Assembly: GCF_002113885.1 (NCBI RefSeq)
Contig: NW_018408729.1
Location: 233,213-297,212, forward strand
Length of the DNA: 64,000 bases
Direction: 5' to 3'
From: Mizuhopecten yessoensis
Lineage: Eukaryota
This document shows, piece by piece, positions 1 to 64,000 of this stretch. Positions within the stretch are counted from its first letter, which is position 1. Every line of letters starts with the position of its first letter. The notes below the pieces were generated by a model, which was not told the origin of the DNA, ran no database searches, and saw only the letters and a program-made list of their open reading frames with translations. The translations under genes were made by a program, and so were the position numbers.

Positions 1-293
1 TAATGATAAGGTCCTGTATATCTCTACAACACTGCATTAGATATGGGTGGGCTTATTACAAGGCCTGAGTTTATTGCCAGGTAGATGAATAACTCAAAAA
101 CTCATCACCTTGCTGTAGCGTTAATCAGTACATTATCAAAAAATCAAATTAAAGAGACACATTTTGTTGTGGGCCACAATAGATAATGATTAGGTCCTAA
201 TTTTCAAATGACTGGAGCGAACACTTACTCAAATGACAAATATTTGGTGTCGACATTTGTTTAAAATTAATCGTGGTTTGAGCAGAGACTTAC

Positions 294-441
294 GGTCATG
301 GCCTGTGGTGGCCACAATGTGACTGATCGGTGACGTATCACATCCGAGAATGGCGCCGGCGTGATAGGTAAACATCTTCTCCGGGGCCAGGGAGGTATGA
401 GAGAAGGACAGGTCCAGCTTCCATATACCACCGTTAGCATC
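294..441 (-). CDS. CFAP44: CFAP44 (WDR52) coding exon 10; gene continues beyond the left edge of the window
   Basis: tag acceptor and gtaagt donor, phase 0-1. Encodes DANGGIWKLDLSFSHTSLAPEKMFTYHAGAILGCDTSPISHIVATTGHD, matching the recalled CFAP44 segment DANGAIWKLDLSFSNI. Confidence 0.93.
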
Positions 442-1204
442 CTAGAACGGAACATGGCAGAACTTACGCTAGACATTTTACCTAGGCTGAATGATTTGAT
501 GAATTAGGAAATGTGCTAATGTTTCACAATACTTTGCTACGGTGGTTTTGGACGAGCACCACTCAAACAGACAAGCCCAGAGCTCTGTCCACATCCAAAA
601 TAAACCTATCATCATATGATAGTAAATTCTATATTGTCCAAATACATCTATATATATATGTATAATATAATGAAATTCTCTACAATACATTAATTTGTGA
701 AGAATTGGCAATATCAAAGAAATCATGACGTCAACCATTCTCGACAAGCATGGATTGGTCAGACCTAGGGTGTTTGTGTTGGAAGATTAATCAATATAGC
801 TATCTCTATAGTAAAAATATGTGACACACACTCACGTAAGGTTATTATAAATTATTCTTTTGAATCTGGATATTAAATTATTGTCATTAAATCCTGCTAT
901 GTACATGGAAATCAATTTTGTTAATAGTAATAATGGAAATGTGTGTGTTCTGTCTCAGACTGTTACATAACTGAAGACCTGTTTAATTGTGTTACAATTC
1001 GGTGGTAAAAACAATTTAGCACCGACACAAGACTATGACTATCCCTATCAGTACAGACGAACAGCACCAAACCAAGGGTGACAAGGAACCCTGAGGTATG
1101 GACTCCAGACTCTGTACCTCAACACAGGTAACTTTTTGTATTAAATTTAACTGGTGGCTCATTTTTCTAAATGTTAGCTAAGTCTGGATGACCTGTGAAC
1201 CTAC

Positions 1205-1366
1205 CTGTGCGAACCAGAAGGTCATCTCTGTCTCAGCATCAAACGATTTACAGATGGACTGTAATTTGACACCCTCACCGACGCGGAGCTCATTCATCGG
1301 CTCCATCTCAAACATCCCTGTGTCATCTGTTGTGTCGGCCGTGTCAACACTCTCAAAGTCCCACAC
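1205..1366 (-). CDS. CFAP44: CFAP44 coding exon 9 (WD40 region)
   Basis: Encodes VWDFESVDTADTTDDTGMFEMEPMNEL...TFWFAQ; canonical splice sites; 162 nt, phase 0-0. Confidence 0.95.
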
Positions 1367-2029
1367 CTACAGACAAAGGCAAAAACTTAACTATCTAGGC
1401 GTAATCTCTTTTAAATCATGGTAATTTAAACAAAAACGATAACTAAATCTCCATCTAAATTTCCACTCTCTGGTTATTTAAACTTAAATTTACTTTCCCA
1501 TCCAATGGCTCCATTCCATTGAGTCAAACTAATAATTAACAATCTCACTTTTTTACCTGCATTCTAAATATGACACAACTTCCCGTTTTATTTATGAACG
1601 GAAAGACTTGATTATATGTAAAAGAGTTGATGAACAGTGAATGACATACTAGTGGTTTAAACTGTTTGTGCGGTGGACTGATTTCTGATTGATTGCTAGT
1701 TTACAACCTAAGGTTGTTGTGAATCCAATATTCAAACGTGGCTACACCTTAACAAGTGTCGTTGCTAATCATGTAAGCAGACAGTAGATGTATGGTGTTT
1801 TACTCAAACACGAAGGCTGTCTTCGTTTATAAAGACAGGTATGTTTAGTTATACAGGGGCAGATTTTGACATTGCATGTATTACGTACTGGGATATTTAC
1901 ATGGTTTACTGTTCAATAGCCCATAACTGCTGACAAATGAAAAACATTGTTACATCTGTGACGCGATACATTATCTAGATATATAGAACTTGTTTGTCTT
2001 TATCATCCTATCACTTTCACTGTAACAAC

Positions 2030-2309
2030 CTTGATAAAACCATCCTCTCCCACAGTCATCAGTTCTCCCTCGTCCAGCAGGATCTGCATGATGTTGCCGA
2101 CGTGACAGGGTTTCCTCCCTTTACAGGAAATCTCCACCTTGATGAGACCTCCTTCCCACAGCAACATGTTCCCCCATTCACATCCAGAAAGTACTTTTCC
2201 GTCCGGAAGCTCCACATATCCCTCCACATCGGAGATTTCTGTCTTGCCAAATTTACCAAGAGCTCCCTGAAGTTTCAAACCAGTGAAGGTGTCGGCCATT
2301 TTCCAAAAC
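2030..2309 (-). CDS. CFAP44: CFAP44 coding exon 8 (WD40 region)
   Basis: [60 protein letters not shown] is a hallmark CFAP44 segment; 280 nt, phase 2-0. Confidence 0.96.
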
Positions 2310-2578
2310 CTGAAAATTAAAAAAATAATCAAGAATACAAAAATACAATTTTTAGTTTGATTTTATACTATCCAGAAAGACTATAGAGAAAGTGAGCACA
2401 GCTCAGAATACTCCTAGCACCCTGCTGGATCTGTAGGTAACTGCTTAAATACTCCTGCTAGGAGTCATGTAGAGAGTCAGAGAGAACCATAGGCCGTACA
2501 GATATGATAAACAGATTTATTTTGTTTATTGATGCATTGTGTGATATATAAACTCAAGTAATCTGATTTTCATGGGCT

Positions 2579-2736
2579 TGTAGTAGGACGAGGAATAGTG
2601 ATAAAGATAGTGCCGTCACTGAGGCTCGAACCTGTGACCCTTGGCTCTCTAGCTCGATGCTCTACCTCTGAGCTAAAAGGGAAATTCCCTACAGCTCACA
2701 CTTGTAAGGCAACCTAAGTAATCCACATCTTTTACA
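2579..2736 (-). mobile_element. Solo LTR (158 bp) containing a tRNA-derived Pol III promoter (Ajax/bivalve TRIM-like)
   Basis: Minus strand reads TGTAAAAG...CTACTACA. Flanks ggct/gtct form a 4-bp TSD with 1 mismatch. Internal A box TAGCTCAGAGGTAGAGC and B box GGTTCGAGCC. Same layout as the LTR at 16554. Confidence 0.7.
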
Positions 2737-2915
2737 GTCTGATTATGTTGTCTTATCTCGAAAGGAAAAAAGAAAGTGAACACTCATCTCATTAGACTCA
2801 AAAATAAAAATGACTTTTGTCACAGACTGACGATGACCAGATATCATAATGATAACTGTGATGATTTATCAAAATTAAGATATTTCATCCCGTCTTGGTC
2901 TGATGACCTACTTAC

Positions 2916-3095
2916 CTTATATGGGTTGTTCCGGCAGTGGTCAGTTGACCTTCCAGCTCTGTGGAGAAGGTTGCGCGGAAGACGTCCTGAGAGAAAGCCT
3001 TTGACCGAAGGACGGTCATCTCCTCTCGCCACCGCCAAACGGTCAACATGAAGTCGGGGTTACCTCCCTGAGAGGCTAGCAGCTCACCGTCAGAG
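2916..3095 (-). CDS. CFAP44: CFAP44 coding exon 7
   Basis: Encodes SDGELLASQGGNPDFMLTVWRWREEMTVLRSKAFSQDVFRATFSTELEGQLTTAGTTHIR; 180 nt, phase 2-2, canonical splice sites. Confidence 0.95.
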
Positions 3096-3304
3096 CTAAA
3101 ATATAAAAGACAAGCTTAGTTCTTAGTTCCAGCTACTATTAGTCCAGACTACTCTCCAGTGATTATGCTATCTGGGTATTTTATAATAACTGAACTAATG
3201 AATTTAAATGTGTGATTTTAACAATTTTCACTTTAAACATTAATTATAACTTATAATGAATTTATAAATCTATGAAATACTGTATACTATTTCCCCCGAC
3301 TGAC

Positions 3305-3444
3305 CTGAAGTCGACGTAGGAGTAGGATTTTTCTGTTCCTCCCCTCAGGATGCGGTGTAACTTGAGGGATGGGTACTCAAATATGTTGATGTTCGGGGAC
3401 TGTCCTTTCTCAGCCACTGCAAAGAACTTCTTGCTCGGGTGGAC
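3305..3444 (-). CDS. CFAP44: CFAP44 coding exon 6
   Basis: Encodes [46 protein letters not shown]; 140 nt, phase 0-2. Confidence 0.95.
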
Positions 3445-3817
3445 CTGCAATACCAGAAAGTAACAGCAGTGAATCTTCCTGTCTTACTTTTAAAGATACA
3501 CATACACATTCAAATAGGAAAACTAATTTTGGAGAAATGTTAGTAAAAATATTTCAGTTCTACTTTGATATATACTCATATATTTTCAATTACCAGGTAG
3601 ATATAGGAAAATCGATTTTGAGGAAAAATAAGTGATTTTTTTTCACCAAAAAATATTGTTATTTGGTGATGCAATACATTCACATATAAAAAGCGTTGGT
3701 AAATAATTTGAACATTTTGATGAAATTCATTTTATATGATGTGAATACTTAAATCCATTTTTGCAAATATATATAGCGTACCATATGTAATTCAGTAAAT
3801 TAAATCATTGTACTGAC

Positions 3818-3980
3818 CGTGAGGGCACCTATTCCCCCTCCACTTGTACTTCGCAGATATTTGTGTTCGCGAGTCTGCAGGTCTACCAGCTGAACAAGGT
3901 TTCCGGCAGCAAATATCACCGTTTTCTCATCAAGTAAGTGGAGATTGGCCCTCTTTGTACAGTCGTAGCCAAAAGAATAT
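3818..3980 (-). CDS. CFAP44: CFAP44 coding exon 5
   Basis: Encodes YSFGYDCTKRANLHLLDEKTVIFAAGNLVQLVDLQTREHKYLRSTSGGGIGALT (compare HSFGYDC.KRANL of CFAP44); 163 nt, phase 2-0. Confidence 0.95.
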
Positions 3981-5043
3981 CTGGGGGTCCAGTCAAGGAA
4001 ACTTAACTAATAACATAGATGACACAGGAAATTCTAGCCTGGATAATCCTATATATCTAATACATGAAATGTTCACGGGTAATTTCTTTTGTGGTTTGAA
4101 GCTATTTCGATTGTTTTGTAGCAAACATTCATGGGTATGCTGAATTAACGAACAGTATTCAAGTATATAAATTAAATTCATTGTACATTGTATATATTTT
4201 TGTGATTCAATAGCGACCGTGAAAACCACGAATATTTATACACAATTGGCCAAATTCAAGAAGGACATTAAACCTCACCTCTTCACGTCTGCATTTTAGG
4301 CTCTTTGCACAGACATCATGTACATACCACCCTTTATTTATTCATGTACATACCACCCTTTATTTATTCATTTATGTGCACTTTGAGATGATTATCTACT
4401 TGCTTAATGTATAATGGTGATTGTAAGCCTTTTTTGTTTAACAATTATAACTAATACTATTATCCATATGTTGTAAAGCGCTTTAGAGTAATTCTACAAA
4501 TTATATAGGGGCGCTATATAAGTGTTGTATATATTGTTATTATTACAATGAACATTTCGTGTTATACAGTACAACATGATTGGAACAGACTGTGTCCATA
4601 TTCATGAAACCATACTCAGGCTTAAGAATGGATTCTTTGTTCAAACCAACTTTTTGGTAATTTGCTTAAATCATGTGATATGGTCAAAAAGTCATGTGTT
4701 AAGTTTAAAAACAGTATTTCCGCTTTCAGTCCCTCCAAATTGCTTCCAAATGTTTGACAAAACGTAAATTTTAATTTTTGTTCATTCATGGCCGGAACAA
4801 GAAATCGAGCTTTGGCCAAGTTTGAGCATTTGTTCATTAAAACATATTTTATTGACATTAAACAGTCAAAGGGATCGGGTGCAAGTTCTTACAACTTACT
4901 AGCCCCTCTCCCAAGTTTGAGCATGGTAATGGTATTATCATAACCTGAGCCCTGACACTGTACATCAAAATGAAGACACGTTTTCCTACTAAGCTGTGCG
5001 AGTCACCACATGAGGGAGTGACAGAGCGAGTAAGTAAGGATAC
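3981..5043 (-). other. U12-type (minor spliceosome) GT-AG intron of CFAP44
   Basis: Donor GTATCCTT (5043-5036); branch site TTTCCTTGAC (4001-3992) with the branch A 13 nt from the 3' end; only a short C run instead of an extended pyrimidine tract; the two exons join in frame. Confidence 0.92.
4246..4545 (+). mobile_element. 5'-truncated L2-clade LINE 3' end
   Basis: LAKFKKDIKPHLFTSAF* resembles the L2 ORF2 C-terminus. The 3' UTR has gtaaagcgcttt...gcgctatataagt and a (tta)n tail. Confidence 0.65.
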
Positions 5044-5209
5044 TGGAGTGACAACATGTCCTCTGGGAGCCCGCAATCTTCTGTCATCACAGGCTTAGAT
5101 GTCATTTTGTCAAGGTCGTAGAAGAAGTCAGCAGGGATGCCTTTCTCCTTTTCTTCTGTCTCTTTGTTCTCCTCTGCTGCTTCTTCGTTCACCTCTACCT
5201 GCGCTTCCT
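5044..5209 (-). CDS. CFAP44: CFAP44 coding exon 4
   Basis: Encodes EEAQVEVNEE...GIPADFFYDLDKMTSKPVMTEDCGLPEDMLSLQ, where the conserved region (FFYD motif) begins; 166 nt, phase 1-2. Confidence 0.92.
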
Positions 5210-5821
5210 CTGTAACACCAACATAGAAACTTTTATAAAGGAAAATGAAAGAGTTTGCAATAACGTCTGCCTGTAAAATGCCAGTTAAATAAAGTATGGG
5301 TAGGTATTCATTTTAAAACTTGTGAGAAATTAAAAAAATTGTAATCATTCTTAATTCTAGGTTATCATATGACCATCATCATGTGGTAACATTTTTATCA
5401 TATACTGCTTATGACATCAAAATTGTTAGCAATAGCAAATAAAACAGATAGAAAGTATGACTATAACCTCATTCTACCTTAAATAAATCATAACGAACAG
5501 AATAACAAATTCAGAGGAGTATCCAGTGTGTACACTAACAGTGAGGTGTGATTATTCTGAAGAATGTTGAACAAAAAGTTAGACAGATATGGTGTGTGCC
5601 GGGATATTGCCTATACACAACTAGTTTTGTTACACATACAAAACAAGACATATCATTCACGAGTATATGATAAAATGATTGTTATTATATGAAATGGGGA
5701 ATATAGAGTAACATCTAAGGAATTTGATCTAAAATATGCCGCTAAAGTAATGCTAGATAATATCTGATGATGCTATTGTTTAAAGAGTTCCTCACAACAG
5801 ATATAAACATTGGTGACTTAC

Positions 5822-6805
5822 CTTTGCCCTCACTCTCAGCAGCATTGTTAGTTTCATCGCCTGGTTTGTCCATCACAACTGACTCTTGCTGTTCAGCATC
5901 CTGTGTTTGTTCAGGAGCCTTCTCCCCCTCAACAGGTTTGTCACCACTACCATCTTCTGGAGCTTTTTCTCCTTCCTGTGCTTGTTCTGGAGCTTTTTCT
6001 CCTTCCTGTGCTTGTTCAGGGGCCTTTTCTCCTTCCTGTGCTTGTTCAGGGGCCTTTTCACCTTCTTGAGCTTGTTCAGGGACCTTTTCACCTTCCTGTG
6101 ATTGTTCAGGGGCCTTTTCACTTTCTTGTCCTTGTTCAGGGGCCTTTTCTCCTTCCTGTGCTTGTTCAGGGGCCTTTTCTCCTTCCTTTGCCTGCTCAGA
6201 GGGCTTTTCTCCTTCTTGTGCCGGTTCAGGGGCCTTTTCTCCTTGTTGTGCCTGTTCTGGGGCCTTTTCTCCTTCCTGCACTTGTTCAGGAGCAGTTTCT
6301 CCCTCTGATAGCTTGTCACCTTCTGGTGCCTTTTCAGTCTCACCTGGGGTCTTTTCTGTTCCTTCTTCTCCTTCTGTCTTTTCAGCTACTTTAACATTTT
6401 CCTCAACCTTTTCTTCTGTTGTTTGTTTTGGTGCTTCCTCTCCTGTTTTAGGCGACTCCTCTGTTTGTCCAGGGGTTGTTTCTGCTTGTTCTTGCGGTTT
6501 TTCTTCTGTTGTTGGTTTCTCTTCTGCCTGTTCTGGAGCTTTTTCTGCTTCTTGTTCCGGAGCCTTTGCCGCTTCCTGTTCTGGAGCCTTTTCCGCTTCC
6601 TGCTCCGGAGCCTTTTCCGCTTCCTGATCCGGAGCCTTTTCTGCTTCTTGTTCCGGAGCCTTTCCCGCTTCCTGTTCTGGAGCCTTTTCCGCTTCCTGTT
6701 CAGGAGCCTTTTCCGCTTCCTGCTCCGGAGCCTTTTCCGCTTCCTGCTCCGGAGCCTTATTCTCTACCAGAGGTGGTTCCGATGTTGGTTCTCCACCTGT
6801 TGCTT
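5822..6805 (-). CDS. CFAP44: CFAP44 coding exon 3: 328-codon Glu/Lys/Pro/Ala/Gln-rich repeat exon
   Basis: Open frame between a ttag acceptor and a gtaagt donor; 984 nt, phase 1-1, in frame with its neighbours; KAPEQEAE and EKAPEQAQEG repeats. Confidence 0.85.
5900..6300 (-). repeat. Coding 30-bp tandem repeat (EKAPEQAQEG, ~12 copies)
   Basis: Plus-strand unit ggccttttctccttcctgtgcttgttcagg repeats with a 30-nt period. Confidence 0.9.
6527..6758 (-). repeat. Coding 24-bp tandem repeat (KAPEQEAE, ~9-10 copies)
   Basis: Plus-strand unit ggagccttttccgcttcctgctcc repeats with a 24-nt period. Confidence 0.9.
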
Positions 6806-8114
6806 CTAACGAACAAAAGAAATGATTTATAAGCAAAGTTGTGTTGTATGATGTTTAAAGCCTTATTCATATATATCTGTTATCTTCATAAAAAAAAATG
6901 TTCCAACTCACATATTTAATTCAAAGAATTAAAAGGAAAACCTTTTTATCCTCATTTTTTTTACCTTTGAATGTAATGAGCAGAAAAGTTAGCTTGACCC
7001 TTATATATTTTACATTAAAACCCTTTGCTAGAATATGACTAGTAGGTATTTTTTCTAAAAGGAATGTAAATTATAATTTACAGTTAAAAAGGACAGCAAT
7101 CTAGACAACATTTCGATAAAAAGTTTACATGTATGACAGGTTGTAGTTGTACAGACCTGACGTAGCACTACGTAGTGAGGAGTATACGTGTGAAAAGTGA
7201 TTGATAACATGCAACGAGCATCAGAAGTTTTACCGATTCAATACATCATAGATCATTTAAAACATTTCACATCAAACCAGATCCTCCTGAGTTGCCAATT
7301 CCAACTTACATCCTTATAATGACCCCGTATAATATCAATTATGGTCTCTGGAAAAGTACTCTATGAACTCAAAGGTTCAAAGGTATTCTACTAGTACCTA
7401 TATAACTGACGATAGTTCCTGTTGTATATGTAGTGAACGCGTTCAGTGTAATAATCCCTCGACAGAGATCTGGGGCGTCGGGTTAACTTTTAACACATTT
7501 TAACCTAATTCTGTCCATTAGTAAGGGTAATGAATGTACAGGAACAGAGTTTCTCTGGGGACTTACGTCACTAAGGTCATGTGAACATCTCATTGTATTT
7601 ATTTGGGATATATATGTTCATGAAGTTTTAACAGTTTAAGCTCAAGATATTGGGTCAATTTAAAACAATCATCATTGTACAGACAACCACAGAAGTAGTA
7701 AAACCCTGGTCGTATCACGTTTACGTTACTAGACTTTGAAGTCTGACAATATTACAATACACATTCTATATTTTCATAACACATTTAAAATGTTGTAGGA
7801 TTTGACGAATTAAAAACTCGGAATTTATAATTAAATTTATTAAAAGTACAGTATGAGAAAACAACATGCAGTTTTACAACAGATAAAGCACACATTTTCA
7901 TGCAATTGTCAGCTTAGAACATGCAGCTGTGACATACAAAAAAAAGACAATGTTCCGACCTCTACTCCTCCAGACAGAATTACTTAGTCAAACTGACATA
8001 CAAAACTAAAACAACATTACCCTCCACCCTACCCCACCCTCCCGTACCTCCCCTCCTGTCAATACCACAAAGTCAGCCCAGCAAAGGGCAGCTATGACAT
8101 ATACCAGTGACAAG

Positions 8115-8778
8115 CACACCCTTCAACTCCTATCCTCCTAAGCCCCTCCACCCCACCCCTATCCACCTCCATTCCTATCCTCCTAAGATCCTCCACCTCT
8201 ACCCACCTCCATCCTCCCACTCATATCCTCCTTAGATCCTCCACTCCACCTCTATCCACCTCCATTCTCCCACTCCTATCCGCCTTAGATCCTCCACTCC
8301 AGCCCTCCCCACCTCCACCCTCCCACTCCTATCCTCCTAAGCCCCTCCACCCCACCTCTACCCACCTCCATTCCTATCCTCCTAAGATCCTCCACCTCTA
8401 CCCACCTCCATCCTCCCACTCCTATCCTCCTTAGATCCTCCCCTCCACCTCTACCCACCTCCATCCTCCCACTCATATCCTCCTTAGATCCTCCACTCCA
8501 CCTCTATCCACCTCCATTCTCCCACTCCTATCCTCCTTAGATCCTCCACTCCACCTCTCCCCACCTCCACCCTCCCACTCCTATCCTCCTTAGATCCTCC
8601 ACTCCACCTCTATCCACCTCCATCCTCCCACTCCTATCCTCTTTAGATCCTCCACTCCACCTCTACCCACCTCCATCCTCCCACTCCTATCCTCCTTAAA
8701 TCCTCCACTCCACCCCTACCCACCTCCATCCTCCCACTCTTATCCTCCTAAGCCCCTCCACCCCTACCCACCTCCATC
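8115..8778. repeat. C/T-rich minisatellite, ~53-bp unit, ~12 copies
   Basis: agatcctcc recurs at 8433, 8486, 8539, 8592 and 8645. Confidence 0.9.
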
Positions 8779-10572
8779 CAGATAGTATTACTGTGTNAAA
8801 CCAGCACAGAACATGCAGCTGACATACTAAAACAGTGACAACATGCCTTCTGCCACACTCCTTAAACCTTCCTCTCTCTCAACAGCATGACTGTGTCATC
8901 CCAGCGAAGGACATGCATCTTTGATGTATACAAATGTGACATGCTGCCACCCCACTGTACCAGATCAGTGATCGTACAGGCTACAACATTGAAGTGACAG
9001 GGTGGACAGAAACTAGACTCCATTGTCTCAAAATTACTTGTCAATTTGTCTCAAAACTGCTTTTGTACTTCCATAGTTTCACTGTCAATTTAATAATGAC
9101 TTTCAATTATTACATCACATATCATCTTCCTTAAAACAGAGTTTTAAATTTTATATTTAAGTACCAAATGAACATGTGATTGAAATATTTCAAAGGCATA
9201 TTAAATAAAAAAACGAAAGTTGAAGGTACAAAAGCAAATGGTTACTTTGGGAAAGGTTTGGGTGGGTAGTAAAAAACACTTATGGTTTAAACCACAGGGT
9301 CCTCAAATCTTTTCAAGTAGATACATTTACTTATTTTTTTGTTTTATAAAAAATACATTTATTGCACTTGGCAGACATGAATGGAACCTCAAGAAGACAG
9401 TTATAATCATACATTCTGTCTCTTGTCAGCAAATTTAATTTGATGAAACCAAATTTAACACCAAATTTTGTATATATATGTCTGTCACATTTAACAATAA
9501 GTCTGTGGTTTATCTGACAGCATTGTATCTAGTGGGGGTCACACACAGGGATAGATCTATATTTACCACACAGAGATCTACTGGTACCATAATCTACAAA
9601 CCTCACAGTCAATGATCTGGTGCGACGTAGTGGGGTAAATCACAGGTTGTACAATTCCACTGGCCTAACCATGACAAATGCCATACATTTTTTTGTCACT
9701 GCTAGCGATATATTTTTTTAATTTAGGTTCGGTTAGTTGAATATTTCAAAATTGGTTTACTGTCTAAGTATGAAATTGTACACCTTTGATTCATTTCTAA
9801 ACTAGCAAACAAATACAATATTTGATAGAAAACAAAAAGATAAAACTATAAAATCCTTTTGTTTACTGACATTCTTGCCAAAGTTTCAATTTTTCATTTG
9901 GAAGGAATTCAAAAATGTCTAAAAGTCACTTACAATGACCCCGATTTGATGCAATGTACAAATTAGCGAGTTTCTGCCCAAATAAGGAAACTTGGCTAGT
10001 ATGTCATTGTACACGATATTCATGTTCAATGATTAATTATAAATCATATTTATGTAGAAATGAAATGAAATGGATGTTCAGCTATTAAGTCATAAAGAAA
10101 ATACCAAACTTTTACTGATAATTTATTTCACTATGACAGAAACTTCTGAAAGGTGACTTGCATAAAAAAAAAGATTTAAAGACCAAAATATCAAGCAACA
10201 TAATATCTGTTTCACTTCAAGGGTGATATTTTTCAGGATCAGTGAAAAATGGAAACAATTGAAAATTAAATAATGAATTAAATTAAACATATTGTAGCAT
10301 TTCTGGGAAAAGTCTTCAAAATTTGAGGGTTATATTGAAGATTGGTGTATGATCAAAAATTATCATTGAACATGAACAGAATGTATTTATACCAAACAGC
10401 TTAAAACTAATGATACATAATATGTGAAATTTGTTGTGGACATGCAAAGTAGTCTGAAATATCAAAGAGTGGATTGAGATGAAAGCATTGAAGATTTTCA
10501 GAAGATGTCTAAGGGCCTGAAGAGAACAGAATGCTAGGCGGTGCACAGATGTGGAGCACAGAGTCGCAATAC

Positions 10573-11478
10573 CTCCCGATTGTCCCGCCTTAACAGCAAC
10601 TTCTTGTGTTCCTAAATGTGTGGGAACAATGTCCTCCTCAACCAACGTTGCTTCACGAGAAACCTTTGGTGACACGACTTCGTCTGTTGATGGGGCGACC
10701 ATGTCCAGGTTCTCATCGAGAGTCGGCTCCCGAGACATTTCCTGGGCCGTCATCTGGACCACTCCTAAACTCTGCTGAACCCTGCTCTCTTGCACTTCCG
10801 GAGTTTTGTCATCTCTTACCGTATCAACTATTACTTCTTCAGTGATGGTTACCTTCTTTTCTGATCTTTCTCCCGGGCTCTTCTCCATCATTTCCACCAT
10901 ATTTAGGATCTCCGTCTCTGCCAGTCCAGAAACGTCGCCGGTGGTGATGATTTGTTTTTCAATCGTCTCCACGTCTGCTTCAGTGGTGATGATCTGCCTA
11001 CTGATGGTGTCGATATCGACGGAGGTCGAGGTTACGACTCGTGTCTGCGGCACCCTCTCCCTGCTCAGACTGCTCCGTTCAATCTCCAGTACAGGCGTAT
11101 TAGATGCACTATCCCATTCCTGAAGATCAACCGAATTTTCTACAACATGTTCAGTATCCAGTACCATCTTCTCTTCAATAGACACGTCACTCTTCTCCTC
11201 AATCATTACAGCCACTGTATCAGTTTTTTGTATTTCTGATACCTCACCAGACTGAGTAGTTCTCTGTCTAGGACTACTCCTTCTGCTTGCTGGTTTTTCA
11301 CCTTCTGGAGGTTTAGGTATCTGAGTTCCTGGTGGAAGGGGAGTCCCCTCTCCCCCAGAGTCTGACGATGCCATTGCCTCTTGGCGCAGCCTGTATCTAC
11401 GAAGAGCCTCCTCTTTTAAATGTGAGGTGGCCTCTTTTAAATTCCGTGACTTACGACCCTCATTGCCTGAGCCTGATG
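10573..11478 (-). CDS. CFAP44: CFAP44 large exon 2 (302 codons; acidic, Thr/Val-rich; possibly alternative)
   Basis: Long open frame (ORF 10316-11374 plus 41 open codons upstream). Phase-1 acceptor ctccag at 11479-80, with an alternative at 11497-98, and phase-1 donor GAG|gtattg. In frame with exons 1 and 3. The exact 5' boundary is uncertain. Confidence 0.65.
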
Positions 11479-13385
11479 CTGGAGAGTTGAGGGATCCTCA
11501 AGTGACAAATTAATAAAAGATGTCATTAAGAGTAATAGCAATATTCATCCTTAAAAAAACATGTTGTAAATTCTTATTGTGGCTTTTTTAATATTACAAA
11601 AAACATTGGTTGAGGCACTAAAATAATCATTTCTTATATTATTATTGGTATGGTGTGTATTTTTTATCATTATAACTTTCAAATAGAAACTTAACATACA
11701 TGTGAACTTTATACAATGTATTAGCAAAGAATCATAAATCAATTTCAATATTTTTAACGATCTTTCAGATATATATCTCATCCACTGAAGCAAGTTTTCA
11801 ACTAATAGTTAAAAGCCAAACAAATTCAACAGAATGAACTAATATCTAGGCAATATAGCATCATTCTGAATCTGCAATCAACTCAAATTTTGAACAAACG
11901 TAAACATATATAGTACATGTAGGATGACTAACATAGAACGAGTCTGGAACCTCCAACCTCTACTAAGTTTCTCTACTAGCAAAGCTGCCTGACACTGTTG
12001 ATCAACCCAGCCCTGACCTAATCAGTATATTTATAGCGGATGCTCTTGTAAAGTAAACTTGACAAAACAAAATAACAAAATAACCCAGATTTATCAATAC
12101 CTTTTCAGTCCACTCCAATGACGGTTTGAATCAGAATCGGGTGCTGATGGAGGCCACTGATTTAAATAACTTTACATTTTACAATGTTGCATTGTGAGTG
12201 ACACAAAGACCAGAATAGCTAATTGTATATATATATACAAAAAAAAAGATAGTGCAAGTCAGATTGATCTACTTTTAAATAGCACATTTTTGTTTTGATA
12301 GTTTTTCAACCAAATCAGCAGCAATTAAGTCACAATTTTGTTTTATGTTTTAATATGTTAAGACTAAAATCTATTGTCTTCAATGCTCTGATTCTTTAAT
12401 CACTGCAAAATAAGGATCTCCTAAATGTTTGCATCTAGGTAGCACTCAAACTAAATAGCCCCCCCCCTTTTAAAAACAAAATACTTTAATCGGTGTAAGA
12501 TCATCATCCATTAGTAATTTAGGTCTCTTTGAAAACATGTATTCTTGTATACCTGGGCATGTCAACATACTTTCCATACCTGATGGATTCAAGAAAACAT
12601 CAAGTCAAATGCAAATCAAAGTCGATACACAATTCTATGGATGATATTCAGACTATCTCTGGCCCAGTATTTTTTACAGGAAATAATCAAATATTTAGGC
12701 AATTAGTTCCTGTTATATGGGAAGTAATGATAATTACAACACAATGGATGTTTTACAACTTTGACATGCTACAACAAGGATATCACCACAATGAACAGAC
12801 AAACCTGGTGTGTGATACACTTAAAGCAACAGAATATTTTCGTCGCTTGAACCACATATCTATCATACAATACTTTAACAATGCCAGAATACGTGGGCTG
12901 CACGTGTCGCCATTTAATCGGTTTTACACATCTGACATGATTATGTTATTAAAATGAATATGCGACATTGTCATACCATACTTAAATGCATCGCCAGCTT
13001 TGTGGAGATAATAAACTCCATAATGAAACGTTTGCAAAAAAACTACTTTAGACGTGGTCAATTTTGCATATATATCAATCATAATTATTTGCCTCATAAC
13101 CTAACGGTTAAAAATGTATTACAATAGCAGTAAGTTACCATAGAACTGAGAAACATGAGGTTTCTAGTAATCTACTGAACGGTATGTGTCTACAAAAGAA
13201 TTGTAAATTGTGTGTTTACAAAATTTGTTTCGTGCAATCTGACGGGCACCTAGCTGTTATTATTCCCATTTACTGATACACAGCATCGTATAGTACTATC
13301 GTACAATGTTGGCATTAACATGACACTTTCATCTATATATTTCCTGATATCTTATCAAGACTGGTGTTTGCTTCTGAAAGTATAC

Positions 13386-13434
13386 CTGGATTTTCCGGCT
13401 TCGGAGAAGGTGGTTTCTCACCGTCACCCTCCAT
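13386..13434 (-). CDS. CFAP44: CFAP44 first coding exon (MEGDGEKPPSPKPENP)
   Basis: aagATGG start context; CAG|gtatac phase-1 donor matches the downstream phase-1 exons; lies directly below an X-box/NRF1 promoter. Confidence 0.8.
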
Positions 13435-13448
13435 CTTGGATTTACTTT

Positions 13449-13582
13449 GTTGCTATGGTACACTGCGCATGCGTATTTAATTTGTGTAGCAAAGAGAGCT
13501 CTTTCAAGGCACACAACTCTGTCTTCCTTAGCTGTGATAAAGAACGGTGTCTCATGTCGTGTGCGATAGAGAACATGGTAAC
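13449..13582 (-). promoter_or_regulatory. CFAP44 proximal promoter with an RFX X-box-like site and an NRF1-like site
   Basis: GTTGCTATGGTACAC (13449-13463), TGCGCATGCGTA (13464-13475) and a half X-box CATGGTAAC (13574-13582), just upstream of the ATG of a ciliary gene. Confidence 0.7.
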
Positions 13583-13838
13583 TGATCCGTGAAAATATCA
13601 TTCATTTAAATATTCGCTTCATGTTAAAGAACAACCTACAACATATATTATTTATTATTGGTATTTTTTTTTTTATAAACATTTTTATTTTTAATAGTAA
13701 TGACAGAAGCTTCCTTTTTTAATTTCGAATGAGTCTGTTTAAATAGTAGCGCTCTCTGGCAGTGTTGATTTGTACGAAGAAATTTCAAATGCAATTTAAT
13801 TGACTCGTAGAGTTGTAAGTTGCAAATGAAGATTATTC

Positions 13839-13872
13839 TACGGAATTAGATTAGATGCTGTCTAAGTCCGTG
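13839..13872 (+). mobile_element. 34-bp TIR-only P-superfamily insert or footprint, copy A
   Basis: TACGGAATTAGATTAGA-TGCTGTCTAAGTCCGTG flanked by 7-bp attattc/attaatc. Confidence 0.7.
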
Positions 13873-13910
13873 ATTAATCTAATGTTTTAAGTCTTATTCC
13901 GTCTTTGCGT

Positions 13911-14068
13911 ATTGCAGAGTTATCTTCTCTTGTGAGCAGGTATTGATTGTTACGTCATTGGTTTGTGTGAGAAAATTACGTCGTTTTCTCAAAAATTGAT
14001 GACGTTACTCTCACAAACCAATGACATAACAATCAATACCTGCTCACAAGAGAAGATAACTCTGCAAT
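13911..14068. mobile_element. Palindromic MITE (~158 bp, long TIRs)
   Basis: attgcagagttatcttctcttgtgagcaggtattgattgtta... pairs with ...taacaatcaatacctgctcacaagagaagataactctgcaat. Confidence 0.8.
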
Positions 14069-14079
14069 CAACGTTGTAG

Positions 14080-14106
14080 CACGGGATTAGATTATCTAAG
14101 TCCGTG
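14080..14106 (+). mobile_element. 27-bp TIR-only P-superfamily insert or footprint, copy B
   Basis: CACGGGATTAGATTATCTAAGTCCGTG with a perfect 7-bp TSD gttgtag. Confidence 0.8.
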
Positions 14107-15425
14107 GTTGTAGTTCCTCATGTACTCTTTTCCAGATGATCGAATAATAATATCCTACTGCAAAGCTTATCCTTTATATCCTTCAAGTCTGCTTCTGCCA
14201 CGTAATGTCCACAATCATCACGTGGATTATAATGACATTTTTGTTTTTGGAGTGCGCATGGTTAAAAATTGGTTAAAAACAGGATAACAAAAAGATGGAA
14301 ATCAGGCCAGTTCGGAGCCACATGTCTGGTCTTTTCGGATACAGGCGTCACTATAGAAACAGTTTTTATTTTCATTGCGGGCCAAATTTGAAGAGGTATA
14401 GAACTAAGCCTGTCGGATTATTATTTTGTATTCAGGCAAATCATACAGGACATTTATTTTCATAAAATAAAATAATGCGATTGAATACATTGTGAATGCC
14501 AATTATATCTTCACAAAAAAATGCCAAAAAACTCCCAATATTAAGCTCAAACAAACCTCAGCCACAGTCACCCGAACTACTCGGTAGTGAAGCTGACGTA
14601 AAACCCCTAAAGAACTCACTGCCGCTCTGACCATTTATTATTCTGATGGCTTACATAGGTTATATGGGTGCGAACTTATTCATTACGTATTATATACGTC
14701 TCTGTTCTGATACACATTGTATTTTTTGGCAGATTCTACCATACTGCTATCGTGTTATATAATACAATTAAGTTAATGAATGTTTATTTAATTAGATATA
14801 TAATATCGGGCTGGGCAGAGACGGATATATTATTATGTAATATATACCTCTCTGGGTTGGGTGATGAACGGAAATGCACAGCTATAAATATCATGTTGCG
14901 CTGTATTTGTGGAGTATATATTCGCGTTATAATATCTAACTTCAAACCCCGCCTGATACAGGTAACATGGAACCAGACCGCTGTTTTGCCCACATATGTC
15001 CGAGTTGGTCTTGTACATTGTCAGTCATTTCTCCCTACACCGAACGATGATAGAAAACTCGGCCCATCCTGCTCATATAACATGTAGAGTTTTAGCCAGA
15101 GGTCACTCAGGACCAACTGACCGACAACCTACTGGTCACTCTGGTGCCATCAATCTCCCTACTGTGTACTACAATGCCTCGTTAGGATCTTGATTAAAAT
15201 CGTGGCCCCGGGAGGGTCATACCTGTCCGGTGTTATCAACGCCGCACCTGTAACGAGATAGGGATCAGGTAACGCGGTGTCCATCAGGAGACGCAATGTG
15301 TTACAGGTAGATATTTGGATACTCTATTGAGACCTTCCTACGGTAGATATTTAATTGTGTATGTAGATGAAAGAATAATCTATTTACTTCCAATAAACAA
15401 AAAAAATACGTTGTTTAAGTTGGAC

Positions 15426-15458
15426 CACTGAATTAGATTAGGACTATCTAAGTCCGTG
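15426..15458 (+). mobile_element. 33-bp TIR-only P-superfamily insert or footprint, copy C
   Basis: CACTGAATTAGATTAGGACTATCTAAGTCCGTG with a perfect 7-bp TSD gttggac. Confidence 0.8.
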
Positions 15459-16553
15459 GTTGGACACCATACACGTTAAAAAGTGATGAACGTTTTAGCA
15501 ATTTTAAAACAAATGGGCATAAATACGTTGAAAATTCCTGCAGTCTCAGTTTAGTATGGGACATGATTTAGTGATGGAATTTGAATACTTTTGCATATGG
15601 GTTAACCAGACACAAAGGGAGGAAATCCATACAACTTGATTTCGATAAAAGAAGCTGGCGGAATGTTAGGCTTCAGTGACCTGGCGTGTTTTCATACTGT
15701 CTGACATTATTTAGCATGTGATATAAACATGTGATATAGATTACTTTTAAACTGTCATGTTTTTTAAGACTGATTCACACCCTGTTTCAACAGTAATTAC
15801 ATACTTGTTGTTGAGAATTACCCAATGGTTCTGCTGCAGTTTATATAATATTTATCTAAAGCTTGTCACAAAGTTCACGGTTGATAAATACCCCCGCACG
15901 ATACTTATATTGCTGGTTTCCGACAACATCCCCAAAATTACGTTAAAGATGGTCAGTATAGTTTCTCAGCATATAGCATATTATCTTTAAATAAAATAGT
16001 TCAGTTCAAGCTCTGGACAATAATTATATAATCGCTAATGCATGTATAGTAGTCCCAATTAATCTTTGACCCTGAAGGGCCGTATGATGAACGACCTCAG
16101 ACAGGTATTAATCCCCGGTGTGACGTAAACCACCATAAAAGGAAGTGATAGTCGTGTGGATTAACAACTTTCTGGCGGCACCTTTTCATGTATATATTTC
16201 GGTGAGATGTGACAAGCAAAAGAACATTACAGTAAAGCACCCGGTAGTACAATCGTATATTGCCCGCAACGATCTTTTTTTATTGCAAAGGACAGTTTTG
16301 TATTTAGAGAGCTTTTTGACTGTAGATTGATTTAGTTTGGGTGTTATAGTGTTTAACGTCCTATTAACGGGTAACTGTTCATTTAAGGACGCAACTACAT
16401 GTGTGTATACATAGGTATGTATGCTGGAGGGCAGGAAATGTTGGTGTATTTGCCTCCATGTCATGATGTGATCATGTGCATATTTGATGCCTCGACGTCT
16501 ACAGGTTTCTGGGTTTCAATACACAACTACTGTCATAAAAAAAGTTATTTTAG

Positions 16554-16848
16554 TGTCAACCTAGTAAAATGCTAGCCGCTTCCCACCGTCTCGGCTAGGG
16601 AGAATTATTTCTCTTTAGCTCATTCGGTACAGTACAGGCAGTGTAAGACTAGAAAGCCAGAGGTCCGAGGTTCGACTCCTGGCGGAGGCATTAAAAATAA
16701 TTACCTCTGTTACATTGGCGCCCAATCAGGGACCCGGGAGATTTGACAAAAATACTCAGCGATACTTGCAAAGGAATCGCTATGACCCCTGGAAAACTCG
16801 GGACGAGTTCTTTCTTTGAGGGGGAGGGGGGTATGTCACCGTGGTATA
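16554..16848 (+). mobile_element. Non-autonomous mini LTR retrotransposon (TRIM) with a tRNA-derived LTR; right LTR truncated
   Basis: LTR TGTCAAC...GTTACA (16554-16714) with A box TAGCTCATTCGGT and B box GGTTCGACTCC; PBS TGGCGCCCAATCAGGGAC (16716-16733, tRNA-Lys-like); 119-bp internal region; PPT GAGGGGGAGGGGGG (16818-16831); TGTCAC at 16834. Confidence 0.8.
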
Positions 16849-18164
16849 TATCTGTTTGGAGCATTCAATGTAATATATTGTACTACATACACTTACTTAC
16901 CTATGAGTGTGATTCTTACAACTACTATCATAAAAAAAAGTTATTTAAGGTCATGACATACTTAAAAAAATCAAGGTGTTCAAATGCTATTCTCGATTGT
17001 GGTATTGCAGAAACTCCGAGTATAGAAAACGTTCGAAGGCTCGTCATCGTATTCAAAGGGGAATAACTCTGTAATGTTTACAATTATCTCCAAACCATTA
17101 TTCTCAAATTAACAAAGATACAAAGTAACCAGTTTAGGATGTAATACAATGATAAAAATACCATGCACCATGACTTGAAATTCGGCTTATAAGAATATTT
17201 TCTACAAATCCTAAACGCACTGACTAGGTGTAATGATAGAGCTAGTGCACGGAATTAGATTAAATATATTGAAGTTTATTAGAAGGACTATAGAAGTACA
17301 TGGTTAGAGTTAACTCCAGTCCGTCAGTAACCCCCACACACAGTTTGAAGCCATCGTAAGTTATCAGATATTTAAAAAAATCTGGTGATTGATAATTGAT
17401 AATTGTAAAAAATATCACATCGCATCACACAGAAGTGGTACACAGTCGTTTGTGTTATGACATGTAATAAAGAAATTTAAAGTGATTAGCAAAGATTTTT
17501 TTTTTAAAATTCCACATCTTGGAAAAAAACACGTTCAACTACGTCACTATAAAGGAACTTTTCATTACAGCCATCAATACATTGAAACTAAGAATGACTT
17601 GATATTACTTCGATTTAGTTCCTTGTTCAGTCTTTGCTGCACTTAACAATTTGACAACGTACAAGGGCCGACATGTAAGTTACAATACAAACAGAATGCA
17701 GTATCAAACTGTACAAAAAAATGTCTCGTCGTTTGAAGCTACATCATCGCAGCTAGTACAATACATGATACAAGAAATTGTCGCTTGTGGCATTCAACGA
17801 AGCTAGTACACTCCTCAGTCCAAACGACACTTTTCTCTCCTTTTAAACGGAGGTTCAGTTCATGAAAAAAATGTCAGTAATTAGATGACAACAGCTATTC
17901 AAGTTTTGTTATATAATCTTCTTTTTTTTAAAATAAAGAATTTGTACCTACTCCCGATATGATAAGACTTAATTTTTACTTACCTCCAAACGAAACACTT
18001 AATTAATGTTCCCAGCATATTGCACTTTTTTTTTCAAAAACGCAATCGGCCAGTTATCATTTCCAAAATATATACTTTTAGTCTGTCGCAACTCTTAATT
18101 ATAGAGTGACTATCGTCATATTGATATTTTATCATTGTATATTTATGTAAACGGAAGGTGAGAC

Positions 18165-18191
18165 CACAGACTTAGATAACCTAATTCCGTG
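18165..18191 (-). mobile_element. 27-bp TIR-only P-superfamily insert or footprint, copy D
   Basis: Minus strand CACGGAATTAGGTTATCTAAGTCTGTG with a perfect 7-bp TSD gtgagac. Confidence 0.8.
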
Positions 18192-18803
18192 GTGAGACTC
18201 AATTAAATTATCTGTATCTAAGATTACTTCATTTTTTGTTTTGCTAGCAATTATCGACATTCAGAACCGAGACAGCACAGGTAATAAATCCATAATATAC
18301 TTTTGCTTTGTTACATAATGAACTATATATGTGTAAAGTCTCATTTGCATTTTGATTATTGTGAAGTGATCATGTTAAAAATTAGTCAGAATGAATTAAC
18401 TGACTCTCTCCTTTTACCTTTTGTTTGGATACGACGACCCATAAAAAACGACAACAAAGAGATAGTCTGTTATTTTCGGAGCAGTACAATTGTGGCAGAA
18501 ACATTACGCAATAATATTTCAGTGTAAACTGATGCTTAAGTGACTATCGATCTAATTAGTAAAGTTGACAGTCATCTGCTGTGTTACTCATTACAGCTTC
18601 CTGGGCTGTACCTTCCGGAGGCCATCAAGGGGTATTTATTGTAATTATTGGCTAAAATCATCTCTCTATTAAATAAAAATTTTATTTTTTTATTTTTGCC
18701 ACAATTCCAAAACAACCGCTAACATACTGGTAATTTCTCAAAACGTTATTAAAACTAAAGACACACAGTTTGTTAGAATTGCCATTGTAATCAAATCACA
18801 CCT

Positions 18804-18893
18804 GGATTTCCCCATTTAGGACCCCAGACAATCTCAGGTGTATAGTTTTACCTGAGCCGAACTGCATTGTGGGGCATTTCGGGAAGTGACTCA
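18804..18893 (+). promoter_or_regulatory. Putative proximal promoter of the Ig receptor (kB-like, STAT-like and ETS/AP-1 composite motifs)
   Basis: GGATTTCCCC (18804-13), TTTCGGGAA (18877-85) and GGAAGTGACTCA (18882-93), 65-150 nt upstream of the ATG. Confidence 0.4.
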
Positions 18894-18957
18894 AACGATG
18901 GCGGATGTGTTGAATTTGAATTGAGCAGGAAAGAACTTTCAGATAACATTTTCGGGC

Positions 18958-19039
18958 ATGGATCTTAAGCAAACCAGAATAATGGATTTATTGCAGTATT
19001 TAGTTTATTCGACTGTCGCAGTTTTGGTGTTTGTCAAAG
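18958..19039 (+). CDS. Ig-superfamily ITIM/ITSM receptor, exon 1 (signal peptide)
   Basis: MDLKQTRIMDLLQYLVYSTVAVLVFVK hydrophobic leader. AAG|gtaagt phase-1 donor joins exon 2 to give ...VFVKDLHA/DISV, a plausible cleavage site. Intron 1 is 22.8 kb and contains an assembly gap, so the linkage is inferred. Confidence 0.72.
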
Positions 19040-22000
19040 GTAAGTTAGTACGAACATGTATAAATCCCCACTGTCATGTTGTCGGTCGACCGGCTGTGTC
19101 GTCTACAGTACAGATGATAAAAATAGCGTCTGTTTTGGGAGTGTCTCGCTTGGCTAAACCTGAACACAACTAACTGTTATTCTTTCTAGAGATTAAACCT
19201 GGACGTGTTAATGTCACCTTACACTCATGTTTGTAAAAGAACTTTATCAAAAAGTGAAAACTTGATACGACCCGTAAAATGTAAAACGGGCGCTTCCTAA
19301 GGAACGGGCACCTGTTCGTCTGTGTTTGGAGATATGACCAGTTACACTACCCCACCTTAGCGTACACAAGCGGCACAGTCTAAAGGGACTGCTGGACTGT
19401 GGGAGATAAAATGAATCTAGCTGTACGATTTAATAGAATGTTTGAATTCGTCTCTGTTTGTGTACGTGAACTTATATTGGCATGTTGAAAATAACTAGTC
19501 GTTAGCACTACTGTCGGTTTACAAGGCCTTATAAGTTAATATCATAACATCACATTTTTAAACTGATTTGAAAATATATTCCTATTGTAACACAACCGAT
19601 TGCAGTAAAGCAGTAAATGAATATTTTATGCAAATGAACCATTTAAAATTACAATTTAAAAACGGTTTATTAAACATTTTAATGACGTTTTATGAATCAA
19701 GTATTAAAATTTTCAAATATTGTATTTAATATTATACTGAAGAGCAGTACTAGTTATCAATGATAGTTTTAACTATTTCGGTGTCTTCTATTTAGTAACA
19801 CAGAAATTCAGATTAAAAGACAGTCAAAAACGTCAGACTAGGACAAAAGGTGTATCATAAATGTTTATTTGAATAGTAACCTCATAACTAACACATACAG
19901 AGGATTGGTAATCAGGCTAGCTGTGAAGATAAATGATAGTTCAAGTCTTAAGGGGTTTTATCTCCAGAGTAAGTCTCTTACCTGAGAATGTTATAAATTA
20001 TCAAGGTTCAAGTATTAGCCCAGTAAATATACTTAGTAGTTACCTATTCTAATCTTATCAGTGAACATTATTTGATACAATGTGTACAAAATAATTAAAC
20101 ATTTCAACTCAAAGAAGATTCTGAATGTAAGGTAACTGCACAGTGCACACTGAAGTATTGATTTGTTAAGAAAGTGTAATAGAAAATAATGTGTGCATAA
20201 TTTAAACAAGTCTGTATTTGTCTATAAATGTTATTGGCAGACCAAGGCTAAGTCTACCAAATCAATGTCATGAAGCAGCCGAGTTCTTTAGCCTAGATAT
20301 CACACAGGTCTTGAGTGTTGAAGTTGTCAGTTTATGACGGTTAAAGCTTGTTGTGTCATCGTTGATAATCGTTGATAAGATATTGACCCTGGAGAAGAAA
20401 ACATTTTCAGAACTCAGAAGGGGTTCTGTCTATTCAGGTCATTTGTATACTAGCTTTTATAAAATTGCGTTTGAGGAAAGGTTTACATATAAAGTTGCAA
20501 AAAAACCCCACAGAAATCCTTTGAACTTGGATCAACCTTCAAGCAAGGTAACTTTTGGAACCCGAATTGGCATCGACTTCTTTTGACTTTAAACTTCAGC
20601 ATATGTTTGTTGTGTTTTCAGATAAAGAACTCTGGCAAATGTAGACAGATGTCAAGATTGCTTTATATGCTTAAGTTTACAGTTTTTAAACCAACTTTTA
20701 ATGTCTTCCTGGCAAGTGTTGATGGAACAATAGCTGTGTACCTGCAGTATTTTTTTTACTCCCCCTAAACATTGAAGTGTCTGTGGGAATTGAGCAGTTA
20801 ACATCAATTTTATAATCTTTTTTCAATGATAAAATACATATTCAGGAAAAATAGCAACCAGTTTATCTGAAAGGACACAAATGTCCTTATGGATTTGAAC
20901 TTCTTTCTTTATCAATTCTGAACATTTTAGTTGTAACCCCATTTTTATTGACAAATGGCCCTTTGCCTGACTTTGGTTTGAAAGTCTATTATAGGTATAA
21001 TAGCATGTGACATTCCAATGGAGTCCAGTTGATTAAATTGTTGGCATGCTATTAGGTTGTAAACCATATAGTCAAGACATTATATGGTGGCATGTATAGG
21101 GGACATACATTACACCCTCTCCTTCACAGACTAGCTAGATTGCAATTGTGATGTCTTGCAATGGGATAGAACAGTCTCAAACATCATTTCCCCATAGAGA
21201 TAAATTAAAGTGACCAGTGTTTCCTGAGTTTGTGTTTGTGAAATAACTTTAGTGATGGTCACCAGGTCTCACTTCATTCACCCTATCATACATTATATAT
21301 AGGAGGGTCAGTTTCACACCTCCAACCTCTACCCACCCCTGGCCCCCAACTATAGCTGTAGTTTTATGTCTGGGGACATGAACGGGTCATAAACAGGTGA
21401 TTAAACTCTCAAACCCTTTAAATAGGACCCGTGACAGGTCACTCAGCCCGAGTAGGAAGTAACTGTGCTGTTAAGTGTTATACAGCCCAAATAAAAGTTA
21501 GTCAAGAAGGGTCAATCATTGTGAGTCACTAACTCGCGGAACAAAATGAAACATGACGTTTGAACATGTAAATGCATACAGACCTATACACACAGAATAT
21601 TTATTATTCTATTTATAAGTGATTTTGATGTTACAACCAGGAAAAGGTTTTTGAAAGTACATTTAAAGTACAAGTTTTCTAAACTGTAAATAAAATTTGT
21701 ACCGAGTACGAATTAGGTGTGTGCATGCTTGATTGAACACAAGTTTGATGTATTCAAATTAAATTTAAGTATAGACTGCGCTGTAACGAAATTTGTAACA
21801 TACAAAGTCGATATTTCAACAAATTGGAAAATTTAAATTTCTGTTTTGATGGATCAGATTAAAATGTTCAGCTTGCTCAGTTAAATATTTTGGTAAAAAA
21901 ATTGTTAAACTGATGCAAAGTTTGATTATGTTGAACATGTAAAGACTGCATAGTTATTTTGTGAATCATGCATAAACTGCACCTGTAATGTGGATAAGAT

Positions 22001-25000
22001 TGAGTTTTTGTTGGCAGGTATCTTTATATTTGTATGGTAAATTGGTTATGTAGTAAAAAGGTAAAAATGAAGTAGACCATCATATCAGAAATATATATAC
22101 CCAGGTCTTAATATTGCTTCCTTTCCAACAGAAATTATTTTAATTTAGCAATGATCATGATATCATATTTAATAGAATAAAGTCCAAATTATAAGGAGTC
22201 CGTCAGAGGCTTAGGACTGGACGATGGTCAGTGCAGAAGTTTTTTGGCAACATCATAATTATTGGTGCTGTGAGAAAATAAATTTACAATTTTTATTAAT
22301 GGTTCATATTTTAATTGAAATATATTTGACTGTCAAAACACAGAAATTTTAGAACACTACCAAGACTTCAGATGACCATTCGTACTTAAGTTTTCACTTG
22401 AATTCTGAGGTTCAAATACTTTTCAAACACACATGGTTTTCTGATATCCAGGTATCAAAAGCTACATATGGGAAGTCAAAAGCATACTACCAAGGATTTT
22501 ACAAAAGTTCTGCAGTACTAACTATACGTTAAAACATTAAAACCAAATTTAAATTTATGTCTCTTTGAAGCAAAGATCGTACAAAATGATGGAGTAACAA
22601 AATTAGCTGAAAGCCTACAGGCAATATATGTCAGAATGATTATGTCACAGAAATGAGAACGGTGCGTGACATACCCTATAGCTAACACATATACCATTAG
22701 TTAGCTTGTCATATATATACCTATATAAGGTATGGTCTACTACACCTGGAGAGAGCTTGTCTGAAAGTTGGCGTAGAAGCCTTGATAACTACATTAGTTA
22801 AGTTATATTGTATATAATATAGCTTAAAATTGATTAACAGAAAAAAAGTGTCCTTGACTTGAAATGGACACCATGCAATATTTTTTTATATCTGTTAATT
22901 CTACAGACTGTTAATTTCAATTCAAAGTACTTGTGAATTGGCACGAGGCTAAATGGGACAGCATGATGTACAATAATGTACACCCCCTTCCCTGTATGTG
23001 TATACATAGTAGCTACAATGAAATTAAAGTTCATGTTTTACCTAATGAGAAGTGTTTTAATTGAAGCTTCAATTTGGGACAGTAGGATATACACCATTGT
23101 CCATGTCTATTACTACAGTGAAATAAAGTTGTAAATTTTACCGAAACGGAAACTTAATAATTGAAGGTTTGGGACAGCAGGATGTACACCCCTACGTGTA
23201 TACGTATCTTTAATAACTACCTACACATCTGTGACAGGGCAATGTTTGGGTAACTTTACCCTTACCTGTATATGTATCTAACTACCTGTATAGGTATCTA
23301 ACTACCTGTATAGGTATCTAACTACCTAAACGTCTATGACAGGGCAATATTTGGGTTACTAGTTGATCATCATCTATCAAGTACTGTCTGATTATGAACC
23401 CCTAGGGACAAATCACAGGTACCAAACTCACAGGTAAATTAGGTAATCACATCATACTGATCATGACCTAATCACCTGTCAATACAGTGACTCACCTCAC
23501 TCATCAGTACCGTGTACCTAACACATAGTGCATACAGGAAGTAAACAGTCGATTAGGACCCCAATGCAATCTGAATATGAAAATCTAATACCATCTCTAA
23601 CAAAATGATGTATACCTCTTGCTCAATATCTGGAAAAATATAGTAATGAATTGATGCGGTCAGTTTTAAATAAATGAACATAGGTGACCGTGTGAAGTAT
23701 TGTCGGACACGATGATTAACAAATTAAAACTACAGTTGAAAACTTAATCGAGAATTAATTGATTTTAGTAGAATTTTTATGTGGAATATTTGTCCTCAGT
23801 AGTAAATGTAAATATTATATATCATTGAGTATGGTCAATAGATCTACTTAGTAGACAAAACCCTGTGTGTTATGTACACATGTAGATGTCGGTATCAGTT
23901 AATGTAGTAATGGACTAGGGATACCAACATGTATTCTGGTAGTTCACTAATTGGCAGAGATATACCCACAGTCAATAATATCAGTTAACAGTGTGTGATA
24001 TAGTTACACAGATATTGTCAATTGTCTGAACACAGATTGTAATTTATCTGTCTATCCTGGTGTATATTACAATATTTTGATTTATGTACTGGACAAATGG
24101 CTTTATAAAATCCTGTATCAAAGTGACCTCTAAATTTCCACTTTAATAATACTCAACGCTTCTTAATATCTGATTGTGCATATAATGTAAACCTCAAGTT
24201 TAAACAGTTCTTGTAAAAAAATTAAAAGATCAAATAATAAAATATCAAATAATTTATAGATGAGGTCCAAAGGAATAACAATGATTTACAATAAGAAATG
24301 TTTGGTGTTTATAAAGGTAAACATCATAATGGACCTGTGAAGTCATGATCAGGAAAACATGCTAAAGAAATTTGTTATTGAGAACTCTTCATATATTTAA
24401 CCAGTGTAAATAATTCATACAAGAAACATCCTCCACTAGGGTAAACATTCCTGTAGTTATGATAAAATTTAATTTCTGCTCCACCAACACTTTCTCAGTT
24501 TCTGTTCTTTCACTTCAATTAAATTATCACCCCTCTAATACTTCTTGGACATTTTGTCAATTTCTGTACTATCACTATTATGTATACATATTAATAACAA
24601 TTTTATTACTGATCCAATTCTTTTTGGACGTTTTGTGAACTACACATGACGATTTAAATTTCCGCTCCAATCCTTTATGGTGCCGTCAATTGTTGTTGTA
24701 TAACCACTATTTCCTGTTCTTTGGATGTATTACACAATACATAACAATGGGTAATAAACACATTACTTCAGCTTACAAAGAGCTGACATTGATTTTGTCA
24801 TGACCATGGCCACTCCTACAAAACAGGCTCCACCCATGTGAGTCAGGGACCTGTGATGGTGTAGTGTCCACCTGTTGCTGTGTTTCCATGGTTACAACCA
24901 CAACATGTAGGATGTATCATAACCCTCCCACTACCCTCCCCCTCCCCGGAGCTCCATGTAGCACTGCTTGACTAAGTGTTTAGCAGTGCATAATGTATTA

Positions 25001-25232
25001 ATTCATATCATGTCTGTATGTCTTCCTGCCTATCTTTTTCTGTTATATCAAGCTTAAGCAATGTATTGGAGCGCACAGTCATTAAACATTGATGGTACTC
25101 CTTTATGAAATGTTATGTTAAGCTTGACTACCACTCTCCTCATCCTTCCAGCTTCTGTATTTCGTGTACAGATATACAGTATATATATATACTGACTACA
25201 GTGTCATCAGTATTTTAGATGCTGTATATAAA

Positions 25233-25305
25233 CTCATTCACCCCTGAACTTTCATATTAATAAACTTTTCTAAAATGTCCAAATATGTCTTCAGTGGTGA
25301 ATGAG
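25233..25305. mobile_element. TTAA-type MITE, subfamily 2 (internally deleted)
   Basis: CTCATTCACC...GGTGAATGAG TIRs; flanks taaa/ttaa. Confidence 0.65.
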
Positions 25306-25652
25306 TTAAGAGGTTATAGATGATATTCGTATCAAACTGGTGAATAGGTGTTGTGTGTATAGAGATATGGAGTATAGAGACTACAGTGTCATCATTAGTT
25401 AAGATATACTGTATATCTAAAGGTGATAGACGATAATGGTATTGATAAATATCAGTAGTGTGGATGCTGTATATTGAGATATTATTAGGCCATATTCCTC
25501 AAATTTTCCTGTGGGTGACTATCGAGGAAAGAACCACTTCTTCCCCATAATCAGCATGATTTACCTTATCAACCTATCACAGTATGGATTTGTAATCTTT
25601 TATGACAGCTTTGTATTATTTTATTTAATAAACAGTTGTTATGCCCTCTAGT

Positions 25653-25842
25653 GGCCTGTACAGTATACAGTAACCCCAGTATACAACTGTAACTGGCCTG
25701 TCCAGCAGTACAGTATACGGTAACCCAATATACAACGGTTACTGGTCTGTCCAGCAGTACAGTATACGGTAACCCAGTATACAACGGTTACTGGCCTGTC
25801 CAGCAGTACAGTATACGGTAACCCCAGTATACAACTGTTACT
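25653..25842. repeat. 49-bp minisatellite, ~3.7 copies
   Basis: tccagcagtacagtatacggtaacc at 25701, 25750 and 25799. Confidence 0.85.
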
Positions 25843-26197
25843 GCGTGTGATGTCCAGCTCTATATATTCTGACCTAGGATGTTCCGCCTCCCACATATAC
25901 CTGTACTTATAATTACCTGTTCCATCATTGTCACTAATAACTCAACAAAGACAGGTTATAATCACCTGTAATTCAATCTGGAGATATACCTGCTCACCTT
26001 GCACAGGTATACATCTCTTTTTACTCACATATATGTCAATCATTTCTAGCCTTATTGTTAGTAAGTATATGTATATATATATTGAGAATTGTACCTGTTG
26101 CACCCCTTGCATGATCGTAAGAGGCGTTAAATTTGGGATCTTATCTTTTCTCTTCTTTCTAAACAGCTTTCTTCTTCCTAATGTCTCCCTTTACAAT

Positions 26198-26602
26198 GCC
26201 TCACTTATGGTCTTTAGTTGAGCGTTCACCCCTGTGAGGATGGCTTTGGGTTCTGTCCCCTGGCTGAGACATACCAGAGTCTGTAAAAATGGTAGTTTCT
26301 ACTCCTGCTTAACGCTAAGCAATTTAGGAGTGGGGCGACTGGTTCGCCGGTTGTCAGTATAATGTGACTGGGTGGGGTGTCCTGCTGGGTGTCTTCGGCA
26401 GTATGTTTCAGTGAGGTAGTGCTATAAAGTCGGCATCAGTTCAGCACTATCACAAGGAGACAAACACGAACATAGCACAGCCTCCCAAAACACACACGCA
26501 TACATCTTGCATTATACAATGATGCAGGGGAGGTCGTCCTTAAATGAATAGCTGTTTTTTGATAGGACGTTAAACAATACTAAACCAAACCAAACCAAAC
26601 CA
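26198..26602 (+). mobile_element. tRNA-derived SINE with a Meta-like central domain (BivaMeta/RUDI-like)
   Basis: Decayed A/B boxes (gggttctgtccc), aaaaatggtagtttctactcctgcttaacgctaagcaatttaggag core, and an (aaacc)n tail. Confidence 0.75.
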
Positions 26603-27404
26603 ATTGCAAAACTGTACCTATTATTACACATTGTAAGTTATAGATGTATTCATACTCTTCCATGCAAGCTTGTCAAAAAACTATAATTTAAAATAAATTA
26701 CTTGATAAATATTTGAAGAAAAAATACCACTTGAGAAAACCGAAATCCAGTGTGAGAGCTCAAAAATGACTTGCTGCTTTAAACAATATCTATTTAGGGG
26801 GAAAAAAGTATGTAAAAGTATTTAAACAATTGGTATTGACCTAGAATAAGAACTACATGACCATACATCACCATTGTGTCAGTAAATAGGTTTCCTGTAC
26901 ACCATTCCTATCTGTTTTGTGTGTCAGTTCGACCAACTAAGTGAATGGATTGTGACACATTACCTTAATTAGCTGACTTTAGTACATGACTTAGGTACAC
27001 GGTCTATAGGTTTACCGTATTTATCTGGTAACAAGCCCACTAACATCTATTGAAGTTCAACAGAAACACAAACAAATGATACATAATGGTCCTGTATCAG
27101 CCCATCCTTATAAATTATAACACTTTGAGTTAGAGATTATGTTTTGGTCCACTGGACTTACTGCAGTATATATATTTGTATTGTATATCGTGCTGAACTT
27201 TTTTGTAGCCTCACCTAAATGTTTCTTTCACACGAGGTTAAAAGAAAACGTTGTTAGAGGTGACCTTCAGCGAATGCCTTATGATAATTTGATACTAAAT
27301 ATCATACACCATAAGAACATTTCAAAATTAACATAAATATTTCTACTAAAGGAATGCTATCCGGTCTGCTTACTACATGAATAGGACACAAGATTGTAAA
27401 GAAC

Positions 27405-27822
27405 NNNNNNNNNNNNNNNNNNNNNNNNNNNNNNNNNNNNNNNNNNNNNNNNNNNNNNNNNNNNNNNNNNNNNNNNNNNNNNNNNNNNNNNNNNNNNNNN
27501 NNNNNNNNNNNNNNNNNNNNNNNNNNNNNNNNNNNNNNNNNNNNNNNNNNNNNNNNNNNNNNNNNNNNNNNNNNNNNNNNNNNNNNNNNNNNNNNNNNNN
27601 NNNNNNNNNNNNNNNNNNNNNNNNNNNNNNNNNNNNNNNNNNNNNNNNNNNNNNNNNNNNNNNNNNNNNNNNNNNNNNNNNNNNNNNNNNNNNNNNNNNN
27701 NNNNNNNNNNNNNNNNNNNNNNNNNNNNNNNNNNNNNNNNNNNNNNNNNNNNNNNNNNNNNNNNNNNNNNNNNNNNNNNNNNNNNNNNNNNNNNNNNNNN
27801 NNNNNNNNNNNNNNNNNNNNNN
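27405..27822. other. Assembly gap (418 N)
   Basis: Run of N next to a poly-G tract. Confidence 0.99.
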
Positions 27823-28144
27823 GGGGTGGGGGGGGGGGGAACCACCAATTATTATCAAAGGGAAGGGGCCTTTATAATGTCCATAATTGACATTACAAAC
27901 ATCTCTGCTGGGTAAAAGATATAGAGTTGGATGATATTTTGTTATATAGAGATGATATAGAGTTATATTGTAACTATGTAGGTCAGTGGATGTGTCCCGA
28001 GAGGATGTTTTATAAACAGGTGGTATACTACACTATAGTATTGTGGTGTCCAACAGTATAGCTACTGGCAACAGTTGTAAACAAGAGTACAATGTCTATC
28101 AGAGCCTGACCTACTACAGCTACTAGTATACTACAAGCCACTGG

Positions 28145-28335
28145 TATCACTTACATCTCTATGTGACAAACTGAGGATTTCAAATTTTCAAAGCTGACCC
28201 TGACTCGGCAGAAGTTACAGACAACAGTTGTATCAAGCTTTATCACTTACATCTCTTTTGTGACAAACTGAAGATTTCAAATTCAAAGCTGACCCCGATT
28301 CGGCAGAAGTTACAGACAACAGTTGAATCAAGCTT
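28145..28335. repeat. ~96-bp tandem duplication
   Basis: tatcacttacatctct...cagttg(t/a)atcaagcttt occurs twice. Confidence 0.8.
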
Positions 28336-31300
28336 TTCCAATATTTTGTTAAGTTGAATAGATTTGTTTTTCGATCATTCGTTCGAAATGTTTGTAAATT
28401 ACATTAGTGATCTTTGTTAAAAAAAATCCTGATATGTATGTTTTATTTTAATTGTATGATTTGTATTTGGTTCAAACACTCATTCTATGTCAAGGGTTTT
28501 TAAATCCAGTTCTCGTTCTGTGACAAGGATTTAAATTTTGTTCTCGTTATGTGACGAGGAACTAAACCTAAAAAACCTTTACCAAGGCCTGAAGGCCTCT
28601 ACTTGTATTCTGTAAATTTACACCACGCACAACAAATTCAGACCGTACACACCGTATTTGATTTCACGTTTAAAAATACATTTTGCTTGAGTTATCTACC
28701 AGGATGACTGGGCAGTTTTACAGTAAGTTAATGGAAATGATTTTTGTCCAATGAAAGAAAACGTTTTTATGTTGGTGTCATAGAAGTCTTGTTGGTGTCA
28801 TAGAAGTCTAGACAGATTGATATATACAGTATACTGTAGCTATAGACCTCAGACGTATTCCTTATTTAATTTCTATAGGCATGATCAGATCTCGGCAAAA
28901 CCATTTTTAATTCAATATTCAAAATAATCTGGGAAGGTAAATTTACATGAACTAGACTGAAATTCTCCCTCCACTTCCTGTCCAAAAAATCCCCACTCAT
29001 TGAATTTGTGATTGGTATCAAAAGTCCATTTCCTGTCCGTAGATTGTTTATCTGTAGCTAATTATAACATGTCCATGGCAATACAAAATAAACCTTGTCG
29101 ATTCCCAATAACAGTTCAGATTGAACCCGTGGGAATCAGTCCTATATCATACCTAATACTATAGGCCTAGCTGTTTACTGTACCAGGGATATTAATTAAC
29201 ATGTGGTCGTCCCACAGGTAACACGGGTAGGGTACCGGTGTTTATAACCAATCTTTATGCCCCATCGAAAACCTTGCTGCAAACTTTATGCCAAAGAATA
29301 CACACCAATTAATTTTTGCATTTGGTCTCCTTACTAGAACGTTGGAACATAAGGTCAACAAAGTAAAGTTACCTGCTTCGGTTCTGATCAGTTGAATTTC
29401 TCTCCCGTTTGGGTTTCCGTATATCTGTTTGGTGACACCAAGCTGTAAGTCACAAACCAAATTGCTTTCCAGTTTCTCTGATACGTCCCAGTTCTTGTAA
29501 ACACACCCTACAACCTTTTCTTTGGTGTTTTATTCCCAAGGTTTACAAGCTTCTGAGTATCTAGTGGGGCTTCATGGCTGTCACTGTGCCATAGCCACAG
29601 CATATCACCTGGATAGTTTTGAAACAAATGACCACCTGACCTTTCATTTTGATCTTCTCCTTTGATTGACCATCCTTGTTAACGTTCCTCCCCTGACTTT
29701 GAAACATCTCACATGTAACATTTGACTGGTTGTGTCAGATGAACCTACAGTGTATGTAGAATCCTTATTTACAAACCTGACATATGATCACCGTGCAAAC
29801 CATAGTGTGTAAATACACCTGCTTTTCTAAATCTGAAAATGTAGATTTATTTTTTGAAATAAATGTTTTGAAACTATTAGCAATGATAAGGAGAGTCAGT
29901 TTTATTAAAGTACTTACCTGGAAATAAATAATAATTTTCCCATGTAAAGTGAATGTCATTGGTCATAACTAAGTGATTTTTTAAGATCTGAGCGGTTGAG
30001 TAAACAGTTACTTTAAAAACCTATAGATAAAAACGAGAAATGCAGATCAGATCATTGATTAGTGAATGCATACTTTCCTTTTGATAATTAACAACCGCAG
30101 AGTTGGGTTTTTATCATAAGCGCCCCTAATTTACCTAAATGGGTTGTTGAGTGATAAAATATGAATGTCATTGGATGTTTTACTTGGTGTGCCCTTGGTA
30201 AGGTAGATTTGCCCTTGGGATAGTATCTATCTACACATTGCTGAACAGGTATTTGAAAGTACTGACTGAGTTTATTTTTTACTCAAATATGAATGTAGGA
30301 AAAGCTAACTTAACAAATGTACATTATTGTAAATGCTGATCATTGATCAGCTGTCAACACACAGTGTTATATACTGAACTAATACCAGGTAATATAGTTT
30401 CTTAGTAAGCTAAGCTCTCTGTGATAATTTAAACAAGAGCATCAACTACGCAGTGTAATACAATTCTTATCCCAGATATAGATTAGGACAAGCACAATGA
30501 ATATTGCAAAATTGTGATAAAAGACGAAAATGGATTTCTTTTTTGCCTGTGAAATTCCTGGTCATTGTTTTGATACAACATGTCTAGTTTCCTCAAATTG
30601 TGTGACACTTCATCGGAAATAACCATATTTATGTGTTGTTTGGATGAAAATGGTCCGATTTTTGCCTGTGACATTCCTGAATATTGTTTTGATAAAACAT
30701 GTCAAATTTCCCAAAGTTGTGTGACACATCATCAAAGGAATTAAACATTTCCAGTGTTGTTTGTGAAACACTAGGAGATCTTTTATGGTTGATAGTGATG
30801 AGCATGGTCTCTGACACCTGTATGGCCTATATATAGCTACTGGTCATCTTATTAATTAGCCTACCTGTCCCCAGAGTAATTTCTACTCACCTATGACACC
30901 TGTCATTGCCTTCTCCTGTGGGACAAGGAATGTTTCCCTGGGTCCAGACTACTAACTAAATGTCAGTGTCAAGTCCCCTTAGTTATCTCCCCTTGTAAGA
31001 TTCTATATTTTTAACAAAATGTAACTAGATTCATTACATAGACTTGTACAGCACCCAAATTTCTGTATTATACTTTTATTTCAACCAATACCTGACAAAG
31101 TAACCTGTTCTGTTGCTGTGAGTTAAGAGGACAGGTCTGTTAAATGTTAAGCCCTGGGTAGATAATAGACCACGGTGGTATCTCTGACACCAGTGTAACA
31201 TCAAGGGCTGGTTAGCTTTACACCAGATTAAAAAAAAATGTTTTGTGGGGAAAGTTTATTATAATTCACAAACTTAATAATATGAGATGTGAAGCTGAAT

Positions 31301-32792
31301 ACAACTGTAAATACTAAGAGAGAAATTTCAGTATGTCTAGTAGAGGATTTATAGGAGTTGAGGTGAGGTAAAGCTGTCGATAGTTTGACCACGACACCAG
31401 ATGAGCCGATACCATGAGATGCCATGTTATCACTACCCCAGGTTTACAGGACAGGGCACCTGTGAAATCTCAGTCCACACCTCCATTGTCTACAGCAGGC
31501 GGTCTATCCTCCAATACACCCCAACACACTAAATTAAAACTTGACACTCTCTTCTGTCCCTTCCTTGTTAGGAGGCACCAAAGGGAAAATTCTCAGGTGA
31601 TATAAGTGGGAACCCACAGTGTGGATGTCCTCATAAGTTGTGTTTGGAAGGGGCATCTTAGAGATATTCTCAGGTGATGTTAAGGGGAACCAAAGGGGAT
31701 ATCTTGGTTGATGTTAAGGGGGCATTGCAGTGGAGTAGCCTCGGGTAATGTTAGGGGGGCACCAAAGGGGGTTATTAGTCCAGTGATGTTAATGGGGCAT
31801 TGCAGTCTAGTAGCCTTAGGTCATGTTAGGGAACATCATAGTGGCAATATCCTCGGGTGGTGTGATGTTAATGGGGCATTGTAGTCTAGTAGCCTTAGGT
31901 GATGTTAGGAAACATCATAGTGGCGATATCCTCAGGTGGTGTGAGCAGGGCATTTAATGGAACATTCCTTAATAATGGTAGGGGCACCATAGGGTCTTAT
32001 GATGCCTTTTTATGAAAAGGAAGGACTCAAATTAGTAATTTGTATAGTTTAACTATTGTCATGTATATGAATTTAAGTATCATTGAATACATGCACTTTT
32101 AGCTGAGTTATTTTTCAAATATACTTTCATAATGCCTTTTTGTGAAAAAAAGACTCAAATTAGTTTTGTTCACACTTTAGGGCAGTAACTGACAGTTGTT
32201 CATTACAGCAGTCTAATTGATGAGGATTCCCAACACTGGGCTTTGTGTTAGCCAGGTGTATAGGGACCCTGGCCGGGGCACCTTGTTTACATTTTCTACA
32301 CGGCTATTTATACAGTCTGACAGCAGCAGCATCCCCTCCTGATGTATGAGTACATGTGGGTTCTCCTAGGGGACAGTATGGGGCAGTCGTAGGGGCATTT
32401 AGGGACCTCAATAGCTAGCTCAATAGCAAATATGCAGAGTATTTAGGGGTCAGTTCACCGGGGCAGAAAACAGTTCAACCCCAAATGGAATATTATCTTA
32501 ACAAAGGCGTCCTATTAAAATATTTTAACTCAGAAATGGAGATTAGCAATTAAACTTCTTCACCGAAGTAATTTGAAATAAACAATTTTAAATTTTAAAC
32601 ATCTTATATTGAATTATAATATAAACAAAGGACAAAATGTTTCACTGGTTTTAAACTGAGCAATAACATAAAATTTCAATTAAATTCAATTTGAGTACAT
32701 ATTACAAACAATACATAATAATATATGGATGTGAAACAGCAAGAAATAATGGAGTACGAATTCAAGAAATTTAAGGTGGTTATCTCTGTTAA

Positions 32793-32875
32793 CCCTTTCA
32801 CTCCTATGTAACTTTAGTAGACTCTTCCATGCATTGATATGGAGGGGTCCATTATGGTCTACAGTGGTGAAAGGG
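32793..32875 (+). mobile_element. 83-bp piggyBac-type MITE, subfamily 1
   Basis: TTAA|CCCTTTCAC...GTGAAAGGG|TTAA. Confidence 0.88.
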
Positions 32876-34377
32876 TTAAGTAATTAAAAGCAGGAAGTAT
32901 AAGGAATATGCAAATGTTGACAATTTGTGTGCTAATAACAATTCTGTATACAATTAACCTCTTGATAATCCTGACCTTGCTGTTATAAATGTACTGAACC
33001 ACTAGTACATAGTGTATATTAATTTCTCACAGTTCCCTGATCACCTAAGTCTGTGAACATCAAGGTTATTATAATGATAAGTCATAAATCACCTCCTATT
33101 GGATTTGATTTCAGAAGGCAATAAGCCAAATTTCTGGGCCTCTGGATTTGATAATCTTTTGATCAAAATTAGAATGTACAATGTATGTATGCAGGTATAT
33201 ATAATATATTGTTAATGCATTTATATGGGTTTATATGTTGTTAATGTATGATAAGTACAGTCGAGGTGTTCAGTTATGAGTGATATGATTAAATGGGAGA
33301 CATTGTCAATCAATGCAAGCTTTGTTAGGTTATTATAAAATTACAGAACATTTTATTAATTGATATTTTGATAATTTTTAAAACAGAAGAAGTCTTCTGT
33401 AACTAAAAATTGTCATCTTCCGTAATTCTTCACCTTATAAACATTGAAAAACCTGTGTAACTTCAAATTATTTTTAAAAGATACAGTTTGAAAATCTGAG
33501 TGAAGCTGTCTGTGATAGGTGACCGGGACCCGAAGTGATTGTCTCTGTGCAGCAAACCATATACATATACATATGATGTGTATAGCCACATCTCCCAAAG
33601 ATTTTAAGTGATAATGTAGACTGAAGTTATCATTTTAATACCACAGGTATATACTCATTTTGAAGGACATTGACCGTCAGTGTAGCTGTAGTGACGTTGG
33701 GTCTTCCTGTTTGACTCATCCTGACTGTTAAGTTGTAGATATGATAGAATAAATAAACAAGAAATCGCCTTTGATAAAGAAAAATATCAATTTACGAAAC
33801 AAAAAAACAACACAAGAAGATTTGGTGACTCGGGCATTTTATACATTTTTATAGTCACCAGTGTATGATAAGTCCAATCAATTATCTCTACAGCAAATTA
33901 AAGGAGCTAGATAAAATTATTATGAGGAAATTTTCATGAATATTAATTCTTACATTTTTGATCCATGTGAAATGTCTTGAATATATCAAATCACTTTTGC
34001 TGGAATCTAATATTGTAATATAATGTCATAAATTATATCATAAGGCAGAAATGATATACAGTATATATATATATATATAACAGCTAGTACCAGGAAAAAA
34101 TATAAAACTTATCTGAAATACACAACAGTTATCAACCCACCAGATTATAAATATGACCAGGAAGTCCTGTAGGAAACTGACAATTACACATTGGACCCGT
34201 GATGTACAAGCTGCGTGACTGGGAATACCAAATTAAACTTTTTTGCTCCACACATACATGTAGTGAAGGTAGTATAGTTTGAATAATTCATAAAAAACAT
34301 TACCCAGAAGATCCTATCGGCACACCGGTTAAACATCATGCGATATACATGTTTCAAGTTGGAAACACGTTATTTCT

Positions 34378-34570
34378 CAAGGGAGTTGAAGTTAAGCTCA
34401 GTAAAATATGTAACAATCTAGCAAGGGAGTTGAAGTTAAGCTCAATAAAATATGTAACAATCTAGCAAGGGAGTTGAAGTTAAGCTCAATAAAATATGTA
34501 ACAATCTAGCAAGGGAGTTTGAAGTTAAGCTCAATAAAATATGCGACGATCTAGCAAGGGAGTTTAAGTT
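34378..34570. repeat. 44-bp minisatellite, ~4.3 copies
   Basis: caagggagttgaagttaagctcaataaaatatgtaacaatctag at 34378, 34422, 34466 and 34510. Confidence 0.9.
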
Positions 34571-35493
34571 TAGTACTTCATGTGTAATGTGTAATGTATA
34601 GTGTATATAGTGTTTATTTCTCAGTGGATTTTTTTACATTTCTTTTTACATTAGTACATTGAATGTTCTGTAAGATTTGTCCGTTGGTGTTTGTTTCAAA
34701 CTGGCTCTGCTTATGGTTGGTCCTAGTATGTTTCAATATCGGAAATGAAGAAAAAAGAATCCCTTACATTTTCAAAATGAAGTTCAGATAAATCGCCTGT
34801 TTTTAGACTATTTTTTTAAGGTTATTCTTTAGACATTTATGTTAGATTTAAACGTCCCAAGGACAAAGGATCAATTTCTCTTGTCATACCAAAGGATCTT
34901 TTGTGTAGATAGATTTAAACCACCAAGATCTGCACATATATATATTGCTATATAATATAATATCACCTGCATAATATGTGTCGCCATTGACAATGGTATT
35001 GTGTAATCGAGATCTTTATAAATGTTTTCAGTAAATACAGTGGGGAAAGCTACCTACATATAATTAACATATAATTTCCATTTATCAACAGTGAAGTCCT
35101 GTCAAAATCGTGTCTCAGTAGAACATTATTCATTTATTTATTAGAGTCCCCTGCAATATTATTTGCTTCAATTTCTAATGTTTAGCCGACAACATCTGAA
35201 CACTGGAGTAACATTACCTATATTTGGTGTACAGGTACATAGCTATAGTGTTTACGTCTTAAGTAAGATATATTAGAAAGTCTGCATGGATTTGGACGCC
35301 GGCCAACATCGACACAGGTACACCAATGATAAAAACCTTTCCAGCTGATTCTCGTTGATATTGTGTTACCCATTACAGACAGGTACAAATTCAAATATGT
35401 TTAACCTACATGCACAGGTTAAATATATAAGTTTATAAACATGACCTGATTACGAACCAGAACACAACAGTGTTGGGACAGGTTTATATTTAA

Positions 35494-35576
35494 CCCTTTC
35501 ACTCCTATGTAACTTTAGTAGACTCTACCATGCATTGATCTGGATGAGTCCATTATGGTCTACAGTGGTGAAAGGG
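35494..35576 (+). mobile_element. 83-bp piggyBac-type MITE, subfamily 1
   Basis: TTAA TSDs; near-identical to the copy at 32793. Confidence 0.88.
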
Positions 35577-36420
35577 TTAAGGAAGACTTCAGTCTGAAGG
35601 CCATTTATGACAAGCTTAAACAAGCATCATGCACCCTACAATAAACACAGGGAAGATAAAAACAGTATAGATTTCAGTTAAGGTTCTGTTATCAGGAACG
35701 ATCACATTTCTGTTCAGGGAAGACAAAAGTGATGACTGCGTTTTGATCATGGTTCTGTAAGGAGGATGGGTGGGGTTGTGTGAGATCTATCAAGTTTCTA
35801 CTAGAAAGACAATAGTGGGGTTTACATTTCAGCTGAGGTTCTGTTATCAGGAAATTTAAGATTTCGGTATAAGGAAGAGAAAATAAAAAAACCAAATTCA
35901 ATTCAGGTTATTTCAAGGAAAAGATCGAGTTACATGCAGTCCATTCTTTATTTCTTCTATAACTGTTTGTGTAACACTACCCAGAATATCTGTAAACACA
36001 ACAGACGACAAATTGTTAAATCATTAACATTAATCATTAAGATTTCCTCCTCCTCCTCCTCCTCTATGTGTATTTTATCTAGTAGAAGTGTTATACAGGA
36101 GTGACTACTAGTGAATGTTATATATCTACAGACAAACTACATATAAACATATTATAAAAATCCTAATTCATTATATTCTCTCTTTGTCACTAGTTATTGT
36201 ACACTAATGATAAACTACTTGAGGCTGGAGGAAACACATAAATAGGTCTTGATAGAAGATATAAACCTGCTGTGGAGAGGATCACTTGAGTGTTTTATTT
36301 TTGATGTGGAAAATAAATGAGCTTAATGTCTAATGTCGGAGTATCTACCCTACCTCTGTAGATCCTACTTGTGAACTAAGGGCAGATCACTCTGTCAGTA
36401 CCAGTTGTACAAACATGTAA

Positions 36421-36755
36421 TAATAAGATAATAATTTGAGGTTCTTATATACCGCTTTATCACAACTTAGTTTGTAGGTCGTCTCAAAGCAGTTCACAAA
36501 TTATTATCCGTGGTTATAGGGCCTTTGCAACCAGCCAATATCTTTCTCAACTCCCTGGGGAGCATAAAGCCGGCGCTCACAGCTAGCATTCAACAGTTCT
36601 AGCTCTGTCAAAACACATACTCATTTACAGCTGAGTAGACAGGAACAAGCGGAGTAAAGTATTTTGCTCAAAGAAACAACACAGTGCTGTGCCATGAGTC
36701 GAACCCGCAACCCTTCGGTCACGAGCCCGGCATCCTACCACTAGACGACCGTGCC
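36421..36755 (-). mobile_element. Full-length tRNA-headed CORE-SINE with an L2-like tail
   Basis: Minus strand: GGTCGTCTAGTGG A box, GGTTCGACTC B box, CORE-like ttgagcaaaatactttac...cagctgtaaatgag, then aaagcggtatataag and a (tta)n tail. Confidence 0.8.
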
Positions 36756-38106
36756 TACTGGTATTGAAAAAAATAGAGACTCCCAGATATTTGACATGAA
36801 ACAAGGAGTGAAATGATGGAAGGATCCTTCGTGTTTCAAAACATTTTCTTCAGGCTGGTAAATAAAGCTTGTATTCAGACTTGTATAGCACAAGCATGGA
36901 AACTATTTCACTTGTGCTTTAGGATGTTGTATACAAAGAAAAAATGAATGCTGGATATTCGGAACAAACGAAGCCTTGGGATGAATAAAAAAAACGCAGT
37001 TATTAAGCACAAAAGAAAGAGAGAAATAAAATGAATTCAGACTGATTGGAACACAACTAAAAGTGAAATGAAACAATGAATGTCCATTTATGGCACAGAA
37101 CAAGGTTAGGAATAAATATGAATTAGAATCACTGTTCAATGGGGCGATACTTGTTTGGAATGTAACAAGCATGTACTGTGTGATAGATTAAGGTTTAAGA
37201 ATAAAATAATCAGTCAATACGGAGAACTATATTTATATTGTATTTAAGTATGTTTTAATGGTACGCATGTACACGTGCAGTTCGCTCAGTACAAGAGGAT
37301 ATTGGGGTATAGCATCCTTTTAAAACTCACCCGTCCTGAATGATTGTAATCTTATAAAAGGCCTTATATATTGAACATCTGTGTCATTTCTACTGCATTC
37401 GCCCTTTAACCCCCCAAAACAGCAATAGACCATTCAGAGTCATGATCTTTCAGGTAAACAGACCATTACGATCAAAGAGGGGGGCTAGGGTCATCAATCT
37501 CATTGCAGGTTTAAGTTGTACACATTTCTCAGTATCTACCCAGCTTTAAAGTCTGTATCACAGTCTTTTGATGTGGATCATCTTTGAACACTACACAAAA
37601 ACTTTTCAAGGTTCCGGAAGAGCGCCCCTGGCATTCTGTCGGGCTGTATCCTTATTTAAACCCCTGTGTAGGAATGTCGGGTATTACCGTCTCGGCTATA
37701 TAGACCTTGTACTCGGGGTATTGTAGCACATTCCTATTCCCAATCGTTAACAATTACATGCTATGTAAACCGGCCCTAGTGTTATTGTAACCTTCCTCAC
37801 GGGGCGCCAATTGATCTTTTGATGTTCGTAAATATGTTTAATTGTATCTTGTTGAGGGTATGGATTCCAATTATCATTTCTTGTTAGAATCAAATTTATT
37901 TTGGTTGCAAATAATATGTGCAAAATATGTTGTTGTCTTGTTATGTTGGTGTTGTAAAGGGTTCTTTGTATTTCTGTGTTTAGTGTTGGAGGACCGTGGT
38001 GCTAAACTTCACAAGCCTTGTTAGGTTGCCTTACTCTCAGCTTCCTCTTGATCACCAACCCCCCCCCCCCAAAAAAAAACCCACCAAAAAAGCATAAAAA
38101 AAAACA

Positions 38107-38166
38107 TGGCCCTAAATGACCACAGCTGTCGATGGGCCGTTAAACCCAAACAAACAAACAAACAAA
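38107..38166 (+). mobile_element. SINE 3' tail fragment
   Basis: ccctaaatgaccacagctgtcgatgggccgttaaacccaaacaaacaaac, homologous to the tail of the SINE at 26198. Confidence 0.55.
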
Positions 38167-38199
38167 TTGATCACTGAATAGACTAAACTTGTGGTTTAA

Positions 38200-38282
38200 T
38201 CATTTTACCCTTATGCAAGTTTAGTAGACTCTTCCATGCATTGATCTGGATGTGTCCATTATGATCTACAGTGGTGAAAGGG
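38200..38282 (+). mobile_element. 83-bp piggyBac-type MITE, degenerate subfamily 1 copy
   Basis: Body tagtagactcttccatgcattgatctgga...gtggtgaaaggg; left TTAA present. Confidence 0.75.
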
Positions 38283-41200
38283 TTTAAGTTGTTGAACATT
38301 TGACTTGCTACCTGGTAACTAAATTTTACTTTGACTTATTTAGGTTAATATCAACTTACGTAAATGTCATTATCATATTTTGCTGACATTATTTTAATAC
38401 CCAGCTAGCCGAAACAAGTAAACTGGAAAATAAGCTATACGGAATCTAAATGTTATTGCTCCTCACTGACATTATTTTAATACCCAGCTAACCGAAACAA
38501 GTAAACTTGAAAATAAACTATGAAATCTTAATGTTGTTGCTAAATCATTAATAAAAAAAATCATCCTTTGTATTGTATGATATACGATGAAACATCAGTG
38601 AATACAGTTAGGTATACACTGTGGTAGTTCTTTCAATAATCCACTTATTATGACCTATGATGACCAGGACGTTGGTTTCCCCCTTCTGTGTACATATATA
38701 CGTGTGTGTGGGGACCAAAGTGTACATATAAAGCTTGGTGTCGGAAAGCTCAGAATTTTTGTGGTTACATATATTTGTGCCTTCCCTGATTATATGTCTC
38801 ATGATCCAAACCAACTTCTGTATAATTGCCAAGTCTGAATGTAACACGAAATAAAGCTTACGACGTTAGAATGGTACAGTAATGTGCAGCGCGTTAAGAG
38901 TATAATGTGTGGTTATAAAGCTACGCGATTTTCTGCGCCTGACGTGATGTGTATCATTACCCTCTCAGAAATCAGTGCTGATGGTCAGTAGATACTCCAG
39001 GTGTATTAAGCCTCAGGTGTTATAGGTAATGTCTCGTTTATCGTCGTGGTGACTGATCACACAGGTGGTAAAATTTAAACATTGCCTTAGTGTGCCCAGG
39101 TTTGTTATCAGAAAACTATTAAAATTCTTTTCTAATTCTTAAGTGAATTTTTATGAGTGTCTTTTTTTCTATTTTTGGCTTTTCGTTGTAGATAAATTGA
39201 TTATGGAACAAATAAAACACATGTAAATAATTCATACAAAGAGGAATGGCAACATCAGTTTGTGAGGATTGAGGGTACTGAAAGTCTCTCTTGTATTCTT
39301 TGACAGGGAAGTCGTTGAATTTGTTGTAAAACTATTTCACCACAATGAGGTCTGATTTTAAGCTTTGTTGATGATACTACATAGTACATCTGTTATGATG
39401 GGTTAGCTTTGTCAAAACAATTCATAGGTTTATTTAATTTCTAAAGCGTGTGATCTCATGTAGTGTATCATTGTACATATTCAGTATAAACAGGAATTTC
39501 CGTTTATATAGATACATCATTGGCGTTTTCATACATGGATATCTAAACTGGACAGTTAAATTTCAATGATTTACAACGTTCAGTGATGATGACAAGAGTG
39601 TGAAAGTTAAGGAAACAACTAACAGGAGAGTGTAGAGTGAAATAAAGGGAGGTAACTTAGGGGAACAACTTCTAGGTGAAAATTACAGACTATTGTTGGA
39701 TTTTGTCTATTATATGCATAGGCATTGTTAGATTCTTAAGTTAAATGTAAGGAGATTAAAAACAAATCTGATGATATAATGATATAAGCATTAATGTAAA
39801 AAAATATTAATACCAATCAACCTAATGAAAATAGGGTATTTACAAAATTTTCATGTAGATTTGTCTTTCAAATGATTTGTAAGGTTTGATAAAGATTAAT
39901 GTACAGTCTCTTGTGGTTTACACGGCATTACATATATTCAGAACAAATCTAGCAATTCTGCATTCATTTTAAGCAATAAAGAAAAGGAACTCTTGTTACA
40001 TCACAGTTTAGTCTGTACCGTGATCATTTGTATCACACTGTCCTAATGGTTGTAATTTGGAGGGTGTTGTGGCCAATTAACCTATTAGCATTGTGAGCCG
40101 ACTTGTTCACTACCTACACAGATACTTAGGTAGAGTAATAGACCACGGCTATTTGGTGATTGTCAGGTATGTACTTCAGGTATATACTTATACCCTATAT
40201 CACAGGTAGTAAACACAGGTAGTTAACACACAGGTAGCAATATAAGTGTAGTACCTATATACTAACATCATAAATGCCATTACAGATAGGTTAACAAAGA
40301 TTGTAATATCTTGGAAAATTCATAAATATTATTCATAAAAATTCTGCATTAACTTTATTGTTTTCATACAGATAATATTTAGCAAAATAAAAATTCCCAC
40401 ACAAGATAATATTCTTAAACAATATTGTAAAGATTTAGTGATCCTGACCTTAGGTAGAGGTTAAACACTAGGGTATTAATTCTATGGTTGTGTACAGGGA
40501 CCATTAGGGAGACTACACTGGTCAGATATACACATACTCCACATAGGTAACATTCCAGGATCAGGTATTTATGACTTAGCCTCGGGTATTACTCTAAATG
40601 ACAGATTATTTTGGTCTAATGATCACCTACCTTACCTGGGCAGTTATAATTTTACCTCAGGTACAAATCTTGTCTCTCTTGTATATATGTGTTTCGATAA
40701 AGTCAAACATGCAGTGTTATTAAATGACAGGAGAAATTTCAATATTTTACCAAGACAGTTTCCAAGACTGTAAACAAATAATTGTGAATTGTTCCAACGC
40801 TTCTGTTTAGAAACTCGATAGTGTGACAATCTTTAATTAAGTAACAAGCTATTGTTCAGTTTTAAGCTCATACTTTGTTAAACATAACTGGGTCATATTG
40901 AAAGATTTAGGATTCTGTACCCGTTATGTCAGGATAATCACCTTCAATGCAATTAGGAGTGTGTGTAGACTTTCATTTCCAGTTTATGTATAAAATACTG
41001 AAAATAAAGTTTCTGAATGTAACATCTTCTACCAGACAAGTTGAAACTTTGTTCTGGTGTGATTTCTTGTTATCTCACATCTCCAAGAATATATACATAG
41101 GACTAAACATGATACTCCCAATAAACTAGAGACGACCATTCCACCTTGGTGGGTTGCCTCCCTTTGTTGTCAAAGTCAAACTGACACAGAGGACATACTG

Positions 41201-41847
41201 GTAGTGTCACACAAGATGGTTGCCAAGGACACAGTACGGTGAAGTAGGGATGGTTCAGGATGTAATGGCAGCAAAAATTAATGATAGCAATTAACAATAA
41301 TCAGTCTTTCTAAAACTATCACTATGCTACTCCATTTCGTAAGATTATCAGGGTAACATTCTTATGACCTTTTATGTGATACACATCTAGCTTCTTAGTT
41401 CTTATATTTGTTATGTAATCTCCAACACTGAGGATATAAAGGTGTCACAAATCAGCTCAAGTAAAACATGTCCCCTGATGCAGCTTCTTCAGGTCCTAAA
41501 ACATATATGCAGAGATGCTAATCACAGTAAATAAGGTTGTTGTTTTTTTATCAGATTGATTGTCAAATGTAAACTACAATTTTATGCTTCAGTAGCATGA
41601 AATACTGAAATTTCTGTGACCCATAGTTTTTAGTAGTACAGTTGTAAGGACAAATGAAAATAAGTTATTGATTCATTGCTATAATTTTTAGGGATCCACA
41701 ACATTATCTACCAGAATTAGGAAAGCTTCAATAAACTGATACCATACATGTACCTATAGCTCTGTATATTATAACATTCTATCATGTTTAAACTTTCACT
41801 GAATCGACATAATGTCTGAATATTAATGATAAACTTTTGTTTTCCAG

Positions 41848-42255
41848 ATTTACATGCGGATATCTCTGTGACAACAACAGTAAACCCAATGGGACTTTTG
41901 GGAGACAATGAAGTGGAACTTGTGTGTACATATAGTCTTGCATCCGTTGATACAGTTTTTTACGTAGCGTGGAACAGGGAGAACTCAACAAACCCTGATC
42001 AATATGAACAAATAGCATTGTTTTATCCACCAGGAGCATCACAAAGTCCTGCAACATTACAAAATTTAACCAACCCTTCTGTGTTTGGACGAGTAGTTCT
42101 AACAAGCCCGACAGATTCCTCCCTCACGGCTAAGATCAAGTTTACAAGTGTGGTATGTGGTGATGAGCGTAAATATCAATGTACTGTAGTGGGACTAAAC
42201 AATGGTGCAACGATCAATCCTATTCTGGCCAGTGTCAGCACTCTAACAGTCACAG
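41848..42255 (+). CDS. Ig receptor exon 2 (Ig V-type domain)
   Basis: ELVCTY (B-strand Cys), VAWNR (C-strand Trp) and CGDERKYQC (DxxxYxC); 408 nt, phase 1-1. Confidence 0.93.
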
Positions 42256-42604
42256 GTATGACAATGTAATAATCAATATACACTATCATAATTCTTGTTT
42301 AGTCTATTACATGTTTTCTCTTGAACCATTTTGCAGAATTAAACTTTCGTGGTACTTGGTAGGTGGGTATGTGAGACCATAATCAAGTCAGTTGTTTTCA
42401 TATTATGTATCCATATTCAAGTTTTCACAATAATTGATTAAACCACCAAGAAACAGACACATTTTAATGTTATATAATATGTGTTACTGTTACTTTCATG
42501 AGTATACAACTCGCACAGTTTTAAGATGAAACATTTGGATAAAAGAAGCAAATATTTACTTTGAGTATTAGCAATCAATTTTATACATCAATTTGTTTTT
42601 TAAG

Positions 42605-42952
42605 CCAAACCCAACGCTACAGCCTTTAATGAAGTGGAAGTGGTGCCAGCAGCTAATGTTGAGGAGGGACAGGCGGTCACGTTCACTTGTACCGGTAACG
42701 TTGGTCGGCCGGCAGGGTCCTTCTTATGGACCAGGTACAAAGGTACCACAGCGGGTACTGGTACCACCATAGCCTCTACCACACAGACATCCCCTAGTAC
42801 TGACTGTACCTTCACCGGCAGTAGTGTCATCGCTATCCCTATGACCAATGACGACAACGGTATCATTGTTAAATGTGCCTTACAACAGGAGACCATCACC
42901 GACGCCACAGACACCGCCTACTTTAAACTGACCAATGTCATCAACGTGTTTT
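42605..42952 (+). CDS. Ig receptor exon 3 (Ig C2-type domain)
   Basis: EEGQAVTFTCTGNVGRPAGSFLW...DNGIIVKC; 348 nt, phase 1-1. Confidence 0.93.
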
Positions 42953-43017
42953 GTAAGTTAATGCTAGCAAAATGGTTTGAAGTTCTATTTGCTCACTATT
43001 AAAACAGTACTGATTGA

Positions 43018-43100
43018 CTCACTATCACCTGAAATTTCATAATGAACTATTCCAATCTTTGAATTGGAAGAGTTCAAATCTGTCTTTAGGGGTGAATGAG
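43018..43100. mobile_element. 83-bp TTAA-type MITE, subfamily 2
   Basis: CTCACTATCACC...GGGGTGAATGAG|TTAA. Confidence 0.65.
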
Positions 43101-43635
43101 TTAAAGTATATGTTATGAATTAGACTTGACTGTTGGAATAGAAACATTCAGCTAATTCAGCCAGTTAATGTTCTCAGGGATTTTCAACTTGAGACAATTG
43201 ATTTACTGTATACCAGGAAACTTTTACCCAGTCAAATTTTCGCCATTCACCATTCAAATCCACTTTTGCCCAGTGTGACGGGCGAACCTTCACATTTGAT
43301 TACTATGTTTATTATATTGCTACTGCGAACCACTGTGATGATACATTCATCTCAATACAGAGGCTGAAAAAGTTGGGCTATATTTCTATCTTTACCAGTC
43401 ATTTTGAGACTAAATTTTGTTTCTTTCTTTTAAATGTTTAACTTATAATCATTGTTTTTTTCATTTTCATAGGATTTTTCACTTGAAACTACCATAATTT
43501 TTGGGTGATTTCATCTAATTTTAAAATTTGAAACAACCAGTCATATTTTCTGAATATTTAACACTTGAACAGGAACATTTACCTTCCCACACATCTATCA
43601 GATTGACATATGTAGATTGATTTTCTTTAAAACAG

Positions 43636-43899
43636 ACAAAGTGAGAGCCCCTACCATTATGAAGAGTCCCAACGCAGCAGTTCATTACGAGGGCACCACT
43701 TTGACCTTGACCTGTGCTGCCGAGGGCAACCCTACTCCTACGTATGTTTGGCGGCTTAATGGCACACAGGTCGGCACCTCAGCAGAGCTTCAACTGACCA
43801 ACATCAAGATTGCTCAATCTGGAGACTATGTCTGTGAGGCCACGAACAACTTTAACGGGAACACGTACAACATGACCAGTACAGTCGGCATTAACATAG
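43636..43899 (+). CDS. Ig receptor exon 4 (Ig C2/I-type domain)
   Basis: EGTTLTLTCAAEGNPTPTYVW...QSGDYVCEATN; 264 nt, phase 1-1. Confidence 0.94.
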
Positions 43900-45453
43900 G
43901 TATGGCGTTACATTTACATCAACCTCAATGAAACACTACCTGAGGAAATATGTCAAGTTAAATTATATAAATATGTAGGGAGCAACAATAAATAGACCTC
44001 ATGTTGGTTAGGCCTAGTTTTGGATAAATAGTAATGTGTAGGATATATACTAACATACATTATGTTATCACATAGTCTGTCTAAAGCATTCTCTTCTGAC
44101 TTAAAACTAGTGTTCTGTTACATTTAAATGTTTCTTGGAAAAGAGTACTAAATAATACACTTGACAAGTAGGGGCGTATTCACTTTATGAATTTTTATTT
44201 AATTTTCTCACTTTTGTTGATTCTTATATATTTTATTTTTCTTGTTCTTCTCATTTGTATTATGTTATTATGATTTCTTATCCACATTTATTTGTACACC
44301 ACCACCATCACAAACTCCCCTGAGTTACCTCCCTTTATTTCACTCTCCACTCTCCTGTTAGTTGTCTCCCTTACTTTCACTCTCCTGTCATTAACAGTGA
44401 ATATGAATCATTGGAAATACTCTCACTGTAACCAAACAAAATTTGTGTCATAATGAAATATAACGAGTCAATACATAAGGCACAGAATCTACTTCTTATT
44501 CTCAGTGTTTGACATTTTGAAACAAACTTATGTTTTAACATGACAAATTGAGAAATTTAGTTTCGAGAATTAACTCCAATTTACTGTAAGATATTCCAAT
44601 GATTTGTATTTTTTCTCTGATTTTATTTTCCTTCTTTCATTTTCTTGCTTGCATTTTGTATTAGTTTGGTGTTGTTTCTTTCTTTTCCATGTTCGCTAAT
44701 ATTTTTGTATCTTCTATTAATTGGGATAAACATATTTTGTAACCACAAGACAGAAACATTCAGTTAACCTATACTCAGCTCTGTAAACGGACCGAAGATT
44801 GAATATAAATACTATATACAGGTTTATTTTGTTTGTACATTTTTAAATTGGTAATTTATTTTCAGTTATTTACTGTATGGCACTAAAATTTTGTGATTCA
44901 TTCTTTTAATTGACAAATTTCTGTCAAAATTTTGGCTTATTATGATTTTAAGTGTATATTGGTCTTAAATAAAACATAAGAAATTATTTAAATTGTTGAT
45001 TGGCCATAAAACAATATAAAAACCGTCCATTGATATGTCTACAGGCATACTGAGTGTATAATCTGTTCATTTCATAGACCACAATTATCATGAAATTAAA
45101 ACCTTTGTGAAATTTAAGTGCTGTACAGTTATTATATATATTTATATAGGTATCCATATATATTATACAAGCATTTCATCAGATTGAAGCATTTAAATTA
45201 TCAATAATTTGCATCTTTGCCGAATTTTGTGCGCATGTTGCATACAAGTTGATGCTGTGGAAGCTATCAGCAACTAAGGAACAAAAGATCATCTCCTAAA
45301 AGTAAATAAAGTATCACAGTATTATCCCCAGAGGAGATTTATAAATTCTTCTCAGTCCGTAACGCTACAGGGTAGAAAATACCTGTAAGAATTTCATATT
45401 ATGTAATATATAAAAAAACCAACCTTCTCATCGTCACATCATTGTACAAGTTT

Positions 45454-45550
45454 ATAATAATGATAAAAAATAATAATTTGAGGTTCTTATATACCGCTTT
45501 ATCACAACCTAGTTCGTAGGTCGTCTAAAAGCGGTTCACAAATTATTATC
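45454..45550 (-). mobile_element. 5'-truncated copy of the CORE-SINE at 36421
   Basis: gaggttcttatataccgctttatcacaac...cacaaattattatc is near-identical to 36438-36508. Confidence 0.8.
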
Positions 45551-45826
45551 AAAATATTAACAATACAAATCGCTCACTCAGTCATAGCTTGACAAAGGGA
45601 CCAGTCGGTCTTAAACATTGTGACATGTTCAGCACCTATGTTGTTTATAAAGTAATACTTTGATAAAACCTTCTGAGTTTTGCATATTGCCAGTTAAGTT
45701 GATTTGTCAGTGATACAGGACCAGGTCTTGAATTAATGTCAATACCGGACTGGTACTTTATACTTCTACTAGCTAGTCCATGTGGGAATATTGATTCCAC
45801 TTACCCAATATTCTTTAGGCTGAAAA

Positions 45827-46241
45827 GTAATATCAAATTCAGACAAGTTTGTCAGGTTAGTAGTTCTACAACATACAGAGTAATATCAAATTCAGACAAG
45901 TTTGTCAGGTTAGTCATTCTACAACATACAAAGTAATATCAAATTCAGACAAGTTTGTCAGGTTAGTAGTTCTACAAAATACAAAGTAATATCAAATTCA
46001 GACAAGGTTGTCAGGTTAGTAGTTCTACAAAATACAAAGTAATATCAAATTCAGACAATTTTGTCAGGTTAGTAGTTCTAAAACATACAGAGTAATATCA
46101 AATTCAGACAATTTTGTCAGGTTAGTAGTTCTACACCATACATTGTAATATCAAATTCAGACAAGTTTATCAGGTTAGTAGTTCTACAACATACAGAGTA
46201 ATATCAAATTCAGACAAGTTTGTCAGGTTAGTAGTTCTACA
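45827..46241. repeat. 53-bp minisatellite, 8 copies
   Basis: gtaatatcaaattcagacaagtttgtcaggttagtagttctac every 53 nt. Confidence 0.95.
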
Positions 46242-47449
46242 TTTGTTTAGATTAGTTGTGTGATCAACTTACAAAGTGGAAACACCTTTTATATATTAAT
46301 TACATCAAACTAGATTTGTTCTCTCCAAAACTGGGTGCATAGATGCCATAGGCAAGTCGGCTTAAAGTTGCTTGTTCCTATAAATTCTATTGTTCCATTC
46401 AATGCATTTTTGGGGGGAAAATGCATTGCACATGCTTTTAGATTATAATTTATTCAAACTTTAAAAACCAATTTTCAGTTTAATGTTTTCTCTTGGTTTC
46501 ATTTATTTCTAATTTTCCGTCATTCCTCGCCTGTGTGATTTATACCATCTTCAGTTCCTGTCACCCCTAAGTTATCATTTTGTCTGTCCCAGTTTCTAGG
46601 CTAATGTTGACAAACACTAATCCTTCACCTATGATCCAGTATGTCAGTTCATTTCAACTTGAACATGTTTCAGATAGACTTTGTTGTGATGAGGTTATAT
46701 GCTACAAAATTGAAAATTTTCATGTGTGGAAAAGTTCAAGTTGAAAGAACCTATTGTGACGAGGAAAACTTTATGTTGACAATGGTTCTGAAGTATATAT
46801 TAACTATTTATCTATAATCTACACAATATTTAAATAAATGTTCAGGTGTGGATATTTCCACGCTAATTTACTCAACATGAAAATTGGGAACATTTTCATT
46901 TCAAATTTACAGTATAATTGAATCATCACAATATGTTGTAGTCAGAGGAAATCTTTCGTTTATATCTTTGTTTTTTTAGTTATTTGCTATTTAAACAATT
47001 CAGTACTGATAATTTATACTAATATCATGCCCAAAATCTCAACTGACTTCCTTTTTAAAATCCAATGATCAAAAGCTTGTTTATCTTTGCCAGGAACTGA
47101 TTTAAAACAAATAAACATCTCAAACTTTCCCAACATTGACTGGTAAACACAGCGTACAGTTTCCATGAGAATAAAAAAAAGTAGGGTACATAAGCTATCT
47201 GGCAAAGCAGAAACAAAAACATGATTAAGATTTAATGAATATTAAACTGGTAAAAGTTATTTTGATTTGTATCCGATAAGACTTATTGTCAGTGGTTAAT
47301 TAATAATAACATGGTAATGGTTATAATTTGGTATCAGTTTAGTTTTGGTATAAGTTTAATTTTGGTATAATTAATATTGCATTATTAGCTATAATTTGGC
47401 ATCAGTGATAATATGGTTAATAACTTAAACTGGGTATAAATCTTTTTTT

Positions 47450-47880
47450 TTATATCAGTGATAACCTGGTATAACTTCTAATTTGATATCAGTGATAACC
47501 TGGTTAAGTTATAATTTGATATCAGTGATAACCTGGTAAGTTATAATTTGATAACCTGGTTAAGTTACAATTTGATATCAATGATAACCTGGTTAAGTTA
47601 TAATTTGATATCAGTGACAACCTGGTTAAGTTATAATTTGATATCAGTGATAACCTGGTTAAGTTATAATTTGATATCAGTGATAACATGGCTAAGTTAT
47701 AATTTGATAACCTGGTTAAGTTATAATTTGATAACCTGGTTAAGTTATAATTTGATATCAGTGATAACCTGGTTAAGTTATAATTTGATATCAGTGATAA
47801 CATGGTTAAGTTATAATTTGATCTCAGTGATAACCTGGTTAAGTTTTAATTTGATATCAGGGATTACCTAGTATAACTTA
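47450..47880. repeat. Minisatellite with mixed 33-bp and 24-bp units
   Basis: gatatcagtgataacctggttaagttataattt, plus a variant missing 9 bp. Confidence 0.92.
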
Positions 47881-48090
47881 TAATTTTATGTAAGTTATCA
47901 TTTATAACATGTTATTTGCTATAACTTAATATCAATTTAAACCTGGTATTTTGATTAGTAATAACCTTGTATTATTTATAACACGTTGTTATTGATATGT
48001 TGTTATCGGTCATACACAGGTATCAGTTTCACCAACATTTATAGCAAGGTATCAGGTAGAACTTGATACCATTATTTTGATAGGCATTAA

Positions 48091-48175
48091 CTCACATTCA
48101 CCCCTAATAAATTAAAGTGGACTTGTCTAGTCTTTGATTTGGTTAGGTTCAAACAAAACTTTAGGGGTGAGTGGG
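48091..48175. mobile_element. ~85-bp TTAA-type MITE, subfamily 2
   Basis: TTAA|CTCACATTCACCCCT...AGGGGTGAGTGGG|TTAA. Confidence 0.7.
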
Positions 48176-49035
48176 TTAATTACTTGATATAAGTTATGAT
48201 ATTGTGTATATTGTATCCGTTGATTTGTTATCAGTTATAACATGTTATGATTGCAGATAAAATTGTCAATAGCTTGCACATAGCTGGAATGTATAATTAA
48301 TAATTTGCATGCTTTAAATGAACTCTATAATCTGGGCTAGTATACAGACAAACGTGTAGCATTCACTGCCAGTCATATCAAAGATGTCCGTGCTGAGAAC
48401 AGGAAATAGATTTTTTGGAAGGATATTTTTCTTGGAAAAGTAATTTAAGAAACTTTTGGATTTTTTTTTTTTAATTTTTCAAATCTTGGCTAAAATGATT
48501 TGATATGACTCGCAGTGAGTAATGGAATCTCTTGACAAGGAAGTGATAAATACATGTAGAAATGATATAGGTAGGAAAATCTCATGAACAATGTTAGACA
48601 ATTCTAGATTGTTAAAATCTACCCGAACCATGTTACATCATTATTAAAGCTGACTCTGGCAGTAAAAAATAATTACTCAGTTTTGTTTGTTATTTCAAAG
48701 TTTTACTTTCTACACAAACAATGTTTGTATTAAATGTGTTTCAACATTTCAAGACTGACAGGTCCCTTTGTGAAGCTATCTATGACTGAGTGAGTCACAT
48801 CCTTGTACAGGTAAAAAAAACAAATCGCTCACTCAGTCATATAGCTTGACAAAACGTTGCGACACATTTAATACATGCATCGTTTGTGAAGAAAATAAAA
48901 CTTTGATGTCACAAATTTCCAAACTGATGAATCTTATTGAAGAAAAGTTTTGTTTATATTAGATCAAAACAAACATTGATTGTAAACACTTCTGATGTAC
49001 ATGTATATTGTAGGGGTACACAATTCAGCTGTTAA

Positions 49036-49118
49036 CCCTGTCACCACTGTAGACCATAATGGACTCATCCAGATCAATGCATGGTAGAGTCTACTAAAGT
49101 TACCTAGGGGTGAAAGGG
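49036..49118 (-). mobile_element. 83-bp piggyBac-type MITE, subfamily 1 (reverse orientation)
   Basis: TTAA TSDs; reverse complement of the copy at 35494. Confidence 0.88.
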
Positions 49119-49730
49119 TTAAAGTTCCATCAGTAATATGACATAACAATACATAAAGCCATCAGAGATATGTTATTTGCTGTCTGTCGTCTTACACAAG
49201 AGATTCCATGTTTTATCTACACGAGGTCAAACCAGACAAACCTACTGTTTTCTTACTTAACTATCAAAGATTTTCTTAAAAATTCTTCAAAAGAATATGA
49301 ATGAATGATATATGGCAAATATATTTGAAGAAAACAAAAATATGGGAGCTTTCAACTTGGTCTATAATATTTTTTAAATTTTTATGAGTATTTAATATCT
49401 ATTGGTAAATGGTGACAAAGCTGTTAAATTGACATGTTAAGATCCTCGTTTTGGAGGCTTTCATTGAATATACAATCTACAATTTTGGATTTTCAGCAAA
49501 AAATATCAAAATATTTAATCTGAACTTTTTTGAAAATGGCAAAAGCTGAAGTAAATATATCATGAAATTTCTGGGGAAAAGCTACTGCTATTTGATGAAA
49601 CAAGAAAATTATTGACACGAGAAACAGTATATTTGTTTGTTGGGCCTGAGATCTAGATGTGTTATAACATGGCTGAGAGAGGTGAGTTTTCTGCATGATT
49701 CTGGACATCTATTACCTCCCTTCTCTACAG

Positions 49731-49829
49731 AAACACAACCCACCACTACCCCCACTACAACCACTCCTGTTCCATCTGTAGACCCCACAGGAGGAGGCGG
49801 CACCCAGGCACCCCAGACCGAGGACGATC
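49731..49829 (+). CDS. Ig receptor exon 5 (Thr/Pro-rich stalk)
   Basis: Encodes ETQPTTTPTTTTPVPSVDPTGGGGTQAPQTEDD; tacag acceptor and gtaagt donor; 99 nt, phase 1-1. Confidence 0.88.
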
Positions 49830-50423
49830 GTAAGTAGACTTGTGTAATCAGATCTACAAGTTATTGTTACATTATCATATACGCACATACAATACTCGGC
49901 TTCATAACTTTATTATCTCATTTAAATAAACCCTGACGTTTGGTACCATAGTGACCAGTCAATCACTCACAACATTCAAATGATGTTTTAATTTTGTTGT
50001 TTAAATAAATGTTAGAACTTTTTAAACAAATTTTGGTTTTAATGAATAGGATAGTCACAAATTTAATGTTGTTTTGACATTTCTATTTTTGTAAAATGTG
50101 TCTTTACAGTAATAAAGACAAATTTGACATAACGTTTGAAAGAAAATGTATGTACTCCATTGCTTTTACATGAAAAAGACTGTTTGATTGTAGAATTATC
50201 AATATCTACATATAGCCGATTATAATGATAAAGATGTGCACTTTTATCGTAGAACATGATACAGTTGGATCTGCCCTATTGGAATCAGACCAGCGTTAAA
50301 GTATTGAAATTCACTGTATATACCAATATCTGTTACATATAGCAATGTTGTGGTGATTCAGATAGATGCTGAAGGTAAACTTGTTATATACACTGTACAT
50401 AATAATGTGGTTCTTATTACAAA

Positions 50424-50757
50424 CAATCTGATTAAAATCATCTGTTACATGGCTCCGCCTGAACATCTGAATGTGCCACTGTTAGGGTCACGTTCAAGTG
50501 ACCTTTAGATGAACCAATCAGAGGCGCGCTGGCAACAGTGTGCCAGCGAATCGGAATATCATTCTCATCAATGTCCGCCATATTTGTTACAACTCCAAGT
50601 GCCCTTTTGAAAGAAGGTCTCTGATTGGGGTCAAAATTTAATGAATATTTATAAATATAAAGGTCACCTGAACGTGACCCTGACCGCGGCACACTCAGAT
50701 GTTCAGGTGTAGTGCAAAGTTAACAAAGCCATGTAACATATGATTTTACTCAGATTG
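50424..50757. mobile_element. 334-bp foldback MITE with long TIRs and a 9-bp TSD
   Basis: CAATCTGATTAAAATCATCTGTTACATGGCT / AGCCATGTAACATATGATTTTACTCAGATTG; pairing extends ~85 bp; flanks tattacaaa/taatacaaa. Confidence 0.8.
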
Positions 50758-51076
50758 TAATACAAACAGACATTATTATTCTTCATCAAATGAAGCTGTA
50801 AACACCTGGAGACTTATTTTATCATCATACATTATTTGGGTTCGTTAACTGTCATTCATGTGTATTTTGATTATTTAATAAACCAAAACTGATAGAAATC
50901 TTCAAAAGATTGGAATTTTGTTTTTCTTGTGACGATTTATAATTGCATGGTAACAGAGTTGTTGGGGACAATGTTATGTTCCTGGTAGGGCTTTTCAACA
51001 TGCTGAGTAATTTATAAATCTAAACAAGTAGATCGGGTGATCTTGATTGGCTATGTAGTCACAATTTTTACTACAG

Positions 51077-51199
51077 CTGAAGGACTCAGCACGACCATCA
51101 TCATCGTCATCATCGTCATTGTCGTCGTTGTCATCGTTGTCGTAGCCGTCGTTGCCTTTATTTGTCTCAAACGTAGAAACGCCAACAAGAGTATCGAAG
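51077..51199 (+). CDS. Ig receptor exon 6 (transmembrane segment)
   Basis: EGLSTT-IIIVIIVIVVVVIVVVAVVAFICL-KRR with a basic stop-transfer; 123 nt, phase 1-1. Confidence 0.92.
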
Positions 51200-51704
51200 G
51201 TAAGGTCAGCCCGGAGGAAGCGTCTTAAAATTGCCTACCTAATAGGTTACGATGAATAAAAATATATATTTATCACCTATGATATGGTGATATAAATAGA
51301 CTAGATCTGTTATCTGTCAAACCTGTGCATGTTACACGATAAATAGAATCTGTCACTCCAGTGAAGGGTAAGACACTGACCAGTGTTTGTAGGTAGTCCA
51401 CTGTAGTTGAAGAGATCATTTTGCTAGTCCTGCATCCTAGAAACTAGTGAGAGATTTCCTTAAGGAAACATCTCAGCATATACAGGAAAAGTGATTAACT
51501 ATATGAAGCTTAAGGAAAAAATTGTCAATTGTTATGTAACGAAGTTTATCTGTATTTTGAGCAGTTTTCATAATAGGACAATTCTTACTTTATAATTTAA
51601 AAAAAAAGAGTTAAAATAAGAGAGAGAGAAAAAACGGGTCTTTCACAAGAGATAACAATGCAATGAACACGCTTTTAATGATTGTAATCCTTGTTTATTT
51701 TCAG

Positions 51705-51726
51705 AACCTCCAGAGAAGCCAAGAAA
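51705..51726 (+). CDS. Ig receptor exon 7 (22-nt micro-exon, EPPEKPRN)
   Basis: ttttcag acceptor and gtaagt donor; phase 1-2, required to put exon 8 in frame. Confidence 0.82.
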
Positions 51727-52077
51727 GTAAGTTGATATCTAGATAAAGGGGGATAACCCATTATGTTCTAATGACATGATTTGAGTATAAGATCAAGGGA
51801 GGTCACTCTTTTATGTTAGATGCCAGTATGATCTATTACTGTATGTTTGAAGTATTTTGAAAGTTGTTAGTTTTACTGACGTGAATAAAGGGTATACTTG
51901 TTTTGTCAAATTTGGCAGGCCATGATTAAACTGAATTCCTATGCTATTCCACTATATAAATCTCCTTGTATAGATGTTCCACAGAATATGTGTTCCTCTG
52001 TTAGGTCGGTCCTGTGTGTATTTATTATTTGTTTCCACTAAGCTGTACTTATGTTTGTGTCGTCTTTGTTTCCATAG

Positions 52078-52162
52078 TAACTCAGACCTGAGCTTTGTGA
52101 ACAAGCCTCCAGATGTGATCCGTAACGACGAGAAACGAGGAAATAACATGGGTTACAATAAT
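52078..52162 (+). CDS. Ig receptor exon 8 (cytoplasmic)
   Basis: Encodes NSDLSFVNKPPDVIRNDEKRGNNMGYNN; catag acceptor and gtgagt donor; phase 2-0. Confidence 0.85.
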
Positions 52163-52380
52163 GTGAGTATAGTTACAGCAACTGTCATGGAAACTGTGAA
52201 GCTGATCATCTGAACAGAAATTTTACTGGAATTGTTCTGATCAGTTATCAGTGAAACAAGTTTGAATAAAAACATAGCTACAACTACAAAAGTTTGGTTA
52301 AAAATATTTCAGGAAGAGTCTTACAGTAACTTTGACAAGTCTTAATAAACTGCTTCGGTAACTATTACCACTGTAAAAAT

Positions 52381-52930
52381 ATGTTTGTTACCATAACAAC
52401 TGTTAATGGAAATGTTTCTGTTACCATAGCGACTATTAATGGAAATGTTTCTGTTACCATAACGACTATTAATGGAAATGTTTCTGTTACCATAACAACT
52501 GTTAATGGAAATGTTTCTGTTACCATAACAACTGTTAATGGAAATGTTTCTGTTACCATAACAACTGTTAATGGAAATGTTTCTGTTACCATAACAACTG
52601 TTAATGGAAATGTTTCTGTTACCATAACAACTGTTAATGGAAATGTTTCTGTTACCATAACAACTGTTAATGGAAATGTTTCTGTTACCATAACAACTGT
52701 TAATGGAAATGTTTCTGTTACCATAACAACTGTTAATGGAAATGTTTCTGTTACCATAACAACTGTTAATGGAAATGTTTCTGTTACCATAACAACTGTT
52801 AATGGAAATGTTTCTGTTACCATAACAACTGTTAATGGAAATGTTTCTGTTACCATAACAACTGTTAATGGAAATGTTTCTGTTACCATAACAACTGTTA
52901 ATGGAAATGTTTCCGTTACCATTACAACTG
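52381..52930. repeat. Highly homogeneous 33-bp intronic minisatellite, ~16.5 copies
   Basis: Unit aatgtttctgttaccataacaactgttaatgga. Confidence 0.97.
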
Positions 52931-53047
52931 TCCTAGTCCTAGTATATGTTACTTGCTGTATGACTGATAATTAACCACACCTGTATGAGGACTTCAAAAA
53001 TAAATCTGGTTATTGAGTAACATGTGAGTGTATCTTCTAATTTCCAG

Positions 53048-53185
53048 TTTGACAAACCGAAGGGTGAACTACAGTATGCAGACCTTACGTTTGAAGACAA
53101 ACCGCGGAGTCGGCGTCCCATACAGATTCTTGACACTGACCTTGGACCAACGACCTACTCTGAGGTCACGATGCCAAGTGTGTGA
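53048..53185 (+). CDS. Ig receptor exon 9 (ITIM + ITSM, stop codon)
   Basis: Encodes FDKPKGELQYADLTFEDKPRSRRPIQILDTDLGPTTYSEVTMPSV*; ttccag acceptor, phase 0. Summed CDS is 1569 nt, 522 aa. Confidence 0.9.
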   Translation, partial: FDKPKGELQYADLTFEDKPRSRRPIQILDTDLGPTTYSEVTMPSV

Positions 53186-53778
53186 CCTTTGACCTAGAGA
53201 GACCAGGATATTTGTGCCAATGACATCCCAGGAGTACCATAGTGCTAATCTGTGATGTCACAAATTTCTAATTAAGGCAACTACAATCTTTGCATTACAA
53301 AGGTCATGACCTTAACTTAGCAGGTTGCCATCCAAGTGTGGGAAATCGTTTTAGGGGTGGAGAACACGTTTCATGTATTGAAATCTCTTAACAAGGACGT
53401 TTGAAATGCCGTAGAAGATTTCAATATTTTATCGTGTTTGTAACTTCAGTCATGGACTTGCTTGTTGCCTTGTAAAGGAGCAGTCATTTCTCACAAAGTT
53501 GAAACTAGGGAGCATTCATTTAAGGTGAAGAACGACCTGTGACCTTTATACCCACCAGCTTCAAACTTTATCTGTCTTTATCATTGCAGTCATTGTCACC
53601 GATGGATGCCATATATATCTCCATTCTTTGATCATTCAGCGTGACATATATTCCACGCCTAAACTGATTTATTGTCAGGTGCCCGGAGTGTCTGATCCAT
53701 GAAATATTGGTAGTTTTTGCAGCAGAATGGAATATTGGTGCAGTAAACATTAAGACGCTGTATGTTATAGACCTGATA

Positions 53779-54503
53779 TACTGTACACCGGGAAATTGTT
53801 CACTGCAGGTTTTTTTCGCCCTGTAGATTGAGGGCGAATATTATTAGTTTTCTCTGGGTTAGGAGGGGTCTATGGGCTCATTGACCCCGTCTGGTCTATA
53901 AAGATCAAAGGGGTCTGTGAGCCAGTAGACCCCTTCTTCTTTAACCCTGAGATAACGAATTAGTCACCCTGACAATCTTTTATTATTTTTTTTCAAAATT
54001 ATAAGTCACTTTGTGAGTTTGAGTTGTACTTGACTGCTATCAAAATACAGTAGCCCCTACCGGACATCTTTTCGGCAATATTTCGTACAATACACAACCA
54101 TCTTTGTAATTAGCACCCTAGCAGCCCCTCATAGCTTGTTTCAGTGAATTGCTGTCGTTTTAGATTGCTTGTAGGCTGTTTCATCCTGTAAATGATTGGC
54201 AAACCTCAAACAATTGTGTTTATCAGACGCCATCTTTGTTGTTATGAAGAGAGATTTTCTGTTCAAGTTATCTCCCGTCGCACATGCTTATGTAGACCCT
54301 GGTAGAGTGGGTCTATATTTCAGGCAAAATATCCAATCAGAAAGAGTGTTACAAATTAGAAGGATGACAAATCATTATAGCGAAAATTAGTCAACAATAT
54401 CATTCTCATAGTCATTAGATATGAAAGGTGGAGTTAACATTTGGCGAATTCAAAGGTGAAGGGCGAAAGTTTGATGCTGCGAAACATTTCCTGGTATACA
54501 GTA
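53779..54503. mobile_element. Tc1/mariner-like MITE (TACTGTA ends), apparently interrupted by a nested insertion (~53845-54388)
   Basis: tactgtacaccgggaaattgtt / gaaacatttcctggtatacagta inverted ends; a related uninterrupted copy starts at ~43205. Confidence 0.5.
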
Positions 54504-56218
54504 TTCGGATTATATCACAAAGCTTATGATGAAGACTACATCAGAGTCTTGTTTCAATATTTTTTTTGTGAAATACACATTAAAGATATCGTTATTGCCA
54601 GATTATTTTGGCCTAACTGTGACTCATTTATTATCCCGTATCATTTTTCACACATGGAAACATTGTATTATATAAAACATTCATTCCAATGATAAAATCA
54701 ACACATGTATGATGAAATTCCTTAGGCCAAAATAGGGTTTTTTTCGTTTCCGGTAACCCTACCCTACAAACCATAGTTTTTAGTGCCTACCCTAAACTTT
54801 TCTTGGCAATTTTCAAGGAAGAACTATTAAAGTCAAAATCATATCAACTGAATAAAAATATTGAAAAATATCATTTTAAACCTACCAACCCCAATTTGTT
54901 TTCAGATCAGATGTGTAACGGGGAAACAAACATGTTTTTTTTAGTTTGGACTTACTGCAGTTAAATTCACCTTGCCTATTATTACCAGATGGGGACAAAA
55001 ATGTTTTATCAAACCAATGTCAATGATCATATTCATACCTAAGCAAATTTAGACTCGCAGATTATTACATGTACTTACTGTTATTATACCATACATATCT
55101 TAGCGGAAGTCTTATTCTAGCATTTTTCACGTTTCAAATATTGCTCTAGTTAATATTTCTTCTACTCTTTACATTGTGAATGTGTTATCATCAGTACGCT
55201 AATCCAATGAAACTTGGAAGATACACTTAAACTTGAAATCGCTAAAATAAATAAATTTACAGTAGTTTTCTTATGTCGCCCTGTGTAAGCATACCGGTAT
55301 TTTTAACAGAGCATTTTCATTTCATCAGATGCACATCAACTGCGCAATAGGTAACAACATAGTGATACAACAATGACAAAACAATCACGTGATCATTGAG
55401 ACAACGGAGGCAGTAGGATTCGGATTATCTTGACAACTTTCTAGATATTGAGGAAGTTGCTACTTTTGGGTGACATGTTCAGTTGGACTGTCCTTGAATT
55501 TGCATTTATTTTTTATTTTTTTACGAAAACCTGTAAAACTCGAGGTTTAGTGTCCCCCCTGGACAGTTATAGGACTGAAAGACATGTAGGCATTAATAAT
55601 CCAGAAATAAATCATTTCTGTTTTTCTCGCCCTTAAAAATCGGGACCAGTTGTATGTGGATGTTTATTTCAAATCATGTGATTCTTCATTGATAATCAAA
55701 AGAGTGTTGCTTTCTTTTCCAAAAGGAACTGTCCCATGCTATTACTCTGGGAGAGTTCATTAAGAGTATATTAAATCGGATTTTTTTGCAATATGGAAAT
55801 GTTTTTCACATTGAGTAATGTTAGTGCGAAGATATCCGCATAAAAATATTGACTCATAGCGTGAATAAGAAAATATCCACAGTGTGATAAGTTTAAAAAG
55901 TCACAAGGTGAACATTCCAACATGTAATAATTTCTATGTTGTGTTGTCGTGTGTTGAACTTTCAGCTTTGAGCATTGTTCCCTGTGTTGGCCTGTGTCAA
56001 AGATGTTATAATTCTAGATGTTTTCAACTTATCATGGAACAAAGTGTTATTCCAAGAATTTAATATATTTTTCTAATCTTAAAAATGTTTAATTACATTA
56101 CATTGTTATTTCATTTTAATTGAAAACAGGAGGTGTTCATTATACTGTTATTATTACTAGTATCTAGATGTTTTGCTGTATGTGTCTGTCAGTGCTACAA
56201 AATGTATTGTTTTATGTA

Positions 56219-56470
56219 CCGTATCTATTCCACTACAAATAAGCTCCTCTCTACTACCGTAAATGTCCAAGGAACAGGGTGGGCGCTCACATTTTAGCCC
56301 CTTCTGCTTTACAGGAAATGTCAAGTCATGCTTTGTGGTCAAAAGAGGGAATGTCCAAGATGGTGGCCATATTGAATGATTGTAAATGGGGGACTGCTTG
56401 CAAGTAAGCGCCCTGCCAAATTCTGGTTGATTTGTTACAAGGGGAGGGGCTTATTTGTGATTAAATACGG
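56219..56470. mobile_element. pogo/Tc1-mariner-like MITE with a TA TSD
   Basis: TA|CCGTAT...CAAATAAGC pairs with GCTTATTTG...ATACGG|TA. Confidence 0.6.
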
Positions 56471-59400
56471 TACACAATAAAAACTTCCATACCTCATGAT
56501 CTGACTTTTCTCATCCGATGAAAAGTACTTGTAAGAGGTCAAAATCTCGCTACAGAACCCTGGAATTAAGACTTTCTTCATTCTGAAAACTGAAAAAGTC
56601 ACAAGTTTGGTTTCTGTAGTACAGAGAGGTATTTTTTTCTAAAAATGTTCACAAATAAAAATGATTTGCTGCAGGTATTGCAGCACTGGTACTTTGTCCG
56701 TTTTCTTGTTGGGACATAAAATCATGTTTTTTTCTCAGTAAACTCACTGACCTTAAGATCAAGTTGTTGATACTGTGAACCAGTTGTCTTGATTTCTATA
56801 TATTGCTGTCAAATAAACAAACTTATATGAAAACAATACAACAACTTATACACTTTCTCATAAGAACTGTAGCTTATTGTAAAGTTGGTATAGGGAATGA
56901 TTTATAACTGTACACAAATCGCATGATTTTTCCGGTGATGTCGGCAAAGCTACTTTAAATTGAAAAAGTGTTAAAATTTTCATAATATAAGCAATTCATG
57001 GTCATTATTTTACCTTTGTTATTTATTTTACAAAACATGTCATTTCTTTCTTGCGATTTTTAAAGTCTGGAAAGCAGGCAAGGGAGGTAACTGTGAAATG
57101 TCACCAGTTAGATCAGATCACGAGTATATTTGTAGATTTACCATTCATATGATACAGCATCATGTAGTTATTCTAAAACATCATGTTATTTGTTTTAAAT
57201 TTTCTGGTTAAAGTTTTTCTCATTTACATGTTAGGATACAAAAAGCGAATATTTTTGAAAAATCATGGTTAAATGTTTTCAGAATTATTTTCTTACTTGT
57301 TGATAGTTTTGATAGCAGTGGGTTCATTACCAGGACAACTTGTCCTTATTACATCAAGCTGTACTTAAAATCAATAAACATATCACTGTCTTGTCTGTAT
57401 GGCTAATTAGCATTTCAGGGACCATCTAAAACAATTTAGTAAATTGTTTAAGGGATGAAAATACCAGATGTCATCCATTTTATAATTTCTTTGAGGTTTA
57501 AAATTTTGTAAACGTTTATTATTTAGAATTTCTTCTTCTTGATCATTATTTTGATAATTAGTTATCAGTTATGTAAGTTGAATGTTAACATGTAGCACAA
57601 CCTTATCCTGTTGTGACCACACAGGGAAGGAATTGTCTACATCGGTCAGGCCGCTGCTGTACCACTCCTATGCTTTTCTGGAGGAAGTTACAAAGAGGAG
57701 GGTGTATATGTTATATCAATTTTTGGTGTATATATCTTTTTAAATTGTAATGAACTGGTTTTGCTTGTTCTTTTTCATTCTTGGAAAATTCAATATGAAT
57801 GTATTCATAGTACGATTGTGTGAATTTATGTGGTCTTAAAAATAATTCAAAACAAAAAGATAAAATTAAAACTGTACATCAGCAAACAGCAGCACAAAAT
57901 GAAAAGTAACATTTTTTTTCTATATAAAGATTAAGATGTAGAAAGAAATCAACTTGAGCATGACATTGAGATATTTATACACACAAACTGGTGCATATTC
58001 AACACGACACAATGAAGATTTTTAGTGAGGGAGGTTGTATTGTTTATTGATAGAATTGCTCCCTTAAAGTCACACGATTATCTCCCTTTGATATTCGAGT
58101 TATCTCCCTTATCTGGGAAGTTTCAATTATTCTTACCGAAATATCACACTAACAGTATATACGTAGTATTTATCACTGAATGTATTCTAGTGTGTTAGGA
58201 CCAACTTTAGTAGCACCACTTGCTGTATTAACAGACAATTCCTTGTGTCCTTGTTACAGTAGTGTAAGTGAATAGAAACGTTCTCAAAATTATTAAAATT
58301 GAATTTGAGTCTTGAAGCACAAATCTCCCTTTAATACTAGAGTTATCTCCCTTAGACCTCTTTGTAATCAACATTGTACGACTACTATGTCAGTTTATCG
58401 AATGTTAATCCTATCTTACTGCACATGTTTTTATACACAATTTGTAATTCAGAATCAAGAGCCTAATAGGAAAATGCTGACGTTTACTATTTACCTGTAT
58501 TTCTGAACTTAAATGGTCAGGTACATGTTCAAACTGTAGGTGTATAATAGTATAGCCTGTGGCCATCATGTATCCGTGTGTAGCCGTGACATACACGTTT
58601 AAGGAGGGGATGTCAACTCCTCCATCATTAGTTTAGGATTTTAACTGTTATAACCTTGTCCTAACCTATTTAACAAGGAACTGGTTGAAATATGGCTATT
58701 TTTGTATATCACAGATATTTTTTACAGTTGTACATAAATATATATACATGTATTATTGATAACAAGATCCAACCGTGTACAAATATGATGAATTCCATTA
58801 GTACATAATAAATTTGTACATATATTCAAGATTAAAATCAGTCTTGTGGGTTCTGTTTAAAAGTTTGTCTCCTCCCTAATGCAGCTGAGCTATAGATATT
58901 TGGTTGTGTGTTTCCGGTGTGTTGCTATTGTTTGCCTCTCGGTGTGTCGCGAAAAACTACACCTTTATGGAGGATAATCACTATCATATTTATCACACAC
59001 CAAAATGCAATCTCCGTCAACACTTGGACGAGTAAGTGTTGAAATTATTTAGAAAAACAAGTGTTATTTTATGATTGGTCCTTAGTTGTGCTCATTTGAG
59101 TTTGAGTCTTATCCAGAAAACCATACTTTCTCGGTCTCCCAACCTTTACGGATAGGCCCTCCATTTAAATCATTCGATACTTAATATTTTTTGAAGTGCA
59201 ATACTATTCAACATGATGTTAAAATTAAGGAGTACTCTGTTAAATTTTGTTATACATCATGTTAATAATTTAATCCATAATGTGATATTTTTTTTAATAA
59301 TTTCAGATTAAATGGCTGTAATTATAAGAAAATATGCTGAAAATTTCCACCCGAACATTTTGAATTCTTCTCAAGAGAGAAAAATCAGATTTTGTCTCAT

Positions 59401-59561
59401 TTTCTTGACACAGGAATTGTGAAGGGCTTAGTCTAAGTTTGTGCCTTCAATCTAAAGAAAAATAATAAAAATCCAAATCAAAAGTAGCCTCAGTGATGCA
59501 ATATATTGCTAATTATTTTTCCTGGGTTTACATTCACCGTAATTCATGTTTTATGGAACAA

Positions 59562-60325
59562 AAACAAGAGGCCCAATGGGCCTGAATCGCTCACCTGGTA
59601 TTAATCTCACACTTGTAATCTTAAAAGTGGACTTAAATACAACTCCAGACAGAATATCAGGGTTTGATTCATAAGAACCTTTTAAAAGATTTAAACATAT
59701 GACGCCTGTGACCTTGAATGTAGAATAAGGACACTAGGTTGAACAGAGTTTATAGTCTTCCAACCCAGCATGCTTCTAGCAAAATATCATTACCCTGGAC
59801 CTTTTGGTTATACAGAAAAAATAATTTAAAGATTTAAACATATATTGACCACTGTGAATATGGGCGGAGGTAATTCATCCTAGCATGTTACTGGTCAAAT
59901 ATCATCACCCTTGGCCTTTTGCTTACTCAGAAGAAGTCAGTCAAAGGTTTTAAACATATTAACCCCTGTGACCTTGAATATAAGTCAAGGTCATTTATTT
60001 GAACAAAATTGGAAGCCCTCCATCCCAGCATGTTACTGGCCAAATATCATCACCCGAGGCCTCTTGGTTATTCAGAAGATGTTGTTTAAAGGTTTTAAAC
60101 ATATTTGACCCATGTGACCTTGAATATAAGTTAAGGTCATTTATTTGAACAAACTTGGTAGCCCTTCATCCCAGCATGTTACTGGCCAAATTGAAGCACC
60201 CTATGTCTCTTGGTTATTCAGAAGAAGTTGTTTAAAGTAAAAAGTTTACGCTGGACGGTCGATGGACGCCGCACCATGCCATAAGCTCACCTGGCCCGAA
60301 GGCCCGAAGGCCAGGTGAGCTAAAA
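59562..60325 (-). mobile_element. Helentron-associated non-autonomous element (HINE, pearl/DTC84-like) with an internal ~146-bp satellite
   Basis: aacaagag...gctcacctg at one end and the gctcacctgg...ccaggtgagctaaaa palindrome at the other. Internal gtgaccttgaat units at 59708, 59968 and 60114. Inserted in A/T runs. Confidence 0.85.
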
Positions 60326-60943
60326 TCTATATATATATATTTTAAAAGATCACACATTTAAAATGCAAATGGCAGTAGAACACATTTGAAAGGAAAAGGG
60401 CGAATTTATAACGGTATTGACCAACCCTTCAAAATAGTCGGGAGCACATCACATCGCGCAACTTTGCCATTTCCGTGTCACCCAATGCTAATAAACGCGA
60501 CCCTCGAAGACATTCTGAACGGTTTGCTGTTCTAAAAACTGCATAACTGCGAATAACTTTTCTTAATCACTTGAAATTATAAAACGTCTAACCACGAAAG
60601 TACACAGATACGATATCTCGTTTCAAGTGATCTGAAAGGCCGAAAATCGGCACTTCGACATGGTGGTTCAAGGCGATGCTTAGATACTTTCTAATCAAGC
60701 ATATCGGACGTATTTGTGTTTGCTACGGTAAATGTACTTAAGGACTTCCAACCCTTCGTAATACACATGTTTTTCTTGCCGTATTTTCTTGCTGTCATTT
60801 TCGTATTGTGTACCGGGCATTCTATTACCGGGTAAACAATAGTACACGTGCGTGACGATGATATGTCAACATCCAATATCGATAAAACAATAACACTGCT
60901 GATGAGGTGATTGAAGTGTTGACGAAGTTTAAAACGGATTCTT

Positions 60944-61790
60944 ATGTGCAAACTTTCGAAAGGCAAACTACCAAACATTATCTTGTATTGCGAGGAGCAA
61001 CTTTCAGATATGAAAGGAAATTGTGTAGGAGAGGGAGGGAGTGTAATCGGCATAGACCGAACCTTTAATTTGGGTAAATGTTTTGTTACACCGATGTCTT
61101 ATAAAAATCAGGGTGTGGTTCAGAGGGAAACGGGAGATCATCCTATCATGCTAGGCCCGACTCTCTTGCATTGGGAAGGGGAAAAGCCTACATACAGCTT
61201 CTTTTTTGGTCACTGACAATGTTGTAATTGGCACAGATGAGAAAAAGGCAATGACTGCTGCTCTCCGTGAAACTGTCAACGGTTCCACATTTTTGCTCTG
61301 TACAAAGCAGCTGAAAGAAAATGTTGGTAGGTTTTTAGAAAAGTCTGGAACCCCACTTAAGACAAGGGAAGCGATAAACAGATTAATTTTCGGGGAAAAA
61401 GGGGTAGTGTATAGCAGAGACTCGCTTCAATATGATATGAGAGTTGACGATCTATCTTTACATTTCGAAAAATATCTTCAATTTAAGATCTATTAGCAGA
61501 AATATTTGGAACCAAATATGAAATCAAAAGTTATGGAACCAGTTAGCAGACCCCCGAATGGAAGCAACATAACCTGCCAACTCTCATGGACAAATTGGAC
61601 AAATTGATGCTAGTCTCTAAAATGCAATTGTTAGATATTAGAAGGGCATTACACGGCACGGGGAAATACAATCATCTCGAACAGTTAATTCGACTGTTGC
61701 TAACTTCAGCTGTCCAAAACCCAAAGAAGGTGGTGAAAAAACCCAAATCAGCGTAGACGTAGACGCACAGAACGAGCTCTAAAGCATAGC
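60944..61790 (+). pseudogene. Degenerate Mutator-like (MULE) transposase
   Basis: IGIDRTFNLGKCFVT..YKN...HPIMLGPTLLHW...VIGTDEKKAM...FLLCTKQLKEN contains two catalytic Asp motifs and a decayed CxxH motif. Frameshift at ~61210 and stop at 61494-96. Confidence 0.75.
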
Positions 61791-62882
61791 AAGAAATTGT
61801 AGTTTCCAGTGCTGTACACAATAGCGATACGTTAACAATTTATACATAGTTATAATATTTTACGGGTTTCCGATTAATTTTCTTCTCAATTAAGTATTAG
61901 TTTTGGTTAAATGATATCAATATAATTACTTGAAATGTCCATATATCCATTAAATCAGCATAAAACTTACATTGTTTATACAGTTATTTTTTGTCGTTTT
62001 CCCTCAAGTGTCCTATTCTGGGTACTGTCCTGTTTATGCAGAATGACGATATGTTACAGGTAAATGCATATTTGTTCATCACAGGCACCGGTAATCAGGG
62101 TTCAAGACGGACACGCTTAATAATACCTTATTAAAATTTAGGGTGGCGGGGGGTACTATTGTATTATGTTAAAATAGGTAGTTTTATTTACCAAACTTTT
62201 GGTGAACTTTAAAGCCAAATAAATAAATAATTGTTCCTTTTGTATGAATTATCAATATCATTGTTTTAAATAATNCCCGCTCATGTGATAACATAATACG
62301 TCCCCGTCTTCGACGGGCGTAATAAAAATACAAATAATAGAAAGGTGTATTAGTTTTGTACATTGTATAATAGATATGACATTTGTTTCTTCTCTTTATA
62401 TTTGTATCCCTTACTTTACTCTCCATTTAATATAATTTTAAAAAAGAAGAAATATCTAAAAGCTGTTAGTGCTACATATAATTCCCCAAAACACTTGCAT
62501 GAAAAAAATATATCACAGTTTCTGTTATGGTAAGAGAAAATGTTTAAATCAAATGTAGTGTTATTATTTCCTCTAAAACTGTATTTAATACTGCTGTCAG
62601 TAAATTTGATCAGAAATTAAAACAGCATTTTTATTTCGGCCCTTCTTCCTTAAAAACAACAAATCCGGATTTTCATTCCGCTTTCCGGTCTGTACTTGAC
62701 ACAATCCAAGATGGCGACCGTCACTAACTGAATACACACGCTATTTCAGCGTTTTAAATGCAATCATATGCGAGTAAATTAATATATAATAGCTATAGCA
62801 AGTGTTTGTTTTGTTAATCCTACACTAGTTACTTCAATTAATCACCTATTGACCATGCTAAACGGATTCCGTGTTAATTGCT

Positions 62883-64000
62883 TTAGGCTCCAGTGAGCAG
62901 CTTGCCGGACACCTGTGGGCTTGTCGTCCGGTCCCCCTTCCCACTAATTATAATGGCAATTTCTATTTCAAATACGTTACCACAGTCATTATAATGCATA
63001 TTTCAACCCTACCTGGCTCTTTACATTAAAATAAAGATCCCCCCTGGAGAATCCCTGGAAAACCCCACAAATCAGACGGCAGTATTCACGCACGTGTTCA
63101 GACACGAGCCCATGCTTCCCACTTCATAATTCATTCAGCCTTCCGTGTTTAAGGACGTGTTTTGGTTCATACTACGGTCTTTGGGTCCCAACTTCTACAG
63201 GCGTTATTTGTCCCGATATGATTATTTTATCCTTTATATACTATTACTTATTACCCTGGGGTTCGTTTCTGCTGGTTCGGCCCATACCGGGGCCGTTCTT
63301 GGCAGTTAGTCTCGTTGGACCTGGACCTTTTTCTCAACCCCACCCCCTTCCGTTTCGTCGGTCGACGTGGTTGAGGGTTTGGGCTCTGTCCCGGTCACCA
63401 CGGTGACTAAGGGACAGCCTTCTCTCCTCATTTGTGGTGGGAGGGCAGGTGGCTACACATTCCGTTGGTAATGTTGGGCTACAGTTTTGTTTGCTCTCGG
63501 GGTTCCCTGCATCCCTGATGTAGCCCCTGGTGCGGTGATATCAATTCGCAAGCCGTTCACCACTGTGCAGCATTTGATGCCCGGTCCGGTGGTAAGTGAT
63601 GCCTTGGCTGGATTTTACGGTGGTGTGAGCACTGGTGTGAAAACCCATGCTCCCAGCTCTATCCCTTGTGCTTCCTCCCTGGGTTTTCCTATGGTAGGTG
63701 CCAGCGCGGCTGCGTTTGGCTTTGCCGGTGCATGTTGCTCCCCTGGTGGGTCTTGTTTTACTGGCCCTACAGGTTTTGGCCCTGCTGTAGGTCAGTCTGG
63801 GTGGAGTTTGCCAGGTCAGCCAGGTGTGGCTTATGGCGGCGAGTGTGCAGGTGACCCTAGGTCCCCCCACCCCCCAAAAAACTGATCCTGCCACCGGGTT
63901 TCGGGCATCATGTTGGTGGCTATGTTCAAGCGACCTCTCTGGTTAATTTGGAGTCATTGGACTCGTTTGGGTTGCACTCGGAAGGCCCTTCCGATGTGCG
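62883..64000 (+). mobile_element. Probable 5' end of a tyrosine-recombinase retrotransposon (Ngaro/DIRS-like), truncated by the window edge
   Basis: Abrupt rise in GC; terminal-repeat-like segment tgagcagcttgc...cccccttccc...aataaa; then low-complexity, frameshifted gag-like frames. No RT or recombinase domain is visible in the window. Confidence 0.35.

Follow-up and report, generated by a model that had tools for sequence, protein, structure and literature searches.

Short palindromic inserts in the scallop Mizuhopecten yessoensis as probable germline excision footprints of a P-type transposon family

Four inserts of 27 to 34 bp were found in a 64,000-nt stretch of the scallop Mizuhopecten yessoensis (contig NW_018408729.1, positions 233,213 to 297,212; assembly GCF_002113885.1), referred to here as the window. 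Each consists of two transposon ends joined head to head between copies of a 7-bp duplication, and together they are probably germline excision footprints (hereafter scars) of a single cut-and-paste DNA transposon family, most likely of the P superfamily. We regard it as very likely that the inserts are footprints, and as fairly likely that their source was a P-type transposon. A sequence-only reading had proposed the excision-scar interpretation, which is supported by the length ceiling, the varied junctions and the parent family described below.

Table 1. Scars and solo left end in the window, with target site duplications (TSDs)
Feature	Coordinates	Strand	Composition	7-bp TSD
Scar 1	footprint 13832..13879, insert 13839-13872	+	34 bp; 17 nt left end + 17 nt right end, blunt join	ATTATTC / ATTAATC, 1 mismatch
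Scar 2	footprint 14073..14113, insert 14080-14106	+	27 bp; 15+15 nt, join at common TTA	GTTGTAG, perfect
Scar 3	footprint 15419..15465, insert 15426-15458	+	33 bp; 16 nt left + 2 nt filler + 15 nt right	GTTGGAC, perfect
Scar 4	footprint 18158..18198, insert 18165-18191	-	27 bp, inverted; TTA join as in scar 2	GTGAGAC, perfect
Solo left end	17248-17262 (candidate old scar 17248..17300)	+	end match; far end and flanks match weakly	

All four inserts were recovered where the sequence-only reading had placed them, each with its own duplications (Table 1). Its account of the joins held for scar 1 (17+17) but not for scar 3, claimed as 16+17, and it had described the 27-bp scars as microhomology joins, although the letters shared by the two ends, as measured against the parent family, were TTA instead of TA. 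Our script scored scar 4 against the parent ends as 15+16 nt with 4 nt shared, but apart from point changes it matches scar 2 in both length and join. Each scar carried one or two point changes across its 26 terminal positions (scar 1 begins with TACGG, and scar 4 contains CACAG). The 13-nt end motif, allowing up to 2 mismatches, matched 13 times in the window, against a mean of 2.2 and a maximum of 6 in shuffled versions. A truncated high-copy palindromic MITE directly adjoins scar 2.

Scars were also present in read contigs of independent runs from three studies: scar 1 was found in contigs of runs X8 and X13, contigs of X1, X2 and X8 ran across an intact scar 3, and contigs from all four of four runs extended through scar 4. 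Empty or full alleles, which had been predicted, were not seen in the contigs of four runs. The 1.5-kb joints that read contigs seemed to show between scar 1 and scar 3 were rejected as cross-mapping of other scars.

The orphan left end reported at 17248-17262 proved to be real. It possibly forms the left part of an old, decayed scar of 53 bp with filler; the far end of this candidate agrees with the right-end consensus at only 11 of 15 positions, and its flanks (GCTAGTG and GTTAGAG) agree at 5 of 7. A 7-bp indel polymorphism is located at 17242, just upstream of this solo end.

Genome-wide, 1052 copies with exact ends were found by a pattern that allowed 0–30 nt between the 13-nt ends (i.e. 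26–56 bp in total), while a reversed-pattern control gave 0 matches. The first 50 sites comprised 13 distinct lengths between 26 and 40 bp, with a mode of 27 bp, and none fell between 41 and 56 bp, so that the anticipated length ceiling was seen in 50 of 50 sampled copies even though the pattern permitted 56 bp. Widening the spacing to 31–60 nt (57–86 bp) added only 37 matches, mostly tandem or nested scars or satellites. The variation in length was restricted to the centre of the insert, which reads as a left prefix, filler and a right suffix, with indels or filler at the junction; the heterogeneous microhomology joins that had been predicted occurred in the sampled scars alongside blunt joins and joins with filler. 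At locus L042, a scar–TSD–scar arrangement carried GTCGAAC in three copies, and at locus L044 one scar lay inside another, with the inner one flanked by its own TSD; these two loci probably reflect repeated cycles at one site.

The target site duplication was perfect in 33 of 54 scars and had one mismatch in a further 14, and a duplication of 7–8 bp is what characterises the P superfamily. The palindromic target motif, TnnGTnnnACnnA, has GT..AC within the duplication, which is likewise the type of target known for this superfamily. Across 46 distinct sites, the TSD contained G at position 1 in 52%, T at position 2 in 76%, A at position 6 in 76% and C at position 7 in 52%, and T/A was found in 67% at position –3/+3 around the target.

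Longer elements with the same ends had been predicted, and they were found. The left end of this parent family reads CACGGAATTAGATTAGA followed by GGG and the right end CACGGACTTAGATA(A/G)CA followed by GGG, together forming a 29-bp imperfect terminal inverted repeat (TIR). Both ends start with CACGG, in keeping with the CANRG-type termini by which the P superfamily is recognised in the Repbase convention. Within 3 mismatches, 82 left and 63 right ends were counted; they had internal sequence in common and unrelated flanks, and they formed 23 left–right pairs in correct orientation, 1.4–8.9 kb apart, where about 0.02 would be expected by chance. Next to these non-autonomous elements of 1.4–8.9 kb, the family also contains mini-elements of 66–160 bp. 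Two other views of the parent were rejected. An extinct parent had been suggested when 18 nt of left end with a final T matched scars only, but the parent has G at position 18. A 'type A' sequence, which continues the right end in 36 copies, turned out to be half a scar fossilised in another repeat, which was later amplified to about 170 copies and of which a copy lacking the half scar lies at C4099:1984913. More generally, scars hitchhike in other, later-amplified repeats and seed small satellites.

Because position 18 of the parent is G, sites at which the first 17 nt of the left end run into a T are mostly scars: about 95 were scars among the first 100 of the 394 listed, and the remainder shared no internal sequence. 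When 53 scars were compared with the parent, retention on the left side was 17 nt in 28 of 53, 18 nt in none and 19 nt in 2, a pile-up that is partly inflated because 30 loci had been picked with a pattern demanding 17 nt of left end. Loci picked without it also piled up at 17 nt, as did the right side, with 17 of 53 scars at 17 nt, none at 18 nt, and one each at 19 and 22 nt. The few scars that keep 19–23 nt, beyond a strict 17-nt cut, carry the parent's own next letters (18–23), which a mini-element copying itself could not have supplied. To our knowledge, the Drosophila P transposase is the only one for which a staggered cut of 17 nt has been mapped. From the retention edge we infer a cut at this position in the scallop family, which would fit the staggered donor cleavage of the P superfamily, this cut being a known peculiarity of the P transposase (PMC7776569).

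The following course of events would account for the scars. The element would insert at a target resembling TnnGTnnnACnnA, duplicating 7 bp. Upon excision, a transposase, presumably of the P type, would make a staggered cut at each end, with one strand cut at the boundary between element and duplication and its partner 17 nt further in, so that each donor flank would retain its duplication copy and, as a single-stranded tail, 17 nt of the end. Fill-in and blunt end joining would then yield 17+17 = 34 bp, as in scar 1, or 35–41 bp with filler; annealing of the tails at their common TTA would yield the commonest form, the 27-mer of scars 2 and 4; and nibbling of the tails would produce the remaining lengths.

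A THAP-P transposase had been predicted between the ends, and this was borne out only in part. The 23 paired long elements contain no transposase and no P-like coding sequence. Neither the DNA of the P-type gene at C2226 and its sister copy at C660, nor its upstream 122 bp, nor a related transposase protein was found within these 23 elements. Outside them, two degenerate gene copies each adjoin one end in the right orientation. At C2226, a left end is located 3.5 kb upstream of the P-type gene on the same strand, and the gene carries P-specific RNase H and GTP-binding insertion domains. At C660, there is a companion gene in convergent orientation, and its first exon is located 1.4 kb inside a right end. 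Both gene copies are degenerate and each shows one end only, and no element was read that has both ends together with a transposase gene; the sequence directly upstream of the gene is common to these two copies only, and the gene lineage comprises four loci only. At C76738, 2.8 kb separate a third P gene from a right end whose orientation excludes it as that gene's own, indicating that ends do land near P genes.

The same two-gene arrangement was seen in a P element of the mussel Mytilus coruscus (L078, positions 2668-17309; 14.6 kb), which is of another species and another family and was read in one copy. Its transposase shares 49% identity with that encoded at C2226 in the scallop, just inside the right end there is again a convergent companion gene, and the element is bounded by CATGG/CAAGG ends and a perfect 7-bp TSD. 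The mussel ends (CA.GGA.TT...ATA...GGATTGG) resemble the scallop right end, with an equal alignment score reached in 6 of 2000 shuffles. Gene adjacency, two-gene layout and end similarity thus provide an indirect link between the scallop family and a P transposase. Other searches for such a link were negative: the family's ends were not found in 25 P-transposase loci with their 1.5-kb flanks; when P-transposase loci were scanned with looser mismatch settings, the sole hit was in L018, where an end of another family may be present; homologues from Ylistrum balloti and Pecten maximus (L076 and L077) had no clear TIR or TSD; and comparison of copies of other P families gave no clear boundaries, owing to tandem repeats and gaps.

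The scars might instead be footprints of a transposon from some other superfamily, described or not, whose cuts also fall far inside the ends, with the P genes nearby by chance or through a common insertion preference. Although the 23 two-ended long elements without a P transposase and the wrongly oriented end near the C76738 gene are in line with this explanation, we consider it unlikely. It would leave unexplained two independent end–gene adjacencies in the right orientation within one lineage of four loci, as well as a companion-gene layout and an end similarity that agree with the verified mussel P element. We know of no other eukaryotic superfamily in which about 17 nt stay behind from each end: excision of hAT, Transib and MULE elements produces hairpins on the flanks, Tc1/mariner leaves 2–3 nt, and piggyBac excises precisely. 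Moreover, the 7-bp TSD, the CACGG termini and the GT..AC target all fit the P superfamily (PMC4168063).

Alternatively, the inserts might themselves be mobile, as ultra-small MITEs made of two ends and moved or copied by a transposase needing only about 13 terminal nt. The 27-mer was present as one exact sequence in 19 of the 50 sampled sites (38%), which leaves room for some copying of the 27-bp form, and the individual TSDs and the nested or side-by-side scars would also agree with mobility. However, the common length and internal sequence of master-derived MITEs were not observed among the 50 copies with their 13 lengths, which differ only centrally, nor did we see the uniform high-copy subfamilies with common diagnostic mutations that had been named as evidence against excision. 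The sharp edge at 17 nt is defined against parent sequence that the mini-elements lack, some scars contain parent letters 18–23, and two 17-nt tails with a single 3-nt microhomology between them would be expected to join as the 27-mer. The Drosophila P element, for its part, needs well over 100 bp per end for movement. Mobility of the inserts as a class is therefore improbable, and we give similarly little credence to the narrower idea that the 27-bp form, in its exact sequence of two 15-nt ends with a common TTA, is a repair product that the transposase also re-mobilised. If this were true, no smaller transposable unit would be known, and both the nested scars and the scar–TSD–scar tandems would be accounted for. 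Chance palindromes or assembly artefacts, which have nothing but the short insert length in their favour, can practically be dismissed given the contrast between 0 and 1052 matches in the reversed-pattern control, the failure of any window shuffle to attain 13 matches, and the fact that independent runs from three studies yielded contigs with the scars.

Read as footprints, the scars form a germline record of end joining, in which a join at a 3-nt microhomology dominates alongside blunt joins and filler. Their total is estimated at 2,400–3,400, largely fixed, against some 80 extant ends, and this ratio of about 30 to 1 implies that copy counts badly underestimate past cut-and-paste activity. 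Through amplified host repeats and small satellites, scars also serve as raw material, and for annotation it matters that palindromes of 26–40 bp are easily taken for MITEs or hairpin motifs.

Among known systems, Galileo/1360 of the Drosophila P superfamily resembles the scallop family in its 7-bp TSD, in its palindromic target (GTANTAC, PMC4168063, versus GTnnnAC in the scallop) and in having many long copies without transposase. The scallop TIR, however, is about 29 bp, with no long foldback TIRs, and the scallop target has T at –3 where Galileo has an AANGT flank; no report of Galileo scars was found in the literature searched. For BuT5, a MITE that a divergent P element mobilises (PMC3698922), the resemblance is that non-coding elements far outnumber the autonomous P partner. 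The scallop family differs from it in having non-autonomous elements of 1.4–8.9 kb as well as 66–160-bp mini-elements, and a putative partner.

The closest parallel is with the excision footprints of the Drosophila P element, in which both TSD copies are likewise kept and enclose at most about 17 nt from either inverted repeat, with microhomology or filler at the join (17-nt cut: PMC7776569). The scallop family differs in its 7-bp instead of 8-bp TSD, its unrelated end sequences and its mollusc host, and, compared with the laboratory excision series of Drosophila P, its record is natural and old, with a cut position deduced from the scars themselves. The mechanism itself is already known; what the scallop provides is thousands of natural scars. 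Such a collection of repair products with a 17-nt edge, in a mollusc family having 7-bp duplications, suggests that the odd staggered cut is ancestral to the P superfamily, THAP9 included.

Inspection of window positions 13700-18400, together with a scan for the 13-nt end motif, bore out the four inserts noticed from sequence alone, in which two transposon ends are fused head to head between 7-bp target site duplications (TSDs), as well as the solo left end at 17248. The motif occurred 13 times in the window (shuffle mean 2.2, shuffle maximum 6). Each insert, hereafter scar, joined a left-type end (A at position 7) to a right-type end (C at position 7), and the flanking 7-bp word, in two copies around each scar, differed among the four, which lay within 4.4 kb. 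Scar 1 consisted of exactly 17 + 17 nt, as claimed, and scar 3, previously read as 16 + 17, resolved into 16 + 2 + 15. Scars 2 and 4 were indeed joined at a microhomology, with TTA rather than TA as the shared letters.

Coordinates of window scars, a half scar and paired P-type genes (bare positions, window; G000, scallop assembly; C, its contigs; L078, Mytilus coruscus locus)
Feature	Position	Length	Orientation	TSD
Scar 1	13839-13872	34 bp		ATTATTC/ATTAATC
Scar 2	14080-14106	27 bp		GTTGTAG
Scar 3	15426-15458	33 bp		GTTGGAC
Scar 4	18165-18191	27 bp	inverted	GTGAGAC
Type A half scar (~100 sites among those listed), example	G000:C15:996033-996108			
Copy without half scar	G000:C4099:1984913			
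P gene and companion, tail to tail	G000:C5526:65071-72007			
P gene and companion, tail to tail	G000:C5342			
P gene and companion, tail to tail	G000:C1987			
P gene and companion, tail to tail	G000:C5551			
P gene and companion, tail to tail	G000:C5561			
Mussel element with P gene and companion	L078:2668-17309	14.6 kb		ATGATAC (perfect)

Scars 1, 3 and 4 were present in contigs of four sequencing runs from three studies: scar 1 was spanned by contigs of X8 and X13, scar 3 by those of X1, X2 and X8, and contigs of all four runs ended in or overlapped scar 4. Scar 2, beside a very high-copy MITE, had no bridging contig in the four runs. The empty or full alleles predicted by the sequence-only reading were not seen in these contigs, so that the scars are at high frequency or fixed, with the caveat that contigs drop rare variants. 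The MITE itself (13895-14071, between scars 1 and 2) is palindromic, with 64-nt arms that are 95% complementary, a summed contig depth tens of thousands of times that of single-copy DNA, and a right arm that appears to break off a few bases short of scar 2's left duplication. A tRNA-related repeat at 16472-16933, also labelled a mini LTR element, had a contig depth of ~150-200x single-copy. At 17242, shortly before the solo left end, all four runs carried 7 extra bases (TAGGTTA or TAGGTGA), and a 6-bp indel was found at 17206.

The pattern search covered the window's own assembly (988 Mb, 82,659 contigs) and revealed 1052 sites with two exact 13-nt ends 0-30 nt apart, compared with none for the reversed control. 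Among the first 50 of the 1052, lengths in bp (n) were 26 (2), 27 (19), 29 (5), 30 (4), 31 (3), 32 (4), 33 (1), 34 (1), 35 (5), 36 (3), 37 (1), 38 (2) and 40 (1). In line with the predicted length ceiling, none of these 50 measured 41-56 bp, lengths that the pattern permits. Only 37 matches in the whole assembly had 31-60 nt between the ends; the majority were side-by-side scars sharing a TSD copy, a scar within a scar, or small scar-built satellites, and true internal sequence was found in three or four. Across fetched loci and window, the TSD was perfect in 33 of 54 scars and had one mismatch in 14. Because the ends were exact in 4 of 13 scars not chosen for exactness (9 incidental in loci, 4 in the window), the genome total would be roughly 2,400-3,400 scars.

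Footprints of the Drosophila P element keep up to ~17 nt of each repeat. Measured against the parent, the longer transposon family whose ends the scars keep, 53 scars retained 13 (3), 14 (3), 15 (13), 16 (4), 17 (28), 18 (0) or 19 (2) nt on the left, and 13 (8), 14 (5), 15 (14), 16 (7), 17 (17), 18 (0), 19 (1) or 22 (1) nt on the right. The left peak at 17 is partly inflated, since a "left 17 + T" pattern had been used to choose 30 of the loci; no such selection acted on the right side, and the edge at 17 was present there and in unselected loci. As predicted, junctions were heterogeneous: 10 blunt, 17 with 1 nt shared, 8 with 3 nt, 1 with 4 nt, and 17 with filler of 1-7 nt. The commonest scar was a 27-mer joined at TTA, the only stretch of 3 nt at which the two 17-nt tails match. 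The rare longer retentions carried the parent's own following letters (GGG onward), which rules out a self-copying mini-element as their source and fits limited templated repair synthesis.

Finding the parent depended on position 18. The 17 left-end letters followed by T matched 394 sites; ~95 of the first 100 were scars, and the remainder of that hundred had no internal sequence in common. This search suggested an extinct parent, a reading overturned once parent position 18 proved to be G. At the right end, two shared continuations were found. Type A was rejected as parent. It is half a scar, with 18 nt of right end flanked by GAGATAC and GATTTAC, fixed within a different repeat family that then expanded to ~170 copies, one copy lacking it; this dates the scar before the amplification. 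Type B, in which internal sequence is shared and flanks differ in every copy, is a true terminus. In a 160-bp mini copy on C2286 the left end ran on with G instead of T, and left 17 followed by any base but T recovered a common left internal sequence in ~20 of the first 100 matches. Position 18 thus tells scars from parents. The two parent ends form a 29-bp imperfect TIR (24/29 positions alike), with GGG at positions 18-20 of both.

Allowing 3 mismatches, the whole assembly contained 82 left and 63 right parent ends. These yielded 23 left-right pairs on one contig in correct orientation, 1.4-8.9 kb apart (~0.02 expected by chance), with lengths clustering near 3.4-3.9, 4.3-4.7 and 5.0-5.7 kb. 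Minis of 66, 77 and ~160 bp retained parts of the parent internal sequence. The predicted longer elements were thus found, while the P transposase expected in some was present in none of the 23, indicating that the paired elements are non-autonomous.

The scallop genome contained 25 matches to the P-specific RNase H domain and ~40 loci matching a full-length P-type protein. One end-linked gene lineage, limited to four loci (C2226, C660, C4672, C5202), has an RNase H N-terminal domain and a GTP-binding insertion. A perfect left end lay 3.5 kb upstream of the C2226 gene on the same strand, and a right end lay downstream of the C660 gene in matching orientation; sequence just upstream of the gene was common only to these two. 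The C2226 gene is interrupted (L027:2228-2590; G000:C2226:13909-14271) by a repeat ≥363 bp long with >35 copies, 92-99% identical. Its mussel homologue (P0010) is 49% identical and belongs to an element with a 21-nt TIR starting CATGG/CAAGG, in which a second gene, convergent with the transposase, starts 0.8 kb inside the right end. On five scallop contigs, homologues of this companion (~400 aa, weak C2H2 zinc-finger match) and P genes were arranged tail to tail, and in C660 a companion first exon (C660:211845-212105) was situated 1.4 kb inward of the right end. The mussel end aligned to the scallop right end with a score equalled in 6 of 2000 shuffles. Together, end-gene adjacency, mussel layout, companion gene and end alignment indicate that the autonomous partner of the scar family is likely to be a two-gene P element, and the conservation of this gene pairing in mussel and scallop points to a bivalve lineage of two-gene P elements.

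Other end families also left scars. A second family (starting CAGAGACG) had a 39-bp scar at window 14816-14854, flanked by GGCTGGG on one side and GGTTGGG on the other. Fetched loci contained further scars of this second family, as well as those of a third (starting CAGGGAC), and some of them sat within a scar of the family studied here (L041; C5243:280093). At L018:527 (G000:C3819:561354), a CAGAGACG-family end reads inward ~100 bp past the 3′ end of a deleted C5526-type P-transposase copy and may tie that scar family to the C5526-type gene, an assembly gap lying between the two.

Scars were clustered: the first 50 exact sites included 7 pairs within 10 kb (~1 expected), and nine additional ones lay in the ~180 kb of sequence retrieved from around scars. 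L042 carried two different scars separated by three TSD copies at one site, and L044 a 27-mer nested in another, the inner one with its own TSD. Small satellites with units of scars plus a few flanking bases were seen at G000:C4496:388444-389587 and G000:C4918:143349-143825. We infer that the clusters, tandem and nested scars reflect repeated nearby insertion and excision, like the local reinsertion of P elements (PMC7776569).

A full-text literature search of partial coverage found no description of natural genome-wide P-type scars in molluscs. Added here are the parent of the scar family, the position-18 criterion, the paired-element list, the target logo and the two-gene P-element link. It is established that the Drosophila P element is excised by a 17-nt staggered cut, that the break is mended by end joining or by homologous repair, and that the element reinserts locally (PMC7776569; PMC10983969). 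The symmetrised target logo from 46 distinct scallop sites, TnnGTnnnACnnA, stands beside the GTANTAC target of Galileo, a P-superfamily transposon with a 7-bp TSD (PMC4168063).

Follow-up and report, generated by a model that had tools for sequence, protein, structure and literature searches.

The window analysed here, 64,000 nucleotides of DNA from the scallop Mizuhopecten yessoensis, encodes a fast-evolving, nectin-shaped V-C2-I immunoglobulin (Ig) ectodomain on a slowly evolving tail that carries an ITIM and an ITSM. The most informative feature, absent from an earlier sequence-only reading of this DNA, is a set of scallop paralogues with ITAM-pattern tails and homogenised ectodomains: by protein comparison, their Ig domains have come to resemble those of the inhibitory gene independently in each of three scallop species. 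We somewhat favour the view that the window gene is an ancient molluscan and nemertean inhibitory Ig receptor that serves as the constant 'off' partner within a family of paired receptors.

Gene model and tail motifs

Nine exons join into one open frame, with AG/GT boundaries and matching phases throughout (Table 1), and the product comprises a V-C2-I Ig ectodomain, then a stalk, a transmembrane segment and a cytoplasmic tail. The sequence-only reading had described a 522-aa receptor with ectodomain, stalk and transmembrane segment; the gene is real, and has this length when the exon-3 acceptor at 42605 is used. An acceptor 18 nt downstream of it, giving 516 aa, was set aside, as the RefSeq protein P0001 ('isoform X2', 505 aa) uses 42605. 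P0001 is the same as the window model except for 17 stalk residues, owing to a second exon-5 acceptor. Because the two are otherwise identical, exon 9 is included, at the level of annotation, in the frame that had been proposed. The phase-1 intron after exon 1 spans 22.8 kb, and within the window each Ig exon is present once, with no second receptor copy. The V domain has the canonical B-F cysteines C54 and C139 and an additional C131, and the C2 domain carries an additional C231.

Table 1 Features of the receptor gene in the window
Feature	Position	Strand	Description
Exon 1	18958..19039	+	Signal peptide with start codon; P0001 residues 1-27 match exactly
Exon 2	41848..42255	+	V-set Ig domain; Pfam V-set E 2e-6
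Exon 3	42605..42952	+	C2-set_2 Ig domain; Pfam E 8e-7; acceptor per P0001
Exon 4	43636..43899	+	I/C2-type Ig domain; Pfam Ig_3 E 5e-16, I-set 7e-12
Exon 5	49731..49829	+	Thr/Pro-rich stalk; alternative acceptor 49782 drops 17 aa (505-aa isoform)
Exon 6	51077..51199	+	Transmembrane helix without charged residue; basic stop-transfer
Exon 7	51705..51726	+	22 nt; proline motif P-[PAS]-E-K-P, kept in 33/38 named relatives
Exon 8	52078..52162	+	Mid cytoplasmic tail
Exon 9	53048..53185	+	ITIM, basic PRSRxP block, ITSM, C-terminal P-x-V, stop
ITIM LQYADL	53069..53086	+	Tyr codon 53075-53077; Ala at pY+1
ITSM TTYSEV	53150..53167	+	Tyr codon 53156-53158

Both claimed motifs are present in exon 9, with their tyrosines 27 residues apart as had been reported; shuffling the 94-aa tail 100,000 times produced an ITIM with an ITSM 15-35 residues after it in 0.015% of cases. 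A tail profile gave 48 matches and identified 38 named relatives, from bivalves, gastropods, octopods and one ribbon worm. A strict ITIM is found in 30/38, an ITSM (T-x-Y-x-x-V/I) in 23/38 and both in 21/38. Ala occupies pY+1 in 19 of the 30 strict-ITIM relatives, and the spacing of the two tyrosines in these 30 is 23-30, which brackets the approximately 25 residues of PD-1 and BTLA. Conservation of the tyrosines reaches well outside scallops (first Tyr 33/38, second Tyr 34/38), and the ITSM Thr is absent from 15/38 relatives. The best-kept features, ahead of the tyrosine motifs, are the C-terminal P-x-V and PRSRxP (36/38 each). Three octopods retain both of these and lack the ITIM Tyr, providing a natural contrast.

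The window gene is best read as encoding an inhibitory receptor with putative SHP docking. The earlier interpretation is thus partly supported: the tyrosines are conserved and, as described below, the protein is not a Siglec. Its suggestion of a deeply ancestral signalling exon is not supported. Shared descent of the last exon with that of Siglecs or PD-1 would fit the presence of both motifs in one terminal exon, their agreement with the vertebrate consensus and the appearance of CD22 and MAG among whole-protein look-alikes. We nevertheless consider it very improbable. The named matches to the tail profile are molluscs and one nemertean, with no named non-lophotrochozoan protein among the 48 matches of this word-based, and hence limited, search. 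The tail had no match among solved chains, and other multi-Ig proteins with an ITIM scored weakly for the conserved blocks that flank the tyrosines (best E 0.03, n=140). CD22 and MAG also fit the receptor model worse than nectins do (TM-score 0.26-0.31 vs 0.47-0.48). As no vertebrate tail homologue appeared, convergence is favoured for the ITIM/ITSM tail.

Fold, class membership and divergence of the ectodomain

In the structural model, the ectodomain fold is nectin/Necl-like, with a V-C2-C2/I shape. The top structural matches were Necl-4 (Z 17.9, rmsd 5.2, 280 aligned), nectin-1 (Z 17.7, rmsd 3.8, 289 aligned), nectin-3 and Necl-5, over a range of Z 16.3-17.9, rmsd 3.8-6.9 and 280-293 aligned residues. 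Sequence-based searches were less specific. CADM4 lies far down the ranking of the family profile, amid generic Ig matches (E 5e-18), and the ranking against solved chains was not used because proteins with repeated I domains (CEA, Robo, Dscam) head it. When single domains were compared with solved structures, the matches were weak and generically Ig-like (best E 0.03 for V and 0.003 for C2). The chordate MCAM, CD22 and MAG clusters returned by a language-model atlas were set aside as generic multi-Ig likeness, uninformative on orthology. Long matches from a V+C2 search (5-16 stretches, 24-33% identity), presumably akin to fish CD22-like proteins, were treated as repeat-inflated.

Nectin and Necl tails carry an afadin-type or band-4.1 plus PDZ motif; this was not found in the family tail, which ends in P-x-V in 36/38 relatives. 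This end may yet bind some PDZ domain. CEACAM N domains lack the B-F disulfide, for which both cysteines are present here, and receptors of PD-1/CD28/BTLA type have one extracellular Ig domain, compared to three here. The essential Siglec Arg sits at F-strand Tyr+3, where the window protein has Thr140 (Y137-Q-C139-T140, P0001 numbering); in agreement with the earlier reading, it is not a true Siglec, and Arg occupies this position in 2/40 family members. Siglec V domains also lack an F-strand Cys and have an unusual intra-sheet disulfide, whereas C54 is found in 40/40 family members and C139 in 35/40. Sialic acid binding by Siglecs needs the V-domain Arg (PMC5877582). The order of ITIM then ITSM in the window tail is that of the Siglec consensus (PMC13358205, PMC10906256).

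The ectodomain diverges faster than the tail. Compared to P0001, other scallops show 65-69% identity in the ectodomain vs 91-92% in the tail, and oysters and mussels 30-34% vs 53-60%. Among V domains from 10 scallop proteins, likeness is 63% in the C/C'/F/G strands and 86% in A/B/E/D, so that the variable face is the CC'/FG side.

The structural matches could also indicate a nectin/CADM-like molecule that serves adhesion or contact inhibition in epithelia or neurons. P-x-V would then anchor it to a PDZ scaffold, SHP2 recruited by the tyrosines would control growth, motility or endocytosis instead of acting as an immune brake, and the paralogues would be by-products of tandem duplication. This would suit the greater persistence, including in octopods, of P-x-V and PRSRxP compared to the ITIM, as well as the low copy number, with one or two tail profile matches per species across three mollusc classes. 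We regard it as unlikely, since identity to nectins is just 20-23%, the ectodomain changes much faster than the tail and most at its CC'FG side, and the homogenisation described below ends at the signal and stalk/TM exons, as in opposing leukocyte receptors (PMC3210942).

Scallop paralogues and their Ig domains

Paralogues with an ITAM-pattern tail are found in each of three scallop species (Mizuhopecten, Pecten and Argopecten). Their Ig domains cluster with those of the ITIM gene by species, while the signal peptide, transmembrane segment and tail cluster by type, as does exon-1 sequence across scallops. Same-species ITIM/paralogue identity for V/C2/I is 89/96/91% in Argopecten, 86/90/81% in Pecten and 76/79/91% in Mizuhopecten; ITIM orthologues of different scallop species share 68-78/61-82/65-77%. 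The transmembrane segment and tail are 89-92% identical among orthologues vs 16-22% across types. Among informative sites in the three pairs, the ectodomain has 52 grouping by species and 0 by type. The signal peptide has 0 by species vs 3 by type and the stalk/TM/tail 0 vs 23, or 0 vs 26 when pooled. AU tests rejected an ITIM-orthologue clade (p 0.0008) and a paralogue clade (p 1e-96, with the tail-less Ylistrum row and P0006 left out). This evidence is a protein-level comparison and spans all three Ig domains, not V alone. At that level, Ig domains that group by species together with tails that group by type are the hallmark of vertebrate paired receptors that gene conversion has homogenised.

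An origin of the second tail type by alternative splicing at a single locus was rejected, because the window has single Ig exons and no match to a paralogue-type tail, and because the ectodomains differ. In Pecten and in Argopecten, the listing assigns one longest contig to the ITIM gene and its paralogues alike; in Mizuhopecten, the two gene types lie on different scaffolds (359 kb and 720 kb). Oyster-like and mussel-like records show the same pairing less firmly, their paralogues having been picked for high ectodomain identity, and comparison of their paralogue tails with that of the scallops gave nothing significant (E 3.3). Short-tailed, GPI-like and tail-less relatives also occur (P0005, P0006, P0009, P0013, P0014), and in one oyster-like record the receptor is fused to C1q.

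The tails of three scallop paralogues contain 1, 4 and 4 overlapping matches to the ITAM pattern (shuffle p 0.006, <1/20000 and <1/20000), as tandem YxxL with spacers of 8-11, with runs of four in Pecten and Argopecten. Their transmembrane segment has no charged residue. Tyrosines in these tails also fit a loose ITIM, S-x-Y-x-x-L/V (3, 2 and 1 sites), and the acidic residue is at -4, not -3, so the paralogue tails may not activate. The window gene could then be inhibitory and the paralogues further inhibitory or decoy receptors, in a diversified family with no opposite signalling, to which the short-tailed, GPI-like and tail-less forms would belong. This seems to us distinctly improbable, given that a strict I/L/V ITIM is absent from all four paralogue tails tested, that YxxL recurs in tandem, and that oyster-like P0078 has the ITAM pattern without the loose ITIM.

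For the inhibitory member of a paired family, ligand binding at the CC'FG side of the V domain would cluster the receptor, a Src-family kinase would phosphorylate both tail tyrosines, and the tandem SH2 domains of an SHP2-type phosphatase would dock bivalently, damping nearby activating signals. Bivalent ITIM/ITSM binding is known at a spacing of approximately 25 residues, with Ala at pY+1 (PMC8631942), and in oyster haemocytes both ITAM-Syk (PMC6994640) and ITIM-SHIP (PMC11841013) signalling are functional. Microbes or parasites that bind the brake might select for ectodomain change, with the ITAM-pattern copies (probably Syk-recruiting) and anchored or secreted decoys kept ligand-matched through gene conversion or unequal recombination, as in CEACAM1/CEACAM3 and Siglec-5/14. 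Tentatively, and with less than even confidence, we propose that molluscs independently evolved a full CEACAM/Siglec-like paired system. It would comprise a 500-million-year-old, pathogen-exploited ITIM/ITSM checkpoint of immune cells, from which scallops, oysters and mussels would repeatedly derive activating ITAM copies as well as decoys, anchored or secreted, whose match to the ligand gene conversion maintains.

Comparison with known receptor systems

If true, this would be the first homogenised activating/inhibitory pair described in a protostome, and pairing through a homogenised ligand-binding part would be a recurring answer to brake-hijacking pathogens, not a vertebrate invention. It would also offer comparative immunology one conserved, low-copy and testable checkpoint candidate across Mollusca, with a ligand-binding site predicted at the CC'FG side, and a candidate disease-resistance locus in farmed scallops, oysters and mussels. 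The literature covered, outside the subscription journals that hold most oyster receptor papers, contains no report of the window family or of a molluscan homogenised ITIM/ITAM pair.

ITIM-bearing Ig receptors are already known in oysters. Available accounts describe receptors with an ITIM (CgNCAM1, CgIgIT, CgIgIT2, CgSiglec-1) or an ITAM-Syk tail (CgIgR) (PMC11841013, PMC6994640, PMC5877582). Compared by description only, CgNCAM1 has 617 aa and an FN3 domain, CgIgR five Ig domains and CgSiglec-1 two I-set domains, and none is there described as V-C2-I or as a member of a homogenised pair. Hydractinia Alr and Botryllus FcoR are likewise described as clustered invertebrate IgSF genes with V domains and ITIM or (hem)ITAM tails (bioRxiv 10.1101/2022.03.04.482883; PMC12065747). 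Those accounts place them in the allorecognition of colonial animals and give them other architectures (Fn3-like, sushi); cross-species homogenisation of opposing members does not feature there.

The tail resembles those of PD-1 and BTLA in having ITIM then ITSM and, as in BTLA, Ala at pY+1 (PMC8631942); its spacing of 27 is nearer to theirs (25; PMC8631942) than to that of Siglec-3 (18) or Siglec-9 (23; PMC10906256). It differs in its three Ig domains, extra conserved tail blocks and C-terminal P-x-V, and no homology was detected. The V-C2-C2/I shape is shared with nectin-1, CADM4/Necl-4 and CD155/Necl-5, from which the family differs in the additional Cys in domains 1 and 2 (39/40 each), an unrelated tail and fast ectodomain change.

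Like the scallop family, vertebrate pairs (CEACAM1/CEACAM3, Xenopus Ceacam, Siglec-5/14, 11/16, KLRC and PIR) combine an ITIM/ITSM member with ITAM-like-tailed members. The CEA family further has GPI-like and tail-less members, which relatives in the scallop family resemble. In vertebrate pairs, ectodomains are alike within species and signalling parts between species, termed 'merohomogenization' (PMC3210942), and Xenopus Ceacam V domains are 80-93% alike within species (PMC5112662). Scallop partner ectodomains are 76-96% identical per domain within species and, at the protein level, signalling parts are orthologous across species while ligand-binding parts are homogenised within them. This protostome family, for whose tail no vertebrate homologue appeared, differs from the vertebrate pairs in that all three Ig domains are homogenised, not the N domain alone, and in that the receptor itself carries the ITAM pattern in its tail, its TM segment lacking a charged residue for a DAP12-type adaptor.

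Gene model and a conserved ITIM/ITSM tail

The window has a GC content of 35.6% and is animal DNA. The nine receptor exons, with AG/GT ends and matching phases, join into a single open frame, and a protein search with the last exon gave three scallop proteins, including the RefSeq record of this gene, P0001 ('cell adhesion molecule 2-like isoform X2', Mizuhopecten yessoensis). P0001 matches every exon and is 100% identical across the last one, so the annotation uses the frame in which both tyrosine motifs had been read. The exon-3 acceptor at 42605 is set by P0001, which lacks 17 stalk residues; with these included, the full form has 522 aa, the length given by the sequence-only reading. That reading also placed the ITIM and ITSM correctly, with a spacing of 27 residues; its observation is thus confirmed, and its interpretation, a Siglec/PD-1-like inhibitory receptor, is partly supported and extended below. 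The ITIM-then-ITSM arrangement arose in 0.015% of 100,000 tail shuffles.

In the neighbouring gene, the match to solved CFAP44 chains comes from an exon at 2006-2311 (E 1e-41), and two long ORFs of acidic, repetitive sequence (5745-6854 and 10319-11497) probably encode the CFAP44 N-terminus. Broken ORF pieces at 60694-61753 and 63035-63942 resemble transposon remnants; Pfam gave no match to them at E 0.01.

Features of the window, with positions in nucleotides
Feature	Position	Strand	Remarks
5' part of CFAP44 gene	232-11497	minus	head-to-head with the receptor
Receptor gene	18958-53185	plus	nine exons
Assembly gap	about 27400-27830		~420 N, within the 22.8-kb first intron
Intronic tandem repeat	45824-46241		53 bp x 7.9
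Intronic tandem repeat	47448-47886		33 bp x 14
Conserved proline motif	51705-51726		22-nt exon; kept better than the ITIM
Intronic tandem repeat	52386-52931		33 bp x 16.5, 98% matches; directly ahead of the last exon
ITIM	53069-53086	plus	coordinates as in the sequence-only reading
Basic PRSRxP block	53099-53119		between the two tyrosines; kept better than the ITIM
ITSM	53150-53167	plus	coordinates as in the sequence-only reading

A profile built from six tails, with 4,725 candidates scored, identified 48 proteins. The 38 named ones belong to bivalves, gastropods, three octopods and the nemertean Lineus longissimus; vertebrate, arthropod and annelid proteins were absent from the named matches of this search, which depends on shared exact words. 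Both tyrosines are conserved in these relatives (first 33/38, second 34/38), with a strict ITIM in 30, an ITSM in 23 and both motifs in 21, while PRSRxP and a C-terminal P-x-V are each found in 36 and P-[PAS]-E-K-P in 33, although these counts include several close relatives and are not independent. The ten unnamed relatives, counted separately, have a strict ITIM in nine cases and an ITSM in six. From their motif classes, we take the proline motif to be a candidate SH3-binding site and the PRSRxP block a candidate Ser-kinase site. The tail has also changed more slowly than the ectodomain, with identities of 91-92% versus 65-69% in other scallops and 53-60% versus 30-34% in oysters and mussels. 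When the V domains of 10 scallop proteins are compared, similarity is 63% in strands C, C', F and G and 86% in strands A, B, E and D.

All three octopods (P0058, P0059 and P0061) lack the ITIM Tyr and retain PEKP, PRSRKP and P-x-V. The retained P-x-V end favours the main rival to an inhibitory receptor, namely an adhesion molecule that uses a PDZ anchor and SHP2. The unnamed P0051, with an octopus-like tail, does have the ITIM Tyr.

A nectin-like ectodomain

Pfam recognises V-set, C2-set_2 and Ig_3/I-set domains. In an AlphaFold2 model built from an 18-sequence alignment (mean pLDDT 72), the tail is disordered; the model's best matches are Necl-4, nectin-1, nectin-3 and Necl-5 (Z 16.3-17.9, 20-23% identity), and this nectin-like shape again favours the adhesion alternative. 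CD22 and MAG fit less well, with TM-scores of 0.26-0.31 against 0.47-0.48 for nectin-1. All 40 aligned relatives have the B-strand Cys, 35 have the F-strand Cys, and only two carry Arg at F-strand Tyr+3, so the Siglec signature is absent, in line with the earlier view that this is not a true Siglec. Extra cysteines C131 and C231, each in 39/40 relatives, may form a putative inter-domain disulfide.

Ectodomain homogenisation between receptor types

A full-length search (8,000 candidates scored) gave 24 matches, including 11 scallop paralogues with similar Ig domains and different ends. Four of these, P0004, P0007, P0008 and P0011, from three species, have in common their own signal peptide, TM segment and tandem-YxxL tail; the others have a short tail, no tail or, judged by eye, a hydrophobic GPI-like end. 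P0013 and P0014 end in a small-residue site and a hydrophobic stretch resembling a putative GPI-anchor signal.

Domain by domain, each ITIM receptor is nearer to the paralogue of its own species than to its orthologues, whereas TM and tail are 89-92% identical among orthologues and 16-22% across types. In three pairs, informative ectodomain sites group by species 52 times and by type never; signal peptide sites group by type (3 versus 0), as do those of stalk, TM and tail (23 versus 0), where tail columns align non-homologous sequence and show orthologue conservation only. Ectodomain trees reject both an ITIM-orthologue clade (p-AU 0.0008, 15 rows) and a paralogue clade (p-AU 1e-96, 10 rows). 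Because both flanks are type-specific and common across species, both gene types predate the scallop speciations and their Ig exons were homogenised later, as seen at the level of protein sequence. The same flank-versus-ectodomain argument is made for rodent KLRC (PMC3210942) and Xenopus Ceacam pairs (PMC5112662).

The ITAM pattern YxxL/I-x(6-12)-YxxL/I, counted with overlaps, occurs once in P0004 and four times each in P0008 and P0011, counts reached by 0.6%, 0 and 0 of 20,000 shuffles each. Their tails contain no strict ITIM. Loose Ser-type ITIM sites (3, 2 and 1, respectively) also fit, so the signal may be of either sign; it is moderately probable that the paralogues are activating partners.

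Outside scallops, the representative library was searched with V+C2 (E 0.001), giving 380 matches; among the best 150, 140 were new and unnamed, and 24 of these have an identity of 45% or more to a named ITIM ectodomain. P0078 shares 78% identity with the Saccostrea ectodomain, versus 58-62% with other oysters, and combines a TM of its own with an ITAM pattern (shuffle p 0.016). For P0070, identity to Mytilus ectodomains is 73-78%, where orthologues share 81-83%; its TM is a different one, and its tyrosine tail gives no ITAM-pattern match. The oyster-like V-C2-I protein P0081, with 79% identity to the ectodomain of the Ostrea ITIM receptor, has a C-terminal C1q domain (E 4e-18) and no TM; it may act in soluble form as a decoy or opsonin, or reflect a fusion in the gene model. 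Most other records at this identity do not extend past the third Ig domain and may be fragments. A quick tree of 19 selected rows places each of the six non-ITIM ones inside the ITIM clade of its own lineage, a placement that is partly circular for the three unnamed rows, which were picked for similarity. The tails of these three lack significant similarity to the scallop paralogue tail, and the unnamed non-scallop paralogues may have arisen by separate recent duplications or be artefacts of gene prediction.

In two further unnamed records the family ectodomain is part of a larger protein, with MAM and ZP domains in P0110 and a long cysteine-rich extension and a TM in P0129. P0192, a two-Ig protein 24% identical to the family, carries ITIM and ITSM in a different tail and possibly represents a second family with this pair.

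Predicted working and known systems

According to PMC8631942, an ITIM and an ITSM spaced by about 25 residues bind the tandem SH2 domains of SHP1/2 bivalently, favoured by Ala at pY+1. Oyster haemocytes are described as using ITAM-Syk (PMC6994640) and ITIM-SHIP (PMC11841013) signalling. For the scallop inhibitory receptor, ligand binding would lead a kinase to phosphorylate the tail tyrosines, and the phosphorylated tail would recruit SHP2 and damp signalling; we consider this sequence as a whole quite likely. A pathogen-driven immune role falls just on the probable side.

ITIM-bearing Ig receptors are already described in oysters (e.g. PMC11841013), and ITIM/ITAM Ig families in Hydractinia (bioRxiv 10.1101/2022.03.04.482883) and Botryllus (PMC12065747), so the ITIM + ITSM tail alone is not new in kind. 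We found no report of a homogenised ITIM/ITAM-pattern pair in a mollusc in the largely open-access literature searched. While membership tests place the receptor outside the Siglec, CEACAM and PD-1 families, in its predicted working it may be likened to a PD-1/CEACAM1-type brake.
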